A stretch of 64,000 nt of DNA from Lophium mytilinum (Eukaryota), in contig MU004203.1 of the NCBI GenBank assembly GCA_010093605.1, positions 86,156 through 150,155 of the forward strand. The letters run 5' to 3'. The position numbers were made by a program, and so were the translations under genes. The notes under the pieces were generated by a model. That model saw only the letters and a list, made by a program, of their open reading frames with translations, was not told the DNA's origin and made no database searches. Positions 1 through 64,000 of this stretch are shown here, in pieces. Positions within the stretch are counted from its first letter, which is position 1; every line of letters begins with the position of its first letter.

Positions 1-1618
1 GTGATTGTATAGAAGAAAGTCGTCTTTACCTGGATACTGTCTATGATGTCGCTTTGGGGCCGCAAAGCCCGAGTTGACGAGACAACACCGAGCAGGCTAA
101 CGTGATCGGCCTGAGTCTTGTTTCCATGGGAAAGGCCCGGCATCGCCGGCGACGCAGACCTTCCTGATTATCTTGCAGCTTGCCTGGGAGCAGAAACCTC
201 TCAAGCTATCATTCTTGGGAAGCATCTTCACTGTCCACCGCTCAGAATATGGCCATCATTGGGGTAATAGAGCGGTATGTCTCGTGTAGTCCGTGCCAGG
301 GACCATGCCAAACCTGCTGAGGGAGCTATTGCGCATGCGGCGGGTTGGCGGACTTCATTCGACAGCCGCCAGATGGCCTATAGTGCATATCTCCTCAACT
401 GATGCCACAGTCGACTGCGCAGGATGGCGCCTCAGATGTCGGTATGAGGGCATCAAAGCAACCGGAAGTCTATGAGAGGTCTTATTCAGCATGTTTGAGC
501 GACTCGTACAGCTTGCAGGGCGTGAGATCCGGCTTGAACACCTTGATGTTGCGATAACAAGGCGGGTGTCCTGGGCAGTGTCTTTATAGGTTGGGTATCT
601 AAGGAAAGCATCACTTCGCCTCCAACGAAGGTCCAAGCATCGCGCGGTCGAAGAGGACTTGGGGGGAGGCCCGAGCAGAAGCCTTCATCTGCATGGGAAC
701 TAGACGGGCAGCGGAGAGGGCGAAGGAGGAGGAAAGAATGGTTCTATGGCGGGCGGTCTCGATCCGGCTTGATGTGAAGGGCGGCGTGTAGGAGGGGACG
801 GGCGTGAAGTGATGGAAATGGCACTCCCCGTAACTCATCGCATTCATCCTCCCGGTTTAGTGCGTAGGGTTTTTGGAAAGAGTGACGAGAGGAGTGGCGA
901 ACGGGTTCGTGTAAGCGGTAGAGATGGGCCCGTAGAACGATGGCTGGTTTCATTGTCAGCGAGTCTCTTGTAAATTTGGCGTTGGGGAGGAGAGGACTTT
1001 TGTCAACTATGACCGTTACCATTTGGAATGGGTCGAACGTGATTTCCAGACTTCCGATGCAATCTACCGATGCGCTGTTCGTGATCGCTCCGGAATCATT
1101 GTCTTGGTAGCATCTATATCGAGAGTTTTGTGGATGATGCGCGCTGGTGACATGAGGTAATTCGCGCGAGAATTTGCCCGGGGTTTTGAATTTGGCTGAC
1201 GGAACAACCACCGACAAGAACGTACGGACCCTCATCATCGGAGCGTTCTAGAACTCAAAAGGACACTCTGGGTAGATCGCCAAAGGGAACATACAGATTG
1301 TAGACGAAGTGTCCGCTCTAAGTTCAGCGGCTTCACAAAGAATACCCAGACATCTGGGGAATGGGGGAGACGCTCTTACGTCATTGAGCCTTGTTGCTCA
1401 TGAGATGATCGCCTCAGCCATGGGGCTGGCTCTTTTTTTACAAGTCCTTGAAAAAGCTGAGCCGACATGCGCGACCGTCAGTGACCTGTTCTGAGGGTGA
1501 AGATATGCCGGAGTGTACAACATGTAGTGATTCAGTTTACAATGAAGACTGAACTGCCATCACCATGTGCGAAGCCTAGCAAAAAGAATCTGCGAAAAAT
1601 AAAGGGCTGCCGCTGGCG

Positions 1619-1627
1619 GGCTCGAAC
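1619..1627 (-). promoter_or_regulatory. Pol III B box downstream of U6 copy 1
   Basis: Minus strand GTTCGAGCC about 25 nt past the U6 T8 terminator; same motif and spacing as in copy 2. Confidence 0.7.
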
Positions 1628-1654
1628 GCCAGCTAGTGAAAGAAAAAGGGCAAA

Positions 1655-1805
1655 AAAAATTTTGAAGCTACTCTTTGATAAAGCGTGTCATCCTTAGTGC
1701 AGGGGCCATGCTAATCTGGAAGATGTTAGTTTTGAAGCTGAGTGTTGGGGGGTGGGGTGGTACACCTTCTCTGTGTTGTTTCAAATTGACCAAATGCCCG
1801 AAGGC
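1655..1805 (-). ncRNA. U6: U6 snRNA copy 1 with 50-nt spliceosomal intron (1765..1716)
   Basis: Minus strand GCCTTCGGGCATTTGGTCAATTTGAAACAACACAGAGAAG|gtgtac...actaac...ccag|ATTAGCATGGCCCCTGCACTAAGGATGACACGC...T8: 5' stem-loop, ACAGAGA box, AGC triad and ISL of U6. Confidence 0.93.
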
Positions 1806-1827
1806 GAAGTGCGTTAAATTTATACCA

Positions 1828-1835
1828 AATATATA
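1828..1835 (-). promoter_or_regulatory. TATA box of U6 copy 1
   Basis: TATATATT about 30 nt upstream of the U6 start. Confidence 0.7.
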
Positions 1836-3943
1836 GGCTCTATTGGCGAAATTGCTTTCACATGTGACCAGCCACCAGCCACCAGCAACTAGACTACTAC
1901 GCCACACCGTCAATGTCACAGTTTCTCCGTATGTTCATCGGCGCTAATGTCTACATTATCGCATACTTGTTGTTCCTCCATCTCACCCAGCTTTTGTTGT
2001 TTCACCTTCTCCCTAAAAATGTCCAGAACAACAATCTCCCTTGATTGAAACTCCCCCGCAAAAGTATTTACGCATCGCATCTCCGCGCACAAGTCGACAC
2101 ACATTGGTTGCCATGCTCAGTCAAGGCATGAAAGACAAGATGAAGAAGTGGAAGTTTAATGCCGATCTAATACCGATCTCTCCGCCTCTTCCGAGGCTGA
2201 TGAATAATGAAAGCGCAAAGGCACGGGGTAGTGGTTATGAACTATTCCAGGGAGAACCCCAAGGTCAACGTCGAACCTCCATCGGATCCTTTGTACGTAG
2301 CTCTCAACAACGACACGACACTAACAAGACGGAACGAGTATGAAGTAAGATCACCCACAAGCCAAAGGCGAATGAAAAACGCGAGCACGAGAGCCCATCA
2401 GGAAGCCATCAGTAATTCGCCAGAGCAGTACAATGACTACGCGATGCGGCTAGACAGGGCAAGAGAAGAGATCACCGTGGAACCTGAGCAGTCCTAGACG
2501 TAACACAGAATGTGGTCCTTGATCCTGGCGGCATCCACTCGCGCCACTACGCAGACGGCGTAATCATCGTTGGAAAGAGAAAGCTCACAGGTCTTAGAAA
2601 GGGTGTTATACATGCAGGGAGAAGTTTTCACTTGTGTTGACTCCAAAACCTAGGGCGAAGGTCTCTATGGCTGGTTGCATATACACCTTTCTGGACCTCG
2701 ACAAAATATGATCCCAAAGCGAGTTTGCTTCATTGCATTTCGTCGCAAGGGACACTACTTCTCCTTCGTGATCCGGGCCGGAACTCTGTTCCAAACATGA
2801 ACAGTTCTAGCAATGAGGGTAGTCACGTTGCACCAGGTCGTTGCCTATAGAGGGCCTAAACAGATCAATCGTGAGGGACAAGCTTGGTGATAAAAGATTG
2901 GAGCGATACAGGGGGCCAAGACGATTAGAACGAGGACGATGAGCTCTGGGGATTCGAGACTGCGCGATTTTGGTTCTCCTTCTGTCTACTTGTTCGGTAA
3001 GATTTGTAATGGGTTAATCTATAGGCATATCGGGGGGCGAGCAAACCGCTGATGCCGAGACAAGCTGAGCAATCGACCAGTTTGTAGCAATCTACCTAGT
3101 TTTCCTTTCCAAGACAGAAGTATATATACCACATCTTTTACCGCTCGTTATCGTGATGTAAACCGAGAACCTTCGTCACTATTAATGCATACTTACCAGC
3201 CTGAAGCCTTTCATGCTTCCCTTCCTGTTTTACTGAAGTGCACGGTGTACCCTTTCTTTCCACCAGAGTATTAATAATGTAGTTCAAGCGCACTCATACT
3301 TCTGTATATCCATTCAGTGTTATTCCACAAACCTTAGCAAGGAGCAATTGACCCTGAAAAGGCGAACCGGAAACTGGGTCGTTTTCGAACTGACAGAACA
3401 ACTGTTATATTCTAACATTTTGTCCCCGTTGGGACTTCAATATCCTCAAATTGATATTGAAACATGATCCGCCCACAGTTATACTATATTCATGCTCAAA
3501 AGAACAAGTACAAAGTTCCTAGATCCATTACCTAGATACGCGCACGTGACGCGCCGGTTGAAAGTCACGTCTTCTACACGCCTGACCCGGCCGGCGACCT
3601 CGCCTTAAGCGCTTCTGAAAACCATTCACCATGAAAAGCCCGTCGGCGCTAGCACGCGCCATACATCTGCTGCCCTATTTAGTACCCACCGACCGTGATC
3701 TTCTCCTCGAGTCTCACCACCTTGCTCACACCCAATTTGACCACACCATAGCTTCGCACATTCCGTTCGCATTGGAGACGCCTTGGTTGAGCTTCAAAGT
3801 ATCCTCATTTATGATTAGATTATCAGTTTCCTTTGCTTTGGAATCTCCTCCAACATCCCATCCGCCGCCTCCTTCAATATCAACTCCAATCCAAACATTC
3901 CTTCGCGCGTCCTCTCCTCAATACCAATCACTTAATCTCCACA

Positions 3944-6900
3944 ATGCGGAACTGTCTCCGAGAGAACCCCAAGAAGCGCCAACTTCAAGGCAGCCTGCCC
4001 AATTCACTCAAGCCAGCGGTCGATATAGAAGCGCCAGCGACGTCTTCCGAAAATATGACCGTACCGACCGAGAGGACCACTGGACGCGCAAAAAAAGCCG
4101 CCGCGAGACAAGAGCCGCCAATACCGCTACTCAATATAGTGCCACTCGCCAACATCTTAGCTAGAGCAGCGGCAGAAGATTCTGCTCCGCTGCCTCTACA
4201 GGTCGGCACAGGAGGAGGCAGCTGTGGAGGAAGCAATTTGCGCGGCGAAGGCATGACGGCCCATGAGATCCGTCAGATGAAAAACGCGCGCCTCTTGAAT
4301 CAAAAGAACCACGCCGTACTACCCAGACTGCTTAGCCTTGGAGAGCAACAGGCACTGGCGAGGTACAATGCAAAAGATGAGGATGAGGCCGAAGATAATG
4401 TAGCGACATTGGAGCGCCAGCGAGAAGCGCGACTTGTAAGTAACTCCATCCTGTGCTGATTTGAAGGCGATGTTGACAATACTAAGGCCCTTGACCCTCT
4501 CAAGCCCCGTGCGACTCCTACCCCCTCATTTCGTCCGGGACAAAACGATACAGCCTACATAAGCAGTATCTATAGAGAACTCATTTTTGGGGAGAGACGC
4601 GTGCAGGATGACTTAGCTGTGGCTTCTAAGTCAGCTATCCCTGACTTTGGTGGATCCTCGTCCAGTACCCCAAAAGTCGCCAACAGTGCCATTCCCACTA
4701 CCGATCAAGACCAAGAACTTCCTCGCGAGAACGAACTCCCAGATCCCGAGGATGTCCTATCAGCCGCGGAGAGAATAGAGCGAAACGAACACTACACTCC
4801 GTGCGGTCGACTCGGCGATGAAGATGGATCCCTTGGTTGGAACTTCGAGCGCGACTGGACTATTGGCAACTACCTCGAGGACGCCTCGTTCATCTCGTAC
4901 ACGTTCGTCAATCTTCTTCATCAAGACGGGAAGCCTGCCAGACCTGCGAGGCCAACACCAGCCTCAGCCCACCCCACTGACACTGGAAACATCTTCGACC
5001 CGACCCTTATACCTGTAATCAACGTCGGTCATGTCGATCCAAGCTTTTACGGAGATGGAATCGTTGTTGATTCCAAGGGGATCATAATGGGTTGCTGGAA
5101 GTGGGAGGAATCTGGGGAGGATCTCTACGTCTGGTGTGACGACTGCAAGTCCAAGGGGGTGCATGATCATTGGTACCAACCGCGGTGTTATTACACCTGT
5201 CCTCATTTCAACGAGCTTGAGGATGCCACCAAAGAGCGCGAGCGTTTCAGGATGGTTTCTCGCCATCACGGTCTCCAAATGCCCTTCGGGTGCAAGATGT
5301 CCAAAGATGTCGCGCGGAGGTTTGGGGTGATCTATGATCATGCCAAAGCTGTCAATGCCAGCAAGAAAGGCAAGATGGCGATGACAAAGATAGATCTTCA
5401 GACACAAGCTCTCGCCCCTCTACGAAAGTATGGGAATCAACCAGTCCCGTATCAAGCCACCGGGTCCGGTTCTACGCAAGAACCCCAGATGGAGGACATC
5501 TTTGTAAAGGTACCGAAGGACCTGAACACCCTCATGCGTACCGACCTTGTTGAGGAGCAAAGAGTCAACTTCGACTATCTTCTCGAGAGCATCAAACATT
5601 TGCAGAAGCTCCTGGTGCCCATTGAGGAGGCTCTGAATGATATGCCTATTCAAGATCGGCCAAAATTCAGAATGCCTCCACATCTGGGTCATCGCAGCTC
5701 GTCTGTTCCGATGATTGGACTGCGTCGGCTCTTCACAAAAGTAACTGGAGACAGTATCTGGGCTGAGCTGTATGCTCGTCCCCACGTGGCAGTTCCCACG
5801 CTCGTCGAGCTTTTGCGGGAAAAGCTAGCAAGCGTGCAGCAGAAGAAGGCGGAGCGAAAGGGGGAGTGGCACATTGCAGAGCGTCAGCTCCGAGAGCTGA
5901 TGAACAAGTGGCGCGAGTATCACAACCGCCAGCTCGCGGCTTCGTTGGCCGCGATTGGCGAGAGTGGTGCGTCGACTAACGACAATGTGCTCGCCATTGA
6001 GGACCCTTCCGATCAGGCCGTGGAGAGTCAGGATATAGGTGCTATTAATACCGTTGCCACGAATGACGGGAACGAAGTAGAAGAAGTTGACACACCCGCC
6101 ATCGAAGGGACAGCAAAGGAGCTCGACGAAGAGGCTACCGAGCTACCTACCAGGTTCGAAAATACCAGTGGGCCGGGAGAACCCCATGACATGGAAGTAG
6201 ATACTGTGGGTACTGGAACCACACCAACAGGCATTAGCCTTGAACCACAACCTATATTCAACTTCGCCAGAGACACAAAGAAGAGCAGGGGGCTCTTGGC
6301 TTCAAGAGTCACCGTGGCGACCGCAGGGTCTGGCATGAAGTCCAGCAAAACCAGCACCGGAAAGACTGCGAATAGCAAGGTCCTTGGCAACCATGTGGTG
6401 AAACAAAAGCTAGCTCCTTCTAGGATGGGCCTCCGGAGTCTAGCAAAAGCTGCACATGCTGCTACAGTCGAGGACCGCAACGCAGTGGGAGAAAATGTCA
6501 GTGAACCCGCCGCTTCTGAAGAAGAAACTGGCGCAGCAGCTGTCACTCTAGCTGAGTCGGAAGACGCGGTTGGTACTGAAACCGACCGTGATGATCGCCC
6601 AGATACTGACACGGGGTCTGCGCGACCTACCCTTATTGTGGTTCTCAAGATAGGCCACAGTACCGTAGCTCAGCAGCTTCTGAGATTGGCCACGGACAGC
6701 GCCGTCAACGTGGACAGCCCAAGGATCGAGGGCCGAGTTCTTCGCAAGAGGAAGAGACACCCGCTCGACGAGGGAGAGGACAATGAGTCTAGCATAAACT
6801 CGGAAAGCATTCACGGAGGTCATGCTAACGATGGCGTCAACGCCCTCTCCGAAAACGGTGGCCAAGGGTCAACAGGAGTGAAGGTTAATGCTTTCAAAGA

Positions 6901-7984
6901 GAAGGCGCCGCCTCGAAAGAAAGCAAAAACCAGTGCTCAGTCAGCTGGGCCGGCTCCGGGCATGGTCAATCCGGTACTTGCTCAGCAAGGCACTACACAA
7001 AATGCGTCAGAAGTCCCCAGGGACAACGCACAGCTGGATATGAACGAAGAAGGCGATACCGCCGAAGACGACAAGGAATGGGAGATTATCACCCCCGGTG
7101 AGGGCAGGTACAAAATCAACGAAGAACGCTCCATGACTCTCCAGCGGCGTCACAAGATTTCTGGAACCGTGCAGTCCATCACCTACACCCATGCCGATGA
7201 CGTAGACTGGGCTTTGAACATGTGGATCACGCGACTGAACGCCTGGCGGCGTCAGTGCATTCGCCGCTTTGGCGGTGAGCACGTAGCGGGTTACGACCGA
7301 CAGAAGTGGTCCAAGGAGGACATCGCTTGGGTCAGGGATGCCATCGCCAAGCAGTTTGATAGGCGAGAGAAGGCAGGGGAGAACGTGAAGAAGAGTCCTC
7401 CTTGGGCCGAGATTTACATGGCATTCGTGGTAGCCCATCCTGGGACTCATCGCACCCAGAGGGCTCTGTCGTGCATGGCTATGCGGCAGATTATGCCGGA
7501 GCTGGTGCTAGCTAAGAAGAACAAGCATGAGGGGGAGGGACAGGCGGATACCGCTGAGGGAGACATAGATTCTGATGAGGGTGAGAGTGACGACGCGGAA
7601 GACGAGGCGGAGGTGGGAGACATCGCGCCGAACAACAATGCCAGGACAACCCCTTTCGTCGCCGTGCGTCGAGAGGGCGATCGAGTGAAGCTCCGCCTTA
7701 CGGGCTTGAGGTCGCTCGCGAACTCTGACAAAGTCGAACGTAGAAACGGAGAACGTTCCTCCAGTCGTGTTCAAATGCAGCTCATTGTAGCAAATGCCAG
7801 GAATGGACCTGTTGGCGGTAAGAAGCGCAAGATCGCAAATCGCGATGATGAGTATATCTCTCCCGCGCGGTCGTCAAAGAGAATAAAGACGGCATCCGCT
7901 AAGGCTGATGACGACGAAGTGATGGAAGATGGTGGAGTCGGAGCGAATGCACACGAGAACGAAGAGGTCGAAGAAGAATTGTAG
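3944..7984 (+). CDS. Family member 1 (about 1329 aa; exons 3944-4435, 4487-7984): novel Cys domain + Sin3-HID-like segment + Myb/SANT-like domain
   Basis: ORFs 3833..4459 and 4601..7984 join in frame across a GTAAGT..AAG intron (4436-4486). Motifs GDGIVVDSKGIIMGCWK, CDDC..CYYTC, EEQRVNFDYLLES..PHVAVPTLVELLREK and DW..RLNAWRRQ..WSKED..W..RTQRAL are shared with the paralogues. Confidence 0.85.
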
Positions 7985-8508
7985 GGCCATATCTTAAGGC
8001 GTGTGACGATATTATCTCTTCAGGTGCAGCAACAAAATCTTAGATATCCTGTGCTGGCGTATAGAGAGCGATGGGTAGAAGTCCTGTCAATTTCTAGCAT
8101 AGTCAGATATCATCACAGTTTCAATATCATCACAGTTTCAATATCATCACTCGCAACCTATGCTTTGCTGTCCACGTTTGGATTGGTTTGTGAAGATGCC
8201 GAGTTTGACAGCATGCTTCTCTGCATAATGGAACTTTGAAAGATGTGAAGCTTCTGAAGGTAGATGTCAACATCGGTTCTCTGAATTAAAAGCAGTACTG
8301 TTCATAGTGTAAAGGTTCCCAAATTCTTGTGAGCACGTCTGAGTACTTCGCGGGACTTCATACAGCGTCACGCAAGTAGCAGAGATAGCGGTACTGATGG
8401 AAGAGACACAACACTTGCATTAACTTTTAACTCGCTGCCTTCCTTTTCCTAGTGGGTCTCGCCCGGGGCAATCAAGGAACTTCATGTTGAGCCTGTGCTC
8501 CAGAACCT

Positions 8509-8880
8509 TCACCCAGCAGATGCGCTTCTCCTTCGTCTTCGCCTCACTGCCTTCCTTCTCTCGAAGGATCCTTCGGTGACGACCATGTCTCCCTGTTGGA
8601 GCTCAAGTCCGGTGAGCGGAGGGCCATCAAGCTCCCGAAGGATAGCTTGTTTACGTTCTGATGACAAGACGATCCCCCCGTCCTCAGAGCTGGGGGACTC
8701 GTGCTCAGGGTAGGTGAGCGGTGGACCATCAAGCGCCCGAAGTATGGCTTGTTTGCGTTCCGTTGACAACACGATTTCCTCGTCCTCTGGGGTGGGAGAC
8801 TCGTTCTCTGGGTAAAGCTGCCGACCTATAGCTCGAACCTCTTCCATTGACGGGAACAGGTGCTCATCTGGTGCTTGCAA
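8509..8880 (-). CDS. Hypothetical 123-aa ORF with internal 34-aa (102-bp) duplication
   Basis: YPENESPTPEDEEIVLSTERKQAILRALDGPPLT / YPEHESPSSEDGGIVLSSERKQAILRELDGPPLT; the true start is uncertain. Confidence 0.35.
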   Translation of the reverse strand: MQAPDEHLFPSMEEVRAIGRQLYPENESPTPEDEEIVLSTERKQAILRALDGPPLTYPEHESPSSEDGGIVLSSERKQAILRELDGPPLTGLELQQGDMVVTEGSFERRKAVRRRRRRSASAG

Positions 8881-9291
8881 TATCGGGGTGTTCGGGTCCG
8901 GAAGCTGAGGGTTCAGGCCAGCTGCTACCTTAGATTGTTAGCATCTCTGCTACGTAATCGTATACTATTGCTCCAATCTGCCGTGCCGCTGGCTGACACC
9001 GACGACAGATGTCGTGAGTCAGGAGCCACGAATGTCGGAGGGGAGGAGCATGATCAAGAACACACATACCTTCCATTGTCCCAAGCACTCCACAAAAGAA
9101 ACGTACATCACACACTGCACCAACATGTTCTGGTCCCCTCAGATTGAGAAGTCCGCCCAGAAAAGCGGTATCCTCGGGCAAGATATCCTGCTCGACGACC
9201 TCTGTCCAGAGAACTTCGGCCTGAGAGCACCGGCTTGCTCGAGCGAGGCAAGATGTCTTCCCCTCACCGCCAACCAGCGAGAGACCGACTT

Positions 9292-9595
9292 CGGAGTGCG
9301 GAGAGTCCAGAAAGCAATAGGACGGCCGCCAAACTGGGTGAAGCAGCTCTCGAGCTCGGACTGGGTGGTGTCGTGGGGCAGCCTCTTCACTTGCAAAACT
9401 TTGCCTCGCTCTAAGTGAAAAGCGCGGATATCACTCCGAGTGTCCATTGGCTTGGTAAGCATGTCTGGAACTGAAGTGGAAAAAGCTTCCGTGGGAACAG
9501 CAGTTGGATGGTCCTGTGGCGGCTGGAACTTGCAGATCAAACCTCGGCGAACTCTGGCAAGAATGAGAGCTTCCTCCATGGCACGTCGCGGTGAG
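9292..9595 (-). pseudogene. NRP1: Fragment of Nrp1/ARP-type RRM + RanBP2-zinc-finger RNA-binding protein
   Basis: SPRRAMEEALILARV..PMDTRSDIRAF..KVL..LPHDTTQSELESCFTQFGGRPIAFWTLRTP matches the fungal Nrp1 region before and into the RRM; similarity stops abruptly. Confidence 0.8.
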
Positions 9596-10893
9596 TGAGG
9601 TAGGTGTCGGTGCTCGCGATGTGGCGCACACCATTCTGCGTTGGAGCGGTAGGCATAGAGGCTGAGGCTGAGGCGGTGGGACTGATGGTGGTGATGACGG
9701 AGGTGATGATGAGGACGGTTTGAGGAGAGAGGCAACGCTGCGTTTGAGAAGCGGACTTTCGGAGGACGTTTCGAGCAGCAATGCTGTTTCGTGATGCGAC
9801 GATGTGATTGTTAAGAAGAAGAGTGAAGTGAAGCGAAGAGCAGTGAGACGAGGATGGGTGAGGTGAAGGATAGAAAGGCGAGGCGATAAAAGGAAGACGG
9901 GAGTGAGTAAGGTGCGCTGTGCGTGCCAAGACCGCGATACCCCACCTCCACTTCTTCAATTCCCATCACATGGGGCCGGAGATGCATTACCCACATGATG
10001 GATGCTTTGATGCGGTGTCGATAACCTCCATCGCTCGTGTTCTGGCCCCTGGCTTGCGTGTTTGAGCGGTTTCTCATCCTGAACCCTGACTCGAGTCGCT
10101 TGAGACGCATCTTAGGACGGGCGCAGAGCCAGCACGAACAAGGAACATTGGTACAATACAACGACAACCCGACATACTCAGCCTCGGGTTCATCTCCAAT
10201 ATCACGAGTCTATATAGCTCACGACCCTATGAACTCGAGGATGAAGCTTGTTCTACGAGAGGAACGTGATGTAATGGCTTGAGGGAGGTTCTAAATCTCA
10301 AAGGCCACATATCTTTATAAACTCTACCAGCCGAATCAGATAATATGGGGTCTCGATCGTGATAACAACGCCCGGTGTGGAGAAACGGGCCCCAAAAAGT
10401 GACATAATTGATTAGGCCTAATTAGGTCTAGCTGTCACGTGTAGTCCTGTGCGGCCCACAAAACTCTCGACGCGACTACGAAACTGCTCTTCAGGCCTCT
10501 CCCCTTCAACCACAGCTTCGCATCCTCCTCCAAATCTCACCCCCTCAAACTCCACATTCACCGCAAGTCGTACTATGGACGACGCCCTCTTCGTCGACAA
10601 TGGCATTGCCGCCCGCCGCCCGATCACCTTCACCCGCGCCGAAAGGAAGATTTTTTTCGGAGGAATTTTTGTTTCCGGTGCTGCTGGCGTGTTTTTCTTT
10701 TGCTGGTGTAAGTACTTCTACTCCTGTATGGCCTCAGTCGCCTCGCTCAAGCTAACAATGACCAACAGACTTGGCAATGTGCGCTCCGACGCAGGAGTGC
10801 ATTTGGAACCGCGCTCGCAGCCATTGAGGTTCGTGAAATATCACATAAAGAGATCCTACGCGTACACCCAGCTAACCAGGCCAGCTAGTCACA

Positions 10894-11558
10894 GAAGGAT
10901 GAAGTCTACCTCAAGGCTCGTGCTGGACTTCGTCCCCGAGGCCGTCTACCGCGCCTCCCGGTACTTCAACAAAAGGAAGACTGTAATGCGCCATCCTCGA
11001 GTCAAACTCTATATCTGCGCGCTCTTTCGCTCCCTCACGTACATACACTCACAAGTGTCTGCCCCGGAACGGTCTACTGCGCCTCCCGATGACTTTGTTT
11101 CAACAAGCTGAAGACTGTATGGCGATCCGCGAAGTCAAGCTCTATGTCTACCAGTTGTTCCGTTCCCTCGCGTACATACACTCACAAGTGTGTNNNNNNN
11201 NNNTTCAACAAGCTGAAGACTGTATGGCGATCCGCGAAGTCAAGCTCTATGTCTACCAGTTGTTCCGTTCCCTCGCGTACATACACTCACAAGTGTGTGC
11301 CCTCGACCGTTTACCGCGCCTCCCGAAGATCTTGTTCAACAAGCTGAAGACTGTATGGCGATCCGCGAAGTCAAGCTCTATATCTACCGGTTGTTCCGCT
11401 CCCTCGCGTACATACACTCACATGTGTGCGGCCCCGAAACCGTCTACCGCGCCTCCCGCGGATCGTTCGTCAACAAGCTGAAGACTGTATGTGGATTCTC
11501 GAAGTCAAGCTCTATGTCCACCAGCTGTTCCGCTCCCTCGTGTACATACACTCACATG
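10894..11558 (+). pseudogene. GSK3: GSK-3 kinase exon fragment amplified in tandem (about 130-bp unit, 4-5 visible copies)
   Basis: [30 protein letters not shown](V/I)YQLFRSLAYIHSQ matches GSK-3 subdomains V-VIa; frameshifted, with no HRDIKPQN catalytic loop. Confidence 0.88.
11194..11203. other. Assembly gap (10 N)
   Basis: Run of n inside the GSK-3 repeat. Confidence 1.
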
Positions 11559-13848
11559 TCCTGGTGGCTTGGAGGAGGGATGGGGTGAGGAGGACGGTTT
11601 GGGTTTTTCTTTTGGATAGTGTTTCGGTTTGGAATAATGGAAAAGGTCTGAGGACCGTTGTTTCTCTGCGCAAGATCATTGCACAGTGCATATGTGGTGA
11701 TTTATAATGAGGTCGTGATACATTGTTGCCGCTGTTTGAAGCGCGTTGATCGCAGTTTGGATCATCTTGAGCTGATGCTTCATTTACTAACGCTGAATCA
11801 GAGCGAAGTATCTAGGATAGGCATTCATACAGGAGCTTTAGCTTGGCTAACTTCAGGTAATGGTATTCGTCGATCACGATTAGTAGTCAGGTTTGAGTTT
11901 GGCGTGAGCGACGAGCCATGGTTGACGTATGGACCGGTCCAACCTAGTATCAACCTCAAGCAAACTGCAACTCGGATAGGGGGAGCGATAAGATTGATAT
12001 GGTTTTCTTTCCTGTATCACCCAAGGCTTAATCATACAACTGTTTCTACGACCCCAAAAGACCGGGACTCGCCAGCCAACTTCGTGATCACCCCGCGAGC
12101 GAATTTCCAATCAACCAAGATCATGATCATCTAGTAATTTAAAACAGGGATAACTGAAGAGCTAACTGTCTCGTCCCCTCTGCCTCGTCCTTTGTCGCTC
12201 GTTTTCTGAACAGCATCCTCATGTACTCCACTCGATCCCACGTCCGCTCCAATCCGCCATCGGCGACCAACACCACTGCGGTAGTTTCCTTACCTTGGTC
12301 GAAACTGTGGATATATACGCAGAAAGGATAGTCGTATCTTCGGACTGCGAAGAGCCTATGAATAGTCCGCGATAGTGGACGAGGTGCCGCTTGGGAAGCA
12401 GCGGAGGCCACCTGAGATGAATTCTCGAACAGACCATCGAGTCAACGCGGTTGAGGTCTGGATGTTGCATCGTCGCAAGCGACGCGTTGAGAAGGTGGGT
12501 AGGTTGGTTAATATACTCGGATGGATGGCAGGGAGCTCACAAGGTACGCTGTCGCTGTTCGAACCGAATCAGCCCTCCTGTTCACCAGACAGTTTTTCCT
12601 TTGCTGAGCGCGATGCCTAGGCTAGTATGCCTGCGTCGTGGTGTTTCCATGACTTTACCGACGACACTGCTCTAACGAACCCTCTCAATCCCTTCTTTAT
12701 GAGCTTCGAGATTACTTAGGTGTTGCCGGAGAACTACAAATCTCAACTTATCGTCGAATTGAGGAGGATAATCGCTGAGTTAGCCTCCATCCATGCCCCT
12801 GGAAAAGATATCTTTGACATGCACCGTACGTAATCGCGCCGACCCCCGACAAGAAGTCTTTCCTCGACTCCCATTACGTGCTCAGCACTACCGGTCCCAT
12901 CATAGTGCGGTGAGGTAGACAGAAATGTGGTTGGAAAAAGGACAAGAAAGAAAGAAGAAAGTAAAAGGATAGTACGCCTGACACATCTCTCGTTAGCTTT
13001 AATTAATCTACCGACGTTGCTTCCTATTGACAAATGCGGTCTCTAAAGGAGCCCTACACATTGATTAGATAGAACAGATGGGCTGAGACTGCCCCCGCAG
13101 ATTGAGAGACGCTCTAGAAAAGCTGAAGCAGAAATGGAGTTTGACGGTACCCAGTGGCAAGTGCGCGATGTTAGTCTTCTATCATAACCTCGACTCATAT
13201 CTAAATAAAGACACTTTCGAAAGCCATGGGAATTAAACGGGTGTGGAGAAGTAGATTGACCCGCCAATTTTTCTACCACAGTCCCAGCTTCCCAACCCTG
13301 GCAAGTCTCAACACACCTGTCCAACATTCCAGTTTTAACCGCCGTCGTCCGACATGACATAGTAGAAATACCGTAAATAGTTGCCTTAGTCATGGCTATC
13401 AGCTGCAAAAGGCTTCACAGGAGGGAAGGTACAGTCCAGTGAGAAGAATAACAGGGAATTGGTATGTTGTTGTGTTGAACGTCGAATTAGCAACGGGGGG
13501 AACTTCTAGCCAGTGCGAGATATTAGTGCGACTTATTCGCTATGCCTGATTCAAGCTTCAATAGTATCTTTATGCTATTGTCATTCTGTATCATGATCAA
13601 TTGCCGTCATCTTGTTGTAAATTGTTACCATTCCTCCGCATCTCCATCACTCGTCCAGGTAATTAGGCAATGGAGGCCTCGCTCAATGCCAGTCGGCATG
13701 TCAGCCGCTTTGCTTTCCCAAACCCCCGATTTTCCGAGCTCTCCCCCACTCGGTGGATCCCCTCTCGCAACATTGGATCATGTCTTATTAGATGAGGGCA
13801 GGGATCAGCGCTTGTGGAGATGGTATCAATGAGGTGTGATTTGCATAC

Positions 13849-14070
13849 CCAGTTGTTCCATCCAACAGCGAATCCCATGGCCGGGTCGACGTAACGAGAG
13901 CAGTACTGAGGAACGGCGCCAGGGAGGGGGGGCCAGGTGGCCATCTCGCAGAGACAATGCATCATGGCGCATACGGCGAGACCAGTGATGGTATATCCAC
14001 ATATACAGTCCGCAAACCTCGTAGATAGAGCGAGTACTCTCGGCTATGTCCCGATGACGCTTCCGATGCG
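13849..14070 (-). pseudogene. Amino-acid permease (YAT family, proline-permease-like) N-terminal fragment
   Basis: IGSVIGT*..GYTITGLAVCAMMHCLCEMATWPPLPGAVPQYCSRYVDPAMGFAVGWNNW followed by a GTATGC donor; has a stop and is truncated. Confidence 0.8.
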
Positions 14071-16444
14071 TCTCGTACTGGCTTATGCTTGCGGCACATT
14101 GGTAAGATCGGCGTCATGAAAGCCCATCAGCTCTTTTCCGCCCCTTTGCGCCAATGCCGCTATAATTATCCTACTGCAAGCGCAGAGCACTCGGGTTTAC
14201 TCTCCACCGGTAACGAGATTTATGTCTCTCGCTCAATCTTGGTGACTTCATTCGTGGTCGCAGCAAGAATTGTCGGGTATGGATCGATTCAATGGCGGCG
14301 GAAGAGTTGCCTGGTAACCGGGCTCGCAAGGAGCCTGATTGGGATTCGGGAAGTAGTCGGGATCAATGAGGCTGACACCGGAAGAGAGACCGTCGTTGGT
14401 GGAATCTAAGGCAAGACAGGAGGATGGAGAGAGCAAAGAGGTATCTTCCGGTGCCGGCATTGGCTCAAGTAGTGCTCGAAATAGGTGACGGTCGCTGCGG
14501 AACTATAGTTTGTTTCCTGTGTTATCCGTGAGCGAGGAGCACTCGGCCACACCTCGCTGTATGCTGAGCACTTACGGAAATGAAATCTGAGCTGTGGTTA
14601 CGGCGGGTATCACCGAGCGTGAGGCCTAAAGGAGGACCGAATTATAAAGGAAGGCTACGGTGCAGGTATGTTCTGTCGCCGGCGGCGGGAAGGCAAGGAT
14701 TACGACGTTCCGTGGTGTTGAGTTGGGGTGCGAGGGCAGCGGAGAAATCTGTTGTTGATTGAGTCGGATGGACGCAGTCGGTGTGGAGAGCATACCAGTT
14801 TCCAGTATGCACCCCCGCAACCGCGCTCGCTGAAGCTTCACTCCTCCCACAACACCCTTTGGCCACAGCCATTCATTTCCCTGGCTTCAACATTGGTCAT
14901 TTACTCCATAAAAGGGAAGATCTTACTGCTTCTTGCCCCTCTCTGCCCCCACGGCGTGCTCAACAACCGAGACTACTCCAACCAAGCCAGACGGTTGGGC
15001 CACCGGGTCTTCACTCGCTACCTTACCTGCCTCACCCAGCTCACTTATCACCACCACCGACAGCTAGTAGTTGCTCACTCCTCCTTCGCATACGAAGCGT
15101 GCCAAACGCCGGTCTTCTCGTCCTTTTTCGATAGCGCAACGACTCCCAACACTCACTGAACCCCGAGTCAGCCTCCTCCGAGAGACTCTTATAGCCGGGA
15201 ACCCAAGACTTGACGACCTCATTTCCTCTCGGCCATACGGTGGAATATATCTGGCGAAGTACGGGACCTCGACTGATGTTCATACACGCTTTGAGATTTT
15301 GGAGCGGCAGAATGAGGCTTTTGAGAAGCCGGCAAGAAATTCCAGGAACGATATGGAGGAGTGAAGGCCTACGGCAAGGAATGTAAGCAAAGCCCATATC
15401 GTATGCAGCAGGAGTTGGAATGTTTTCTGAATATGGGCAGGTGCCTTTTACCTTGATTTATTTTCTGACATAAGGAAATAGGTCCTGCAACAAATCGACA
15501 ACCTCCTACCCCTGAACCCACACCCCTTTAGTTAAGTTGCGATGCGACCCTATAAATGAAGACATTCCATGGGGCTGATTCATCAGCTACGGTGGCATTA
15601 GCATTCTTCTTGCTTCAAGGGGTACTTTTGGCGGATGAACGGCGAAGATTCCGCCGTACGCACACCACACATGTTACTGAAGAGCAGACGAGGAGTTGAG
15701 AATTTAGGGGGAAAGGAGAAACGTAGAAGAAGGAAAGGCTACATACGAGAGGTACTGGGTCCCTGCCCTTGGTAGCCCTCACCACTCCTCTTTAGCAACA
15801 CTCTAGCACTTACGTAACTCGAGGCACAGCACCGGGCCAGGGACTTCACGAGCTATGGTCCTCCCTTTTTGAAAGCAGCAACAACCTGGAGGCAGAGTAG
15901 GGCTACTCCTAGGTCGCCAAGGATGTTCTTGAATATGTTTCGATATCAAGAGTACTCATTTCCACATGAACAGCGACTTCCCCACCGCCTCAGATCAGAA
16001 CTCGAAGCTTCATTGCATCAATCATGCCGGCCCTGACCAAAGTTCTCAGTATAGCCTTCGTCGCTACTGCTCAACCGGGCCGATATAGGCTCCAAGAAGT
16101 ACCGTTCTCGCCATTTATCAACTCCTTGACCCACCATTGGCGGGAACAGTCACTTCACTACCACGGTCTTTCACAGCGCCGTCCAATTGTCCAGACGTAC
16201 AAGGGAAAGACAAGTGAAAAGAAACGATGGGGAGGGTAAGCTGGATAGGAAGTTTGTGGAAGGGCCGTCATTGAATGAGGAGGAGGTCATTCTGGGCGAC
16301 ATTTTTATAGTCAAATTAGTTTCCATTAGGCAATGAAAATTTCAAGAACCTCAAAACGTTCAACGCTACTATCATGACTTGTTCTAACACGGTGTATACA
16401 GTGTGAAGTTTCTGCGATGTTAATAAAGCGTACTGGCCTTCAGG

Positions 16445-16865
16445 CCATAGCGCGTGCTTGCTTTTTCATGGCCCATATCTCCTCGAACAATTTCCTCAAA
16501 CTTGCTCCAACCTGTTTCTCCTCCGTCACCCGCACCGCGCTCTACTTTAGCTCTTGCGTGACTACCAACAAATTCTCATCTTAATGATGAGTGCATAGAC
16601 CGTGGCACGTGCTTGCTTCTTCGTCGCCCACAAGTCCTCGAACAACTTCCGAAACCTTGCTCCGACCTTCCTCCTCTCCTTCACCAGCCTCTTATAAGAG
16701 AGGCTTCCAACTCTTCCGCCTCCATCTCTCCTACACTCCACAAATCATCACGCCAAGCGTCTGAAAACAGTTCGCCTGCTCCGTAGCAGGTCGATGCTCC
16801 GAGCCGGACTATAAGACAGGCCTCCGTCTTCCTTCCTCCATCGCTCCTACACTCCACAAATCAGG
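16445..16865. repeat. Two pairs of local diverged duplications (about 85 bp at 16445/16600; about 55 bp at 16692/16809)
   Basis: cgtgcttgctt..tcctcgaacaa..cttgctcc occurs twice; tataaga.aggc..ctcctacactccacaaatca occurs twice. Confidence 0.7.
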
Positions 16866-17144
16866 TAAAAGCCGTTCTGCTCAGGCTCTTGCACAACTAG
16901 TAGAGCAATTTATCGTCGACGTTGGGTGGTCGTCACGTGTCCGCTTCCTCTGGTTCGTTCCACGGCTCACTGACCGACTTTTCGAACCTTACTTCAACCT
17001 CGCCTTCTTCCTTCGCCACCCCACCCTCTTTCTTCACCACCTCGACCTCTTCCTTTCACGACCGCCTCACGTACCCAGCTTCTTGTCAGTGCTTCCCTTT
17101 CGATCGCCTTGTGGTTGGCCGCCGTCTCTTGGCCGCCGCTCTCG

Positions 17145-17590
17145 CGAAACCTGCGAAACCATGTCCAAACTGTTCATCATGTATGCATCCCACATCTCAG
17201 AAACACAAATTGCGAGCTGACATCATCATAGCAGACTTGCCTGCGGCACCGACGATGCCACCCTCCGCACCAGACTGCAAATTGCTCTGGCAATGAGCGA
17301 AACCCACGAAACCATGTTCAAAATGTCCGCTGGGTACGTACAACTCATCCTTATTTCACCATTGTGCTTATTCTGACGCCTTCAAAGCGACCTTGCCAGG
17401 TCCACCGACGATGCCATCTACTTCGTCAGACTGACAATTACTCGGAACGCCGTGGGAAAGCCCCGAAACCATGTCCAAGCTTGGGGGTTCGTACAGCAAC
17501 TTTCCCTCTCCACATTGGATCTACGCTAACACCATCACCACAGCCTTGCCTGGAACGCCGACGTTGCCACCCTCCGCACCAAGATGGACC
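17145..17590 (+). repeat. 3 x about 155-bp exon-intron-like repeat encoding a Cys/His motif
   Basis: cgaaaccatgt at about 17155, 17307 and 17464, each followed by a GT..CTRAC..AG intron-like stretch and cttgcc..ccgacg.tgcca. Confidence 0.65.
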
Positions 17591-20450
17591 AGACAGATCT
17601 TGGTTTGGTTGATGGGTCCCAGCGAGCTGCAGAAGAAGCTCAAGGCGGTTGCCAGTTCAGGCCTCGACTTTGAATACGGCGACTTCGGTCAGAAGAAGAA
17701 GGGCGCATTCGATGTTTTCCAAGATCAGGAGGTGACCTTCGCACGCAGTGGTGGGAGTTTGTGTTGGGATGGGAGAGTTGGGGTGACGATTTCGGGGGTA
17801 TATCCCTGGGGGGCTTCAACCCAGCGGCCAAGAGCCCAAAGCTGCAGAAAAGCGTATACAATTAATGAAAGGACATAGGAAATGTCAGTTCACCCTAGTA
17901 AATTAAGCTACCTTCTCTCTTAAGTCCCAATACCGCTTCAACTTCCGCAACATTAATTCCAATGCACTTGCTTAGCTGAAGTGAAAAGCTGTTAAATAAC
18001 AAGCGGCCGTGACGGTGATAATAAGCTGAAGAATTTGCCTATGGAAGTTATGGCTACAGCGAGACTATAGGGCGGACGGAGGTTTCCCACCGCCGAACCT
18101 TACCACTTCAACGTCACTCACCAAGGCAGCAACTCCTTCCTCTCTCTCCACCCCACTCACCTCAACAACACCATCCTGTCAAGCTCCAGCATGACCGCCC
18201 ACTGAGCGCAAGTTCTAGTCTTCTCGCCTTACCAACTCTCACAACTAACACAGAACAGGATGGCTCAGCTGCGCCCTCCAAATCGCTCTCCACAGCGCCT
18301 CACTGGCACCCTTCTAACTGAGTACCTTTCCCTCACCGAGCCCGCCAGATGCAAGAAGTCTGTCTGAGGCGGCCCCGTCAGCGATTCAGTCAAGTCGCGT
18401 GCTGGGGGAAATTTTTTGAGGAGGCTACCAAGGCACGTTGGGAGGCCGGGCGGAAAAGGCGGCTACGGCCAGTCTCGACACCTCAGCGGGTAAATGGTCC
18501 ATTGGCTGTTCTCGGGCTTGGAATGGGCTTTTGCGGAGGCTACGGAGGCAGAGAAGACTTGCGCTTTCCGGGCGGAGAGGGTGGCTACGGACAATGGGAT
18601 CAGGATGGCGGGTAGATGGTCCATTGACTGGAGTCGGGCCTTAGTGGACTTGACTCAACAGTCTCGTATGATGTGAGTGCAGCTCTCCCGGGGTTCTTGG
18701 TCCTTACAACTAATGCACAATAGAGAAGCAAGACTGCGATCTCTCGTAGCCTATTCAAACTTTCTAATACACCCCCCACCTGGCACAATGTTCAAACCTC
18801 GATATCTCAACGACGATGATACCACAAGGCTGTTCGCCGATGGATGTGTGTCCAGTAATCGACCTTCAAGACACTGGACTTCACCTAGTATACTTCCCGC
18901 CCTACAATAACCTATATACCGTGAACGGGGTCTTCTGTGTGGAATGAGACGGCTCGGCACGAAGACGTTACCGCCCGATATACAGTATCGTTGGACATTG
19001 CATCACTCACTGCTGCTTCGGACCAGAAAAGTGTCTGAGCGGAACTTGCTTGACAACCGAGCTGGACTGGCTGGACGTATGACGCGCGACAAAGTCTTCT
19101 TCGAGCACGAAAGATCGTAGCCGGCTCACTGACATCAATACCACCTAGAGCCTTCTTCCTCACCATCCCTATCATTCCAGCCCCCCGAGTCTTAGTCCTT
19201 GGCCTTTCTTACAACGCCATGGAACTCGCGCGAGTCGAGTTAGCATCGTCGACACCATGTTGACAGCATCAGACACAGTTGGGCACGAGCTCTTATACCG
19301 GACCTCTTCGGGAATGTCTCGAGCTGAACCGTCTCTACAATAGTAGATTGCCTTCGTCGCTGCCACGCCCAGGGAAAGCCGCATCTGTGGGATGATGACC
19401 CGTGGTATACGACGTAAGAACGAGGCTCCTCTTTCCCATGATTTACAAAACTGATGTTTCGGAAAACAGCAGTACTCGTTACCATGCCTGTCTGGGAACT
19501 TCAAGCTTCGCGAGACTCTGCTTCAGCCGCGCCCGACCCTGAAGATCACGAAGTCCCATCCCGCCCTCATGCCGTCAGAATTGGCTAACATCGACCTCCG
19601 TTCGCAACAGGCCATCAAAGGGAAGGCTTCTTGGTGAAGCCCCTCTGAATTCGAGCGAGCATCCGCAGCTGTTCGAGGACGGGGCCGATGTGGACAGCCG
19701 TTCGAATGAATCAGAGCGCAGGCTCAAACTGCCAGCTTCATATTTGACGATACAAGACTCACCAAGGCGTCGTCGAACACGCCAGTACGCTCTTGTGACA
19801 GGCCTGCGGTACCAAATGCTCGTACTCGGCACCGCACCTCAGCTCAGGCTTCCGGCCTCCTACAGCCCTTGGGGGGCCGCTGGAGACCTATCCTCATCAA
19901 AGCCGAGCCTTCTCGGCGAGCCCCCTCTGGACTCCAGTGGGCTTCCATGACACTTGGAAGATGACAACGACGTCAACAGCAATTCGAACGAGTCGGAGGG
20001 CGACGTCGAGTTATCAGCTTCATATTGGGCAAAACCAGACACAACTGCCGAGCTCGACTGCGCTCTTGCGTCAAGCTGCAGAGCAAAACGGGCGCGCTCG
20101 ACACCGCGCTTCAGCCACATGCTCGCCGCCGTCCTACAATCGCCACAAGACCGCTGGCCCCACTCGAGGCCTATCCTTGACCGAGTTCCTCTCCGCCATG
20201 GAGGAAATGGAAGTCTTGATGGAATACCTCTCTGCCTAGAGACGCTACAGCGGGCATGTGGTTGATCTCGGCGCCGGCCTTGACTGCATCTGCCAAGGAA
20301 CAAGGAGCTAGAGGCCATGTACGTGGTCTATTGGATGGTGATAATGTAGGCGAGAAAGAGGGCTAGCGGAGGTTATATACTTGAGGTGACGTGCGCCTGC
20401 TGTAGCCCTCACCGCTACTCCCTGGCAGCATCTCAACGGATACTGGCAAC

Positions 20451-20858
20451 ATGGACAGTCCGAAGAAGCCCCACTAAACCACCTCGCTCAATTTCGACGA
20501 TCCCTTTGACTCACATTCGAGACGCCACAGCCGACTGCTGATTGCATCTCTAGTGCCCTCTGGGACTGTGAGGTCCCGCACGGTGAAGACCGAGCCGCCT
20601 GTGCCTAGAGCTCCCTCGGGATACCTCAAGGCGCCGAAAAGGGAGAACGACATCGATCAGATTTCATCCGGCCTTCAGCGCGTCAGGTTGAGAATGCCTA
20701 CAAAGAAGCAGCACGATGCAAAGAGAAGCAAGAGAAGAGTGAGAGATCGAAGGCCAGAAATGAGGCACCGGGAATCATGGACAGTCCGAAAAAGCGCCAC
20801 TGGATCACCTCGCTCATTTTCATCGATCCCTTCAACTCATATTCAAGACGCTACAGCC
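20451..20858 (+). repeat. 82-bp direct repeats (20451-20532, 20777-20858) flanking a coding-like insert
   Basis: atggacagtccgaa..cacctcgctca..cgatccctt..agacgc.acagcc occurs twice, 326 bp apart. Confidence 0.75.
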
Positions 20859-22203
20859 CGTTCGGAAACCGCTGGTGCCGCTCGTGATATTTCCTTCTAG
20901 ATCAAGACCACGTCCGCTAGCAAAAGAACGGACAACTAGGCAGAAGAACTGCTTGGATATAGTGAACGATGCACCGAGCATAATGTTGGTCCTGTTACAA
21001 GCGGACCAGCGCTCTTCGCCAAAGTGAGAGAGAACGGGTACTCTAGTGAGAAGGAATCGTCGCGTTTCCGCCCGGCGGAGGCAAGTGTTAGATGGTCCAT
21101 TGATCACTGACGCGAGTTCACCCATCCCTATTGGTCATTCCGGAGAGAATATAGAAGGCCATTTGCTCACGGGCGAACTCCAATACTTGAGAGTGGAGAG
21201 CGGGCCTTAGATTGACACCTCTATTTCAAGGGTTGTGGGTATTGGAATGGGACTGTGTTGGACCAGATGAGGCCTGTAGTTGTTGCCAATTGCTAGAACG
21301 TTTTACCTACGAATAGAAAGTTTCTGAGGTTCATTGCCGTTCGTGTCGGAGTTACACCAACCCAGGGCCTTTGTTAATGTAACTACGGAAGTACAAGTAG
21401 AACCCGAGACAAGCGGGAGCAACTGTTCTGTAGTTTTCTTTTTGGCGGGACCTGTTCGGACCTTCAGTCTTCAAATAACAAGTCTGCAACTCTTCCATTC
21501 CGCAGAATTTTTCAGGATGGAAATCTTGTGATGTACGGTACTCCGTTGTCTTGAAGAGCCATGGAGCCAGGGTGCACTTGAGTTCGAGGAGCATCTCGTT
21601 AACGGAATCAATCTTGGGATTCATACAGTCGGACCAATCAAACGCCGCTCATTTTCCCTCGGTCATCGAACACACAAACGCACCGCTCGCTAGTGAATTG
21701 AAAACAGGACTGCGAGCTTCCGCGACTGAGTCCCACGTGAGCCTTGCCTTCGCCAAGTTGCTATCTCAGCACAAGCAGGCCTGTACCCGACCAACAACCC
21801 GTTCGGAAGGCGCCTTCACTTTTCTGATTCCACCAAAACACAAGACACCAACATCATTTCACCGGATGTTCGTGCCTTCTTCACTGATTGCGGTCCCCCA
21901 TCAACTCACCTTAGTACTTCACTAGCCATCGAGGTCGACCGCTCAAACTCAACCTTCGAAACACGACTCATCTGCCAAAGCCCTTGAATCTCCTCTTGAG
22001 ATGAGATGCGAAGTCGAGAGATTTCCTGCAGCAAAGTGATCATCAAGGGCTTCTTCACCAAGGTGAAAGCCGAGCTGCTCCCTAGTGAGGCCTTAGTGCC
22101 ATCTTCCAATCTACTCCCACGACAGCAATTCTTCGAAAAACCCCCAAGGATAGACAGTCCGTCTCTGCCTGTCACCGGACACAGTAACCATAGAGAGTGG
22201 TCG

Positions 22204-22368
22204 GACGACGTGGTTTTCGTCGCTATGTACATCAAGCACGCATCCTGGGCTACCGGGAAAGCGCAGAATGCAGTCATCGAAGTTGGAATATCAACGCTGG
22301 ACATGCGCCACATCCGCGAAATCCACCCGAGCGTCTCCGGAGTTGCTTGGATCAGGAATATACGGACA
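22204..22368 (+). pseudogene. QIP/Gfd2(YDR514C)-like DEDDh exonuclease fragment with catalytic DxE lost
   Basis: DDVVFVAMYIK..VIEVGISTLDMRHIREIHP..G.AWIRNIR resembles the family motif DVVFVCxDxE..ITEIGIATLDTRD..P...G..W...I. Confidence 0.65.
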
Positions 22369-25300
22369 ACGCTCGACCTTTTTCTTCTTGGTTGCACTCT
22401 GGCTGCCCATCACCGCCAAATCCATCCACGTGAGGCAGTACCGCCGCACCGCCACCCCAAACCGTCTGCCGATTTCTTCGACACCACAAACCCGGAGGGT
22501 GAGTGACCACGTCACGCGGAGATTGGTGCGGCAGTCAACAAGTCGTGCAAACTGCAGGTGGCCATACCTGCAGCTTGTTACCCGGAACTCCTCTGTTGCG
22601 AGACGATGACGAGCAAGTTCTTTCCATTAGTCACTGCTTGAACCGCGAAAGACAACAACCCGTACGCTGCCACCAAAATCCGACAAGACCTGCGAGATGC
22701 TCAATAATATTACACTTCGACCTGCGACGCCTATGTTCGACTCGGGGAATCGTGTGTCTACGCCGACGACTACAACTCGAGCCGCGAAGTGAGGGAGGAA
22801 CCCTAGTTTGAGCCCACCGCGCAGGCAGCCATCGAGGCGAAGCATGAGGCAGATCTGAACGCCATGCTCAACTGCAAGCCTGACCCTGAAGAAAAAAAAC
22901 CTGTACATGACGACTATAGTCTGACAAGACCTGCGAGATGTTTAATATCATTACACTTCAACAACGGTAGACGAGACGACGACCAAGCACAAGTTGTTCT
23001 TGACGAGTCCGAGGAAGCTCCTAGGATTCTTCAAGGTAGCTTCAGACCGAGCACGGCCGAAGCACTGCCCGCCAATACTCCTCTGAAAGCATTAAGGCAT
23101 CTCGCATCCCCTCCTACGAATGAGAGGCTCTGTTCTAAGACGCTGGGGCAAGCAACGCCAAATCTTTTCTTCAAGAGACGTTCGATCAAGTCACAGTCCG
23201 AGAAAGACATGACAGAGTTATTCAAACCCCTTCCGATGAGATCGCGTTATCCCTTCCCGTCGCAGGACATGGCATCAAGATCGGGTTTGATCTCACCGGC
23301 GGCAATGGAAAGACCATCATGAAGCAGATAACCGATAAGGAGGAGGGCGACAGTATTCATATATTCTTGTCAACGGTCTGGGTCAAGAGCAAGTCAGTTG
23401 GTTCGTCGACTATCCCGCCGTGGAAGGTATCACCTTCCCAGCAGTGAGCACGTCGAGGCAGCCTTGATGCAAACTTTACGACACGACATCACGACAGCAC
23501 AGGGTACGGGTGACTGCCACGGAGTTTGGGACATTGATTTTGTGCGATAGGCACAGCGATATGCGGTGCACTTAGGAGACAGGGAAGTTTTGAGCACGGC
23601 CTGGGACTAATCAACGTGGCTTTTGTTGTCGTGTTCTCCAGATAAATTCTTTGTCTATCTAGAACTTTCAGTCCAATCTTGCGCAAGATGCCATCTCATG
23701 CTAGATACCCAATCATTTTTCCCTTTTGCGTAAACTGCTAAGCCACTATAACACCTGTGATGGGTGGCTGGCCGTAGAGAGTTTCCCGACTCCCAACCCA
23801 ACGGTGAGGCTGTTCAACCACACTCCATCACCTATCCTACACCCTAAGCCCGCTCTAAGCTCAAGTGAGTTGCGGCTTCTCTCCCGATAGCGATCAGGTG
23901 AAGCGGATGAGTGAGCTGAAGTGAAGCTCAACATGCGCAGCTCACCGAGGTGAGCGTTAGGACGCTCTGCCGCTCTGGCGTCTTGTCTATAGGCTCTTAT
24001 CCTGGATATTCCAGATTCTTGCAAGTACTATTAGCATGTCGACTTCTACCTCCCGCCCTGACCCAAGTAGGAGATACTTTGACCAGATGCTCGATACGGC
24101 ATATCATCCGGACACTTCCGCTATGTTCACCATAAATGATCATTCATCAAGCTTGAGGTCTAAGGCGTCCTCCACAGGGGAGGCTCCATTCACTTTGAAA
24201 AGCCATACATACCAAATCACTTCCTCAAGGCATCGATCAGGCCCGATCCTGAGTCTCCCGTCGGTTCCAGTCAAAGGAGGCTCTGGGCCAACCTTCGCGG
24301 CGTGTAGCCCTTCAGCAATCTCAGTTCTGGTCTGCGACAGAGACCTGCATTGTCCGCCTCCTCGGTTCCTTTAAGGGTCGCCTTGTTCTTGCTCCACTGG
24401 ACAAGGCAACCTCGTAAGGTACTCCTGCTGACTTTCTTCTTCCTATAGGTTGCTCATGATGCAAAATTACGCTGGAGGACTTCATAGCATTGTCGAGTAG
24501 GGGCCGGAGTGGTGGAGAGGTCCTTGATCGTTAGAGCGTTTTGAGAGCCGGCTTTCCAAAAGACAAACGGGTCAGAGGGACTCACTGTCTTGAGTCCGAT
24601 GATTACTGCGCTGTCGGTTTTGAAGATCAAGATAGCAAAAGCAAGGAAGCCATAGCTCACGGCATGGTGTACACTTGGAGATTTTGAATTTGACTACCTG
24701 CTCATTCACACTCTCGACAGTCCTTTCTCGCCAGGCATACTGCCAACCCCGATCCTTAGCCCGCTATATGCATGGTCTAGCGAATTGCATCTTTCCTTTC
24801 TTCGCTCGCCTAAGGGTATGGTGCCTTCATGCGATGGGTGCTGTTGCGATGCTTGTATCGTGATTCCATTTCTTCGTCATGGCAAAATCTCCGAGTGCCA
24901 GAACTGGGCACAAAGGACTGCGACGGCAATATGCTTCGCAGTTGTTAGAGCCTGGTTTGTCACTGTATACCTCCTATCTAGATGCCGTACGCACCAAGTT
25001 CATCGGCCTCGCCAGCAGGCAAGTTGCTGCGCGAGTTGGATGGTGAGGCCCGGGCCGATCTGGTGATGCGGGACAGTGAAGTGGCGCGACGGCGCCTAGA
25101 TTGCCGGATCTGAATCTCGTGTTTTTTTCTCGCGCATGGAAAGGTGGGTAGGATATAGGATCGATGTGGAGAAGTGAGGTGGAGGGATCGTTCGTCGCGG
25201 ACTCATTGAATGGAACTTGGGGATAGTGAAGGCGGCTGGATTGTTGCGCAAAACCTGCGGAAAAAGCGCGACTTGGCAATTTAGAGATGGGGGGTAGGAT

Positions 25301-25702
25301 AAGATACTCTGAACTTAGACACTCATGCTGGCTTCACTGCGAGTTGGCATCTGTCCCGACCGTCGTGATATAGCGTTGTGCGTGGCGCCAGAAATCGAGG
25401 GAACGGTGAAGAAGGTGAACAATTCCAACACGAGAGCGTGCTGCAAATGAAAGCAAGCAGAAGCTATGGAACTTTGGAAAAGAATCAAAAACGCAATGTT
25501 GGTGCCGTGAGCGTATGTGGATGAGGTGAAATGAACGTGCGACCTGATTCACGTTAAGGGAGCATCAGTCGAGGAGCCTACACAACTATTGCAGCATAAT
25601 CTACAGGCTGCATACCTTGAAAGGCGTGCCAGAGATGCGTGGCGGGGTGCGCGGCTAGTACAATAGTTCGTGGCGTGGCAGCAAACGCGCCCTGTCAAAG
25701 GG

Positions 25703-25710
25703 TATATATT
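25703..25710 (+). promoter_or_regulatory. TATA box of U6 copy 2
   Basis: TATATATT 29 nt upstream of the U6 start. Confidence 0.7.
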
Positions 25711-25731
25711 TACTATAAAATAAGACCCTCC

Positions 25732-25884
25732 GCCTTCGGGCATTTGGTCAATTTGAAACAACACAGAGAAGGTGTGTACCATTCCTCGTAACACTCAGCT
25801 TCAAAACTAATATCTGTCAGATTAGCATGGCCCCTGCACTAAGGATGACACGCTTTATCAAAGAGTAGCTTCAAATAATTTTTT
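25732..25884 (+). ncRNA. U6: U6 snRNA copy 2 with 49-nt spliceosomal intron (25772..25820)
   Basis: GCCTTCGGGC..ACACAGAGAAG|gtgtgt..actaat..tcag|ATTAGCATGGCCCCTGCACTAAGGATGACACGC..T8; exons nearly identical to copy 1. Confidence 0.94.
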
Positions 25885-25910
25885 TTAGCTTTTTTAATGT
25901 GCTTAGACCA

Positions 25911-25920
25911 GGTTCGAGCC
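25911..25920 (+). promoter_or_regulatory. Pol III B box downstream of U6 copy 2
   Basis: GGTTCGAGCC about 25 nt after the T8 terminator. Confidence 0.72.
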
Positions 25921-26666
25921 GCTTGGCGGCCACCTTTTTCTTTTTGCCTGTAAATAGGCGAAGGATATAGGCACCATTATCAGCCCTGTTATTGCCATTC
26001 GCTCCATCCATCAGCCATAACGGGTATGCAACGCGTGAACCTCGCGCAGTGTAGGCAACGCGTTGGTCAGGGTCTGGCTGGAGGTGTTCGAACTGGGATG
26101 GTTCTCCATTTATCTACTCCAACAAGGTAACAGAAAGAAGGGCTCTCTTTCTATCGAGGCCTGCAAAGTACCCAGCCTACAGTATTAACTCTGTAATTGT
26201 TATATTTTATAGTATAGGTAGCTTCTTAGGAGCCTTCACCTAGCGAGGTCGATGACGACTTGGGGCTCCGCATGAGTCTGTAAGGCATTAAAGGAGACCG
26301 ACCGCGCTCTATTTACTGTGGCTCGCGCTTCGATAAAGTGTTGTAAGTAGAATGGTACGTAATAAGACGGACATTACTATATGCACTTGCTATATTGCAT
26401 GTTGATCATTATTGGAGAGTCCTACCTGCATACTGGGAGTACGGCCCTTAACATCAAGATGTGAGACGCAAGGCTCTAGGGTCTGTACATATGGGTCAAC
26501 ACTTTCTCATGCATTGATTGATCTGTCCTTTGCTTATAAGTTATTGATGATTCAATAGATCTTGTAGTCATTCCTATCTCGCTACGGCCTGGCATGCACA
26601 CAGATCGAACATAGCGTCTACATAAGAATATGAGGTGAGATATCCATACCGTCTCACACAAGCTCT

Positions 26667-29600
26667 CTAAAGCTCGTCCTCCATGCTTTCGCCATTTCCT
26701 TCATTTGCAGCACTCCAATCTGGCATCTCCTCATCCTCGCCTTCGACATGGCCCGTGGAGGTCCACTCCCGGACCACAAAGATGAAGCGCTCTCCTTCTT
26801 GGCGAACAGTGATTATTGGACAATCAAGGGTGGTGTTCTCTTCAGATTGAGTGGGAGAAACGTTATCGGTAGGCGCAGTAGAGGCTTCACCATTCGTAGG
26901 ATCTCCGACGCTGATGCCTGCGTCAGCACTTGTGGACTCGGAGTTGTCGTTAACATCCGTAAGGTCGACAGTATCCGCTTCCCGTTCCACGTTCTGCTCA
27001 CCTCCCCGGCCGTCATTCCTGAAGACCTTCATGAAGCGGATGCACTTGGTTTCGAACCCTCTCCATGTGCGTGTCTTCTCTCCAAACTTCGCTTGGAAGC
27101 GCTTGAACATTGCCACCCAGCCAGGATAGGCCCTAGACGCCGCTTCACCTCCAGGCATATTCTGAACTTCTCTTCGGAACTCCGTCTCAATCCAATCCAG
27201 CTCCTCCGGACTCCAGAGGCGGCGGTCATAGCCGGCAATGCGACTGCCACCGCAACGGCGGATGTATAGGCGTCGCCAGCTATTGATGATGGTGATCCAA
27301 TCTTGGTTGGACCAATCCACCTCGTCTGCGTGCTTGTATCGCCAGATCACCACTTCCTGGGTGATCTTATGCCTCCGGCGGACAACTATATCTCTTGGTT
27401 GGTCACGCTCGTACGCAGGGCCGTCGGCATCTAGTATCTCCCAGTTCGCCTTGTCCTCGTCTGAAAGTCTCTCATCTTCATCACCCTCATTGGCGAGGAT
27501 TGACAGTGTCGAGACACCTCCGGCGCCAACCGAGCCTTCGTCAAGTGCGTTGGAGGAGACCTGTGCACTACCGGAAGGGCCCGCTTGGGCGGTTTCAGTG
27601 TCCAGTCTAGCCTTTTTGCGGGCCGGCGCCTGAGTATTTCGAGCTGCCCGAGGCCTAAGCACTCTTCCAGTATGTCCTCTATCTTCTGTGCCACCTTGGG
27701 TCACGTCAGATTCGTGACAACCCTCGTTGTTGGGGCCATTGTTTTCAGCTGGCATTCGCTCTTCATCATTCTCGTCGAGGGACAGACCCCTCTTCCGCTT
27801 TCCAAGATTTGTCCTGCTTTCAATCGGCGCGGACGTAGTGGTTGCGTTTTCTGTAAGCCTAGTCGAAGGAGGCTGCAGGTTAGGGTTGGCGATACCAGTA
27901 CTTGTCCCTTGATCAGCTATGTCCATTCGTTCGCCAGCGGCTTCACTTCCTCCTCTGGAAACAACTTCGGCCCCACGAGAAGAACCTCCAGTATTGTTAT
28001 TCGATTGGCTGCTGGTGAGTGACTCGATATGGTGTTCACGAACGGGCATTGAAGAGGTGATGTTATCCAAGTTAGGAACACTCCTGTTGAGTGGGGCTGT
28101 GGGCAAGGTACTCGGCAGTTCCTCAAACGGGTAGAGATGCTTAAACATATCACGAAACCGATCTGCGTAGGCTTTGCCATTTGGCCGGGCCTGAGCTAAG
28201 GCGATCCTGTCCAGAGTCGTGGCGTCCTCAGTGATAAGTGTAGCTTGCGTCTCCTGAATGCGCTCATCTTCCTTAGACAGCACATAATGAATGCTCCTCT
28301 GAAGGTCGGCCGGATTGAAGCCACCTAGGAATGGTATAGGATACACGGCATCGTATAGACTGAGGGCCGCTTGGTTCAGAGACCCGGTGAAATGTTTCAA
28401 GACGGCGGGCATCCTGTCATCCACAAAGCGAGGTCCGGGTCCCCTTTGGTATTCTGTCTCAGTGACCGGAGATTTCCTATTGTGTGATTCTGGAGCCTGT
28501 ATGAACGCTGAGGGTATCTTCTCTTCAGCAGATCGACGGCCACTTCGACGCTGAAATTGGGGAGGCACAGCCATTGGCAATGGCTGGTCGTAGTCTACCC
28601 GCTCCTTGTGAGACTTGACACTCTCCTCAACAATTTTGACCTGTGCAAGCATACGAGCCTCGTCTGCGGCTTTTTGGGTGGTGAATCGACGAGTATTTCT
28701 CGCAATCGCTGCGTTGTCCTGATTTCTAGTCCTCTGAGCCTCTTCATGCTGCCGAGCAAATGTGCTCTCGATACGGTCAAGGTGATCTTGACGCTCCTGG
28801 ATCCAGTCCTGTTTCAAGTCCTGGATTCTTTTCTTGAGGCCCTCTAGCTTATTCTGCATACCCTCAAGCACGATCGGTATCATCAAAACAGGTTGTCGTT
28901 GGATTTCGATCATGAGTTCGTCCCCTGGGTCTTTGCCGTACACGTCGCGGAATACCATTCTAGGCAAAGCCTCGCTGGTCCCCGTGAAGTCTGCGGGAAT
29001 AATCATGAAGCGTCGCTTCTCAGGGGCGGTCTGGTTAATCTGATCATTCACACGCCGGAGAAGTGGTATCATCTTCTCACAGCGGTGCATCGTGATCCAC
29101 ACAAATTCTTCCTCGTCTTGGACCGGATCTCCATCTCTGTGTACTCGGAAGTCTGGATCCGCAACATCTGGCTTGAGCAAATGCGCAGTCTTCTTGAGAT
29201 CCTCGGCCGCACGTCCGTTCCGCACTGCCTCTGTGTGGTTGTACTCGGTTCCAAGCTCACGTAGCTCGTTTGGAGAAATGGCCATCTGCCCGGGCAGCTT
29301 GAGGGCGTCGTGAAAGGACACCGCACGATATTTACCGCTATATACGACAAGGTCCGGCGTTGGATTCTCGTAATACTGACAAGCAAAATGGCATCGCTTG
29401 ACAGTTCGACCGTAGCCCTTGGCAAACTGCTTGTTCTTCCCGTACAGATATCTACATTTCTTACACGGCTTGTACGCTACGGTGAGCGGGCAGTACTTCC
29501 ATGTACCAACAAGCTGGCCGTCGGCATCGGCCATGACGCCGTCTCCTAGACCACCAGGCTGAAGACGGCCGTCATTAACGATGTTTATCTTGGTTTTGTT

Positions 29601-30776
29601 GTCGTTCGACGAACTCGAAGGTTCGCTCGGCATGGGGAGGCCTTCACCGGACTCTGTTATAGGGTCCGTTACTTGGAAGTGCTCCTGCTCGATGAAGGTA
29701 ACGTTCTCCAGGTAGCGTCCAACAGTCCAATCCTTCTCAAAAAGCTTCCCGATCGCTTCCGCCCCTTCAAGCTCTTTCCCAGTCTGTATGGCGTGTCGCA
29801 GAGCGACCGAATACTCGTCAGGGTGAATTGGTAGATCATTAGGCTCTGGCCCATCCGGTGCGGCGACAGTCAGTTGTGGCCAGTTCTGATTTGGCTTGGG
29901 AAGAAAGACTACATCTTCTGCTGTTCCGAGGACACTACGAAGCTGGTGAATGTTAGATGGAACTATGGGAGAGCCACGGAAAGGGCAAACACTTACATCA
30001 GTCGCGTAGGCTATCGCGAGACGAGTCGTCGCAGCATCCTGGGCGCCCTGGACATGGACGTCGTTCCCCACGGCCTCTTTCTGTAAAGCATGCCGGATAT
30101 CTAGTGGTAGTTCGGTTGGCACACTCGCCGCGTCCGCCGCCCATCGCGCCATTCTCCTCTCATCGCGACCTTCCGCGGTATTGGGGTCTGCCATCTCGTC
30201 ATCTTTCCTGGCCTTAGCGGTGGGCTTCCGTTCGCGTCGTGGGCGTAGGTCTGCTTGAACAGCGTCTGCATTGTCCTTCTGATCTGTTCCTTTTTGGTCC
30301 TCCTTCAAGTTCTTTGATTTTGACTTCTTTAGCGCAGCTACATCACCCTTAGTCGTGGTTGCGGCCTTTTCTGGGGACTTGGTGGTGAGTGTCCTGGCGA
30401 TCCTTCTACCGCGCGCAACAGTTTCGATAGCGACGACAGCAGCATCCTCCATGAGGTGATCTTCTCCCACATGGGTGGTAGCAATTTGGTTTTGCGCGAG
30501 AGTGCTAGGTTGCGCGACTCCAGTCGTATGGGTACCAGCGCTTTGGACAGCGCGCGTCGGGTTCTAATTGCGGAGGTCAGCTTCATCTTTGCCATCGCTG
30601 GAAGGGTATTGTGTACTCACCGGAAGCTGGATGGGTCCCGTGTTGCCAACCTTGGCCCTTTTGCTGCCCTTCGCCTTCGGTAATGCTGTCGCATTGTTCT
30701 GCAACATCGGAGGATTGGCTGGCGCATCTTCCTGCGCCTTTCGCTTGCGCAGGCGCGCACCTGTAGTCTCTTCCAT
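26667..30776 (-). CDS. Family member 2 (about 1332 aa; introns 30620..30564 and 29996..29943)
   Basis: MEETTGARLRKRK exon splices in frame (GTGAGT..CTGAC..TAG) to the 1267-aa ORF; second in-frame GTAAGT..CTAAC..CAG intron after ATD. Motifs DWTVGRYLE, GDGVMADADGQLVGTWK, CKKC..CHFAC, QPVLMIPIVLEGMQNK, DWSN..NSWRR..WSPEE..W..RTWRGF. Confidence 0.87.
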
Positions 30777-32532
30777 CCTGCACAAATATGGTTGTGGTTC
30801 GAGGAGTATGGCGAAGTTTATTGGTGTTGCCAGGTACTTCTCTGTGGGGGTGATGGAAGGTGCTCTGGTGGAGGAAGCTGTAGGGAAATGGAGCTTAAAC
30901 AGAGAAATGATGCTAGAAGTATGGTAATGCGCCGAGAATAACGCCGACACTATATCCACGGTGAATGATCTCCTACGAGCGACTCGAGAGGTCATTCACT
31001 AACCACCTCGAACGCGTAAACATCGCGTCGATCTGAGCAACGCGAAAATCTACGCGCAGAGAGTCTTGCAGCTATATATCTCTCTGTATGATAGAAATCT
31101 AGACATTTAAATAGGTGTTTTGGCGGTATAGATACGCCCCTGAAGTCCGAACGTAGTTGGAACACTTGCGTCAAACCTACCTGTACTTATAGGCAGTTTC
31201 AACGCACCGCAGATCAGACGACTAGTTTTCCGCGTGACGCTGGAAACTGCTTGGGTTAACCATCTGAGCCTGCTTGATCGAATGAGGTTTGGCGCAGTTT
31301 GATAGCGATCCTGGCGCTCCGGAACATACTATCAGTTTAGTGCATAGACATCTGCCCAACTCCTTCCCCGACGGCCTTTGCATCCTACTTGGCATTGAAA
31401 TGACAAGCTAGGGGACTTCGTACGGCAGCATCTGGGTGGAAGATCGTTCGTTGTAAAGCATCTAATCTAGACGCTAATATTTCTTACATCCTGTTTGGCA
31501 CCTTGATCCCGTCTTAGAGGACCTTAGGCGCCGGCATAGACTTGGAAAAGGGAAGCGCAAAGGCATGCCTTTTTCCTAGGGTGTCGCTCCCTAGATCCTA
31601 TTACCGCCTTGAAAAATTTGGTAAGGCACTCCTGACATTGTTAAGTTGGCGGAAAATATGTAGATTTAGCGGCATTCTCATTTGAAGCGTAAAGAACGTT
31701 ACATGCTATCCGAGTTTTCACGACGTAGCAGAGGACTCTTGCTACTGCTTGAACGTGGAAAATGGGTACTTTCAACCCCTGTGTAATTTTATGGTTTTGG
31801 AATAGTACATCCAGTTGAATCTTTTACGATACGCCGGAGATCTCGTGACGCTGCTTTCAAGCGGTAAGAGGATGTGGAAAGTGTACCAGTAATACTTGAT
31901 CTTTTAATCGCCTTGGATGGTACATTTATCTCGAGTTTATATAGTCCGTTTGAGGACTTCCAATACCGCTGGCAGTGTGAAAAGTGCTGGAGTCAGCCAC
32001 TTAATGGTCTGAAGAGGGTTGAACTGTAAACGTAACATCCGGTGTGAGAATTAATTGCATGTTGGCCCGCCTTATACTGCGGTAGCTGGAAAGCCAATCG
32101 GTGAAGATGACAGGAAAAAAAGGATGCCGAGAGATAGAAAAGCTCATGAGTGAAAGCACAAGAACAAAGGAACGAAGAGGGTATGGGAGAAGATTGTGGC
32201 GTGTCAGGATATATTTTTGCACAATAGCCAGGCAACGTAAGCGATATTGAGAGAACTTGTATTGTTATGACCGAAAGAAACTACTTTACAAGACAAAATA
32301 AACGCAGAAGGGCATGCCCACTACGGGCACAACAAGTCCAACTACGATCAATACCCTTAATTTCCTCCCTCTTCGTCCCCTTCCTGGGCCCCCCTTCTAT
32401 GTGTTCGTCCTTTGTCTCCGCTCGAACCTCATCGCCGTACCCACTCCGAGTAAGCAATCTCACCAAAGACGAACTACTCCGTGCCTCCCTACCGGGACTC
32501 TTGAGTTGTGGGAGAAGTTCTATTGAGAGCAC

Positions 32533-33276
32533 CTACTCTGACTGATCGTCGTCGGCATTTTGAGCGTCTTCTTCTGCCTCGGAGGTTGGGAGAGAGGACA
32601 GAGAACTGCTCGTCGTGCTCTGGGTGTGGCTGGGGGGCTCGAAGCCGAACATTCTTCTCAGGTTGTTAGCCCTAATGCGGTCCTCTTCGTGGACGTGTCT
32701 CAACACAGCTTGGGCGGTCGGATCGTTCTCCCAAGTTAAGGCATGGGTAGCGTTGGATTCATTGGCGCGAGGCTTCAGCTTGCGTGCGTTCCGGGCCTGT
32801 CTGGCCTGCTCTTCGATGTATGTTGGACCAAAGCCCTCGAGAATGTCTGTGCGGATGGAGAAGCCGTAGGGGTTCTGAAGGGCATTGTGAAGGGCGACCT
32901 CTCGGGGCTGGTACTGGATGGAGTCCGCGCGTCCCTTTTCTTTCAGTTCTGGGCCAACAAGATGCTCTTTGCGCCAGCATCCAATGATCTCTCCTGTCAA
33001 GTCTGCAATCACGCCGTGTCCGAAGTTCCGCTGATCGAGACCGCCGGTGTTGTATATCGTCAAGCATGTAGTTGCTGTTGCTTGGGTTGAGAGGGGAGTA
33101 GGCCCCTGGGCGGGAATGATGGCGATTTGATCAAGAGGGATAAATGTGGCACCCTCAAGCTTCGTAGCATCTTCTTGATGGACGGCTACATCTTGACACC
33201 AGTTTGTTCCCACAGCCTGAGGTGCCGATATGACTGCAGATGGCCCAATCCCCGTAGTTTTCGATGTTAAGTCCAT
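32533..33276 (-). CDS. Short family member (about 247 aa) with only the N-terminal novel domain, Cys cluster absent
   Basis: LEGATFI..NTGGLDQRNFGHGVIADLTGEIIGCWRK..REVALHNALQNPYG..FGPTY aligns with members 1-3. Confidence 0.7.
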   Translation of the reverse strand: MDLTSKTTGIGPSAVISAPQAVGTNWCQDVAVHQEDATKLEGATFIPLDQIAIIPAQGPTPLSTQATATTCLTIYNTGGLDQRNFGHGVIADLTGEIIGCWRKEHLVGPELKEKGRADSIQYQPREVALHNALQNPYGFSIRTDILEGFGPTYIEEQARQARNARKLKPRANESNATHALTWENDPTAQAVLRHVHEEDRIRANNLRRMFGFEPPSHTQSTTSSSLSSLPTSEAEEDAQNADDDQSE

Positions 33277-35073
33277 TTTTCGCTGTTGGAAGTGTTTTGG
33301 CTGGGCAGTGTTGAGTGTACAGAGCACGCTGAGATCGGTGGGGTTTCAGAAGCGTGGGATGGATGAAAGGGGTCGATTGAAGTCGCCGATCAAGGATGTG
33401 AGGCGTTTGAAGGTTGGTGGAGTTCTATGAGGTTGAACACGAGAGTGGTAGAAGATTGAAGTTCTTGCGGTTAAGCTGTGAGGCGCACTAGGGTTGACAC
33501 ACCGTGGAGAGCTTGGTAGTCGATAAAGAAGAGCCTGTGGATGGATGACAAGCGCTGGGATATGACCATTGGAGTCGCTGAAGGAGAGGAAGATAGATGA
33601 GGAGTCTTGAGGGCTGGCTACAGAATGTGTCGTCGCAGGTACATGTGAATGATGTGTGGGCGTCCGTGCGCTCTTGTTCTTTGATTGTCATCGTAAGGTT
33701 GATGCAGGGCGCCTACAATCTACTCTTTTCGCGGCCATCGCAGAGTAGCTGATAGCTCCATCTGAATAGTACATAAAGCTTCCATATCAGTTAAAATAAG
33801 CCCGGTACCATTTGATCTATACTTCAGTCCTGGCCAAAAGCACTTGAAACAGTTGCTCGTCAGTGAAATTTATCTCCCACCCCTGGATCAGCAACAACTT
33901 TGAATTGGGGACATATGAACCGACGTTGGGTATCATGTCTATGACAACTGCGAAGGGGAGGCTTATATCCGCATTTAATTATATCGTATATGTTGCATAA
34001 TGATTGGATTAAGAAGATGAGCCCTTGTGCCACTCTACTTCAGGCACTATATCTCAAATTATAGCGCGTAAATGCGGTCTTATTTCAACTGAACTATACC
34101 TCACATACGCGCAATACCATACCTGTCCATATGCCTGTGTCCCTGCCTACTGCCCAAGCTCTGGAAAGCCAGTCCTCCTTCGGCCGCAGTGACGACGCAT
34201 CCCAATATCCCATTTCTTGCCTCCCTATCTTTTCTCTCCGAGATGTTGCCTGAGCACATAGCTTGTACAGATTGGAAGCCGGCTAGAATAATCCCTTTAG
34301 TCGGAAAAGGAAGGCCGCTCGAATCCGCGCAGCAAAATCACGAAGGGGTATAGCGGAGACCGGTAGTGGAAAGGGGTTCAGGAGGAGGATTAGAAGGGAG
34401 GCCCGAGGGCATCGAGGATACCGGTGGAAGAGCTTGATGGCCGAAGCAGAATGCCGAGATGGAAGGAATCTGGAGTTTTGGTCGATGAATATAAAGGCTA
34501 TGTCTGACTGAACTATTATATCTCTATTCTAGCACCTCGGAATTGAAAGAGTAGCACATTCATCCCAGAATCAATGTACATGCATGGATGCCACTGCCTG
34601 AAATTATTCAATGTGTTTCCAGAAAAATGCGTCGATACGTTCCGACAGACTTGAAAACTCGCTAGAGGACTCCAAGTGGCATACAGGTGTAGACATACGG
34701 GATTAGGGTGCCACTTTTATACTTCTAATATGCCCGGCTTGCCACTTCACCCGCGCCATCAGCTTACCGCATTCGCAGTCCTTGACTGTGCAGACCGCAA
34801 CCACGCACAATTCCTTCCTGATCTCGAGAAGCCGTCGAAAATGAATCCGTACGCTGCTGACTCTGCTCACACCAACAACCCCCCGTCGCCCAGAGGTATT
34901 GCTTCAGACAGATAGTTTCACAATTTTTGACTTTGAAGCTGACAGTGAGCCACGCAGAGACCTCCTACTCGCTCTTTCCTACCATCGAATTGTCGCCAAT
35001 GCCGTCTGCGAGCATTCCCTCTACCACAACCAATTCTCCCTCGAAGCAAAGCCAACAACCTCTCCGCACCACA

Positions 35074-35403
35074 ATGGCCGAAGTCAGCGAAAACCTCGCC
35101 GACTCCCGCACCAGGGCGATGAGATTCGCTAGGAGGAACCTAGCATACATCATCCTCGGCGTCTTCATAGTCGCTTGCATCCCAGCGGTCGTCGCCCTCT
35201 TCGTCTGTAAGTGCGGCCTGTCATTTAGCGCTTTGTTAACGAGCATTTGTGTTAATAAATAATAGTTGGCCGGAACTACTTCAACTCAAACCCAAGTACG
35301 GACTAGAGCTAATTCCTCTTTCCGCACAGCTCGATCACAACTGCGGTCATGTAATGGCGTTTGCGGGTTGCACTTCTCGAAATACGATGATATCCCTGGC
35401 TAG
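35074..35403 (+). CDS. Possible small spliced single-TM protein
   Basis: MAEVSENLADSRTRAMRFARRNLAYIILGVFIVACIPAVVALFV followed by a GTAAGT donor at 35207; downstream exons uncertain. Confidence 0.3.
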
Positions 35404-35964
35404 TCATGTACACAGAGACGATACAAGTGTTACTTCAATTGAGCTGCAAACACAACGCGGCTTCAAGACAAACTTCATCTTCTTCTGATTTTGGGACCTG
35501 ACTTTGATGTGGTTCTACTAAGCCTGTAGAGCTCTGGCCATACTACAGAAGAAACTGTTGTGCAACGTTCTACAGGTTGTGAATGTGACCGTGTATGCGA
35601 TGGATTACGCACCTTTCTAGCACCGTCTGAGGTGGTCTGGTATGCTCTCAAAACTCCCAAGAGGATGGTTTGACAAGGCTAATAGTCCTCCGGTCCACCC
35701 CAAACGGTATTGGACTGCTCTAAGCTGCCTGCCCCAGCTGGAAACAAAGCGGCATATCAAAGGCACTAACGCTTTCAAGATCATCTTATGCTTGCAATGT
35801 AGACACTTCCTATGCATGATGGCTCTAGCTCATTACCGTTTGAGGTCCCCCAATGCGTCATCAAAAATAATAAATATATAGTCTTAACAAGTGTAGTAGC
35901 CTGCCTTGCCATCTCTAACGGTGCTGGGCTGCTGCTATGTTCTCAACATAGCCCTAATTTTCCC

Positions 35965-36295
35965 CTGAATCGTCGCCAGCTATGTTGTCCTAAAGTGTCT
36001 CAGGAAACTAACTTGCCATGCTCCACGCTTAAGCTCGCATGTGAGACCAACCTTTTCCATATTCTTCTTCCATGTGTTCACCGCCGTCTGTAGTATCTTA
36101 AAGTGTCTTAAGAAACGATTTCGCAATGTTAATTGCTTAGGCTTGTGAAATATACTAGGCTTTTCTATACTCTTTTTCATATACTTACCGCCGTTGGTGG
36201 TGTCCTAAAGCGTGCTAGAAACCCACCTTGCAATGCTGTACACCTGTGCTCTCACCGCCGTCTGTGGTGCCGTGAGAAGTCCGAGGAAACCCGAT
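35965..36295. repeat. Degenerate about 108-bp tandem repeat (about 4 copies, last partial)
   Basis: c.ccgccgt..gt.gt..c.taaag.gt....gaaac recurs at about 35970, 36078, 36186 and 36253. Confidence 0.55.
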
Positions 36296-37364
36296 AAGCT
36301 CATTTCTTGAGGCCTGAAGATCAGACCTTCTCTGTCGATGCTAGTTCTCTCTGCCCATTTTTCTTACCGGGCTAGACTACAGGGGGATTGAACATGTTCC
36401 CGCTTGGGAATCCTGCTAGCTTGCCACCGTTCGAGGTACCTCAGATACGTCATTAGAAGCTTAGAACTACTTGTGCTTCAAGGCAGTAGTGCAGGTCGTT
36501 GTCTTTCTTGTACGACTCCCCCATGTCTTTCCCTTGTCAAGATGGCGTCTTATTATATTGGAGATGATCCCTCTACGGATTTCCGCTCCTTCGCCGCCGT
36601 TAGAGGCGCTTGGATGCTTCATTACGAATCTACAAGAGATGGTATGGTCTGGAAAAGAGATACGAGACTACTAGCAAACTACAATACTCTAACAAAAAGA
36701 ACCTTTCAGAGCGTCCTGCCATAGTTTTGAAAGTCTAGAGACAGGGATGCACAAATTAGAGCCTCGAAACTAGATCTTCATTATTTACACTGCTCTGTGC
36801 TCCTCTTCTAGCTTAACTGGGGCTTACGTGATTGTAGATTTTCGCGGGTTTGCCGCTGTTTGAGGCATTTCGGTAGATATTTACACAACATGTCTGCTTG
36901 TGGACAAATGATTTGAAACCGCAGTCGAACCATAACAGTTCCAATACTGAAGAATGGTGATCTATCTTACTATATTATCAGGAGTCGGCAGAAAGATGAT
37001 TTCGAAGCCAGTAATTTAGACCTTCTCTTCCTGTACAACATTCACGCTTCCTTGCCAGCGTTTGACTGGCGTCGTCATATCACAGAAGGCTATCGCAGGG
37101 TATAAAAGTCCGAGCAATACAGTCTTGAGAGCGTTGTTCTAGCGGGATTGATTACGGGCAATTGCCCTCCCACAACTCCAAAGCTCTCTTCTTGGCTTCC
37201 ATACCCATGCACATCTGTTATGGCTCCGCTTCGCTTCAATCGCTCTCTCGTTATGATGGAGTATGGAAGTAGCGAAGGTGCCGGAGGAGGTGTTAAGAAG
37301 TCGCCACACCGCAGTTTGGTGGGGGCCATAGTATGGGGGGGGCGAGCAGCTCGCCGTTTCTGCA

Positions 37365-37850
37365 CCATGTTAACCGCCTTTCATCAACGTTTGGAGTTTT
37401 TGAGCACCTTGAGAAAAAAATAAGATCGATGTCACGCTCATGACCCTTCAACTTTCAAACCCTATTTTCGCCCCGTGTTGAACGCCTTTCATCGACGTTT
37501 AGAGTCCTCTGGCGCCCCGAGAAAGATCAGTCCGGATGTCCGTTTCGCAACTCTGCAGCTTGCGCGACCAATTTCCGCACTGCTTTGGCTGCTCTTTACC
37601 GATGTTCAGGCCCCCCAAGCAGCATTAGAAGAGTCCAGGGAAATGTTATGGCTACTCTTCTCAAGTCTTACACCCCATCCCCGAATCGTTTTGATCGCCT
37701 TTTGCCGACTTTAGGGGCCCTCAAGCCAGCACGAGAAAGTCTTGCGAGAATTTCACGTATCTATCTCTTCTAACCTCGACGTGCCTTTTGACGCCGGTTT
37801 AATCCGTCTTGAACAACGTTTGAGGTGCCCTGGCAGCTTCGGGAATCGAA
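37365..37850. repeat. Degenerate about 107-bp tandem repeat (about 5 copies)
   Basis: gtt.a.cgccttt..c.acgtt..ag....gagaaa recurs at about 37367, 37475, 37582, 37688 and 37796. Confidence 0.6.
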
Positions 37851-38346
37851 GCAGAAGGGAAAGAAAGAGGATGTGAGAATACAAAGCTAGTCGTGAGGGA
37901 GCCTGGATGGTGATAGTTGCCTAGGGAGCTCTGGTGTTAGCTCTTGGAAGTTTTGTTCGTTTCGACAATAGATTAGTACATCTGAGCCACCTTTGGGGGT
38001 TGTAGGTGTATATGGGCAGGTGTGTGGGGGGCAGGTGTGTGGGGGTATGAGAGTAGAGATCTGGCTGTACGATAGTAGGAACTATACGCAGAGCCATGGG
38101 AGGCGCTTTCTTGCCTCCGGCTTCAAGTCCGGCTGGGTATCGATCACTGTCAGCAAGTCACGTGAGTGCCAAGACACTAAGACAAGAGCCGAGTTTCCTG
38201 CTGCTCTGTCCTCGGTTTCAACCACAACAAGTCAACCTCCTCATCTCGTGCTGCTGCCCGCCAAATGCTCTGGCCTCCTTATATATCCTCCGGCTAGTTT
38301 TTTGGTCATGGAGACCAACGTGGAGCTCTCGTCGCAAGCTGCTACC

Positions 38347-39020
38347 CCTCGACCCTCGGTTTACCTACCTTCGAAACAGAAATGCGAAGACTCTGGTGGC
38401 AAGTTGCTGGATAACCAAGGGCAGGAACACTTCTCTTCCCGTCGACGTTCTCCGCATTGAGGTGAACCAGCGCTACAGCTCTAAGCTGGACGAGGGACAG
38501 ACATCCAACATGATCAAATTTGCTGTTACCTACCCCAAGGAGTGCTGGGCTACTGTTGAAGCCGGGCACTATGGCTGCGCCGAGAAACTTGCCAGGACCG
38601 CGCCGAGCCGTGTCTACGTTTTCATCAGCTCATGTTCATGCCTGGTATGTTCTAGATGCTGCCTCTCTGATCTTTCCGCTGGGCTGACACCGTCATGAGG
38701 CCGATCCCATCAATGGGAGGCGTGCATAAGCTAGGATGAGACGCATCTGAAGCGCCATCACAGGCACAGTTATGAACATCGGCGACCCTATATTGTCCTC
38801 GACTCTCGGTTTACTTGCGTTCGACACAGAAATGCGAAGAAGACTCTGATGAGAAATTGTTGAACAGGATGGCTACGCCAAGAAACTTGATGGGACAAGC
38901 ACCGTCATGACTACCGGTGATACAAGAGTGCGAAGCAAACTCCAGTGGCAGATTTCTCGACAGGATGGCTACGCCGAAAAACTTGATGAGATAAGCACCG
39001 TCATGAATATCGGCGATACT
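38347..39020 (+). repeat. Local repeat cluster, one copy interrupted by an Argonaute fragment
   Basis: cctcgac.ctcggtttac..acagaaatgcgaaga at 38347 and 38797; atggct.cgcc.a.aaacttg at 38570, 38869 and 38965. Confidence 0.7.
38412..38569 (+). pseudogene. Argonaute (QDE-2-like) PAZ-L2 linker fragment
   Basis: LPVDVLRIEVNQRYSSKLDEGQTSNMIKFAVTYPKECWATVEAG matches the Argonaute motif P.E...I...QRY..KL...QT..MIKFAV..P..R...I. Confidence 0.8.
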
Positions 39021-39392
39021 AAAACGCTATCGAGCCTGGGGGAAGCGGCATTTACGCTCATGGTAAGCGCCAAGCTAGGTAGGCTTCACAGCGAGACGAA
39101 TAGCTTCTCAGCCGTTCATGTGTCGAAACAGAGAAGTCCCTCATATTCGAGCGGTCGGGGCCAACGGGTGGGTGAAACAAAAGAAGTCATAGGTCCGCGG
39201 TGTGGGCTTGGGGTTCCAAGAAGAGGGCCAATGCAATGGTAAGTTCTGTTTCTTCGAGTGGAGTGATCTTGGACACGCTAACGTCTTACAAACCAGACTA
39301 CGTCCGCTCTGTAGAGATATGCTTTCGCAGCATTCATGAAGGGCAGCACACGCGCCCAAAACGCAAGATGTTTCCCCCAAGACATGTTGAGT

Positions 39393-39695
39393 GAGCTCGT
39401 GTTGTCTCAAGCGACCGACCTTCAACATGTCGCACGCGTACCAAAAGCCCACCCAGTCGTTTCCTAGCATTGCTGGAGCAAAACCCGACAAGCGAGCTCG
39501 TGTGGTCTCCAGTGACCAACCTTCAACATGTCACACGCGTACAAAAAGCCCACACAGTCGATTCCTAGCATTGCTGGAGCAAAATCCGACAAGCGAGCTC
39601 GGGTGGTCTCGAGCGACCAACCTTCAATATGTCGCACGCGAACAAAAAGCCCATCCAGTCATTTCCTAGCATTGCTGGAGCAAAATCCGACAAGC
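39393..39695. repeat. 3 x 101-bp tandem repeat
   Basis: gagctcg.g..gtctc..accttcaa.atgtc..aaaagccca..ttcctagcattgctggagcaaaa.ccgacaagc at about 39393, 39494 and 39595. Confidence 0.9.
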
Positions 39696-40484
39696 AACAG
39701 GCTCGCCGTCTGACTCCAGACTCGGAAATGCTCGAGTCTTGTGGACTGCTAGATGTCGTAGCTACCGGACAAGACCAGGCGAGGGAAAGCGGGGAAATTC
39801 GTCAAGCTATTGATCACTATTATACGAACAGGGAATGACGCTTGCTCCTAATCCTCGTAGTGTACCTGTCTTCCATAGTTCTTTCTTGAAACTCAGCCCT
39901 AGCCGTCGTATCTGCTCCCTCTTCCAGCGCGGCTTTATCTCTAGCATCTTTCTCATTCTTACTATTAGTAGGCTATATCTCTCTCTGTGCCTCTGCTCGA
40001 TGTGATGCTTACTACCGTGTCTGTGCTCTGCTAACTCTTGCGAGTGATTGTTTTTCGGTCACTCCTACACTCCACTTTTTTGGGGCCTGCTGAAGTCTGA
40101 TTGATCAATTGAGACTGACCTCAGGGGGCTCGCAGACTTCGGCATGGAACGACGGGCACCAGATGCGAGATAATCTGCTATGAGTTTGACGTCAATGCTG
40201 CTCCCTTCACCCGTCGCCAGGTAACCCCAGCATCCCAACTTCACCCCACAACTCGAGTCCCGTGACCTATCAATCGTCGCTTAGCTTCTTCAACCTTCAT
40301 CTACAGCTGCTCGTCGCGCTCCTCTTTCTCTCGTCAGTCTCAGCACATCACAATCTGAGAGCCCGGCGTCTAGCTTTTGCCTTCCTGATACCGCTGTTAA
40401 GCACGCCTCAACGACCTCCACAACTTCGCAGAACCCTCCCACTTCCTCTCCAATTCCCGCACCACCGCCGCTTCTCTCCCCACC

Positions 40485-41570
40485 ATGCCCCCAAAACGCA
40501 GCTCCCGCGGCAAAGCCCGCGCCGAACCCTCCAATCCCGCTCCTGTAAGCCTCCCCTTTGCTATCATCTTAACTAGAGCTGACTAGCCTCAGCCCCGCGT
40601 CCGACCAGGAATTCTGCCCCGTCACCGGGGCCGCGCGTATTTCACCGACGAATTGCTGCCCTACGACCCCGACGCCACGCGCTACATCTATAGAAACTTT
40701 GGACGGTACCCGGAGGCGGAGTGGCGCGCTGAGGAGGTGGCGTCTTCGCGCCAAAGAGACGTAATGGGCGATATGTTGGCTTCTGTGGGGTTTGAGGCTA
40801 CGATGGCTGAAGGGTTGCACTATTTGAACACTTTGCCCGCAACTCACGCACGCGTTGTGCCTAGCCGCGCACGCCCTGGCCGCCTTGTCGTGCCTGTTGT
40901 TCCTGTTGTCGCTGCCGTAGAGGAGGAAGAGGGTGGAGAAATGGTGGAAGAAGAAGCGGAAGAGGCCGTAGAAGAAGCAGAGAAAGCTGAAGAAGAGGAG
41001 AAAGAGGAGTTAGAAGAAGCGGAACAAGAGGAGGGAGAGGAAGAGAACGATGACGACGAAGAGGACGAAGACACCACCACCGCCGGCCCCAGCACGTCCA
41101 AGAAGTTCTGCCCTAGTGAACAAAACCGCGACTTCAAGCAGAACCCCCTGGTACCCGGCGTTCCTGATCCGGCCCTCTTCGTAGTACGAGGGACCTTCAA
41201 GGGCGTTGATACCACCAGAACCTACCCCGGCGTGGCGAACTTCGACTGGAACAACAAGAAGTCGGTCAAGACGCTGCTTAACTGGCGTAGCCAGATCTAC
41301 CTACGCGCTGGGGCCTCTAATAAGAAGGTGAGGTTCTTCTCCGCTGCCGAGACCCAGTGGTTGGAACACTACTGGACTCAAGTCCTCAGCGACGTGCGCA
41401 GCGACCCGGCGGCTGGATTGCCATCCCAGGCCGATATCACTGCCGCCTTCAACGCGGCCTTTCCGGCCTCCCACCGCACCCAAGCGTCGGTCAGCAGTGC
41501 GATCAGTCGGCCCGGATCTAAGTGCAGGGGTCTGAAGGAAGAGGCGGAGAGGGTGATTCGGGACCGTTGA
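40485..41570 (+). CDS. Short family member (about 345 aa; intron 40545-40592) with an acidic tract and only the Myb/SANT-like domain
   Basis: MPPKRSSRGK exon joins ORF 40653..41570 in frame; FDWNNKKSVKTLLNWRSQI..FSAAETQWL..ITAAFNAAFP..RTQASV aligns with the C-termini of members 1-3. Confidence 0.78.
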
Positions 41571-44500
41571 GGGGAGTGGCGAGAGGGGGGCTTGATATCG
41601 GGGATGGTGCGGAGAGGTTTTTGGGGAGTAGATAGTCATTTGGAGGTCCCTGGACGGTGCGGAGTGTCTGGCTGTGTGCCTGTCTCCTTGGTCCGATTCT
41701 GGTGGGTTTGGAGCTGTGCGGCGGTATAAGCCTGGCAATCGAAACTGTTTGCGCTGGCTCTGAGCCGACTGTCTGATGTAGCTACCTTGGACTGATATTT
41801 TTGGGAATCTGTGAATGATACGAAGATATATGAAACCACGCACAATGTAGTTCGCTAACCCATTAAGTATCACAACAGACGTTCAGCAGGCGCACGGCAA
41901 TGGGTACTTTACAGATATGAGAGTCATTCAAGCGTCTACTTGCCCCGGATCTGGGTTGGAGCAAAGGAACTTCTTTTGGAATATTAAGGATCAGGATTGA
42001 GAAATGCTTGACCCAGTTGCCGGAAGCATGATGTTCATTGTCTCCCGCTTTTGGGACGACGTAGGATATAGGTGGAAAAGGCAGTCTCCGAAATCGAAAG
42101 TACGCCAATGAGAATCTATGGTTGTCTGCTTAGGTACAAACCTTTATATCTTTGCCTCTGCTACTGTATAGTACCAGGTCATGAGTTTGGGCACCTGGGT
42201 ATACCAGGACTTTGGCTTCACTCTTGCTCCATTGACACCACTGTAAGGAGCGCCTCAGGCAACATGACCTTGACCAGTCAAAGAGCGGTCTAGTTTCCAC
42301 TGGGTCGAATTCTATATTGCATCTCGAGTTCCACACCCATTATTCATCCTTCCAGCCCCGTTCTTTGATCTTTCTCATCTGCAGGATTGCTCCCCGGTTA
42401 AAAACCACTTCCAGGGCGGAGGGTCCAGCGCAGCTACTAGTCATTGAGTATATGTTGGTGGTGGACGAGGAGGAGGAGGAGGAGGCATCACTCGCTATGA
42501 GCAAATCCATGGCGAGATAGATGATGAAGGAAGGAGCGGAGCTAAGAGGGAGGCACGATAACTCTCATGAGTGCGGTACAGTGATCTACTGATAAATTAA
42601 CTAGGGGAATTCGTTTTGAATGCCGTAAGAATCGAATCAAGGTGAATTGAAATTCAACCATGCCTGATCAGACTGGTACGAACGCATAGGCGGAGTCCCT
42701 ATCTTTGTGTATTCCAGCAAGGTCGAGAAGCAGGACTCGGTCCTCGGTAGTTATCAAACCAAGAGGTTCCCGTTTGCCGGTTGTGAGCAGTCTGGAGTTC
42801 GAGTGCGGAGTTGAGCGCCCCTCGATTGTCTTTCGTCTCACAATCTCATTGGCGTCGATTGTGTTTTGGGCCTGTGATGGTATTTTTGATATTCCAATAT
42901 CTTCTGTAGCGTTCGCCGGCGTCTTCGAGTCTAGAGTCGTCTTGCCCTACGTATTGAAATTGAGAGGGAGCCCGAATGCCTTTTCTGAGGCCCGGCGTGA
43001 GGCTGTCAGTTGCGCAAAAGCTTTCCTAAGCCAGAGATTCAACCCTTCAGCTTGTCTTGAGAATGACCCGTCCAGCCAAATAACATCTTTGGTAGGCCCC
43101 ATCATCTGCTCGTCTTTGTCTGATGCCTCGTTCACTTCCCAGGCAAGGCCACGCGCGATTGCCCGTGGGGCCGTGGCCAGGAAGAGTGTCGTCATATGTG
43201 ATCCGCAGAGGTATGGGTGATGCTCAAGCATCTCTAGAAGGACGGTGACATACCTGTAGTCGGTAAATTTACAGGGCTCAGCCGCGGAGAGAAGCATTGG
43301 TCGCCGATATTTTGAAAGCAGAGGGCGGCTGAGAGGTCGAGGAATGCGCCTGGGGCAGAACTTTTGGGGGTACCACATGATGAGCAATTATATCATTTTG
43401 CGATGTAGTTCGTGATTTACTCTTCTTGCTAGGTCGTATGTATCGTCTCAAAGTCTTTGCGTACACATCATTTTCCGCCTTTACGTCATTGCTTTACGAA
43501 GTGAATTTCCAAAATAGGGAACTAGGTTTTCCACATGTATCATAAGCGTACAATGCGTATTTTTCTCACTCGACCATTATCCTTCGAAGGTCTAAATATA
43601 CTTGAAATCTCGATGTTGGGTGTAAGATCTCCAATAACTCGGGATGCCCAATTATAGTAATTTTTTTAGTTTAGTACTTACTGTTTTCTTTTTATCATAC
43701 TGCCCTGAATAACGCCGCAAACTTGAGTGCTCGGCCTGACTATCATCGTCTTCATGCCATCCAGCGTTAGCGGTGGCCTCTCACAAATCCAGCTTGCAGT
43801 CACTTGAACCGCGTGTTCCTTGAATCAGGTCACGCGTCCAAAGTGAAGACAAATGATATCCCATGTGGAGATCCTTGCCAGAAGGGTACAGCCTGGCAAC
43901 TAATTTCTTGCCGCATCCACGATAAGCAAACAAGACTATGCCCAATTTCATGGAGCTCTTCCGCCCAGTTGTCTCAACAATGGTGGCGGAAGGTTTCGAT
44001 GTGGGATTGAGCCTTCGGGAAGTACCGTCCATGGTGCATGAAGCCACGCCATTCGTATCTGGCCGGTGGAAGCCGTTAGCACGAAGATTGACGCAAGGAA
44101 GCGGAGGAAACTCAAGATGCTGAAGGAAGGAGATTCAACGGAAGAAGAGCAAGCCGCGAGAGGAAGCCGAAGTAAATGCAGAGGGGGAGCCGGAAGAGGC
44201 AGAAGTCCTGCTGGGAAGGACACTCTGACTTTACCAGATCTCCTTTGCTATAAGCCCCTTTCGCCTTCACTCGTCTCTCCTCTCAGCTGGCAAATCTCGA
44301 GCCTGCCTTCGTGGTTGTGTGAATGTCCTTCCTTCATATACTTGCCTAGGGACATCACCACAAAGCCTTCTCCATACGCCTTTCCATCACGGAGATCGGT
44401 TGTTGGGCTCCGTTGAGGTGCTTCTTTCTTTCCAGGAAGCAGCCTTCCATCTTTAGGAGAGGGCCAAAAGCCGACGCCGACCTATACCATGGATCGCTTC

Positions 44501-45681
44501 TTCCAAGGCAAGTCAGACAGTCAACTACTTGATGGGCGACCCTGTCTCCCGTGAGCGGAATCCTTTAAATCAACTCTAGCAGATTGTTCCTCGAACAAAT
44601 CAGCAGGGCAGCCAGCAACCCCAGAATCGGTGCGCGTTCCTCCTCTCATCAAGGATCTCTTGTTTCTCCTGCCAACGGATTCGAACAATGAACCATCCTC
44701 CAATATGTAGAACAGCTCCTTGAAAGTGTTTTGTGATATAATGGCTTTCGGGCAGCGGCGAGGAGGACGAAGGCGGAGGAATAGGAATGGTTCGACGGCC
44801 ATCCGGGCTCTTGTTGATCAAAGGGATGTAGTTGTGGGGCTAAGGATTTAGGTGGGCTCGAAGGATGTGCGGGTTTCGGGTTGTTCTGGAATCGTCAAAG
44901 CCATTCGAGAACAAACAATATACTTCTCTTGCCAAAAAAGATGTGTATGCGGAGTGACACCGTGATGTGCGAGGGCTTGGGCTGGGTTCGCGTCATTCTG
45001 TTTTCCATTCGCTCAATCATGGAAGTGACGAGATAGAGATGGACCCAGCGCTGTCAAAACGTGCGTTCCGTAATCCTTGGATGCGCGCCACGCTCAGTGA
45101 AGTTGAATAGGGGCAATACCTGACAGATGCTTCTAGGGCTTTCAGATTTTGATGCCGGAGGTGCCGCCGCTGCCTAAGACTGAGGACAATGGTCGGGAGG
45201 AGGCGGGAGAGGTCGCGATTGGCTTCAGGTCAAGGACTTCTCGCCGCTGAGAAGATTTGAGACAGAAGAAAGCCGTAAGACGAGGATAACGCACCCGCGG
45301 AGGTCCAAATGATGTGGTCACGGTGGTGTTGTTGTTGCTGCGTGATCGCCGCGTGTTCACTGAGGCGATGCTGCTCAAGTCCTCACGATTGGCCTACAGC
45401 ACAACAAAAAGCGGTAGAAAGCCTTTGAATTAGCTGCAAGAGGGTACGAGGCCGTATTCTTAGACATTAGATACGTGAAGCAGGCCGATCGGCTCGAGCG
45501 TGGTGTTGCGCCAGTTCGCTGTTGCGGCCTACAGCCAACGAAACAAAATCGAAAAAAATGAACGAAAAGTGCAAAAAGATTCGCCCGAAAAGCCTCATTT
45601 CACCACCTTTTTGGCGACCAGCAACACCAAAAGAAAGGGAAATCAACCCAGAAGCCCGTATATGAAGCCTTTATAAAGTGC

Positions 45682-45860
45682 AAAAAAAATGCAAAAGAGT
45701 TGCAGCCACCAAGGAAGACTATGAGGAAGTCAACCTGGAGACTCAGTCTCTATATCACCAGTCGCCGTGCCGCGCGTCGAACACAAGTACAACAAAGGGA
45801 CGTACCTTGATGAGCAGTGGTAAGGAGTCGAACCTTTCGCCACTGTGCCATTTAAGGCGA
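45682..45860 (-). ncRNA. Candidate Pol III transcript with tRNA-like head (A box + T-arm/B box)
   Basis: Minus strand TTATAAA (45888-45882), TGGCACAGTGG (45850-45840), AAGG-TTCGACT-CCTT arm containing GGTTCGACTCC (45834-45824), and a T8 terminator (45689-45682). Confidence 0.4.
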
Positions 45861-46534
45861 AGGGAGGCCAGAATATTAAGGTTTATAACCATAGGTTCAG
45901 GTCAGATCTCTTTACTTAGTATTATGGGTTGGGGATCTCGCTGCGAGTAGTGCACCCCCACTCAATCAGCCCACGCTCGCCGCACGCCTCCACGGCAACC
46001 ATCTATGCAACCACCGACTCGCCGCCCTACCTAGGCTGGCTCATTATCGGCCTCCACAACGCGACTTGTGTAATTACTATGCGGCGGCACATCAACCACG
46101 AGTCTTACAGTCCATCTCGTCCTTTCTCCTGCAGACAGTGAGCAAGAAGTCCTCCACTCATTTTAAGAATCGGATGCCCCCTAATAGTACCCACGACGCC
46201 GGCAAACATAGTCCCGACAGCAGCAGCTGCCCCGTGCGCATGGTGTTTTGTCGCCAGCTGCCCCTCCTCTGACCCCGACGCCGCCACCACCCGCCCTCAC
46301 TGAACAGCACGAGGCCATCGCAGCCCCTGAGCAGCATGGTAAGCTCATCTCCCTATAGCGACAGCGACCATCAACTTACAGACGTCCAAGAGACAGGTGA
46401 GCGGCACCCCGAGGCGCGTTTTCGCAGCGTCTGCCGCATTGTGCGGGCAAAACCCTCTCCCCCGAGTTCTCCGCCGCATCGCATCTTTGACTCCACAACG
46501 ACCAAGCCCGCGCACTTCGCGGCATCTACCATCC

Positions 46535-47660
46535 CTTTTGACTGGATGGATACCTGCTAGCTAGGCTACCCTTCCAGGTGATGTTGAGTGATCAAGATGG
46601 GAACCCGAGGGATTCCATATTCGGGTGCCTGAACCTTTGTCCTGGTAATGTACAGCCATTGTTTGTCCTACGGTCGATACCGCTGAAATCACCCTACCTT
46701 TTGGCTAGGGGGACACCTGCTGGCTGGGCCACCTTCCACGATGGTATCGATCGATCAAGAGTAAAACCCCTAGCTGAACACCTGCTAGCTAGGGCACCCT
46801 TTACAGTGACGTCAAGCGATCAAGAATGGACACGGAGGAGTCCTATGTCCGACTGTCCACACTAGCGTCCTGGTACTGCAGCAGACAAAACAATGCAAAT
46901 GTCGGCCCAGTGAACGCTGGGCTGCCTTTTGCCTGGCTGAACTGCTGCTGGCTGGAACACCCTCTACGGTGGCATAGATCGATTAAGAAGGAAAGCCGGG
47001 GAGTCCTATATTCGGGTGCTGAAGTCAGTGTGCTGGTAATTCAGCAAAGGCTAGAACGCAAAGATCGATGCAATGGAAGGAGGCTGCCTTTTGACTGGTG
47101 AACACCTGCTGGCTGAGCCGCCCTCTACGGTGGTATCAATTGATCAAGAAGGAAAGCTGGAGAGTTCATATCATGGTGCCTATACTTGCGTTCCGGTACT
47201 GTATGCAAAGGCTAATGCAGTGGAAATTAGGTTGACCTATGACTGGCTAAGTACCTGCTGGCTGAGCTACCCTTTACGGTGGTGTCGATCGATCAACATT
47301 GGTGGCCGATAAGTCCAATATTCAGGTGCCCAAGCTTGTGCCCTGGTATTGCATAGCTATTGTGCCTCCGCCGAAGGCGTGTGAGCAGGGCGCAAAACCC
47401 TTTCTCTTCTGTTAGTTGATGCTTTTCCGTAAGTGCAAGCATGCTGTCTCTTCCCCGGGCTTCGCCGCCCTCTAGACCCTCCTTCGCGAGTCTCGAGGTC
47501 AGGCTGCTGATGACAGGCCATAAGTCTAGGCACATTGCTTGGGGGATCTCTTGGGTTTCGACGGTCTAAACGCAATGTCGAGGCTCATGAAGTGCAGATC
47601 GAACTGTCGCTTGACCGATTAGCTGCTTAGCAGCTATGCTACCCCCTACAGTGGTGTGGA
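46535..47660 (-). repeat. Degenerate about 160-bp satellite (about 7 units), reverse complement of the arrays at 55-61 kb
   Basis: acctgctggctgagc..ccctctacggtggt.tc.atcgatcaa recurs; its reverse complement caccaccgta.agggtagctcagccagcaggt matches units at about 57160 and 58180. Confidence 0.8.
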
Positions 47661-48289
47661 GTGAGTAATATTAAAGCGCGGCAGTGACAGATCCATGTGA
47701 TTAGACTTACGAGTATAGTGTTATAAATAGAAACACCAACACTTTCAATAATCCTCATTCGCCTTCAGGGCAGTCTCTCTCATATTTGCTTGTTACTCTT
47801 TTTCTTCGCTGAACTTCCCCGCCATGAAGGCAAAGCCTGCCCAACTCTCCGCAGCATTGTGCAACCATAGAAATGGTGAACAAAGTGATTTTGCAGAACC
47901 AGCTGCCCCCGGGGAGCTTCCTAGACATCATAACACCACCATCTGTGAATCAGGAGGTGTTGCCCGGCCAGGAGGCCGGAAGGGAGTTCACTGCCAGACA
48001 GCTCCTGCTAGCGTATTTTAGGCACTTTTGCCCCCACCCGCAAGACCTCCGCCTTCTTTACGTCTTCCACGAATATCTACACACTACTGACATTTCTGTG
48101 CTTCTAGAATTGTTTTGTATTGTCGTGTTTGCTTGTGGAATATCCCCTGGCGTTCGTAACTCAGGTTTGTCCCGAAAACGTGTCCTGATATCAAACGAGG
48201 AGATTCGAACGCCCTCGAAACTACAGAATCTCATCTTTCTTCTCGCAATAGCCACTAGACACTCAAGGCTATATCGCGGTGGTCAAAGA

Positions 48290-49130
48290 GCTTACGCGCG
48301 CCTCCTGATATCGACTCCGCCGCCATTTTCCGCCTCCAAACACGAGTCCATCCCGACATCGCGATTTGAACGCTCTTGACTCTGCGGAAACGTACCTGTC
48401 TACTCGCAATAGCAGGTAGACACTTACGGCTATATCAGAGTGTTCAAAGAGCTGCCTCTGCTCTCCTGATATTGACTCCACCTCGATTTCAACCTCCAAA
48501 ACGCATCTCTATATCCAATAACGTGAATTGAATACCTTCGACACTGCAGATTTATGCCTCTCTACTCAAAACAGCAGGTAGACACTTGGTCATATATCAG
48601 AGTGTTCATAGAGCTACCTGTCGCCTCCTAATATTGGCTCCACCTGAATTTCCGCCTCCTAAACGTGTCTCCATACCAGCGACGTGCTTTGAACACCCTC
48701 GATACTGCAGAATCGCACCTGTCCGCTCCCAACTGTATGTAGGGTCTCCCACTTATATCAGGGGGTCCAAAGAGCTGACCCTTGCATCCTAGTTTCAACC
48801 CCACCTCGATCCTCCCCTCAAAACGCATCTCCACATTAACGACGCGATTTCAATACGCCCGACACTGCACAATCGCATCTATCCTCTCGGAACAGTGTGC
48901 AGCGTTTTACGCCTATATTAGGACGTCCAAAAGGCAGACGATTGCCTCCTTGTTTCAACTCCCACTCCATCCTGCTCCGAAAACACGTCTCTATACCAAC
49001 GACGCGATTCTTACACCCTCAACACCGCAGAACGGCATCTGTCCGTTCGCAACCACAGGTAGGGTCTCCCCCCTATATTAGGGCCTTCAGAGAGCTGACG
49101 ATCGCCTCCTAGTTTCAAATTCCTCTCCAA
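48290..49130. repeat. About 161-bp tandem repeat (about 6 copies) immediately upstream of member 3
   Basis: ctcct..(atatt/gtttc)..ctccaaaac..cgcgatt..cactgcaga..caggtag..tatatcag...caaagagct at about 48302, 48462, 48625, 48786, 48946 and 49105. Confidence 0.85.
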
Positions 49131-49485
49131 ATCCCTTCCAAACACCTCAACTTCGTAAGTTCACATCCCCTCTTCGTCGCCGCCCTCTACACATTGTAAA
49201 ACCACACTATACCCCTCCCCCTACCTTCATCTTGTGAATTCACCATCCAGAGGTCCAAATCTAGGCAGCAGAGGCCTGGGCGCGAATTATCTCGCCCTCA
49301 GAGTATTCACTACGAGGCAGCACAACCCAGGTCTTCCAAATACCTCGACCTCCCACCTACAGCTTCTCGTGGGATTTTCATTCATCATCTCCCCACCCAC
49401 CACACCACACCACCTAGCAAACTTTGCAATTGCATCACAACTTCACTCACAATACTGACACGGCTTCAGCCTGTCTTGATAGAAC

Positions 49486-52400
49486 ATGGCCCCCCGCAAG
49501 CGCAAGCAAGCGGAGGTCGAAGACGAAATCGAGAAGCCCGGCGAGACCACTCAGACTGGAAGGCGTACGAAGAAGGCGAAGACTAGGGATGAAAGGGCGA
49601 CAGCTGAGGTACGAAAGGGTCGCCACTCCGTCAACATCAGCGGACAAGCTAACAACAGCCAACAGGCTGATCCAACCAAGACCGGCCCTGTCGCTGCTGG
49701 TGGAGTTACCAAGTCCTCCTTGATAGTCAAGCTTCCTGCGAAAACCTCCTCGACACGCCCCCTTCCTCCACAAGCTCTTCCAATCGTCATTTCCGACGAG
49801 GAAGAAGACGTAGATATGCTAGGCACGCAGCCTCCCCCTCCTCCCCCTCAACAGCGCGTGACTCGCGCGCGAGCGCGCGCGGCGTCTGAAACACCAGACA
49901 TCATGGCACCAGAAGCACCTACCATCATGGCATCACAAGCACCAGCCATCGTGGCACCTCCAGCACCGCCTGTTGTCGAGCCAGTGACTTCCATAAGGCC
50001 TCCTCCAGCACGGCCTATCATCTCACCAATGGGACCCCCAGAGCCTGCTCCAACTCGCGTGCTCCGGGACCGAAAGGCCAAACAGCCCCCCAAAACACTC
50101 CCCCAATCCGCCACCCCTGATGTAGACCAACACTTCGTCGCCGTCGTGGCAACCATCGACGCCGCAACACAGAGCTCCGGTGATGATGAACGCGCAATAC
50201 CCCCAGATGCTGCCCTAACTGGCAAGTCTCTGGGTGGAAAGGCGAAAGTAGCCTCCAAGCCATCCCCCCAATCCACTACCCATGGCGTAGAGCCAGACTG
50301 GGCCGCACGTCTAGCTGCCAATAGGGCAAAGTTACAAGCCTCCGGTGAAGCAGGCCTCATAATAGCCCCAGGCGCCCCCGCACAATCTTCACTCGCAGCC
50401 GCGCGGGGCGCACAGTCCACCAAATTCCCATCACTCGCGAAAGTGGCCGCTGAGTCAGCCCTTAGCGAGGCGTCTTCCGCACCAACCCCAACACAGCGCG
50501 CTCCTCGCATCACCCGAGCTGCAAACAAACGCGCCATCATGGACCCCAAAGTCCGAGCCGCGGAGGCGGAGCAGCAGAAGGCGCTGAGGCAGCGGAACAC
50601 GCAGCGTCTGGGTCGCGTCGAGACCCACCTCAAGAACTTGGCGGGCAGTGGGGTCATGGACCCAGCAGAGCTCCCGGAAGGGCCTCGCGGTAGGGCGAGG
50701 AAGACGAAGAGACCGCCGAAGGATCTCCCCAAGGAGACCGTGCAGGCGCTGGCGAAGACGCAGCCTGCTGGGAAGGCGGAGAAGGTCCGCGAGGACGCTG
50801 TTGCGGCTGCGACAGATGTAAGTATCTCTGTTTTTTCCCCTCTTTATCATGTTGATCATAGTGCTAACAAGACGCAGATGGCAGGAGTCCGAGCTGTTGG
50901 GGTGACACCCACAGCGAGAGTGGCCTTCCTGCCTATCCCCACCGCTGACGACCCCGTCCTTTTTGGGCCAACGAAAGACGGTCCCCAGCCTCTACCCGCC
51001 TCCAAAGATCCTCTGAATTGGACGGCAGCGCGACGACGAGCGGAGAAGATTGGAGAAGAGTCACTGGACCGCAAACTTCGCCTGGGCCTGAGGGCCGAAA
51101 TCGGACTGGCTAGCTACACCACGGTCCACTCCATCGCCCACCTCCTCGACAGCGTCATTTTCATCAAGCATGAAAACCTTGTCGGCATTCACCTCGGCAC
51201 CAAGGCCACGGCATCACAGCGCGGGGATGATTCTCATATCCCTGTTGGAGACGAGGGCCGCCTAGACACCGCGGCGCTTGGAGACGGCATCGTCGTCGAC
51301 AAGAACGGCATGATTGTGGGAACGTACAAGGACATCCAGCTGTGGAACGAGAAGTACAAACCCAGCTGCGACAGCTGCACCGCCAAAGGGAAAGAAGTGT
51401 GTACTTACCATTGCCCGGGCTTCTACGCCGAACCGCTGTTGAAGTACCCAACAACTCCGTCCCGCCTCGTTGCACTCCACAACAACTTGGTAGCATACGG
51501 CATCGACAACCGCATTCATCCGTACGGACTGGAAAAGCTCGGCGAGACATACGACCACGAAGAAACCCTCCGCATCGCGCGCGAACCGATGACGGAGTGG
51601 GTAGAGAACCGGAAGAAGATGACAGCCGGCGAGAGAAAGATCGCCGACGAGAACGACTACAGCAGCTACGGCTATTTCGGTGCTCCCAACTGGGCTGATG
51701 AGGAGCGGATCAGCCTTCAGATCAAAGAGGAAGCATGCAGGTCGATGATCGAACGCCTCCGAAACATGCAGCGCCAGATCGATCTCCTACCGCCAGATCA
51801 GCGACCGAACTTCGTCCCTCCCCCGAACTTCGGCGAAGACCTGTCCGGCGGTCAGAGTGAGCATACCCCCAAACTCGCTCTCCGCAACGCCTGTGGCCGC
51901 GAGTCCGGCAACAAGATGTACAGCGAGCTCCTCGCGCGAGCCTCGGTTGCTGTTCCTCTCGTGCTGGCTAAGCTCAAGGAGTACTGGGAGTTTCTCAAGG
52001 AATACGACCTCAAATATGTTGAGGCGAGGTTGAGGGCAGACCGAGACTACCGCGCCATGCAGGCATACTGGGCTCTGCATGAAACAGAATCCGCGTACAG
52101 CGTGAGGACCAAGGCACGAAATCTTCGAGCGGCGGATCTCGAGGAGGCTCGAAACGAAGCAGCCGCCAGAACTCCCGAGGAACAAGTAGAATGGGATGAG
52201 GACAACCGTCGCCGAGAACTCCTAGAGGCTCGAGTCCAGGCCGAGAATCGTGGTTTCTCCGTGGAAGAAATGGCACGAGGCTCTCGCATCGACGAGGAAG
52301 CCTTCAACAAGAAAGATGTTGAGCAGTGGGAGATCAGCGCAGCCCACTGTGCCACCAAACTCAGGCTAGAGGGCATGGAGAACCGCAACGGCGCCTTCGC

Positions 52401-55191
52401 TCCGCCAACCGTGGACGACAGCCGCGTAGAATCTCGCCGGCAGTATGAGACATCCTCAGTCCGCTTCGACATGCCCACATTCGGACCTCCGAGCTTTGAC
52501 GACCCCATTCGTTCCGCTTCCGTTCCTTCTGATAAGGACATCGGCTTGTGGGCTAGAACAGACATGCCGATCACCCAAGAGATGGTAAAAGGCCTCCAAA
52601 AGCGTGCGCAAGCTGCCTCAGATGTCGCTAAGGCGCTGAATGCTCTGGATACTCCTCCTCCCCAGCCCGTGCAGCGAGAGACTAACGCGGAGAGAGTTGC
52701 CCGTCTGAAGCGAGAATATGAGGCGCGCCAGGCGGACATCAAGAAGTTCGAGGCTAATGCTCAGGTTTCCGACCTTCGCGGAACCGAGCCAGAGAGCGAC
52801 GCGCAAACACCAAACATCGACCTCATCAAGACGACGGCCTCTTCATCAAAAGAGACCCCGCAAGAGTTGAAGGCCCGTCTGAAGCGCGAATATGAAGCGC
52901 GCCAGGCTGAGATCAAGAGCTACGAGGCGAATCCTACACAGTCCGACGTCCGTGGTGATGCTTCCACTGCCTCTGGAGCTCCCAACGTGCACATCACTGG
53001 AACCGGAACCTCCAACGCCATTGTCATCAACGAGGATGATACCCTAAACACTCCCACCGTCACCGGCGAAGACCCAAACACCCCCACCATCACGACCTTC
53101 CCCCGTTCGAAACCAGAGTGGCGAGAGGCCAAGACTGGAGCCAAAACTCGCTCCGGCAAGACGTTGGGCAGCCGAGTCCGAGAGAGCATCGAATACCTTC
53201 CAGACATGCTCAAGAGGCACCATGAACGAGATCACAGCCTCGACACCGCGATCGTCGATTCCACAGACGCTTCCACAGATTCCAGAGACGCTTCTACAGA
53301 TGCTAGAGACGCTTCTACAGATTCCCGAATGCCCGATAACTCGGAGAAGACTCGCTTGGTTACTGTGCCTGTACCAGCGATTGATGCTACCCCGCTCGCC
53401 ACGTCTGCTGAGCAAGGAAATGGCGGTGAGACTCCAGAGGATGTTGTTCAGCAGGCCTTCCCCGAATTGGATGTGGCCATGAGCGATACCCCAGAATTCG
53501 CTGCCATCGATGCGCCGACGCCGACTTCATTAGATCTTGTGAAGGCTATGGATACGCAACTCGAGAAGGCTCCAGCAGTTTCGAAGGCTATAGAGACGGC
53601 ACTCAAGAAGCTCCCAGCGGCTGCCATCGAGAAACCAAAGGCCCTTCCAAAGATGAGCAATGGAGGCGCCATGGCAATGCCATCCGGTTTGGTGATGTTC
53701 CGTCGTTCCACTCCTGCTCTACTTAGCGGAGATGGCTCACTCCAGACTGATGAGTCCGAGAATGTCGAGATGGGAGGTACCGAAGATGCCCTGCCCACCA
53801 AAGCGAAAGGAAAAGCGAAGGGAAAGGAGCCAGCACATTTCGCACCCGTCAGCGCCACCGCCTCATCAAGCAAGATCGAGACCGGCGAGTCCAGCAAGGC
53901 CGGTGCAAGCGGCGCATCCCACAAGCCAGTTGAGACCAACCCAGCGAACATGACCGAAGCCGAGAGAGTTCTCCATGCGTTGAATGAGGGCGCGCTGCAG
54001 AAAGCGATCCAGGACAGCATGAAGGCATCCCATCCGGCCGCGACGACGCTCCAGATTGCAGGCTGGACTCCCGTAAATCCCCCAACTCCTGGCGCTGCCG
54101 GAGTGGAGCAGGATGAAATGGAAGACTACCTGTACGGCGCAGAGAACCTGGAAGAGGATGGCGAGATTTATGTGCCGGACTCAGATCCCGAAGACGACGA
54201 CGACGAGATGAAGGACGACGACGACGAACTAGACTCCCACCACTCCGACTCCGATTTCGACAGCGACAACGACTCCGGTCCCCCCAAGGGCGGCGCCGCG
54301 CTGAACAAAGGCAAGGGAAAAGCTCCAGCCCCAGCCCCCGCGAAACCCAAGCCCACCTACACAGGCAAAGGCAAAGGCAAAGCCGAAGACCCCCCGTCCG
54401 ACGACGACGACGACCTGGACGACCCCGCCCCCGGCAAGAAGCCCAAAGGCCCCTACAAGTTCCTCGCCATCGACCCGCACGAGTACGACGAGCAGGGCGT
54501 GCGCCGCACCAACCCCGACGGCAGCGCCATCCCCTACTTCCGCTTCACGCCCAACGTCGACGACACCGCGCGCCTGACGATCCGCAAGAAGCACCGCAAG
54601 ACGCTGCGGGAGGAGCCGCCGTACGTGTACAAGCACCTCGCGACCATGGACTTCGCGAACAACCAGCACGTCGTGGACGCGAACAAATGGCGGCGCCAGA
54701 TAATGCGGCGCTCGTACCCGGAAGATCGCGTATATGAAATACGCGACGGGTACGAGGCCGAAGAGCGGGAGTTCATGCGGCAGTACGTCCGCGCAGACAT
54801 CGCGGCGCGTGGCGCGGAGACGGTGCGGCGGCGGCCGTTGTGGGAGAACTTGTTCCAAGCGTTCTGCCGCCACTACGTCGGTAATACGCGTAGCAAGCCG
54901 GGGTTGACGTCGTGGTGTGGCCGTGACCAGCAGATCGCGGACATGAAGGGCCTGCCGGTCAAGAAGGCCGGTGTTTCGGCCAAGCAGGCTAAGCTGAACC
55001 TGCTTGCGGCGGTTAAGGCGGAGGGGGAGGGACAGGACGCCGAGGCCCCTCCGCCGCCGCCGAAGCAGGGGATGAAGAGGAAGAAGGAGGAGGATGAGGA
55101 GGATAAGGACGACGACGACGACGACTCTTTCCATCCGGGGAAGAAGGGGAAGAAGGCGAGGAAGGGGAAGAAGCGGGCGAAGAAGGAGTAG
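49486..55191 (+). CDS. Family member 3 (about 1862 aa after likely in-frame introns 49609-49665 and 50818-50877)
   Basis: 1901-codon ORF. GDGIVVDKNGMIVGTYK, CDSC..CTYHC, DEERISLQIKEEACRSMIERL..GGQSE..VAVPLVLAKLKE, DFANN..NKWRRQ..YEAEE..W..F..RSKPGL; acidic and basic low-complexity tail. Confidence 0.9.
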   Translation: MAPRKRKQAEVEDEIEKPGETTQTGRRTKKAKTRDERATAEVRKGRHSVNISGQANNSQQADPTKTGPVAAGGVTKSSLIVKLPAKTSSTRPLPPQALPIVISDEEEDVDMLGTQPPPPPPQQRVTRARARAASETPDIMAPEAPTIMASQAPAIVAPPAPPVVEPVTSIRPPPARPIISPMGPPEPAPTRVLRDRKAKQPPKTLPQSATPDVDQHFVAVVATIDAATQSSGDDERAIPPDAALTGKSLGGKAKVASKPSPQSTTHGVEPDWAARLAANRAKLQASGEAGLIIAPGAPAQSSLAAARGAQSTKFPSLAKVAAESALSEASSAPTPTQRAPRITRAANKRAIMDPKVRAAEAEQQKALRQRNTQRLGRVETHLKNLAGSGVMDPAELPEGPRGRARKTKRPPKDLPKETVQALAKTQPAGKAEKVREDAVAAATDVSISVFSPLYHVDHSANKTQMAGVRAVGVTPTARVAFLPIPTADDPVLFGPTKDGPQPLPASKDPLNWTAARRRAEKIGEESLDRKLRLGLRAEIGLASYTTVHSIAHLLDSVIFIKHENLVGIHLGTKATASQRGDDSHIPVGDEGRLDTAALGDGIVVDKNGMIVGTYKDIQLWNEKYKPSCDSCTAKGKEVCTYHCPGFYAEPLLKYPTTPSRLVALHNNLVAYGIDNRIHPYGLEKLGETYDHEETLRIAREPMTEWVENRKKMTAGERKIADENDYSSYGYFGAPNWADEERISLQIKEEACRSMIERLRNMQRQIDLLPPDQRPNFVPPPNFGEDLSGGQSEHTPKLALRNACGRESGNKMYSELLARASVAVPLVLAKLKEYWEFLKEYDLKYVEARLRADRDYRAMQAYWALHETESAYSVRTKARNLRAADLEEARNEAAARTPEEQVEWDEDNRRRELLEARVQAENRGFSVEEMARGSRIDEEAFNKKDVEQWEISAAHCATKLRLEGMENRNGAFAPPTVDDSRVESRRQYETSSVRFDMPTFGPPSFDDPIRSASVPSDKDIGLWARTDMPITQEMVKGLQKRAQAASDVAKALNALDTPPPQPVQRETNAERVARLKREYEARQADIKKFEANAQVSDLRGTEPESDAQTPNIDLIKTTASSSKETPQELKARLKREYEARQAEIKSYEANPTQSDVRGDASTASGAPNVHITGTGTSNAIVINEDDTLNTPTVTGEDPNTPTITTFPRSKPEWREAKTGAKTRSGKTLGSRVRESIEYLPDMLKRHHERDHSLDTAIVDSTDASTDSRDASTDARDASTDSRMPDNSEKTRLVTVPVPAIDATPLATSAEQGNGGETPEDVVQQAFPELDVAMSDTPEFAAIDAPTPTSLDLVKAMDTQLEKAPAVSKAIETALKKLPAAAIEKPKALPKMSNGGAMAMPSGLVMFRRSTPALLSGDGSLQTDESENVEMGGTEDALPTKAKGKAKGKEPAHFAPVSATASSSKIETGESSKAGASGASHKPVETNPANMTEAERVLHALNEGALQKAIQDSMKASHPAATTLQIAGWTPVNPPTPGAAGVEQDEMEDYLYGAENLEEDGEIYVPDSDPEDDDDEMKDDDDELDSHHSDSDFDSDNDSGPPKGGAALNKGKGKAPAPAPAKPKPTYTGKGKGKAEDPPSDDDDDLDDPAPGKKPKGPYKFLAIDPHEYDEQGVRRTNPDGSAIPYFRFTPNVDDTARLTIRKKHRKTLREEPPYVYKHLATMDFANNQHVVDANKWRRQIMRRSYPEDRVYEIRDGYEAEEREFMRQYVRADIAARGAETVRRRPLWENLFQAFCRHYVGNTRSKPGLTSWCGRDQQIADMKGLPVKKAGVSAKQAKLNLLAAVKAEGEGQDAEAPPPPPKQGMKRKKEEDEEDKDDDDDDSFHPGKKGKKARKGKKRAKKE

Positions 55192-55274
55192 GCCCCAGGC
55201 GGGGGGGCGGGTGGTGTAAGGCGAGTTTGAGGTAGTACAGAAATGAAACGTTAATATGATTATCACATACCTCA

Positions 55275-57510
55275 CTATCTGCGCACTGGATGCCGCTGTT
55301 AGGAGTACCCTGTGAAGCTACTAGCTCATCCGTCAAAAGGTAGTCCGGATGACAGCGTATTGACTTTGACATCATTTCTAGGGGTCCAAAACGCAGGAAG
55401 CTGTGTTTCAATCTATCTTAGGCTTCGTTTTGCACACTTGATGCTACCGTACGGAGTATCCTGAAGAGCTAGTAAGTGGTCCGTCAAAAGGTAGTCCGGA
55501 TGACAGTGTATTGACTTTGACATTATATTTAGGAATATGAAAAGCCGGAGGATGTGATTTACTTCTACTTAGGCTTCATTTTGCGCACTTGATGCCACCG
55601 TAAGGAGTATCCTGAAGCGCTAGTAAGTGGTCCGTCAAAAGGTTGTCTAGATTGCAATGTACCGATTCTGACATCGTGTTTAGGGCATGAATGGCCGGAA
55701 GCAGTGATTCACTGTGGCTAAGGGTTCATTTTGCGCATGTGATGCCGCTGTTAGGAGTATCTCGTGGAGCTCGTAGGTGGTCCGTCAAAACGCTGTCCAG
55801 ATTCCGCTGTACTAACTTTAACATCGTATTTAGGATACAGATAGCCGGAAGCTCTGATTTATCCTACGTTAGGCTTCATTCTGCGCACTCGATGCCGCCG
55901 TAAGGAGTTCCCCGTAAGGTTAGTAGGTGATCCGTCAAAAGGCTGTTCAGATTCCAACGTATTGACTTTAACATCCTGTCGGAGGGTCCAAAGGACGGAA
56001 CCTGTAATTAGCCCCGATATAGCCTTTGGTTTGATTATTCAACACCACTGGAAGGAAGACCCTGAGGAGCTAGTAGGTAATCCATCAAAACGCTGTCTAG
56101 ATTGAAACTTACTAACTTTAACATTATATCTTAGGGTCCAAAAGGCTCGCAGCTGCGAATAACCCCGATAAAGGCTTTATTTTGATTGTTCGACGCCACT
56201 AGAAGGAGGACCTTGAATAGCTGGTAAGTGATTCGTCAAAACAATGTTTGGATTGAAGCGTACTAACTTTGACACTGTATCTCGGGGTCTAAATGTCCAC
56301 CAGCTGCGAATAGCCCCGAACAGGCTTCGTTTTGATTGTTCAACACCACTGGAAGGAGGACCCTAAATAGCTCGTAGGCGATTCGTCAAAATGCTATCAA
56401 GATTGCAACGTACTGACCTTGACATCGCGTGTAGGGGTTTATAGGGCTGGAAGCCGCAATTCAACTCGGTTTCGGCTTTGTTTTGATCGCTGAACGCTAC
56501 TGTAGGGGATGGCCGAGCAGATACGCTATGAGTTAGCCAAGAGGGAGTTCAATTTCTATAGCACTAACTTTAACATTCTAACTAGGGGTTTAAAATGCCG
56601 CAAGCCGCATTTTACTCTATCTTATTCGTTGTTTTGATCGCTCGACGTCACTGTATGAGATGGCCTGCCTGCTAAGCTGTAAGTGAGCCAAAAGAAAGTC
56701 TAGTATCGAGGTGCTAACTTTTACGTTATGCCTAGGGGCTTCGAAACGCCGGATGCCGCAATTCACTCCATTTTTAGCGTCGTTTTGGCCGTTCAACGTC
56801 ACTGTATGGGGTGGCCTGCCTGCTAAGCAGTAAATAAGCCAAAATGAAGTCTAGTATTGAGGTATTAACTGTAACGTCCTATCTAGGGGGTTCGAAATGC
56901 TGGAAGCCGCAACTTACCTTGCTTTACGGTTTGTTTTGATCTCTAAACACCACCGTATAGGGTGGCCTGCCGCAATTTACTCTCTATTATAGGCGTCTTT
57001 TTGACCTCTTGACACCACTGTAAGGAGCGGTCTAGCTGCTAAATAGCGAGCGAGGCAAAAGGAAGTCTGATTCCAAGGTATCATCTTTAACATCCTGTCC
57101 GGGAGGTTGGAAACGCCGGATGCCGCAATTCACCACGACTTGGGCATCGTTTTGATCGCTCAACGCCACCGTATAGGGTAGCCTGCCTGCTAAGCTATCC
57201 GTCAGGCAAAGTCATTCCAAATTTCAAGGTGTTGATTTTAACATCCTGTCTGAGGGGCATCAAGACCTTGGAGCAGCGATTCACCCTAAGTTCGGCCTTG
57301 TTTGGACCGCTCAACAACACCGTAGGGGGCAGCCTGTCCGCTAGGCAGTCCATCAGGCAAAGGCACTCCAGATTCCACGGTATTGGTTTTGATATCCTGT
57401 CTGAGGGGTATCAAGAGCCGGGAGCAGCGATTCACCCCAATTTAAGCTTCATTTTGACCGTTCAACACCACTGTAGGGAGTAGCCTGTCTGCTAAGCAGC
57501 AAGTAGGGCT
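55275..57510 (+). repeat. About 150-bp satellite, about 16 progressively diverging units
   Basis: a(t/c)(g/a)cc(a/g)c(t/c)gt..gga..ccgtcaaaa..acttt.acat..aggg..tttga recurs at about 55290, 55441, 55592, 55742, 55892, 56041 ... 57464. Confidence 0.9.
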
Positions 57511-58064
57511 AGACGTAGTCCAATCTGCGCTGCTCGAAACGGAACATCGTCCTTAGATCCTCGGAATTATGTGGGCGGACCCCAAGCAGCGGCGGACTAG
57601 CGTGCCCAAGCGGCAACAGCATCGTACGATCCATCGCTAGAATCCGCGCTATTCGTGAGGTGCTAATCAAAACGCATGAGGAGTGGCTCAAAAAGTTGAG
57701 TAGCTTTGCTAGTCAGATCGAGTCCCGATTGCCCGCCCGAAGCATTCCCAATACGTCGTCCGATACGGATATCACACCTAGGCCCAACGCTACCGCTTTC
57801 AAAGTAAACAGAACCCGAAACCTACCTCCCTCCAATTCTAACGTGGACGATACCGGCAATTCGCTTGTGGACGAGTCGGTCGGCAGTCCGCTTGCAGACC
57901 ATCCGAAGAAGCAGGGGGCCAAAACTGGCAAGCCTCGCAAGAACAAAAACCAGATACCACCTACCACCACGGGGCCGTGGTTACTGCTAACCACTGATAG
58001 ATAAGACTTTAGAGTGTGACATTGACAGCGTTGAAATGCTTCGGGATTGCTTACGCTTTTCCTC

Positions 58065-59625
58065 GCACGATACCACTGTAAGGAAGGCTTTAGTCAGCTC
58101 GCCCTCGACTGGTGAAAAGGTAACCCAATCTCCGTTGCGGCCCTTGTCCCTTTGCTTTTCAAGCTTTTCTCTACTTCACATCACCGTTAGGAAGGCCTCA
58201 GCCAGCAGGTATCCAATCAGCCAAAGGGTAGCCTGATTTCCGCTGCAACTCTTTCCCTTTGCTTCTCACGCTTTTGCTTTCTTCACGCTGCCGTCGAGAA
58301 GGCCGAAGCTAGCACGTATTCGACTACCCAAAAGGTAACTTGATCTTCGCTGCAGCCCCTTCGCTTTGCTTTTCACGCTTTTTCCTGCTTCACACCACCG
58401 TTAGGAAGACCTCAGGTAGCAGGTACCCCAACAGCTAAAAGGAGGTCTAGATTCCGCTACAGCCCCTTTCGCTTTAATTTTTACGCGTTTTCCTGCTTTA
58501 CACTACCTTTTAGAAGAGCCCAGCATGCATGTACTCGGCCGGCTAAAAGGTAGCCTGATTTCCGCTGCAAGGCCTTCAGTTTCACTTCTTATAAGTTTTC
58601 TTCTTTCACACCACCGTTAGGAAGGCCTCAGCTCGCGAGTCCTCGGCCGGCTAAAAGGTGACCCGGTTTCAGCTGCAACTCCTTTAGCTTAGATCCTCAC
58701 GCTCTTACTTCCTTTACACCACCGTCAGGAAGACCTCAGGTAGCATGTTCTCGACTCGCTAAAAGGTAGCTTAGTTTCCGCTGCAACGCCTTTAGCTTTG
58801 CTTTCTGTACAGCATTCTTCGGGGCACGGATATGCCTCCGTAGAGGTGTAGATCTGGTCGCTCGGTACCACCGTTGGGAAGGCCTCAGCGAGCAGATGCT
58901 TGACCAGCTAAAAGAAAGGCTAGTTTCCACTACAGCCCCTTTACTTCACTTTTTACGCTTTTGTTTCTGATATAGCACCGTTAGGAAGGCCTCGGCCAGC
59001 AGGTGCTGACCAGCCAAAAGCTAGCCCGGTTTCCACCGCAACCTCTTTAGCTTTGCCTTCTGTACAGCAATCCTTCGGTACACGGATATATCTCCACAGA
59101 GGGTCTAGTCTTGCGCGCTCCACGCCACCGTGTGGAAGGCCTCAACTAGCACGTCTTCGGCCGGCCAAAAGATATCCAGGTCTCAACTGTAGCCCTTTAG
59201 CTTTGCTGCTCATGAGTTAATCCTCCAAGACGAGGATATAACTCCGCGGCATTTCCAACCTTGCTCGCTTAACGCCGCCGTTAGGAAGACTTCAACCCGC
59301 ACGTGCTCGACCGGCCAAAAGGCACCCCAACTCCAGCGTACCAGCCTTAATGTTGGGTTCCTATGCATAATTTCTTCGGGACACGGATATACCTCCGCAG
59401 AATTTCCTGTCTTGCTCGCTCAACGCCGCCGTTAGGAAGACCTCAACCAGCACGTCCTCGACCGGCCAAACGGCAAGCCAATTCTAGCATACCAGCCTTA
59501 TAGTTGGTTTCCTAAGCAAGAATCCTCCGGGACACGGATATACCACCGTAGAGGTTCTAGCTTTGCTCGCTCAACGCCGCCGTCAGGCAGACCTCAACCA
59601 GATCCCATCGCTACCGGTAAAACAT
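58065..59625 (+). repeat. Related satellite with about 107-bp units switching to about 150-bp units
   Basis: caccgttaggaaggcctca..aaaaggt near 58072, 58182, 58288, 58393, 58501, 58609, 58717, 58867, 58973, 59123, 59273, 59424 and 59575. Confidence 0.9.
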
Positions 59626-59879
59626 CGCTATCATGGCAGCGACATCACCTCAGCAGTCTGTGCTACCAATCACGGATCTTCTCGAACGTCAGCGAGGAAG
59701 ACGCTGTACCCGGCGACGACACTAGCGAGGTCCATACGATGAGAGCTCAGGCCTCTATCGCCATTCCTTTTCGTCTCCGGTCTGCGAAAGTTCGTAGTTC
59801 CCAGTGTGCCATCCTTGCGGTTTGTTTTCTGTGCTTTAAGCTTATAGCACGCATATTTCTCTGTACAGGTTCCACGGCT

Positions 59880-61665
59880 GCTCGTTCAGTAGCACCGTCA
59901 GGCAGGCCTCAACTGGCACCTACCCGACCGGCCAAAAGGAGATCGAATATCAAGAGTGTAGACCCAAGCTTCATCTCCTTATGCCTCAAGTTGACCCCCA
60001 TTGTAGGGCAAAGGTGTTCCTTTCTCTCCGGCTCCCACTATTTCTCGCGCAACACCACCGTTAGACACGCCTCGACTAGCGTGTCCTCAACCGGCCAAAT
60101 GGTATCCTGATATCGAGGGTATAGAGCTAAGCTTCATTCCCTTCTACTTCAGGTCTTAAGACATAGGTATCTCTCCACCTGGCTCTTTCTCTTGCTGCCG
60201 CGCCACCACTACGCGGAGGGCTCTGGCCAACAGGTAGTCTAGCGGCCAAGAGGTATCTTGATATCAAGGGTGTAAACCCAACCTTCATCCCCTTATACCC
60301 CAAGTTGACGTCAAGTTGCAGGGCATAGATAATTCTCTCTCCCAAGCTCCCACAACAAGGCTGAGCGGGAACCCCCTCATCACTCGCGTCCATTCAAAGA
60401 CATCTGCCAGAAACTTCGGAAGCCGGTCATGGAGGATGCTGTAATAGTGAGCGCCACGGCGATCATGTCGGCCAAAGTTCGACGATTCGGGTTCGACGCG
60501 AGCTTGATCGTGTTGGATGAAGCCTCGCAAATTTCGAATGCGGATACGGCTCTCAATATGACCTCTCGAGATGCGGAACGCTTGGTAGTGGCGGGCGATC
60601 CGAACCAACTCTCCCCGACCGTCACCAACATGCATGGCAGCCCTTTGACGTCTTTATTGACGGGGTCCACTCTCGAGCATCTCATCTCCACCTGGCTCTT
60701 ACTCTTGTGCCGCGCCGCCACTGTACGGAGGACCCCAGCTATCAGGCAGCCTATCGGTCAAGAGGTATCCTTATCCGTAATGCGTCAAGCCTAACGTTGG
60801 TTTCCTATGCTTCGGGTTCCAGGGCATGTGTATTACTCTATACTGGCTCCCACTCCAGAGATCTATTTGGACTGGGGTCCTTTAGAGATGGACTAGACGG
60901 AAGCACTCGAAAAAGTTCTGGAGCTCCACATCTTTCCCAGAAAATCCAGTTGGATTCGGAAGACGTGACCAGATCTCGTGGTAAAATGTGCTTATTAAGC
61001 GGCGCTAGCCCGTAGTAGACGTCACGTTATGTCTGGAGCTCCACAGCGTCTTCGGTAGACTGGAGTGGATTTGAGGCAAAATCCACTCCAAATAGATCAC
61101 TGCTTACTCTTGCTGGCACAACATCACCAGAGGGAGGATGCTAGCCAGTAAGTACCCAACCAGGGAAAAGGTAACCCGGTTGCCAGTGTATAGACCTGAG
61201 GCTCATTCCTTACGCGTCGAGGTTGATTGCTCGAGTTCAAGGCATGGATGTTGCTCAACCTCGCTCTTACTCTTGTTGGAGCGACACCACTACACGGACG
61301 ACCCCAGCCAGCAGGTACTCAACCAGACAAAAGGTAACCCAGTTGCCAGTGTATAGACTGGAGGTTCATCTCTTACGCGTCGAGCTTAAAGGCTCGAGTT
61401 TCAAGGCATGGGTATCTCTTTACCTAACTCACACTCTTGCTAACGCAGTGTCACCGTGAAGAGGACTCCAACCAGCAGGTACTCGACCAGCCAAAAGGTA
61501 ACCCAGATGCCAACGTAAAAAACCTGGGGATCCTTACTTACGCGTCGAGTTTGAAAGCTCGAGGTTCAAAGCTGTGTATTACCCTACCCGGCTCCTACTA
61601 TTGCGAGCGCGACACCACTGTACGGAGGACTACAGCCAGCAGTACTCGAGCAGCCGAAAGGTTGA
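59880..61665 (+). repeat. Degenerate about 160-165-bp units of the same satellite, interrupted by foreign inserts
   Basis: caccactgta.ggaggac.ccagc.agcaggtactc...aaaggtaaccc near 59890, 60052, 60200, 60715, 61120, 61283, 61450 and 61612. Confidence 0.75.
60355..60680 (+). pseudogene. UPF1/DNA2/NAM7-like SF1 helicase fragment (motifs Ib-III)
   Basis: DAVIVSATA..LIVLDEASQI..LVVAGDPNQLSPTV....STLEHL; no Walker A motif; bounded by satellite sequence. Confidence 0.82.
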
Positions 61666-64000
61666 GCAGAAATGGACTGACAGTTAGGAAACTGACATAT
61701 GAAAGACGGGATCACGTGTGAAGAACCAAGTTATGAAAAGGCCCATGGACCACCGGAGTTTGGAAAGAGTGACATTCTTGGAGAATGCGTACTAAGAAAG
61801 GGCACCACCCCTACGGAGACGAACTCACATTTTTGACTGACGAAGCCCTTGACTTGGAACGGATGTCACACCTGACTTTGGAGACTTTGAGAATTACAAG
61901 CTGAAGAAGAGCAGAAAGCCCGACCAGGAAGGAAATCGAACCTCCGAAAAGACTACTACCAAGGACGGCGTTGATTTGAGATTTGACATTGAGAAAAGGT
62001 CCGGAAAAGACAGTGCCGAGAAAGAGCCGCAGGCCACGATCACGTTGTGAGGGAAGCAGATCGCCTACCGTGCCTACCTCATTACGCGATACCAACCTCC
62101 GCCCTACGCGAAAGACCTACCTAGTTGTCGATGAGCTTCCGGAGTGTACTTTTACTTCTGATTTTACGCGCTGTCATTGTCTTGTTTGATGTACAACGAG
62201 AAGATCTGGGACACGCGAAAGGGTCTCTCTTCAGGGCTCGCACCCACGATGCCGCGAAGCGTGGCGCATGTCGCAGTATAGAAACAACGTCGCCAAATAA
62301 TTTGTGAGCGGGCGAGGTTCACTGGTTGAAGGTTAGTAAGTATCCCGTCCTGCGAGGTGCATAGCCGTAGCTGACATACCTTTCCATACTGGCAAGAAAG
62401 AAACCATATACCAAATAAACACGACCGGTATCCAAGATCAAACCGTAACACACCCAGGTTCAAGCTCCAAATATCCAGAACCGCCATCTGGAACTAGGGG
62501 TAACGATCCAGACTCGTATACGAACGACTAATATGGATCAACGCCAACTCCATCATGGGCTGGAACATCTTGAAACATCTGGCCTAGCGTATCAGACCCT
62601 TATGCGACGCGACGGAGTATGTCGTCGAGCACCCGCCGCTAGTAGCTGAGATCGCTTTGGCGCCGAGTCAATCCCAGCAATTGCAGCCTTCTGCGCTCTC
62701 GCGACCGATGATATGGCCTAGCTCTGCCTCCATTATAGGCCGAAGGATCTTACGCAGCCTTTCGGAAGATCTTATACGAAGCGAAGAAGGGGTATATGGT
62801 CGGACATCCGGCGCCCGCTGGGATCGATTACTATCAAGTCGACCCCAGCAAAGGCAGCCTCCTGCGCTCTCGCGACAAGATGTACTCAGCCCAGAGATAT
62901 CGCATTTCCCGAGGATCATAAGCTATCGTCGTTGTCTTCGGCTGTTATACTGGTCGGCATCTGTCTGGGAAAGGAAGCCGTGACGTGTCTTCGTGACGCT
63001 ATGGAGCGCGAGAAGGTGCTGACGTGTTGGCCGGCCCTGGACGTTGTTCATGCGACGGAGAATATGCTGGAAAGACCTAACAAGAGTTAGCATCACGACT
63101 CCGATCCCATGGATGAGTATTGCGAAGGCCCGATGGAATGCGCATCCCCGCGCATGGAGTGCCGCTTGGGATGAGTCGAATGGGAAGCAGCAACGGCTCA
63201 AGAATACTCTCTCTCAGCAAGTGAGGAGATGCTTGATTAGGAAGAGATGACTTACTTCTTCGCGGCCTCTATTTCGCGAGGGCTCGTCCTCCCATGGATG
63301 CATGCCGAGGGGGGATGTTGGGAGGCCAAGTTGCCGCGACGGGATCTCCAGACGAAGCCGGACATTCTGGGTTAGGCTTTCGGGAGACTCTGCATCTCTG
63401 GTCCAATTTTGAGGAGTGCGCGCGCCTTTTACGTCCTGGATTGCCGGAATGCCCGCTGCGACTGAGGAGCAGGCTCTGATCAACGCGGTCAGCATGGGGA
63501 GCAGCGGACGAAGCCGGCTCGATCGAAGGAAAGCTTACCATAGAGGTTATCCAAGGGATTCCGGAGCCGCTATACCTGGCTAGACTCTCGCTGCCCCCTA
63601 GGAGGATCTCGTGCGAGGATGTCGCCGTCGTCGTCGTGCGGTGTCGCAGACAGCTCCCGCGGGGATCCAGGGGGGATAGATCTGACCAGCTCATATTGCT
63701 GGAGCTCCTGCTCCGTTATGCGGTCCGTTGCTGCCATGGACGAGTATGCCTGGCCGATGTTGTAGGAGGGATGGTTGTGGGCGGGACGAAGCGACCCAAA
63801 GGTCCAAGCGGGTCATCGATGGCCGGCGCCCTGTGAGAGGCTGCGGAGCCCCGGAGTAGCCACGAACCCGCTCTATTCGAGCTGTAAGAAGATGAGGAGC
63901 TGTAGATGGAGTCCAGAGTCGGTCTTGGGCAAGGCCGAAGCCCGAAAGATGGATGGGTGGGTCTTACCTTGGTGTTGAGGGTCGTGCCTGCCCGGGATCG

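Follow-up and report, generated by a model that had tools for sequence, protein, structure and literature searches.

The window, a stretch of 64,000 nt from Lophium mytilinum (GenBank assembly GCA_010093605.1, contig MU004203.1, positions 86,156 to 150,155), contains two U6 snRNA genes in opposite orientation (Table 1). Scanning with the Rfam U6 family (RF00026; gathering cut-off 44 bits) gave matches above the cut-off at 1656–1805 on the reverse strand (copy 1; 58.9 bits) and at 25732–25880 on the forward strand (copy 2; 56.7 bits), both spanning model positions 1–105 and carrying, directly 3′ of ACAGAGAAG, an insert whose length is 50 nt in copy 1 and 49 nt in copy 2. The ACAGAGA box, the AGC triad and the internal stem-loop were intact in both genes, and each insert had the GT donor, branch site and YAG acceptor of an intron. 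Removing it in silico left 94 nt identical to the intronless copies found elsewhere in the genome. The donor of copy 1 lacked G+5, which was kept in the other six U6 introns of the genome. In both genes the B box lay approximately 32 nt beyond the gene end. The sequence-only reading had described this layout (TATA box, A box, intron, T8 terminator and downstream B box), and both the Rfam match and the sequence confirmed it.

Table 1. Features of the two U6 genes and of the neighbouring protein family in the window (positions are those of the window).
Feature	Position	Strand	Remarks
B box downstream of U6 copy 1	1619–1627	−	
T8 Pol III terminator of U6 copy 1	1652–1659	−	
U6 copy 1, exon 2	1660–1715	−	AGC triad, internal stem-loop, 3′ end
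U6 copy 1, intron	1716–1765	−	50 nt, GT-AG; donor GTGTAC without G+5; branch site CTAAC at 1725–1729
U6 copy 1, exon 1	1766–1805	−	5′ stem-loop; A box at 1782–1792; variant bases before ACAGAGA
TATA box (−30) of U6 copy 1	1827–1835	−	
Orphan family gene A	3944–7984	+	Context only
TATA box (−29) of U6 copy 2	25703–25711	+	
U6 copy 2, exon 1	25732–25771	+	A box at 25745–25755; variant bases as in copy 1
U6 copy 2, intron	25772–25820	+	49 nt, GT-AG; donor GTGTGT; branch site CTAAT at 25807–25811
U6 copy 2, exon 2	25821–25878	+	
T8 Pol III terminator of U6 copy 2	25879–25886	+	
B box downstream of U6 copy 2	25911–25920	+	
Orphan family gene B, main exon	26667–30563	−	Context only
Orphan family gene C	49483–55191	+	Context only; no U6 beside it

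Comparison of the two copies showed 98% identity in the exons and 76% in the introns, while the upstream DNA from −40 to −300 (50%) was close to a shuffled control (47.5%). The flanks had therefore diverged, as claimed earlier; the introns had done so only by half, with 53% identity in their 5′ part and 90% over their last 31 nt. The difference between the exons and the far upstream DNA also supports the earlier suggestion that the exons are under selection, and gene conversion alone, without any special role, could keep them alike as well. No consistent structure emerged when the pre-U6 was folded. The conserved 3′ half of all seven U6 introns contains AGCTTCAAAA, a 10-nt copy of the 3′ end of U6 itself (in the window at 1730–1739 on the reverse and 25797–25806 on the forward strand; chance approximately 0.003), which could pair with exon 1 in a telestem-like manner. 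It was retained even in the copies L048 and L050, whose actual 3′ ends have changed. A second T run follows 23–32 nt past the B box in all non-core U6 genes (e.g., 25911–25940); a tRNA 3′ half is spaced likewise, and the end of the U6 unit may derive from a tRNA gene.

The genome-wide count proposed in the sequence-only reading, performed with RF00026 on 43.4 Mb in 49 contigs, yielded at least 21 U6 genes above the cut-off, mostly away from the protein family. They were distributed over seven contigs: eight on C4 (143–427 kb; seven of them spaced 14–52 kb apart), five on C1, three on C23, two on C19 and one each on C7, C16 and C24. One shared intron was present in 7 of the 21 copies, and the other 14 had none. 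A single copy, L044 (C1:1.76 Mb), looks like the core U6 gene: it has the usual sequence before the ACAGAGA box, an intron, no TATA box and a B box at 62 nt, and its neighbours are ordinary genes (SLS1, NT-C2, DUF2985 and MFS). A TATA box at −29 to −31 was found in 20/20 non-core copies and in 0/1 core-like copies, and 19/20 non-core copies had a B-box-like match within 45 nt past the gene. The window genes are not the core locus, a role for which L044, with its usual sequence and ordinary neighbours, is the better candidate.

Beyond the cassette, defined here as the approximately 200 bp from TATA box to B box, no two U6 genes had sequence in common over 1.38 kb to each side. Because a mature U6 RNA carries neither of these boxes, the genes likely spread as DNA cassettes and not as copies of the mature RNA. 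Eight copies on C4 and C23 were identical over their first 94 nt, and one copy had an insertion of seven T, expected to terminate Pol III transcription. An inverted fragment of a U6 3′ half with its downstream flank (L106:9395–9449; G000:C1:1758395–1758449) was observed approximately 520 bp before the core copy. Within 120 nt upstream of 9/20 non-core genes (L031, L035, L037, L038, L039, L043, L047, L048 and L051; neither window copy), we noted the motif GCACTGACC, a possible regulator site.

A tree built from the cassette flanks alone joined copy 1 to an intronless C7 copy (98/98) and placed copy 2 with C4 copies. Tests made without the long-branched L044, on a short alignment that includes the promoter boxes, rejected both a sister relationship of the window pair (p-AU 0.005) and a single clade of the intron-bearing island copies (p-AU 0.0007). 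The latter result implies that the intron was precisely lost, gained or converted more than once. Repeated exact loss would be compatible with conversion among copies or with spliced RNA having been reverse-transcribed, and hints that the intron is spliced.

Two base changes just 5′ of ACAGAGA, G29A and U31C relative to L044 (numbering of this gene), were common to 13 of the 21 U6 genes, including both window copies. Allele density was low in the 5′ stem-loop (0.09 per base) and the internal stem-loop (0.12 per base) and reached 1.4–1.6 per base 5′ of the box. The ACAGA sequence itself was kept in 16/21 copies and altered in five, in four of these at the first A; all five still have their TATA box, AGC triad and B box. 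A comparison of the best U6 of each of 240 species, which leaves paralogs outside, found ACAGA invariant (PMC10581693). The exact variant motif had no match in metagenome contigs or in viral contigs, and the intron-junction motif, looked for in a search for relatives, had none either.

The methyltransferase METTL16 requires the nonamer UACAGAGAA in U6 (PMC6162343, PMC7229813). In the window genes a C replaces the first U of this nonamer; U31C breaks it throughout the variant class, and only 3/21 U6 genes keep it. The genome has one gene of the METTL16 family. The variant U6 is therefore probably unmethylated at the ACAGA adenosine; we infer this loss of m6A from the motif, since no METTL16 assay of a single U-to-C change was found in the available parts of the two papers. 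The two variant bases also alter positions facing intron +7 and +9. The base adjoining the ACAGA box pairs with intron +7, and in yeast, U6 carrying U46C/A45U alters the choice of 5′ splice site by way of +7/+8 pairing (10.1101/2025.06.06.658024). In Schizosaccharomyces pombe, introns with A at +4 benefit from U6 m6A (PMC8163875).

The regions surrounding the non-core copies are poor in recognisable genes. Reading frames of at least 250 aa covered 5.6% of 240 kb on C4 vs. 29.6% of 12 random control loci, and Pfam matched 3/110 ORFs (C4, 140–270 kb) vs. 26/62 in the controls, with ORF thresholds of 125 and 160 aa in this comparison; GC content was approximately 52%. We call these regions islands, a loose term as some U6 copies (L045) lie among ordinary genes. 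Their borders are not sharp, with Rav1, Uso1 and XRN genes between the U6 copies on C23. AT-rich blocks occur near the C23 copies; neither window copy adjoins an AT-rich border. At least 25 short matches link islands to one another, and none was shared between the window and the 12 random control loci. Degenerate tandem arrays (units of 100–165 bp, 65–90% alike), some units of which hold donor-, branch- and acceptor-like motifs, were observed in the window at 10931–11559, 39390–39695, 46534–49129 and 55278–61662.

Predicted introns with strong signals were approximately three times as dense in islands (an excess of 1.13 per 10 kb) as in controls (an excess of 0.37 per 10 kb; z 2.8). The intron calls are motif-based and include false positives (20 in reversed sequence against 47 in islands, 13 against 22 in controls), and the control set includes C23 loci adjoining an island and loci around other snRNA genes. 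Positions +4, +7 and +9 of the predicted introns did not differ between island and control (67 vs. 25 sites, all p ≥ 0.19). The only nominal difference was T at +4, in 5/47 island vs. 7/22 control introns (p 0.043, uncorrected), which is opposite to the prediction from loss of m6A (PMC8163875). Donors with G+6, readable by four of the ACAGA-changed U6 copies, showed no excess (20 seen vs. 20.4 expected), and no non-canonical donor class was enriched in 400 kb of island DNA, a comparison of low power. A sequencing run with the same label, whose RNA nature is a guess, gave no joints in 11000–30900, a span holding copy 2 only; three contigs of this run cover the U6 3′ half, one continuing into the flank of the C16 copy. 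Four window pieces (13849–13978, 17650–17744, 21074–21116 and 22206–22366) resembled contigs of run X1 at approximately 93–95%; these contigs then run into different sequence, one of them at very high depth. The pieces may be paralogs or captured gene fragments.

Other snRNA genes gather in the same regions. Genome-wide matches numbered 16 for U1 (all below cut-off), nine for U2, six for U4 and three for U5. Of these, four U1, five U2, four U4 and one U5 (14/34; p 7e-10) lay within 100 kb of a non-core U6, i.e., in 5.3% of the genome, and 10/34 lay within 50 kb (p 1e-7), both distances having been picked after inspection of the data. Rfam scans of the fetched island DNA gave one tRNA and no 5S rRNA above cut-off; intron-split tRNAs could escape such scans. 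The four island U1 genes were the weakest U1 matches; judged by eye, the 5′ end was altered in three of them, the fourth depending on the acceptor used, and ACTTACC was kept in 11/12 non-island U1 genes. The Sm site and 3′ box are kept in the island U1 genes (L102–L105; C1:86264, 190161, 531761 and C4:216399), and L104 shows by eye paired changes in stem I. The island U5 (L080; G000:C4:82780–82886) has a U6-like Pol III layout with a TATA-like box, T6 and a downstream B box; its loop 1 is intact and the surrounding stem diverged. Among the island U2 genes L057, L058, L059 and L060 (C23:72338 and C4:224873, 462786 and 273682, respectively), three carry an additional intron downstream of the region that pairs with the branch point; L060 has lost this region.

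At one position of U4/U6 stem I, all four island U4 genes have G, against A in both other U4 genes. Island U4 is the only partner there for three U6 copies with a U-to-C change, and with it two of these copies form 8/8 Watson-Crick pairs in stem I; with three U6 copies and four U4 genes, these matched changes represent few independent events. Over the whole U4/U6 duplex, energies gave no consistent preference for island U4. The window U6 genes are predicted to form duplexes of −25.8 to −29.0 kcal/mol with 6/6 U4 genes, mismatch-free in stem I for 5/6. No second Prp8 accompanies these RNAs, the genome having one Prp8 locus, and among 13 Sm/Lsm matches, one of them within a U6-rich span, no second set was apparent.

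The minor (U12-type) spliceosome uses a second U4/U6 pair, U4atac/U6atac, with matched changes. In contrast, the variant U6 is two bases off the core U6, scores as RF00026 and has no distinct intron class that we could find; neither an excess of other donors (400 kb of island DNA, low power) nor dedicated proteins (one Prp8, 13 Sm/Lsm matches without a second set) pointed to a comparable system. The dispersed 5S rRNA genes of filamentous ascomycetes are likewise short Pol III genes that occur in several sequence types and in unrelated flanking DNA; the U6 copies, by comparison, are concentrated in limited spans of seven contigs, together with other snRNA genes. Fungal U6 introns and up to 20 U6 copies per genome are in print (PMC5855946, citing Canzler et al., 2016). 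The genes described here resemble such multicopy or intron-bearing U6, including that of S. pombe, in the GT-AG intron near ACAGA, in TATA box, A box and downstream B box, in having copies with and without intron, and in a copy number at the top of the reported range (at least 21 vs. up to 20). They differ in the fixed variant class (13/21), the five changed ACAGA boxes and the clustering with variant U1, U2, U4 and U5; the survey itself may mention variants. The S. pombe B box lies in the intron and not downstream. With S. cerevisiae SNR6 they share the TATA box, internal A block and a B block beyond the terminator (PMC5855946); SNR6 is single-copy, and the non-core B boxes here lie only 10–45 nt past the gene. 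Developmental snRNA isoforms of Drosophila and vertebrates are also paralogs with small fixed differences (PMC4291461), concerning animal U1, U2, U4 and U5 of shown expression, whereas the present set is fungal and most expanded in U6. Multicopy and intron-bearing fungal U6 genes are known; our literature searches turned up neither the variant class nor the U4 fit nor the clustering, with the Canzler 2016 survey covered only through a paper citing it.

Three members of an orphan protein family lie in the window. The middle region of their proteins (4460–7984, 26667–30563 and 49483–55191) matches a gene on C5, where the family has its only other, weak matches; Pfam gave no match, and a C-terminal Myb-like stretch was seen by eye, perhaps also in the ORF at 40587–41570. 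The only homologue found for gene B was a protein 97% identical to it and labelled Lophium mytilinum. In-frame stops preceding the long frames of genes A and B were considered as editing sites and rejected, the TGA and TAG codons falling inside likely introns. Within gene C, a stretch of 325 nt (52114–52437) has 87% identity to a further snRNA-rich region at C1:188 kb (L141). Copy 1 lies approximately 2.1 kb from gene A, back to back with its start, and copy 2 approximately 0.8 kb from gene B, tail to tail. The geometries thus differ, and gene C has no U6 beside it. The suggestion that U6 was co-duplicated as cargo of the family genes would account for this proximity at genes A and B; it is scarcely credible given that C5 carries no U6, that the 19 other U6 copies lie outside the window, away from the family, and that the window pair are not sisters (p-AU 0.005), their nearest copies being on C7 and C4. 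A general linkage of family and U6 is likewise rejected, unless many undetected family members adjoin the other copies.

Two further explanations concern the islands as such. The non-core genes could be kept for an effect on chromatin, as TFIIIC/Pol III barriers or organisers placed at intervals through the islands, with the RNA secondary, as the B boxes in 19/20 copies, the 14–52 kb spacing of seven C4 copies and the AT-rich blocks near the C23 copies might suggest. Such a function needs the boxes only and not an invariant U6 body, a branch site and complementarity to U4; U1, U2 and U4 genes, of Pol II type and without B boxes, cluster in the same regions, which hold one tRNA and no 5S, and the window copies are away from AT-rich borders. 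Both this proposal and that of U6 as an insertion target, raised in the sequence-only reading, leave the kept RNA sequence, branch site and U4 pairing and the gathering of the other snRNA genes unexplained, and we consider a barrier role quite improbable. Still more improbable is that the islands represent giant mobile elements of Starship-like or viral nature, which carry snRNA genes or insert at U6. Short stretches are indeed shared across islands (at least 25 matches vs. none between the window and 12 random controls), but Rav1, Uso1 and XRN genes are interleaved, the U6 neighbourhoods share no sequence, and the variant motif lacks matches in viral contigs; a search for a DUF3435 captain was blank, a weak result as the control was also silent.

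The strongest rival, which we nevertheless regard as somewhat unlikely, is plain birth-and-death: cassettes would accumulate in regions that tolerate duplication, many serving as ordinary U6 for dosage and held alike by conversion, the two bases would be neutral and inherited from a founder, and the most strongly changed copies would be in decay. So short a cassette probably escapes RIP. The ordinary-looking island donors agree with this account, as do the 3′-half fragment beside the core copy, the copy with a 7-T insertion, the island U1 genes being the weakest matches, and the up to 20 U6 genes reported per fungal genome (PMC5855946, section 5, citing Canzler 2016). It leaves unexplained, however, the U4/U6 fit in stem I, the promoter split (TATA box in 20/20 vs. 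0/1), the gathering of spliceosomal RNAs and not of tRNA or 5S genes, and the TATA box, B box and AGC triad still kept in the five ACAGA-changed copies.

On balance, given the directly observed gene anatomy, copy number, variant class, co-clustering and mixing of intron-bearing and intronless copies on the tree, we think it probable, if far from assured, that the window genes belong to a selected variant U6 class within a wider snRNA expansion, providing a retuned and conditionally used supply of snRNA. The variant would have spread as cassettes of approximately 200 bp through orphan-rich regions with extra U1, U2, U4 and U5 genes. It would be transcribed by Pol III from the TATA box, A box and downstream B box, and its intron removed by the spliceosome; the RNA would then pair with U4, best with the island type, and with U2, and work with the ordinary protein set including the one Prp8. 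It probably lacks m6A at the ACAGA adenosine and probably weighs 5′ splice sites slightly differently. The most likely use would be as extra, retuned snRNAs, expressed under a particular condition or at a particular stage at which the intron-rich transcripts of the islands are produced. Against a retuned role count the ordinary island donors, the copy 1 donor without G+5 and the lack of a second Prp8.

A bolder version, which we put forward as speculative and rather unlikely, is that variant U1, U2, U4, U5 and U6 make up a second, co-adapted snRNA set of the major spliceosome, clustered in orphan, intron-rich regions. Its main U6 would escape METTL16 by sequence, and the rarer copies would rewrite the ACAGA box, together with the U1 5′ end; 5′ splice-site choice would then be switched in a stage-specific manner by the snRNA genes themselves, around one protein scaffold. 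A review describes it as poorly understood whether divergent U6 paralogs differ functionally or in their modification (PMC5855946, section 5). The genome of L. mytilinum would offer a natural test, with one core U6 set against 13 two-base variants at the METTL16 motif and the +7-facing position, plus matched U4, and with U6 copies that can be distinguished by sequence, copy 2 by its 3′ end and copy 1 only in precursor form. If a selected, retuned variant class is the right explanation, it would represent splice-site tuning through snRNA gene switching in a fungus.

Follow-up and report, generated by a model that had tools for sequence, protein, structure and literature searches.

Within a 64,000-nt stretch of Lophium mytilinum DNA (hereafter the window), we describe a gene family that builds a new domain architecture around a known corepressor module. 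By its sequence, the module is descended from the C-terminal half of the HDAC-interaction domain (HID) of Sin3, and in three large paralogues it lies between a family-specific N-terminal domain (N-domain) and a C-terminal block (C block). As seen, the architecture belongs to the Mytilinidiaceae, with two further relatives, P0015 and P0033. Since a piece of the Sin3 deacetylase-docking domain has been captured, the family probably acts on chromatin, and the reading that we favor, at a probability of roughly 0.45, is that these genes encode clustered, lineage-restricted and probably nuclear chromatin adaptors that dock, or compete for, partners of the Sin3 complex.

The large paralogues M1 (3944..7984, + strand), M2 (26667..30932, − strand) and M3 (49486..55191, + strand) correspond to public gene models of 1329 aa (BU16DRAFT_545382, mapped to 3944-7984), 1384 aa (BU16DRAFT_601058, a hypothetical protein matched at 100% identity, with model residues 8-1384 mapping to 30911-26670) and 1901 aa (mapped to 49486-55188), the last with an orthologue, BDZ99DRAFT_558059, in Mytilinidion resinicola. 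Their largest stop-to-stop frames (4460-7984, +, 1174 aa; 26667-30563, −, 1298 aa; 49483-55191, +, 1902 aa) compare with 327 aa for the next longest frame outside them. The cluster, at 3944-55191, extends from the start of M1 to the stop of M3. Pairwise BLASTP recovered two collinear blocks in the same order from every pair, namely an N block (~330-570 alignment columns, 24–28% identity, E 2e-20 to 1e-31) and a C block (~120-410 columns, 24–29% identity, E 2e-5 to 2e-31), and tBLASTn with the three proteins matched only M1, M2 and M3 in the window. Searching every ORF of at least 30 aa in the window with profiles of both blocks added two short genes: S1 (32536..33691, −; a 312-aa model of two exons), whose ORF at 32536-33345 (−) holds the N-domain only (E 2.2e-15), and S2 (40485..41570, +; a 345-aa model at 40485-41567, BU16DRAFT_568268), whose ORF at 40587-41567 (+) holds the C block only (E 1.7e-8). 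Beyond these five genes no ORF of the set carried a block (all E at least 0.18). A first-pass annotation of the letters had proposed three intact, diverged paralogues with three ordered blocks and two short genes with one block each; the frames, BLASTP and profile searches agree with it.

That annotation had also placed a common intron after the residues ATD in M2 and M3, and at the sequence level the intron holds. In M2 it spans 29943-29996 (−, 54 nt, GAT/GTAAGT...TCTAAC...CAG/CTT) and in M3 50818-50877 (+, 60 nt, GAT/GTAAGT...GCTAAC...CAG/ATG); both copies are in frame and stop-free, with canonical splice signals and a CTAAC branch site. The public gene model splices the M2 intron out and retains that of M3, and the Mytilinidion orthologue of M3, when aligned, is gapped at precisely the intron position. 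As a separate observation, a sequencing run designated X1, whose description as RNA is a guess, contains all sampled words of M3; across 26001-46000, the one contig that it yielded was 205 nt long and lay inside M2 (29265-29469).

The N-domain (M1, 4721..5374, +; M2, 29199..29942, −; M3, 50878..51597, +) is a family-specific alpha/beta domain with the motif GDGIVVD..G.IVGT.K ... R.VALH ... LG..YDH. Alignment of seven members (M1, M2, M3, S1, the Mytilinidion protein P0009, P0015 and P0033) revealed 12 invariant positions, including G135, G137, D141, G144, G148, R196, V198, H201, L204 and G222 in the numbering of the M3 block. Alignment and motif search also located four invariant cysteines in M1, M2 and M3 (C-x2-C-x(7-20)-C-x3-C), spaced as C-x2-C-x16-C-x3-C at 5135-5200 in M1, C-x2-C-x20-C-x3-C at 29379-29465 in M2 and C-x2-C-x7-C-x3-C at 51367-51414 in M3. 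This Cys4 insert is a putative zinc knuckle; M1–M3 gave no zinc-finger match in Pfam, and the insert was modelled poorly (pLDDT under 50 at 157-160 and 185-191). S1, P0009, P0015 and P0033 keep the N-domain and lack the four cysteines, and the “novel Cys domain” first suggested for the family is thus reduced to an insert that is present in M1–M3 but sits in a larger domain, most of whose carriers do without it. Compared with PDB sequences, a seven-sequence profile of the N-domain found nothing below E 0.6, and two fold searches with a 398-residue model of the N-domain plus the Sin3-like segment returned match lists filled by Sin3-like helices.

These helices belong to the middle block (M1, 5549..5893, +; M2, 28788..29156, −; M3, 51685..52071, +). 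When the three N blocks were combined into a profile and searched against all PDB sequences, 11 rows were returned, and all nine below E 1e-9 were Sin3: the best were yeast SIN3 809-918 (E 3.5e-12) and mouse Sin3a (2n2h_B, E 3.5e-11), S. pombe pst1 and pst2 and human SIN3B were among the others, and every Sin3 match fell on profile positions 291-404. Single sequences sufficed as well, with the M1 segment alone matching yeast SIN3 810-920 at E 2.3e-8 (E 8.2e-9 for the best construct, with eight further Sin3 sequences matched) and the M2 segment alone matching SIN3B 470-562 at E 3.6e-5 together with eight further Sin3 sequences. The M3 segment, searched singly, gave no Sin3 match and is assigned to the module through the family alignment with M1 and M2 only. 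Together with the fold comparisons, which also found Sin3-like helices, these searches uphold the earlier proposal of a corepressor-derived segment.

The homologous region of Sin3 measures ~110-130 residues (yeast Sin3 ~802-930, mouse Sin3A 605-729, S. pombe Pst1 647-774). When placed on P0010, a true Sin3, the profile of the family spans 762-874 and Pfam model PF08295 (Sin3_corepress) spans 706-799; by this register, the family holds only the last part of the PF08295 domain and ~75 residues beyond it. Because only this portion is present, Pfam is silent on the family, with no family recognized in M1 or M2 and one chance-level row in M3. In the PDB title of 2n2h, the Sin3A segment is described as solved with Sds3, and the structure was reportedly published by Clark et al. 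in 2015. In S. pombe, the Pst1 HID contacts the deacetylase Clr6 through both HID1 (residues 615-625 and Tyr755) and HID2 (Glu657), the latter residue sitting in the basic pocket where other class I HDAC complexes bind inositol phosphate (PMC10115800). By register, Glu657 would correspond to the second acidic residue of the family motif EE.R, a position occupied by E in M1, M3 and P0009 and by D in M2.

To determine how widely the module and its flanking blocks occur, the N-block profile was run with HMMER against 1.84 billion representative proteins, yielding 429 matches at E up to 0.001. Among the best 150 of these, the N-domain is carried by seven: M1, M2, M3, S1, P0009 (1959 aa, E 5e-50), P0015 (521 aa) and P0033 (895 aa). 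The remaining 143 match in the Sin3-like part only. Those of 300-1050 aa, 71 in number, were scanned with Pfam, and all carry PF08295, accompanied by no other families than PAH, Sin3a_C and PAH_ZNF598; two longer matches are full Sin3 proteins, and all 73 are thus canonical Sin3 or pieces of it. Among the matches listed and scanned, M1, M2, M3 and P0009 are therefore the only carriers of the Sin3-like segment that are not Sin3 itself. Scanned in the same way, M1–M3, P0007 and P0009 show neither PF08295, the “HID1” half found in 71 of 71 Sin3 matches, nor PF16879 (Sin3a_C, HCR), and the PAH repeat (PF02671), present in many of those Sin3 proteins, is absent from M1–M3 at E up to 1 and from P0007 and P0009 at E up to 0.1. 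Without HID1, PAH and HCR, the family cannot be a Sin3. P0015 and P0033 combine an N-domain with a C block but have neither Sin3 segment nor Cys insert; metagenome scans with both found no relative, and a word-based search with M2 residues 230-620 found only M2 itself. With no Pfam family of its own and an N-domain in only seven of the 150 listed matches, the family is, as first supposed, undescribed and lineage-specific, paralogue counts outside the window resting on protein databases.

The C block (M1, 7067..7507, +; M2, 27012..27458, −; M3, 54448..54951, +) was delimited in M1 and M2 by BLASTP, alignment and profile, and a word-based search with its profile added the S2 model and P0157 as carriers. 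Its predicted structure is confident (pLDDT 86.8) and comprises two beta hairpins and a long helix in the first ~95 residues, followed by a predicted three-helix bundle of Myb/SANT-like appearance in the last ~70 (~54736-54951 in M3). An all-against-all structural search matched only residues 97-168, with ~15 of 50 rows of Myb/SANT type at middling scores below the reliable range; the first ~95 residues, barely covered by that search, had no match, and Foldseek with the C-block model returned none either (best E 1.9). Pfam Myb/SANT models matched neither the seven C blocks at E up to 10 nor the whole proteins, and a C-block profile found nothing below E 0.28 among PDB sequences. Because the fold scores lie below the reliable range and no Pfam or PDB-sequence profile agrees, the Myb/SANT label originally given to this block is plausible but not established, and it applies to the last ~70 residues.

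Relationships among the members were estimated from both blocks. The C-block tree joins M3 with P0009 (support 90/89), M1 with M2 (91/99) and S2 with P0157 (100/100), and the N-domain tree groups M3, P0009 and the pair P0015 and P0033 (96/96); branches are long throughout, and in the N-domain tree the join between the long branches of M1 and S1 is flagged unsafe. P0009 and P0157 are both proteins of Mytilinidion resinicola, a member of the Mytilinidiaceae like Lophium, and are encoded on one 2.15-Mb contig, just as the Lophium members all lie within one 51-kb cluster on one 588-kb contig. M3 and P0009 are 34% identical overall, with 58–66% in C-block windows, 38–44% in the best N-domain and HID windows and 8–30% in most linker windows; S2 and P0157, its Mytilinidion orthologue, share 70% identity, with one N-terminal window at 96%. 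This pattern fits constraint on the blocks within an otherwise fast-evolving protein, read from windowed protein identity rather than from a dN/dS test. The suggestion that the family is under selection is accordingly sustained in part, by the intact frames and by the contrast between C block and linkers, at the level of protein identity only.

If the favored adaptor reading is correct, the large proteins would enter the nucleus by way of basic clusters, taken here as putative nuclear localization signals, and the C block, perhaps with the N-domain, would place them on DNA or chromatin. The HID-like module would then dock a Sin3-complex partner, be it a helix of the Sds3/Dep1/Rco1 type, an Rpd3-type deacetylase or both, the deacetylase contact presumably being made through the acidic HID2 residue. 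Such proteins could serve as an alternative, Sin3-independent minimal scaffold for local deacetylation, or they could act as competitors that titrate Sds3/Dep1/Rco1-type or Rpd3-type partners; S1 and S2, as single-module relatives, may modulate the large members.

A less favored explanation, which we regard as unlikely though the strongest of the rivals, is that these are fast-evolving, lineage-specific proteins in which the Sin3 helices are merely a reused structural or dimerization piece with no link to a deacetylase, and in which the C block does not bind DNA. Conservation within the segment speaks to both sides of this question. Of 34 columns that 80% or more of 20 Sin3 fragments share, 13 are kept in at least three of the four members compared (M1, M2, M3 and P0009), and 7 are replaced in all four, which speaks for mere reuse. 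On the other side, the Sin3 signature, including the acidic N-cap residue and the PP.LG and P..A.P.VL motifs, survives well enough for one sequence, that of M1, to find Sin3 at E 8e-9, a sign that these surfaces have stayed under constraint. The missing HID1, PAH and HCR, the complete lack of the Sin3 segment in P0015 and P0033, the middling Myb/SANT fold scores and the very long branches all remain on the side of simple reuse.

The surroundings of the cluster bear on another proposal of the first-pass annotation, that the genes encode regulators belonging to a selfish or accessory element, as its cargo or in its service, with a role in drive or silencing suppression. The region is indeed poor in recognizable genes and holds relics: at E up to 0.01, Pfam matched 5 of 138 other ORFs of at least 90 aa, all fragments (Pkinase at 10987-11478; AA_permease at 13666-14043, 55 residues of a 470-position model; AAA_11 at 60333-60791; DEDDh_C; Glucosamine_iso), and none of 150 scanned among the 306 ORFs of 55-89 aa. 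The long open frames thus do stand beside fragmentary neighbors, as had been remarked. The confinement of the Lophium members to one cluster, their rapid sequence evolution and the diverged tandem arrays flanking M3 and S2 would also suit an element. However, the 138 ORFs of at least 90 aa and the 150 shorter ORFs scanned in the 64-kb window yielded neither a transposase or recombinase nor a reverse transcriptase or helitron-type gene, and terminal repeats of an element were not detected in the window either; its sole long-range DNA repeat (1652-1835 versus 25703-25886, inverted, 88%) consists of two U6 snRNA genes, and it bears no signature of RIP, the RIP indices being unremarkable. In another genus, moreover, the orthologues of M3 and S2 share a single contig, an arrangement suggestive of vertical inheritance. 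With transposase, terminal repeats and RIP signature all not found, the selfish-element interpretation is unsupported, and we consider it improbable.

The arrays themselves are old tandem repeats that bracket M3, with periods of 108, 150-151 and 160-164 nt and a common 70-nt core. Upstream of M3 (46534-47673) there are 7 copies of this core, all in minus orientation; downstream (55579-61661) there are 27, in plus orientation, one example being 59253-59322; single copies flank S2. The array core (CACCGTTAGGAAG...) contains the reverse complement of TAACGG, and 11 occurrences of the motif CACCGTNAGGAAGRCCTCARC compare with an expectation of 0.01. These arrangements permit a conjecture, more improbable again than the selfish element, of a self-contained, locus-linked silencing system in which the C blocks would recognize the CACCGTTAGGAAG core of the 108-164-nt arrays and the module taken from Sin3 would recruit to them, without Sin3 itself, a deacetylase or a partner of the Sds3 type. 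Were it true, the cluster would represent a satellite-binding chromatin system, with a logic like that of CENP-B on alpha-satellite, made from a stolen corepressor piece, and its fast-diverging paralogues would be tracking fast-diverging arrays. Finally, that the long frames represent sequence in decay or without function, or errors of annotation, a view to which the lack of an RNA run on record and of any known domain by Pfam would lend itself, is very unlikely given frames of 1174-1902 codons against 327 for the next longest unrelated one, canonical introns at a common position, orthologues with block-wise conservation in another genus and confident folding of both predicted domains in the models.

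To our knowledge, no protein other than Sin3 normally carries the Sin3 HDAC-interaction domain. Fusion of the Sds3-facing, HID2-bearing half of this domain to unrelated domains amounts to a natural dissection of the Sin3 scaffold, from which one could learn the contacts sufficient to dock Sds3-type subunits or the deacetylase, and how pieces of a corepressor are recruited into new, rapidly evolving regulators. With the family come two further uncharacterized domains, both unrecognized by Pfam: its N-domain and the leading half of its C block. We regard it as a solid, specific lead for Dothideomycetes chromatin biology rather than as the answer to a long-standing question. A literature search returned no paper pairing Sin3_corepress with Myb, and, among the titles listed, the literature naming Lophium mytilinum concerns taxonomy or genomics (the species belongs to the Dothideomycetes, Mytilinidiales, by its taxonomy record) and names the family nowhere.

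Several known systems offer points of comparison. MTA1, CoREST and SMRT are corepressors of class I deacetylases with ELM2-SANT or DAD-SANT arrangements, and the family resembles them by analogy; there is no sequence relationship, and its docking element comes from Sin3, not from ELM2. Compared with Myb/SANT-like and trihelix DNA-binding domains (Zeste, GT-1, the TEBP-1 MCD, Reb1 and c-Myb repeats), the helical bundle of the family differs in being preceded by a conserved beta/helix part of ~95 residues without a match. The closest relationship is with Sin3 itself (S. cerevisiae Sin3, S. pombe Pst1-3, mammalian SIN3A/B), with which the family has the C-terminal half of the HID in common in both sequence and fold. 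Unlike Sin3, it has no PAH repeats, no N-terminal HID half and no Sin3a_C/HCR region, and its Sin3-like segment sits instead between two blocks that Pfam does not recognize; and whereas Sin3 is pan-eukaryotic, this architecture is seen in one fungal family together with P0015 and P0033.

The most strongly conserved coding sequence of the family lies in S2, a short gene that otherwise carries the C block only. Its N-terminal part (PPRVRPGILPRHRGRAYFTDELLPYDPD.TRYIYRNFGRY; residues 20-100 of the public model P0156, window about 40540-40790) agrees at 84-96% in 25-residue windows between Lophium and Mytilinidion; no other part of the family is as well conserved between the two. This part matched no Pfam family, and tBLASTn of the large paralogues M1-M3 against the window revealed no similarity to it. 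Within M3, an internal 83-nt duplication (52699-52781 and 52873-52955, copies 78% identical) encodes ARLKREYEARQA.IK..EAN in each copy; a similar ARIKAEWEARQIEIQQYEAQ is found in the Mytilinidion orthologue of M3, and the linker motif is therefore conserved. The introns that M2 and M3 share directly after the codons Ala-Thr-Asp (29943-29996 and 50818-50877, respectively) are both in frame and stop-free, such that retention would add 18 residues to M2 and 20 to M3 and nothing more. The public models differ at this position, the M2 model removing the intron and the M3 model keeping it.

Elsewhere, the window holds short relics of other genes: an amino-acid permease (13666-14043, minus strand, 55/470 profile positions), a DEDDh exonuclease accompanied by a piece resembling glucosamine-6-P isomerase (22000-22808, plus strand) and an AAA_11 helicase (60333-60791, plus strand, 88 residues), with no intact gene around any of them in the window. 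A tandem repeat at 10965-11559 (131/236-nt period, 85-89% matches) overlies an ORF with a weak protein-kinase match confined to profile positions 91-117, and appears to be a tandemly amplified piece of a kinase gene. A 10 N assembly gap (11194-11203) falls inside this repeat. The sole long-range inverted repeat of the window consists of two U6 snRNA genes (Rfam RF00026) at 1656-1805 (minus strand, 58.9 bits) and 25732-25880 (plus strand, 56.7 bits), which lie 24 kb apart in inverted orientation and enclose M1. Because each spans about 150 nt versus a 105-position model, each may contain an insertion or intron.

M3 is bracketed by tandem arrays (46534-49129 and 55235-61700; periods 108, 150-151 and 160-164 nt) that are old and diverged, with units 60-90% alike. 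These arrays have in common a 70-nt core, oriented oppositely on either side of the gene (7 copies minus, 27 plus). Single copies of the core flank S2 (40373-40414 and 42217-42283), and none occurs near M1, M2 or the short N-domain gene S1 within the window. Young tandem repeats (96 nt x 2 at 38823-39014; 101 nt x 3 at 39393-39695, 90% matches) are positioned about 0.8-1.7 kb upstream of S2. The best-kept stretch of the array core is ACACCACCGTAAGGAAG, at about 1.2 bits per position versus 0.2-0.4 in its flanks, a difference that arises partly by construction. Within this stretch lies the reverse complement of TAACGG, a recognition core for Myb proteins.

Follow-up and report, generated by a model that had tools for sequence, protein, structure and literature searches.

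Gene-shaped, non-coding units built from short host-gene pieces in a gene-poor island of Lophium mytilinum: a candidate source of small RNAs

Genes and captured pieces in the window

The stretch of Lophium mytilinum DNA analysed here (64,000 nt of contig MU004203.1; hereafter, the window) belongs to one of two gene-poor islands with repeated short captures of host genes. One island lies at ca. 54–146 kb of C23, which holds the window, and the other, larger one at ca. 133–445 kb of C4 (ca. 320 kb), where it is dotted with intact U6, U2, and U4 genes. The window lies within an archive of fragments that is made of gene-shaped, non-coding units of 1.5–2.5 kb each. Its features are as follows.

1656–1805, minus: U6 snRNA, intact, with spliceosomal intron, TATA box, T-run terminator, and downstream B box
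3815–4459, plus: upstream ORF in the same frame as g1, stop-terminated
4460–7984, plus: g1, long ORF with Sin3-like segment, from a lineage-specific family
8483–9595, minus: block with parent sense on the minus strand; PSP1 twice, unnamed L002, a piece common with a C11 patchwork, Nrp1
9470–9508, plus: large-subunit rRNA piece, 39 nt, inserted into the Nrp1 fragment and oppositely oriented; 4-nt duplication/microhomology
10871–11556, plus: GSK-3 fragment in five tandem pieces, including an intron's branch point and acceptor; run of 10 N at 11194–11203
13831–14122, minus: amino-acid permease piece, 93%, with splice donor; abuts a piece of unnamed L011
16075–16182, plus: piece of unnamed conserved gene L131, 73%
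17137–17868, plus: block; glycine-rich RRM gene 5' end and intron (three copies), L020 (95%), non-coding piece of L021
19591–21201, plus: block; PSP1 pieces on both sides of a HOS3-like tail (20545–20771)
21074–21201, plus: end of the preceding block; stop and 3' UTR of the glycine-rich RRM gene
22206–23562, plus: block; QIP-like gene (22206–22366), 6-phosphofructo-2-kinase (22399–22550), L002 (22649–23140)
22560–22606 and 23250–23562, plus: 6-phosphogluconolactonase in the preceding block, the second piece with stop and 3' UTR
25732–25880, plus: U6 snRNA, intact, with intron; B box ca. 30 nt downstream
26667–30563, minus: g2, 1298-codon ORF of the Sin3-segment family
32533–33345, minus: g5, short paralogue of the N-terminal domain of the Sin3-segment family
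35310–35487, plus: 3' non-coding piece of a PIR/GPI cell-wall gene, 74%
37288–37356, minus: 5' piece of nucleoporin Ndc1, 87%
38303–39743, plus: block; L015, Zn2Cys6 factor, Argonaute (38410–38565), L011, Zn2Cys6 factor again, PSP1 5' end three times
40587–41570, plus: g4, ORF with the C-terminal domain of the Sin3-segment family (weak, E ca. 1e-3)
49483–55191, plus: g3, 1902-codon ORF with Sin3-like segment
59599–59792, plus: unnamed L016, 5' piece (88%), inserted into a tandem array
60333–60686, plus: UPF1/IGHMBP2-superfamily helicase piece within a tandem array

The first-pass annotation had named several fragments and had placed them beside genes with a Sin3-like segment. That segment was confirmed by the match of g3 to the genome's real Sin3 (35% over 98 aa); the resemblance is that of an old domain at the protein level and not of a DNA fragment. 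A homologue search with g2 returned g2 itself alone among 8000 scored candidates. The Argonaute fragment showed 88% DNA identity to an intact Argonaute gene on C2, and the HOS3-like tail matched, also at 88%, a histone-deacetylase ORF of 1292 codons in its non-catalytic C-terminal portion. The QIP-family fragment matched a DEDDh_C gene on C1 at 93%, but this parent is a catalytically dead paralogue rather than the canonical nuclease. It is one of 13 family loci, the tenth by score, and its motifs (MYIKY and HNAGNQ) are without the acidic residues of DxE and NAGND; the first-motif acidic residues are kept in all four aligned QIP-family paralogues, and paralogues hold DxE and GND. An active DEDDh enzyme would carry DxE, D, and HxxxxD. 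The helicase piece was correctly assigned to the UPF1 superfamily (Pfam AAA_11, E = 3e-10; IGHMBP2-family model, E = 2e-7) and had no PDB match; since it also had no parent in the genome, a link to SAD-3 or Hrr1 in particular cannot be drawn, and the name holds at the superfamily level only. The fragments of GSK-3, Nrp1, and a permease exist as described, but GSK-3 and Nrp1, which had been set apart as misfits, proved to be regular members of the recurrent set.

Recurrence, insertion, and decay of the pieces

The catalogue comprises 140 captures from 40 identified parents, with a median piece length of 146 nt and piece-to-parent identities of 68–100% (mean, ca. 85%). These totals are a floor because just 1.2–3 kb of sequence was used per later-found parent and four of ca. 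30 10-kb loci of C4, three of them not pre-selected, were compared genome-wide. Pfam recognised so few fragments among the 445 stop-to-stop ORFs of the window (QIP family, AAA_11, and permease, plus a weak lactonase match) that the catalogue was built on DNA searches. Before captures and polarity were counted, we excluded C11 matches, matches outside hand-set transcript spans, the repeat families L010, L024, L026, L120, L136, L137, and L139, and, for lack of strand, the parents L021, L022, L127, L129, L130, L133, and L138.

Pieces from 19 strand-assigned parents were found in the window, and 15 of these parents recurred on C4 as different segments of the same genes. In independent genome-wide searches, the window (19 parents) and five other 10-kb loci (36 parents) had 9 parents in common; when the pre-selected locus L027 was left out, 3 parents were common to 19 and 25 (hand counts); the overlap expected by chance was <0.1. 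All 26 matches of PSP1 outside its own gene lay within the two islands or one C11 patchwork, and control DNA totalling 170 kb yielded matches to repeats and snRNAs and one 75-nt match without an assigned parent. No tRNA genes were found in the window or in 33 loci. RNA-handling genes (Sub2, Yra1, Gbp2-like, PSP1, and Nrp1) account for ca. 30% of the parents; those of the window outside RNAi include PSP1 (five separate captures), 6-phosphofructo-2-kinase, 6-phosphogluconolactonase, and Ndc1, together with a Zn2Cys6 factor, a glycine-rich RRM protein, and unnamed genes. Assembly chimeras were ruled out by the divergence of the pieces in nearly all cases (68–98%).

The pieces were inserted one at a time, with 0–9 nt of microhomology and often into older pieces; the donors were transcription units of a limited host-gene set, with one polarity per block. 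Because new pieces enter pieces of other genes, homology-primed break repair alone was rejected. None of 184 aligned pieces lacked 25 nt or more of its parent, and whole introns are present in the 6-phosphofructo-2-kinase and glycine-rich RRM pieces. The lack of precise intron loss in these 184 pieces rules out processed pseudogenes and retro-chimeras, and the kept introns would be compatible with DNA donors as well as with pre-mRNA.

Frameshifts were found in 60 of 103 coding pieces, and the first three abutting pieces of the block at 38303–39743 are in three different reading frames, which rules out in-frame chimeric proteins. Private changes numbered 293, 277, and 399 at codon positions 1, 2, and 3, respectively. 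RIP was ruled out by the absence of a CpA bias in C-to-T changes (CA, 0.087; CC, 0.092; CG, 0.104; CT, 0.082). Three of 59 overlapping pairs were nearer to each other than to the parent, and no long island-to-island duplications with shared junctions were found; island-internal duplication was thus rejected, and segmental duplication or a shredded ancestral copy is improbable. Shared coding differences fell mostly at third codon positions (163 of 221), as expected if the parent drifted. Of 175 pieces, 100 retained a perfect run of 21 nt or more, and the value for such runs (5057) exceeded that of shuffles (mean, 3519; maximum, 3986), an excess not counted as selection because conserved parent patches give the same effect.

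Polarity of the pieces and direction of transcription

Of 61 pairs of neighbouring pieces within 500 nt, 59 were co-oriented, as were 75 of 79 within 1 kb; the strands of unnamed parents were judged by eye on their long ORFs, by observers already alert to the pattern. All nine rRNA pieces (33–65 nt, in six blocks) were opposite to the gene pieces. The fragments are nested and strand-biased, as in a single-strand small-RNA cluster, and block polarity switches every few to tens of kb. A C-rich skew was seen by eye at the sense-5' side of 10 of 12 blocks and likewise at g1, g3, and g4. This base skew suggests that the blocks are transcribed in the sense direction of their pieces; it could instead represent captured 5' UTRs, not working promoters. 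Among polarised substitutions, T>C exceeded A>G (82.5 and 61.0 per 1000, respectively; p = 0.012), and the comparison of C>T with G>A gave p = 0.13; these asymmetries lean to antisense transcription, or are neutral.

One RNA run gave 14 contigs over 19500–39450; the 8 listed included parent transcripts and U6 pieces, without joints, and a 205-nt contig that matched g2 exactly. These contigs say nothing on block expression, either way.

Possible origins and roles of the archive

We tentatively propose that the chimeric non-coding units feed RdRP and Dicer and steer further capture; small-RNA output is plausible, and the archive is a candidate source only. The genome holds four RdRP loci, two Dicers, and three Piwi loci with full-length stop-free matches. 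The donors would be nuclear RNAs that have not been spliced, or cDNA made from them, and transcription of the units would follow the sense of their pieces. From the chimeric RNAs, host RdRP and Dicer would then make siRNAs that target the parent genes; most of these genes are regulators of RNA handling and signalling, and one Argonaute and one dead QIP-like gene are among them. Repeated sampling might arise because it is silenced transcripts that are available to capture, or through selection of new pieces of the same genes. More speculatively, the anti-rRNA stretches may be where abundant guide RNAs derived from rRNA bind and set off amplification. Two points argue against the proposal: the pieces match their parents at ca. 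85% on average, though more than half of them keep a perfect run of 21 nt or more, and silencing would come at a cost for genes such as Sub2, Yra1, or prolyl-tRNA synthetase unless it were limited to one stage. In Cryptococcus, the SCANR pathway produces siRNA from stalled pre-mRNAs; a similar pathway would put unspliced RNA of particular genes beside RdRP, Argonaute, and a QIP-like protein, although SCANR is not known to include a genomic archive.

As the main alternative, it is possible, if somewhat unlikely, that the archive is debris, written into weakly transcribed spacer by a reverse transcriptase or repair polymerase that switches templates among RNAs at a common nuclear site. The site would bring together retained pre-mRNAs, snRNA loci, and the nucleolar edge, and polarity and recurrence would mirror the donor pool. 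The microhomology and nesting, the neutral decay and frameshifts, and the confinement of matches in the fetched loci to target genes, not their neighbours, agree with such a mechanism. However, it requires an antisense rRNA donor for every inverted rRNA piece, the 40 parents include no ribosomal-protein, actin, histone, or EF1-alpha gene, and the QIP-like parent was captured 10 times in spite of its low depth (12) in one RNA run. LINE template-switch chimeras (mammalian U6/L1; Magnaporthe) likewise show head-to-tail fusions, one polarity, and short microhomology, whereas the archive keeps introns, has no LINE partner, and carries inverted rRNA; unlike in U6/L1 chimeras, its U6 copies are intact genes with promoter elements. 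Break-templated insertions (polymerase theta; yeast capture of Ty cDNA and rDNA) are also similar in size (30–700 nt), microhomology (0–9 nt), and inclusion of rDNA, but the archive has a strand rule and a fixed donor set, and we know of no description of either for such insertions.

A flamenco-like single-strand cluster, with long transcripts antisense to the pieces, selection of antisense target pieces, and tolerance of rRNA only in the harmless sense orientation, appears unlikely. It is the simplest account of the inverted rRNA rule, and both transition asymmetries lean its way, one of them with the low p value given above. The polarity switches, the C-rich leaders, and the frequent ending of blocks in a captured stop and 3' UTR, in the sense direction, argue against it. 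Flamenco and animal pseudogene-derived endo-siRNA or piRNA loci are similarly gene-poor and accumulate nested, strand-biased fragments, and the archive could like them act as a small-RNA memory. It differs in its targets (housekeeping and regulatory genes of the host instead of transposons or viruses), in a skew pointing to sense rather than antisense units, and in changing polarity between blocks; to our knowledge, the PIWI clade is absent from fungi.

We consider transposon gene capture (Helitron or Pack-MULE-like), or the shredding of one ancestral captured gene set, quite improbable. Short, intron-bearing, mostly co-oriented pieces of several host genes are typical of both element types, and siRNAs matching parent genes have been reported for plant Pack-MULEs and gene-capturing Helitrons. 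Yet the 445 window ORFs contained no transposase, reverse transcriptase, or Rep/helicase domain, and no terminal inverted repeats were found around the blocks. We found no repeated element ends, replicated copies, shared long segments, or shared junctions, and identities ranged over 68–100%. Serial insertion in fixed regions, long-term resampling of parents, and inverted rRNA pieces also set the archive apart from these elements.

The fragments had been described earlier as enriched for silencing machinery. This finds weak support in the window, where 2 of 19 parents are of RNAi families, and silencing genes are not the main content of the archive (2 of 40 parents; 15 of 140 captures, namely Argonaute 5 and the QIP-like gene 10). 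Two of 40 parents from ca. 29 RNAi-family loci corresponds to a nominal P of ca. 0.004, calculated by hand with ca. 12,500 genes assumed and the category chosen post hoc. Within Pfam-matched coding stretches, no match was found in any of the four RdRP loci, in 4.5 kb of each of the two Dicer genes, in eight of nine other Piwi loci (one unassigned 60-nt match lay near a broken Argonaute paralogue), or in 8 of 12 other QIP-family loci. The earlier model, in which a selfish island specifically damps host RNAi or meiotic silencing and protects the Sin3-segment genes, is very unlikely: Argonaute and the QIP-like gene do recur, their families are expanded, and several Piwi loci are broken, but 38 of 40 parents are other genes, RdRP and Dicer pieces were not found, the larger C4 archive has no Sin3-segment gene, and the analyses made gave no support for a selfish or meiotic role.

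The proposed small-RNA source could be extended, doubtfully, to a fungal adaptive small-RNA memory against the host's own genes. RNAi-engaged transcripts would be copied piecewise into dedicated loci with fixed polarity, for which primed acquisition in CRISPR provides a model, and rRNA guides would lead to RdRP amplification at anti-rRNA sites. Such a memory would tune mRNA-export, RNA-granule, kinase, and RNAi genes, including its own Argonaute. The mismatches between pieces and parents permit the assignment of reads to one or the other. Functional or not, the pattern calls for a process by which certain transcription units are copied into certain loci, mRNA genes following one strand rule and rRNA the reverse; such a process would be direct genomic evidence that RNA guides or templates writing into the genome of a fungus. 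Should the units give rise to siRNAs, they would be a fungal counterpart of piRNA clusters, aimed at the organism's own regulators.

Setting and resident features

The window corresponds to C23:86156-150155 of a fungal genome assembly that comprises 43.4 Mb in 49 contigs, and the exact match of g2 in NCBI carries the name Lophium mytilinum. Immediately to the right of the window, core genes (PRMT, Rav1, Uso1 and an XRN nuclease) begin again. The five orphan ORFs of the window, g1 to g5, constitute one lineage-specific family with 24–30% mutual identity, and two intact U6 genes are also present.

1656-1805, intact U6 gene
4460-7984, family ORF g1
25732-25880, intact U6 gene
26667-30563, family ORF g2
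32533-33345, family ORF g5
40587-41570, family ORF g4
49483-55191, family ORF g3

These orphan paralogues have a cysteine-rich domain (CxxC, CxxxC, H), a Sin3-like segment and a common C-terminal domain; in three of them a segment is similar to the genome's own Sin3 (35% over 98 aa in g3). Neither a Pfam family match nor relatives of the family were found. Since a second gene-poor, piece-rich region, the archive on contig C4, has no Sin3-segment gene, these genes are neighbours and not a required part of an archive.

Degenerate tandem arrays at 46530-49140, 55250-61650 and 42216-42285, whose units of 108, 150 and 160 nt have a common core motif, flank g3, and related units match dozens of sites on many contigs. 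A 140-nt dispersed repeat at 20287-20435, with copies on many contigs, splits a PSP1 piece. Very AT-rich stretches (11–33% GC) that contain N runs lie at the borders of both archives or divide them (4-44 kb and 180-205 kb of the window's contig, C23; C4:349-392 kb) and may be RIP-mutated or centromeric DNA.

Captured pieces and their parents

To catalogue the fragments, the window was searched against the genome at the DNA level and aligned to fetched loci, and the parents, the intact host genes, were named with Pfam. Three fragments recognised in the first-pass annotation were matched to genomic loci in this way.

20545-20771, HOS3-like deacetylase tail, 88% identity
22206-22366, QIP-family piece, 93% identity
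38410-38565, Argonaute piece, 88% identity

The helicase fragment does belong to the UPF1/IGHMBP2 superfamily, but no parent was found for it in the genome, so it can be assigned to the superfamily of SAD-3 and Hrr1 but to neither of them. By score, the QIP-like parent is tenth among the 13 loci of its family, and it lacks the catalytic acidic residues. This parent (L004:2623-3627) is a dead nuclease that has a CCHC zinc-knuckle-like motif at the C-terminal end and may act as an RNA-binding adaptor. It is located at C1:2171 kb. Seven extra Piwi loci occur on C1 (829-943 kb, 2120-2190 kb and 1-2 kb), several of them with stops, and one lies 17 kb from the QIP-like gene. Two further co-oriented pieces of the captured Argonaute (93% and 85%) were observed in a 42%-GC stretch of a C17 locus (L009:3426-3577 and 7312-7469).

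The C4 archive, which was examined because window matches pointed there, is a gene desert (about 128-450 kb) with about 52% GC outside its AT-rich stretches and few ORFs of >300 codons. A BLAST comparison of the fetched C4 and C23 DNA with the parents yielded 175 gene pieces from 40 parents, which became 140 captures when adjacent pieces of one parent were merged, as well as 9 rRNA pieces and 11 U6 loci. Of the captures, 27 fall in the window and come from 19 strand-assigned parents, most of which are unrelated to silencing. Captures numbered 16 for PSP1, 10 for the QIP-like gene, 9 for a Gbp2-like RRM gene, 8 for an unnamed gene (L002), 7 for prolyl-tRNA synthetase, 6 each for Pho85 and another locus (L011), and 5 each for Argonaute, the HOS3-like gene and a Rim4-like RRM gene. 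Further parents are Sub2, Yra1, Nrp1, GSK-3, 6PF2K, Cwf15, Fba1 and Mot1. Sub2, Pho85, GSK-3 and the aldolase were named from PDB matches; HOS3, Rim4-like, Gbp2-like, Btz-like, Yra1, Nrp1 and Mot1 are tentative labels based on Pfam domains or motifs.

The parent set is restricted, as 15 of the 19 window parents were found again on C4. In unbiased genome searches, 19 window parents and 36 parents from five other 10-kb loci had 9 in common; without L027, a locus fetched for its window match, 25 parents remained at the other loci, 3 of them in common with the window, and the chance overlap expected for about 12,000 genes (an assumed number) is <0.1. A mark-recapture estimate made by hand points to some 80–160 genes in the pool. 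When 1.2–3 kb of each parent first met outside the window was fetched, 12 of 22 recurred at a second place. Beyond the gene itself, PSP1 had 26 matches, every one of them in the two islands or in a small patchwork on C11. Control searches with 170 kb of other DNA returned repeats, snRNA genes and one unassigned 75-nt match, and those with RNAi paralogues, Dicers, RdRPs and Sin3 (120 kb in all) returned flank repeats and one unassigned 60-nt match near a broken Argonaute; repeats were judged by eye in both.

The C11 patchwork (L022:2540-3410; C11:1283.5-1284.4 kb) consists of co-oriented PSP1 and Pho85 pieces between P450-cluster genes. U6 is multi-copy: C4:143-427 kb has eight loci (five intronless, three with an intron), C23 has three, and at least five other contigs have matches. 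Alignment of six copies showed almost no variation in the exons, and all retain the TATA, terminator and B box. Matches to U2 (three) and U4 (one) lie in or at the islands.

Independence and strand order of the captures

The pieces were inserted serially at microhomology (0–9 nt at junctions), from restricted parents, with a polarity and with loss of coding capacity. Nesting in older pieces was observed for QIP-like in L122, Argonaute in PSP1 and rRNA in Nrp1. The captures arose independently of each other and do not code for protein: identities span 68–100%, only 3 of 59 pairs over the same parent bases are nearer each other than the parent, and 60 of 103 coding pieces have frameshifts. Differences shared between pieces exceeded chance (258 vs 70), and 163 of the 221 coding ones fell at third codon positions, as expected from drift of the parent, while private changes were near even across codon positions. 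Apart from one PSP1 pair and one unassigned 454-nt segment, island-to-island matches of at least 230 nt were U6 and U2 regions, and piece changes had no RIP context bias. None of 184 pieces has lost 25 nt or more relative to its parent, and introns are retained whole or in part, so the donors were DNA or unspliced RNA.

Of the pairs of neighbouring pieces from different parents, 59 of 61 at distances up to 500 nt and 75 of 79 at distances up to 1 kb are co-oriented (17 of 18 in the window alone), and U6 has the orientation of the nearest piece at 9 of 10 island loci. All nine rRNA pieces, which are short (33–65 nt vs a median of 146 nt), run opposite to the gene pieces across six separate blocks. 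For six blocks the odds under a coin toss are 1 in 64, so the evidence for the rRNA rule comes from few events. Neither strand rule is explained by random double-stranded insertion, and plain RNA template switching predicts that rRNA and mRNA pieces run the same way.

Possible transcription of the blocks and the silencing theme

We tentatively favour, from sequence, a reading that is possible rather than probable: the donors would be RNA, the blocks would be transcribed in the sense direction as chimeric non-coding units, RdRP and Dicer would turn these RNAs into siRNAs against the parent genes, and feedback would cause the same genes to be sampled anew. Anti-rRNA sites might, speculatively, be the trigger. 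That the pieces are neutral RNA-templated debris is an unlikely though serious alternative. An antisense cluster is quite improbable. Polarised transitions lean towards antisense transcription (T>C over A>G, p=0.012; C>T vs G>A, p=0.13), but a C-rich stretch, a mark of fungal start sites, lies on the sense-5' side of 10 of 12 blocks (judged by eye) and likewise at g1, g3 and g4, and several blocks terminate in a captured stop and 3' UTR. Captured UTRs could mimic this C-rich skew. Capture by transposons is very unlikely.

The first-pass annotation suggested that the fragments are enriched for silencing machinery and that the island may dampen host RNAi or meiotic silencing; its observation was partly confirmed and its interpretation partly supported. 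The RNAi family supplies 2 of 40 parents, nominally above chance (P about 0.004, by hand, for 29 such loci in a post hoc category), but the stretches of Dicers, RdRPs and other Argonautes that were compared yielded no assigned piece, and a specific anti-silencing island is highly improbable. RNA-handling genes, a category set after seeing the list, make up 12 of the 40 parents and account for 67 of the 140 captures; the baseline is 5–8%. The silencing theme is one minor component of a broader bias towards post-transcriptional and signalling regulators.

A limited literature search found no published description of such an archive. What stands out is an archive that is ordered by strand, has been renewed many times and draws on a limited set of genes.

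Follow-up and report, generated by a model that had tools for sequence, protein, structure and literature searches.

A Sin3-like stalk-and-head segment in a small family of large, unnamed proteins of Mytilinidiaceae fungi

No part of Sin3 is better conserved than the HDAC-interacting domain (HID), the hub at which the deacetylase meets the scaffolds Sds3, Dep1 and Rco1. The locus described here, a window of 64,000 nucleotides of Lophium mytilinum DNA, raises the question of what a segment resembling this domain is doing inside large proteins of an unnamed family, and from where it came.

The window holds at least five genes of the family. Member 3, the one followed here, lies at about 49483..55191 on the forward strand as an intronless ORF (49486-55188) of 1901 codons and a stop, with basic, NLS-like ends; from N- to C-terminus it comprises a disordered N-terminus, an N-domain, the Sin3-like piece, a long linker and a C-domain. 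Its orthologue-like counterpart in Mytilinidion resinicola is P0006. The main exon ORF of member 1 (4460..7984, forward strand) has 1174 codons, and in the public gene model P0004 (1329 aa) a further exon precedes it, inside 3815-4456. That of member 2 (26667..30563, reverse strand) has 1298 codons, and gene model P0005 (1384 aa) likewise adds an upstream exon, inside 30567-30995. Two short ORFs complete the set, one with the N-domain only (32536..33345, reverse strand, 270 codons; family HMM nodes 365-507, E 1.9e-22) and one with the C-domain only (40587..41567, forward strand, 327 codons; nodes 933-1037, E 1.4e-15); the Sin3-like piece is absent from both. Word-indexed protein searches returned the family's own proteins only (1 of 5745 candidates, the query's own gene model; 3 of 8000; and 2 of 7999). 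To judge by sequence, the family is tiny and unnamed, its proteins are long and mostly disordered with NLS-like ends, and it is known from Mytilinidiaceae fungi only. Carriage by a transposon or a Starship was also considered; the 75 ORFs of at least 110 codons outside members 1-3 contain no recombinase or transposase domain and the paralogues are far too diverged for recent copies, two points that speak weakly against it.

Member 3 is transcribed and intronless. An RNA contig from run X1 spans 48610-55459 with no joint within the ORF. No run is recorded as RNA and the label of X1 is itself a guess; it is taken for RNA only on the grounds that its contig skips nine short CT..AC-ended segments kept in the DNA run and that it has no cover at 44000-48609.

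The relation of the piece to Sin3 is visible to profiles only, as phmmer with member 3 alone found no match in the PDB at E<=10. When a profile of the three members was searched against the PDB (177,635 sequences), 19 matches were obtained at E<=10, the best nine of which are all Sin3 or Pst chains (E 2.6e-13 to 2.5e-10), the tenth having an E-value of 0.11. The same profile gave 439 matches at E<=0.001 among 1.84 billion representatives, and the non-family matches that were scanned with Pfam were Sin3 proteins in 16 of 16 cases, with PAH in 15. In the reciprocal direction, an HMM built from Sin3 only recovered the four long members (members 1-3 and P0006) with E-values of 2.8e-16, 3.2e-13, 3.3e-11 and 2.7e-8 (Z=1e6). 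A profile-profile comparison of the four family pieces with 30 Sin3 regions by hhalign (99.4 %, E 5.6e-22, 129 columns, 29 % identity) agrees with these results. The Pfam Sin3_corepress model is silent on members 1-3; the piece overlaps only about its last 35-40 positions. Taken together, the profile comparisons indicate that the resemblance to Sin3 is far beyond chance.

The preliminary description had placed a segment like the Sin3 HID in members 1-3, and profile, reciprocal HMM and hhalign comparisons bear this out for all three, as does VIA-align for member 3; the peptides that it quoted were also found at their sites. In member 3 the HMM core occupies 51697..51990 on the forward strand (residues 738-835, as delimited by the alignment to the Sin3-only HMM), exactly the span that had been proposed. 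Its elements follow in the order of a first stalk helix, which starts D-E-E-R, a PP..FG..GGQSE loop, a small head and the first part of the second stalk helix (AVPLVL..LKE). At its widest the piece extends over 51682..52158, the structural match covering residues 733-848 (model range 189..304 in VIA-align) and the hhalign match (query 194-347, cut from residue 545) continuing along the long second stalk helix to residue 891. The copy in member 1, which is the nearest to Sin3, lies at 5549..5947 on the forward strand (ORF residues 364-496; 64 bits with the Sin3-only HMM, nodes 123-241), and the stretch of about 5552-5870 given earlier corresponds to residues 365-470 of the ORF 4460-7981. That of member 2 lies at about 28797..29123 on the reverse strand (ORF residues 481-589; 55 bits, nodes 136-231) and has the most diverged stalk start (V-Q-D-E-E-E). 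The Sin3-homologous length is thus about 100-130 residues per member.

Structure prediction points in the same direction. In the predicted model, which reaches a pLDDT of 93-98 over the member 3 core, the piece is the 'stalk and head' of the HID, that is, a pair of long antiparallel helices that carries a small helical head. When the member 3 model was compared with 48,161 chains by VIA-align, the top five were all Sin3 (Z 12.3-13.3), four of which (Pst1, SIN3B and yeast Sin3) superpose with an rmsd of 1.8-2.0 Å over 109-111 residues, and the best chain after Sin3, an unrelated one, had a Z of 7.9. The 19 best rows listed by Foldseek all come from entries of Sin3-HDAC complexes, and the Sin3-like part of the 356-residue model filled the lists of both structure searches. 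The piece also matches residues 605-729 of mouse Sin3A in PDB 2n2h ('Solution structure of Sds3 in complex with Sin3A'), which by its title and the excerpt of PMC10156912 is a stand-alone Sin3A piece with an Sds3 helix. As the input alignment of the model included Sin3 fragments, fold and sequence do not count as independent evidence. Furthermore, many two-helix hairpins reach a Z of about 7 over the same region of the model, so that the shape of the stalk is generic, the head excepted.

The rest of Sin3 is missing. The statement of the preliminary description that PAH domains are absent was correct, as Pfam found no PAH (PF02671) in members 1-3 at E<=10 and none in P0005 and P0006 at E<=0.001. 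Members 1 and 2 matched no Pfam family, and member 3 gave a noise match only (E 0.47). The complete Sin3_corepress domain (PF08295), which includes the upstream part of the HID with the helix that enters the hydrophobic pocket of the HDAC, was found in none of members 1-3, P0005 and P0006, and the same scan of the members and these two models gave no match to Sin3a_C, the highly conserved C-terminal region (PF16879). No match to the Sin3-only HMM reaches beyond nodes 109-241; despite hundreds of upstream residues, nodes 1-108 are blank, and so are nodes 242-383. The piece represents only about one third of the 327-residue HID. With three of the four defining domains missing from their sequences, the members are not Sin3 proteins as far as these models can tell. 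It is through its upstream HID helix, gate loop and C-terminal domain that Sin3 buries one third of the surface of the HDAC (excerpt of PMC10156912), and the piece is without these parts that help Sin3 to wrap the enzyme. Among the 150 proteins P0004-P0153 searched with the Sin3 HMM, the isolated piece occurs in the family's own proteins only; P0003, which is outside that set, was run separately against the Sin3-only HMM.

Two other domains flank the piece. The N-domain of member 3 (51133..51552, forward strand; model residues 6-145, pLDDT mostly 79-93) is beta-rich and bears the G-D-G-I-V-V-D motif of the family; it is common to the short relatives P0068, P0078 and P0153, and the Protein Atlas gave no usable lead for it. 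A cysteine cluster (C-x2-C ... C-x3-C; 51367..51414, forward strand) is inserted in it, with low pLDDT at model residues 89-111; the family alignment limits this cluster to the three members of the window, where it may bind zinc. The C-domain (54460..54948, forward strand; mean pLDDT 83.6) is modelled as a small beta part followed by helices, and is marked by an invariant N.WRRQ..RR and a W/Y..EE..F...W...F...WC pattern. It has no Pfam match and no Foldseek match at E<=0.001, and its best Z in VIA-align (6.7) is below the noise guide of the tool. The 50 rows obtained there include many Myb, SANT, trihelix and homeodomain-like or HTH binders (Z 4.7-6.7, model residues 100-176), and the Protein Atlas leads are also sub-threshold, with feature scores of 0.87-0.89 to unnamed Ascomycota clusters and a TM of 0.40 to a Myb/SANT cluster. 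From its modelled fold, the C-domain is possibly Myb/SANT-like and a putative DNA-binding domain.

The start of the stalk is the part of the piece for which a contact in Sin3 is known. Three acidic stalk residues of the SIN3B HID, Glu456, Asp457 and Glu461, bind to the basic patch of the HDAC, a charge swap lowering the activity, while the head packs against a loop of the enzyme; the stalk also binds either PHF12 or SDS3, each excluding the other (excerpt of PMC10156912). Glu657 of fission yeast Pst1 has a role equivalent to that of these acidic residues (excerpt of PMC10115800), and the HID of yeast Sin3 is engaged by Sds3 or Dep1 via a short helix (excerpt of PMC10224958). D738 and E739 of member 3 fall on Glu456 and Asp457 of SIN3B by two routes, namely the HMM alignment to yeast Sin3 809-919 and the structural ranges. 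The triad columns read E/E/N in member 1, D/E/S in member 3, E/E/D in P0006 and Q/D/F, followed by E-E-E, in member 2, so that the first two positions are acidic in three of the four members and the third in one. In the three members that align over the E-E-x-R start, the arginine and the second glutamate are present in all, the first residue being E, E or D. The alignment thus suggests that the acidic stalk start is largely kept.

Tentatively, with a confidence that falls just short of even, the best explanation of these observations is that the piece is a Sin3-derived stalk and head, captured once, which serves as a putative docking module to Rpd3-type deacetylase machinery. By analogy with Sin3, binding to an Rpd3-type HDAC or to helices of the Sds3/Dep1/Rco1 type is plausible. 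The kept E-E-x-R start could dock on the basic, inositol-phosphate patch of the HDAC as in SIN3B, or the stalk groove, which in Sin3 takes a short helix of Sds3, Dep1 or PHF12/Rco1, could be used. Deacetylase subunits would then be brought to the sites that these proteins bind, or the piece would compete with Sin3 for those subunits, much as the preliminary description proposed recruitment or titration of Rpd3-complex subunits. The piece also seems to be under constraint, identity between member 3 and its Mytilinidion counterpart being 43 % there as against 33 % in the linker. Counting against the docking reading are the missing upstream HID helix, gate loop and C-terminal domain, and the third triad position, acidic in one of the four members.

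The remaining residues of the piece would fit a different outcome, in which the fold was kept and the partners changed, the hairpin and head being a general scaffold or oligomerisation element with partners outside the Rpd3 machinery, or with none. This is an appreciable possibility. Of the 41 columns with at least 80 % conservation across 30 Sin3 proteins, only 14 persist in three or more of the four family members; these are mostly Leu, Ile, Phe, Gly or Pro of core type, and Sin3-invariant charged sites are lost among the other 27, one Lys being present in none of the four members and one Arg in one. Over the same 98 columns the identity of the family to Sin3 is 26-36 %, as against a Sin3-Sin3 median of 56 %, which suggests that the constraints on Sin3 no longer act in full. 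The pieces sit on a long branch, the paralogues being just 18-28 % identical in this region, and the generic hairpins mentioned above would fit the same explanation, the head apart. A change of partners accounts less well, however, for the retention of the E-E-x-R start, a surface motif whose HDAC contact is known in SIN3B (excerpt of PMC10156912), and of the head with its PP..G..S loop along with the hairpin.

The docking reading can be carried further. It is conceivable, if rather doubtful, that the family consists of one-polypeptide 'mini-co-repressors' that bypass Sin3, the stalk activating the HDAC patch or holding a scaffold of the Sds3/Dep1 type and the C-domain picking the site. If this is true, the tandem expansion and fast divergence (at least five genes in 64 kb) would represent a diversification of targeting, for example in genome defence or lineage-specific silencing. 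Slightly more doubtful is a decoy role, the titration of the preliminary description, in which Sin3 would meet a rival for the basic patch of the HDAC or for helices of Sds3, Dep1 or Rco1 and Sin3-dependent repression would be dampened. Such a role would be in keeping with the match to the Sds3-helix-holding fragment of 2n2h, with the lack of the parts needed for a full complex and with the exclusive binding of PHF12 and SDS3 (excerpt of PMC10156912), by which competition at the stalk surface is already known. The conserved, possibly DNA-binding C-domain and the NLS-like ends, however, fit targeting better than bulk titration, and the loss of Sin3 surface residues counts against a decoy as it does against the docking module.

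Relatives that are without the piece bear on its history. P0068, P0078 and P0153 have the same N- and C-domains with just 12-23 residues in the columns of the piece, and the Sin3 HMM does not match them even at E<=1000 when run without filters. Since these three relatives have both flanking domains, an insertion of the piece into an N+C architecture is likely on the sequence evidence. In the family alignment the four long members carry the piece at one and the same site, and the four pieces form one clade (support 0.885) attached inside Sin3 diversity on a long branch. A single capture of the piece from a Sin3 gene would explain this pattern most simply, so that the 'captured' piece of the preliminary description stands as the simplest reading, while the direction of the event, gain in the long or loss in the short members, is not polarised by the unrooted family tree. 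In the reverse history, which is improbable, a Sin3 paralogue was stripped of its PAH repeats and of its upstream HID and C-terminal portions and acquired the flanking domains; the long members would be what is left of it, and the short relatives would have lost the piece later. This history draws on the same unrooted tree, in which gain and loss are indistinguishable, and on the two short ORFs of the window with one family domain each, which indicate that domain loss or splitting occurs in the family; but no other trace of Sin3 was found in these proteins of 1174-1959 residues by the Sin3-only HMM or Pfam, and three proteins combine the N- and C-domains in the absence of the piece.

The blank phmmer search with member 3 and the silence of Pfam might be ascribed to a helical stretch of low complexity that resembles Sin3 by chance or convergence. 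This reading is refuted by the PDB profile search, hhalign and the Sin3-only HMM, all strongly significant and specific to Sin3, and by the inclusion of non-helical signature loops in the match, and can be put aside almost entirely.

If functional, a family with the stalk and head only would be a natural experiment on the minimal module, that is, on whether it can bind, activate or compete. The Sin3-like piece also provides the first functional handle on this cluster of large unnamed proteins in these fungi. As the sub-domain lies mostly outside the Pfam Sin3_corepress model, it is invisible to routine annotation, and further isolated copies of the stalk and head may have gone unnoticed elsewhere. 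A limited search of the full-text literature found no description of a HID-only protein outside Sin3.

Among known systems, the class I HDAC adaptors SMRT, MTA1 and MIDEAS occupy the basic patch of the enzyme by a SANT/DAD with inositol phosphate and, if the docking reading holds, the piece would act on the same allosteric patch (excerpts of PMC10156912 and PMC10115800). The family has no sequence match or significant structural match to these adaptors, and the SANT likeness of its C-domain is weak (Z <= 6.7), so the relation is one of analogy and not of membership. With full-length Sin3, Pst1-3 and SIN3A/B the family has one sub-domain in common, and both are probably nuclear. Unlike in Sin3, the piece stands alone, without PAH1-3, the upstream HID helix, the gate loop and Sin3a_C/HCR, has on either side a domain that never occurs in Sin3, and evolves much faster, with most Sin3-invariant charged positions gone. 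The closest counterparts are the stalk-and-head regions of yeast Sin3 (about 806-919), S. pombe Pst1 (651-763), human SIN3B (451-570) and mouse Sin3A (605-729), with which the piece has homologous sequence, the same predicted fold and the same order of elements, and of which it keeps the PP..G..S loop, the A-V/I-P..L motif and, largely, the acidic E-E-x-R start.

Three open frames of exceptional length occur in the window, and they are paralogues of low mutual identity (19-29%): member 1 at 4460-7984 on the forward strand (1174-codon open frame), member 2 at 26667-30563 on the reverse strand (1298-codon open frame) and member 3 at 49483-55191 on the forward strand (1901 codons, counted from the ATG at 49486). 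These 1174-1901 codons are uninterrupted in a region that has little else open. A word-indexed protein search with member 1 returned its own gene model alone, a hypothetical protein of Lophium mytilinum. Among the 75 other ORFs of at least 110 codons in the window, a Pfam match (E≤1e-5) was found in two short fragments alone, an amino-acid permease fragment (13666-14043, reverse strand) and an AAA_11 fragment (60333-60791, forward strand). Outside the family genes, recognisable genes are strikingly scarce. The segment 51697-51990, likened to the Sin3 HDAC-interaction domain (HID) in the preliminary description, corresponds to residues 738-835 of member 3, and the peptides quoted there for members 3 and 1 are present as written.

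Pfam reported no family in members 1 and 2 and a noise match (E 0.47) in member 3. It misses the Sin3-like piece because the overlap with Sin3_corepress is limited to roughly the final 35-40 positions, the piece continuing for about 80 residues past the end of that model. A phmmer search of the PDB with 300 residues of member 3 gave zero matches at E≤10. With a family profile made from the aligned cores of members 1-3, 19 PDB sequences were retrieved at E≤10; the top nine are Sin3 proteins, and the tenth has an E of 0.11. These comprise yeast Sin3 (five constructs; E 1.5e-12 at 809-919 in full-length numbering, best construct 2.6e-13), mouse Sin3A (2n2h chain B, 1.8e-11), human SIN3B (454-570, 7.9e-11) and S. 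pombe Pst1 and Pst2 (about 1e-10). The profile also matched 439 of 1.84 billion representatives at E≤0.001. The best after members 1-3 was P0006 (E 1.1e-33), an uncharacterised protein of Mytilinidion resinicola of 1959 aa, which has 33% BLASTP identity to member 3 over 41% of the query; the remaining matches fall within about 195-348 of the profile, mostly within 213-335. All 16 non-family matches scanned with Pfam are Sin3 proteins with Sin3_corepress, and 13 of them also carry PAH and Sin3a_C. In one Sin3 representative from outside the window (P0018, 1442 residues), Sin3_corepress occurs twice and the PAH repeat six times; it is apparently a tandem Sin3 duplication or a fused gene model.

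Across 129 columns with 29% identity, hhalign aligned the four family pieces (members 1-3 and P0006) with 30 Sin3 regions at 99.4% probability and an E of 5.6e-22; the alignment begins precisely at D-E-E-R of member 3. A reciprocal HMM, built from the 30 Sin3 regions alone and used with a search space of one million, recognised member 1 (P0004, E 2.8e-16), member 2 (P0005, 3.2e-13), P0006 (3.3e-11) and member 3 (P0003, 2.7e-8). The likeness to Sin3 claimed earlier is thus significant in both directions, by the PDB profile search, hhalign and the Sin3-only HMM.

Residues 545-900 of member 3 were modelled with AlphaFold2 at a mean pLDDT of 79; for the greater part of the Sin3-like piece, block means lie at 93-98. 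The best 19 rows listed by Foldseek are all chains from Sin3-HDAC complex entries, most with an rmsd of 1.6-2.4 Å across 110-118 columns. When 48,161 representative chains were compared by VIA-align, the first five were Sin3 (Z 12.3-13.3) and the next chain had a Z of 7.9. Model residues 189-304 are aligned to Pst1 651-761, SIN3B 451-560 and yeast Sin3 806-916, and residues 175-314 to mouse Sin3A 605-729. Since the alignment feeding the model included Sin3 fragments, this fold match agrees with the sequence result and is not independent of it.

The extent of the Sin3 portion was examined with the Sin3-only HMM, which reaches 120 residues further upstream and 150 further downstream than the match. 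The family proteins match nodes 109-241 alone, despite having hundreds of residues on either side; the family therefore carries the stalk-and-head sub-domain by itself. In the piece, a proline/glycine loop joins the first stalk helix to a small helical head, after which comes the long second stalk helix; the whole amounts to about a third of the HID, as the complete mouse HID has 327 residues (PMC8143632). When 150 proteins (P0004-P0153) were run against this HMM, 147 matched, and members 1 and 2 and P0006 alone were without the upstream HID part despite room for it; member 3, run separately outside this set, likewise is without it. One tandem Sin3 in the set was flagged for the downstream side alone.

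Transcription of member 3 was deduced from two sequencing runs, X1 and the DNA run X2. An X1 contig spans 48610-55459 with no joint within the member 3 ORF, and between 55459 and 58055 it omits nine segments, each 48-102 bases long and carrying CT..AC ends, all of which are retained in X2. Because these segments are skipped in X1 alone, and X1 coverage is absent at 44000-48609, X1 is taken to be RNA and member 3 to be transcribed without introns, the contigs revealing neither strand nor level. The skipped segments also suggest a nine-intron gene on the reverse strand at 55460-59668, convergent with member 3; the assembled transcripts of the two genes are merged in one contig, and the longer ORF pieces of the reverse-strand gene gave no Pfam match. 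Expressed, lineage-specific proteins contain a Sin3-derived stalk-and-head domain without any other part of Sin3.

In human SIN3B, the HID stalk is described as bearing an acidic triad (Glu456, Asp457, Glu461) which occupies the allosteric basic patch of the HDAC, replacing inositol phosphate, and whose charge swap reduces activity; the HID head contacts an HDAC loop by packing, and the whole SIN3B (middle domain, HID and C-terminal domain) buries roughly one third of the surface of the HDAC (PMC10156912). The same source describes PHF12 on the SIN3B stalk as resembling SDS3 on SIN3A, the two being mutually exclusive. Glu657 of S. pombe Pst1, located where helix 16 begins, is placed in the same positively charged pocket, and a helix further upstream inserts into a hydrophobic one (PMC10115800). 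The two Sin3 copies of yeast Rpd3L differ in the partner of their HID: Sds3 contacts one and Dep1 the other, with a short helix in both cases (PMC10224958).

D738/E739 of member 3 correspond to E456/D457 of SIN3B and E811/E812 of yeast, the HMMER alignment to yeast Sin3 and the structural ranges being in agreement. The three triad positions are E/E/N in member 1, D/E/S in member 3, E/E/D in P0006 and Q/D/F in member 2, which has E-E-E in between. Conservation was scored over 98 shared columns in 30 Sin3 proteins versus the four family members. Of the 41 columns that are at least 80% conserved in Sin3, 14 are retained in at least three family members, 22 in at least two, and seven in none. To those 14 the E-E-x-R start contributes its second E and its R; one more Glu is among them, and the remainder are Leu, Ile, Phe, Gly, Ser and Pro. 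Several Sin3-invariant charged positions are gone. The family pieces have 26-36% identity to Sin3 proteins, versus a median of 56% among the latter. Overall, the fold and, for the most part, the acidic stalk start are preserved, whereas a large share of the Sin3 surface has been lost.

The favoured reading, at a little under even odds, is that the piece acts as a docking module toward Rpd3-type deacetylase machinery. The acidic stalk start would dock on the basic patch of the deacetylase, or the piece may grip a short helix of an Sds3/Dep1/Rco1-type subunit, and the proteins would then recruit deacetylase factors or rival Sin3 for them. The main alternative, held to be somewhat less likely, is that the fold alone has been re-used with changed partners, as suggested by the disappearance of most surface positions conserved in Sin3. 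The docking mechanism is plausible, and the homology itself is solid and unexpected.

Three short relatives, P0068 (895 aa), P0078 (521 aa) and P0153 (619 aa, from a different contig of Lophium mytilinum), have the family's beta-rich N-domain (G-D/E-G-I/V-V/I-V-D) and C-domain (invariant N.WR..RR) and are without the piece: its columns hold 12-23 residues in them versus 101-115 in the long members, and even with every filter switched off the Sin3-only HMM found nothing in them at E≤1000. Two further family ORFs without the piece lie at 32536-33345 (reverse strand, N-domain only, E 1.9e-22) and 40587-41567 (forward strand, C-domain only, E 1.4e-15), which brings the 64-kb window to no fewer than five genes or gene fragments of the family; these two short ORFs may be split genes, truncated copies or pseudogenes. 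The architectural position of the piece is identical in all four long members, and the four pieces group as a single clade, borne on a long branch within Sin3 diversity (SH-like support 0.885; unrooted tree of 98 columns, including 30 of 146 available Sin3 hits). The simplest history is a single capture followed by gene duplication; the piece may instead have been lost in the short relatives, which a tree with no root allows. Between member 3 and its Mytilinidion counterpart, identity is 43% (46/107) in the piece, 41% in the N-domain, 33% in the linker and 62% in the C-domain.

The C-domain model (pLDDT 83.6) had no Foldseek match at E≤0.001 and reached Z≤6.7 in VIA, where many rows are Myb, SANT, trihelix or homeodomain-like DNA binders; the predicted domain is possibly Myb/SANT-like. 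Lys/Arg clusters, abundant at the protein ends, could by composition act as nuclear localisation signals. A cysteine cluster inserted in the N-domain (C-x2-C...C-x3-C; 51367-51414 in member 3, forward strand, with equivalents in the other two window members) possibly forms a zinc knuckle; it is confined to the three window members, being absent in P0006 and the short relatives, and its model confidence is low. The member 3 linker (52700-53000) has two copies of the amphipathic motif A-R-L-K-R-E-Y-E-A-R-Q-A-x-I-K-x-F/Y-E-A-N and the Mytilinidion counterpart has one; this conserved motif is a candidate interaction helix.

No description of the isolated piece in an unrelated, tandemly expanded family was found in the literature searched, and among the 150 proteins checked (the listed hits and P0153) none beyond the family carries it in isolation. 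The host fungi are not experimental models. The domain and its roles within Sin3 are already known, and the mouse Sin3A fragment of 2n2h, a structure whose PDB title names a complex with Sds3, nearly coincides with the piece.
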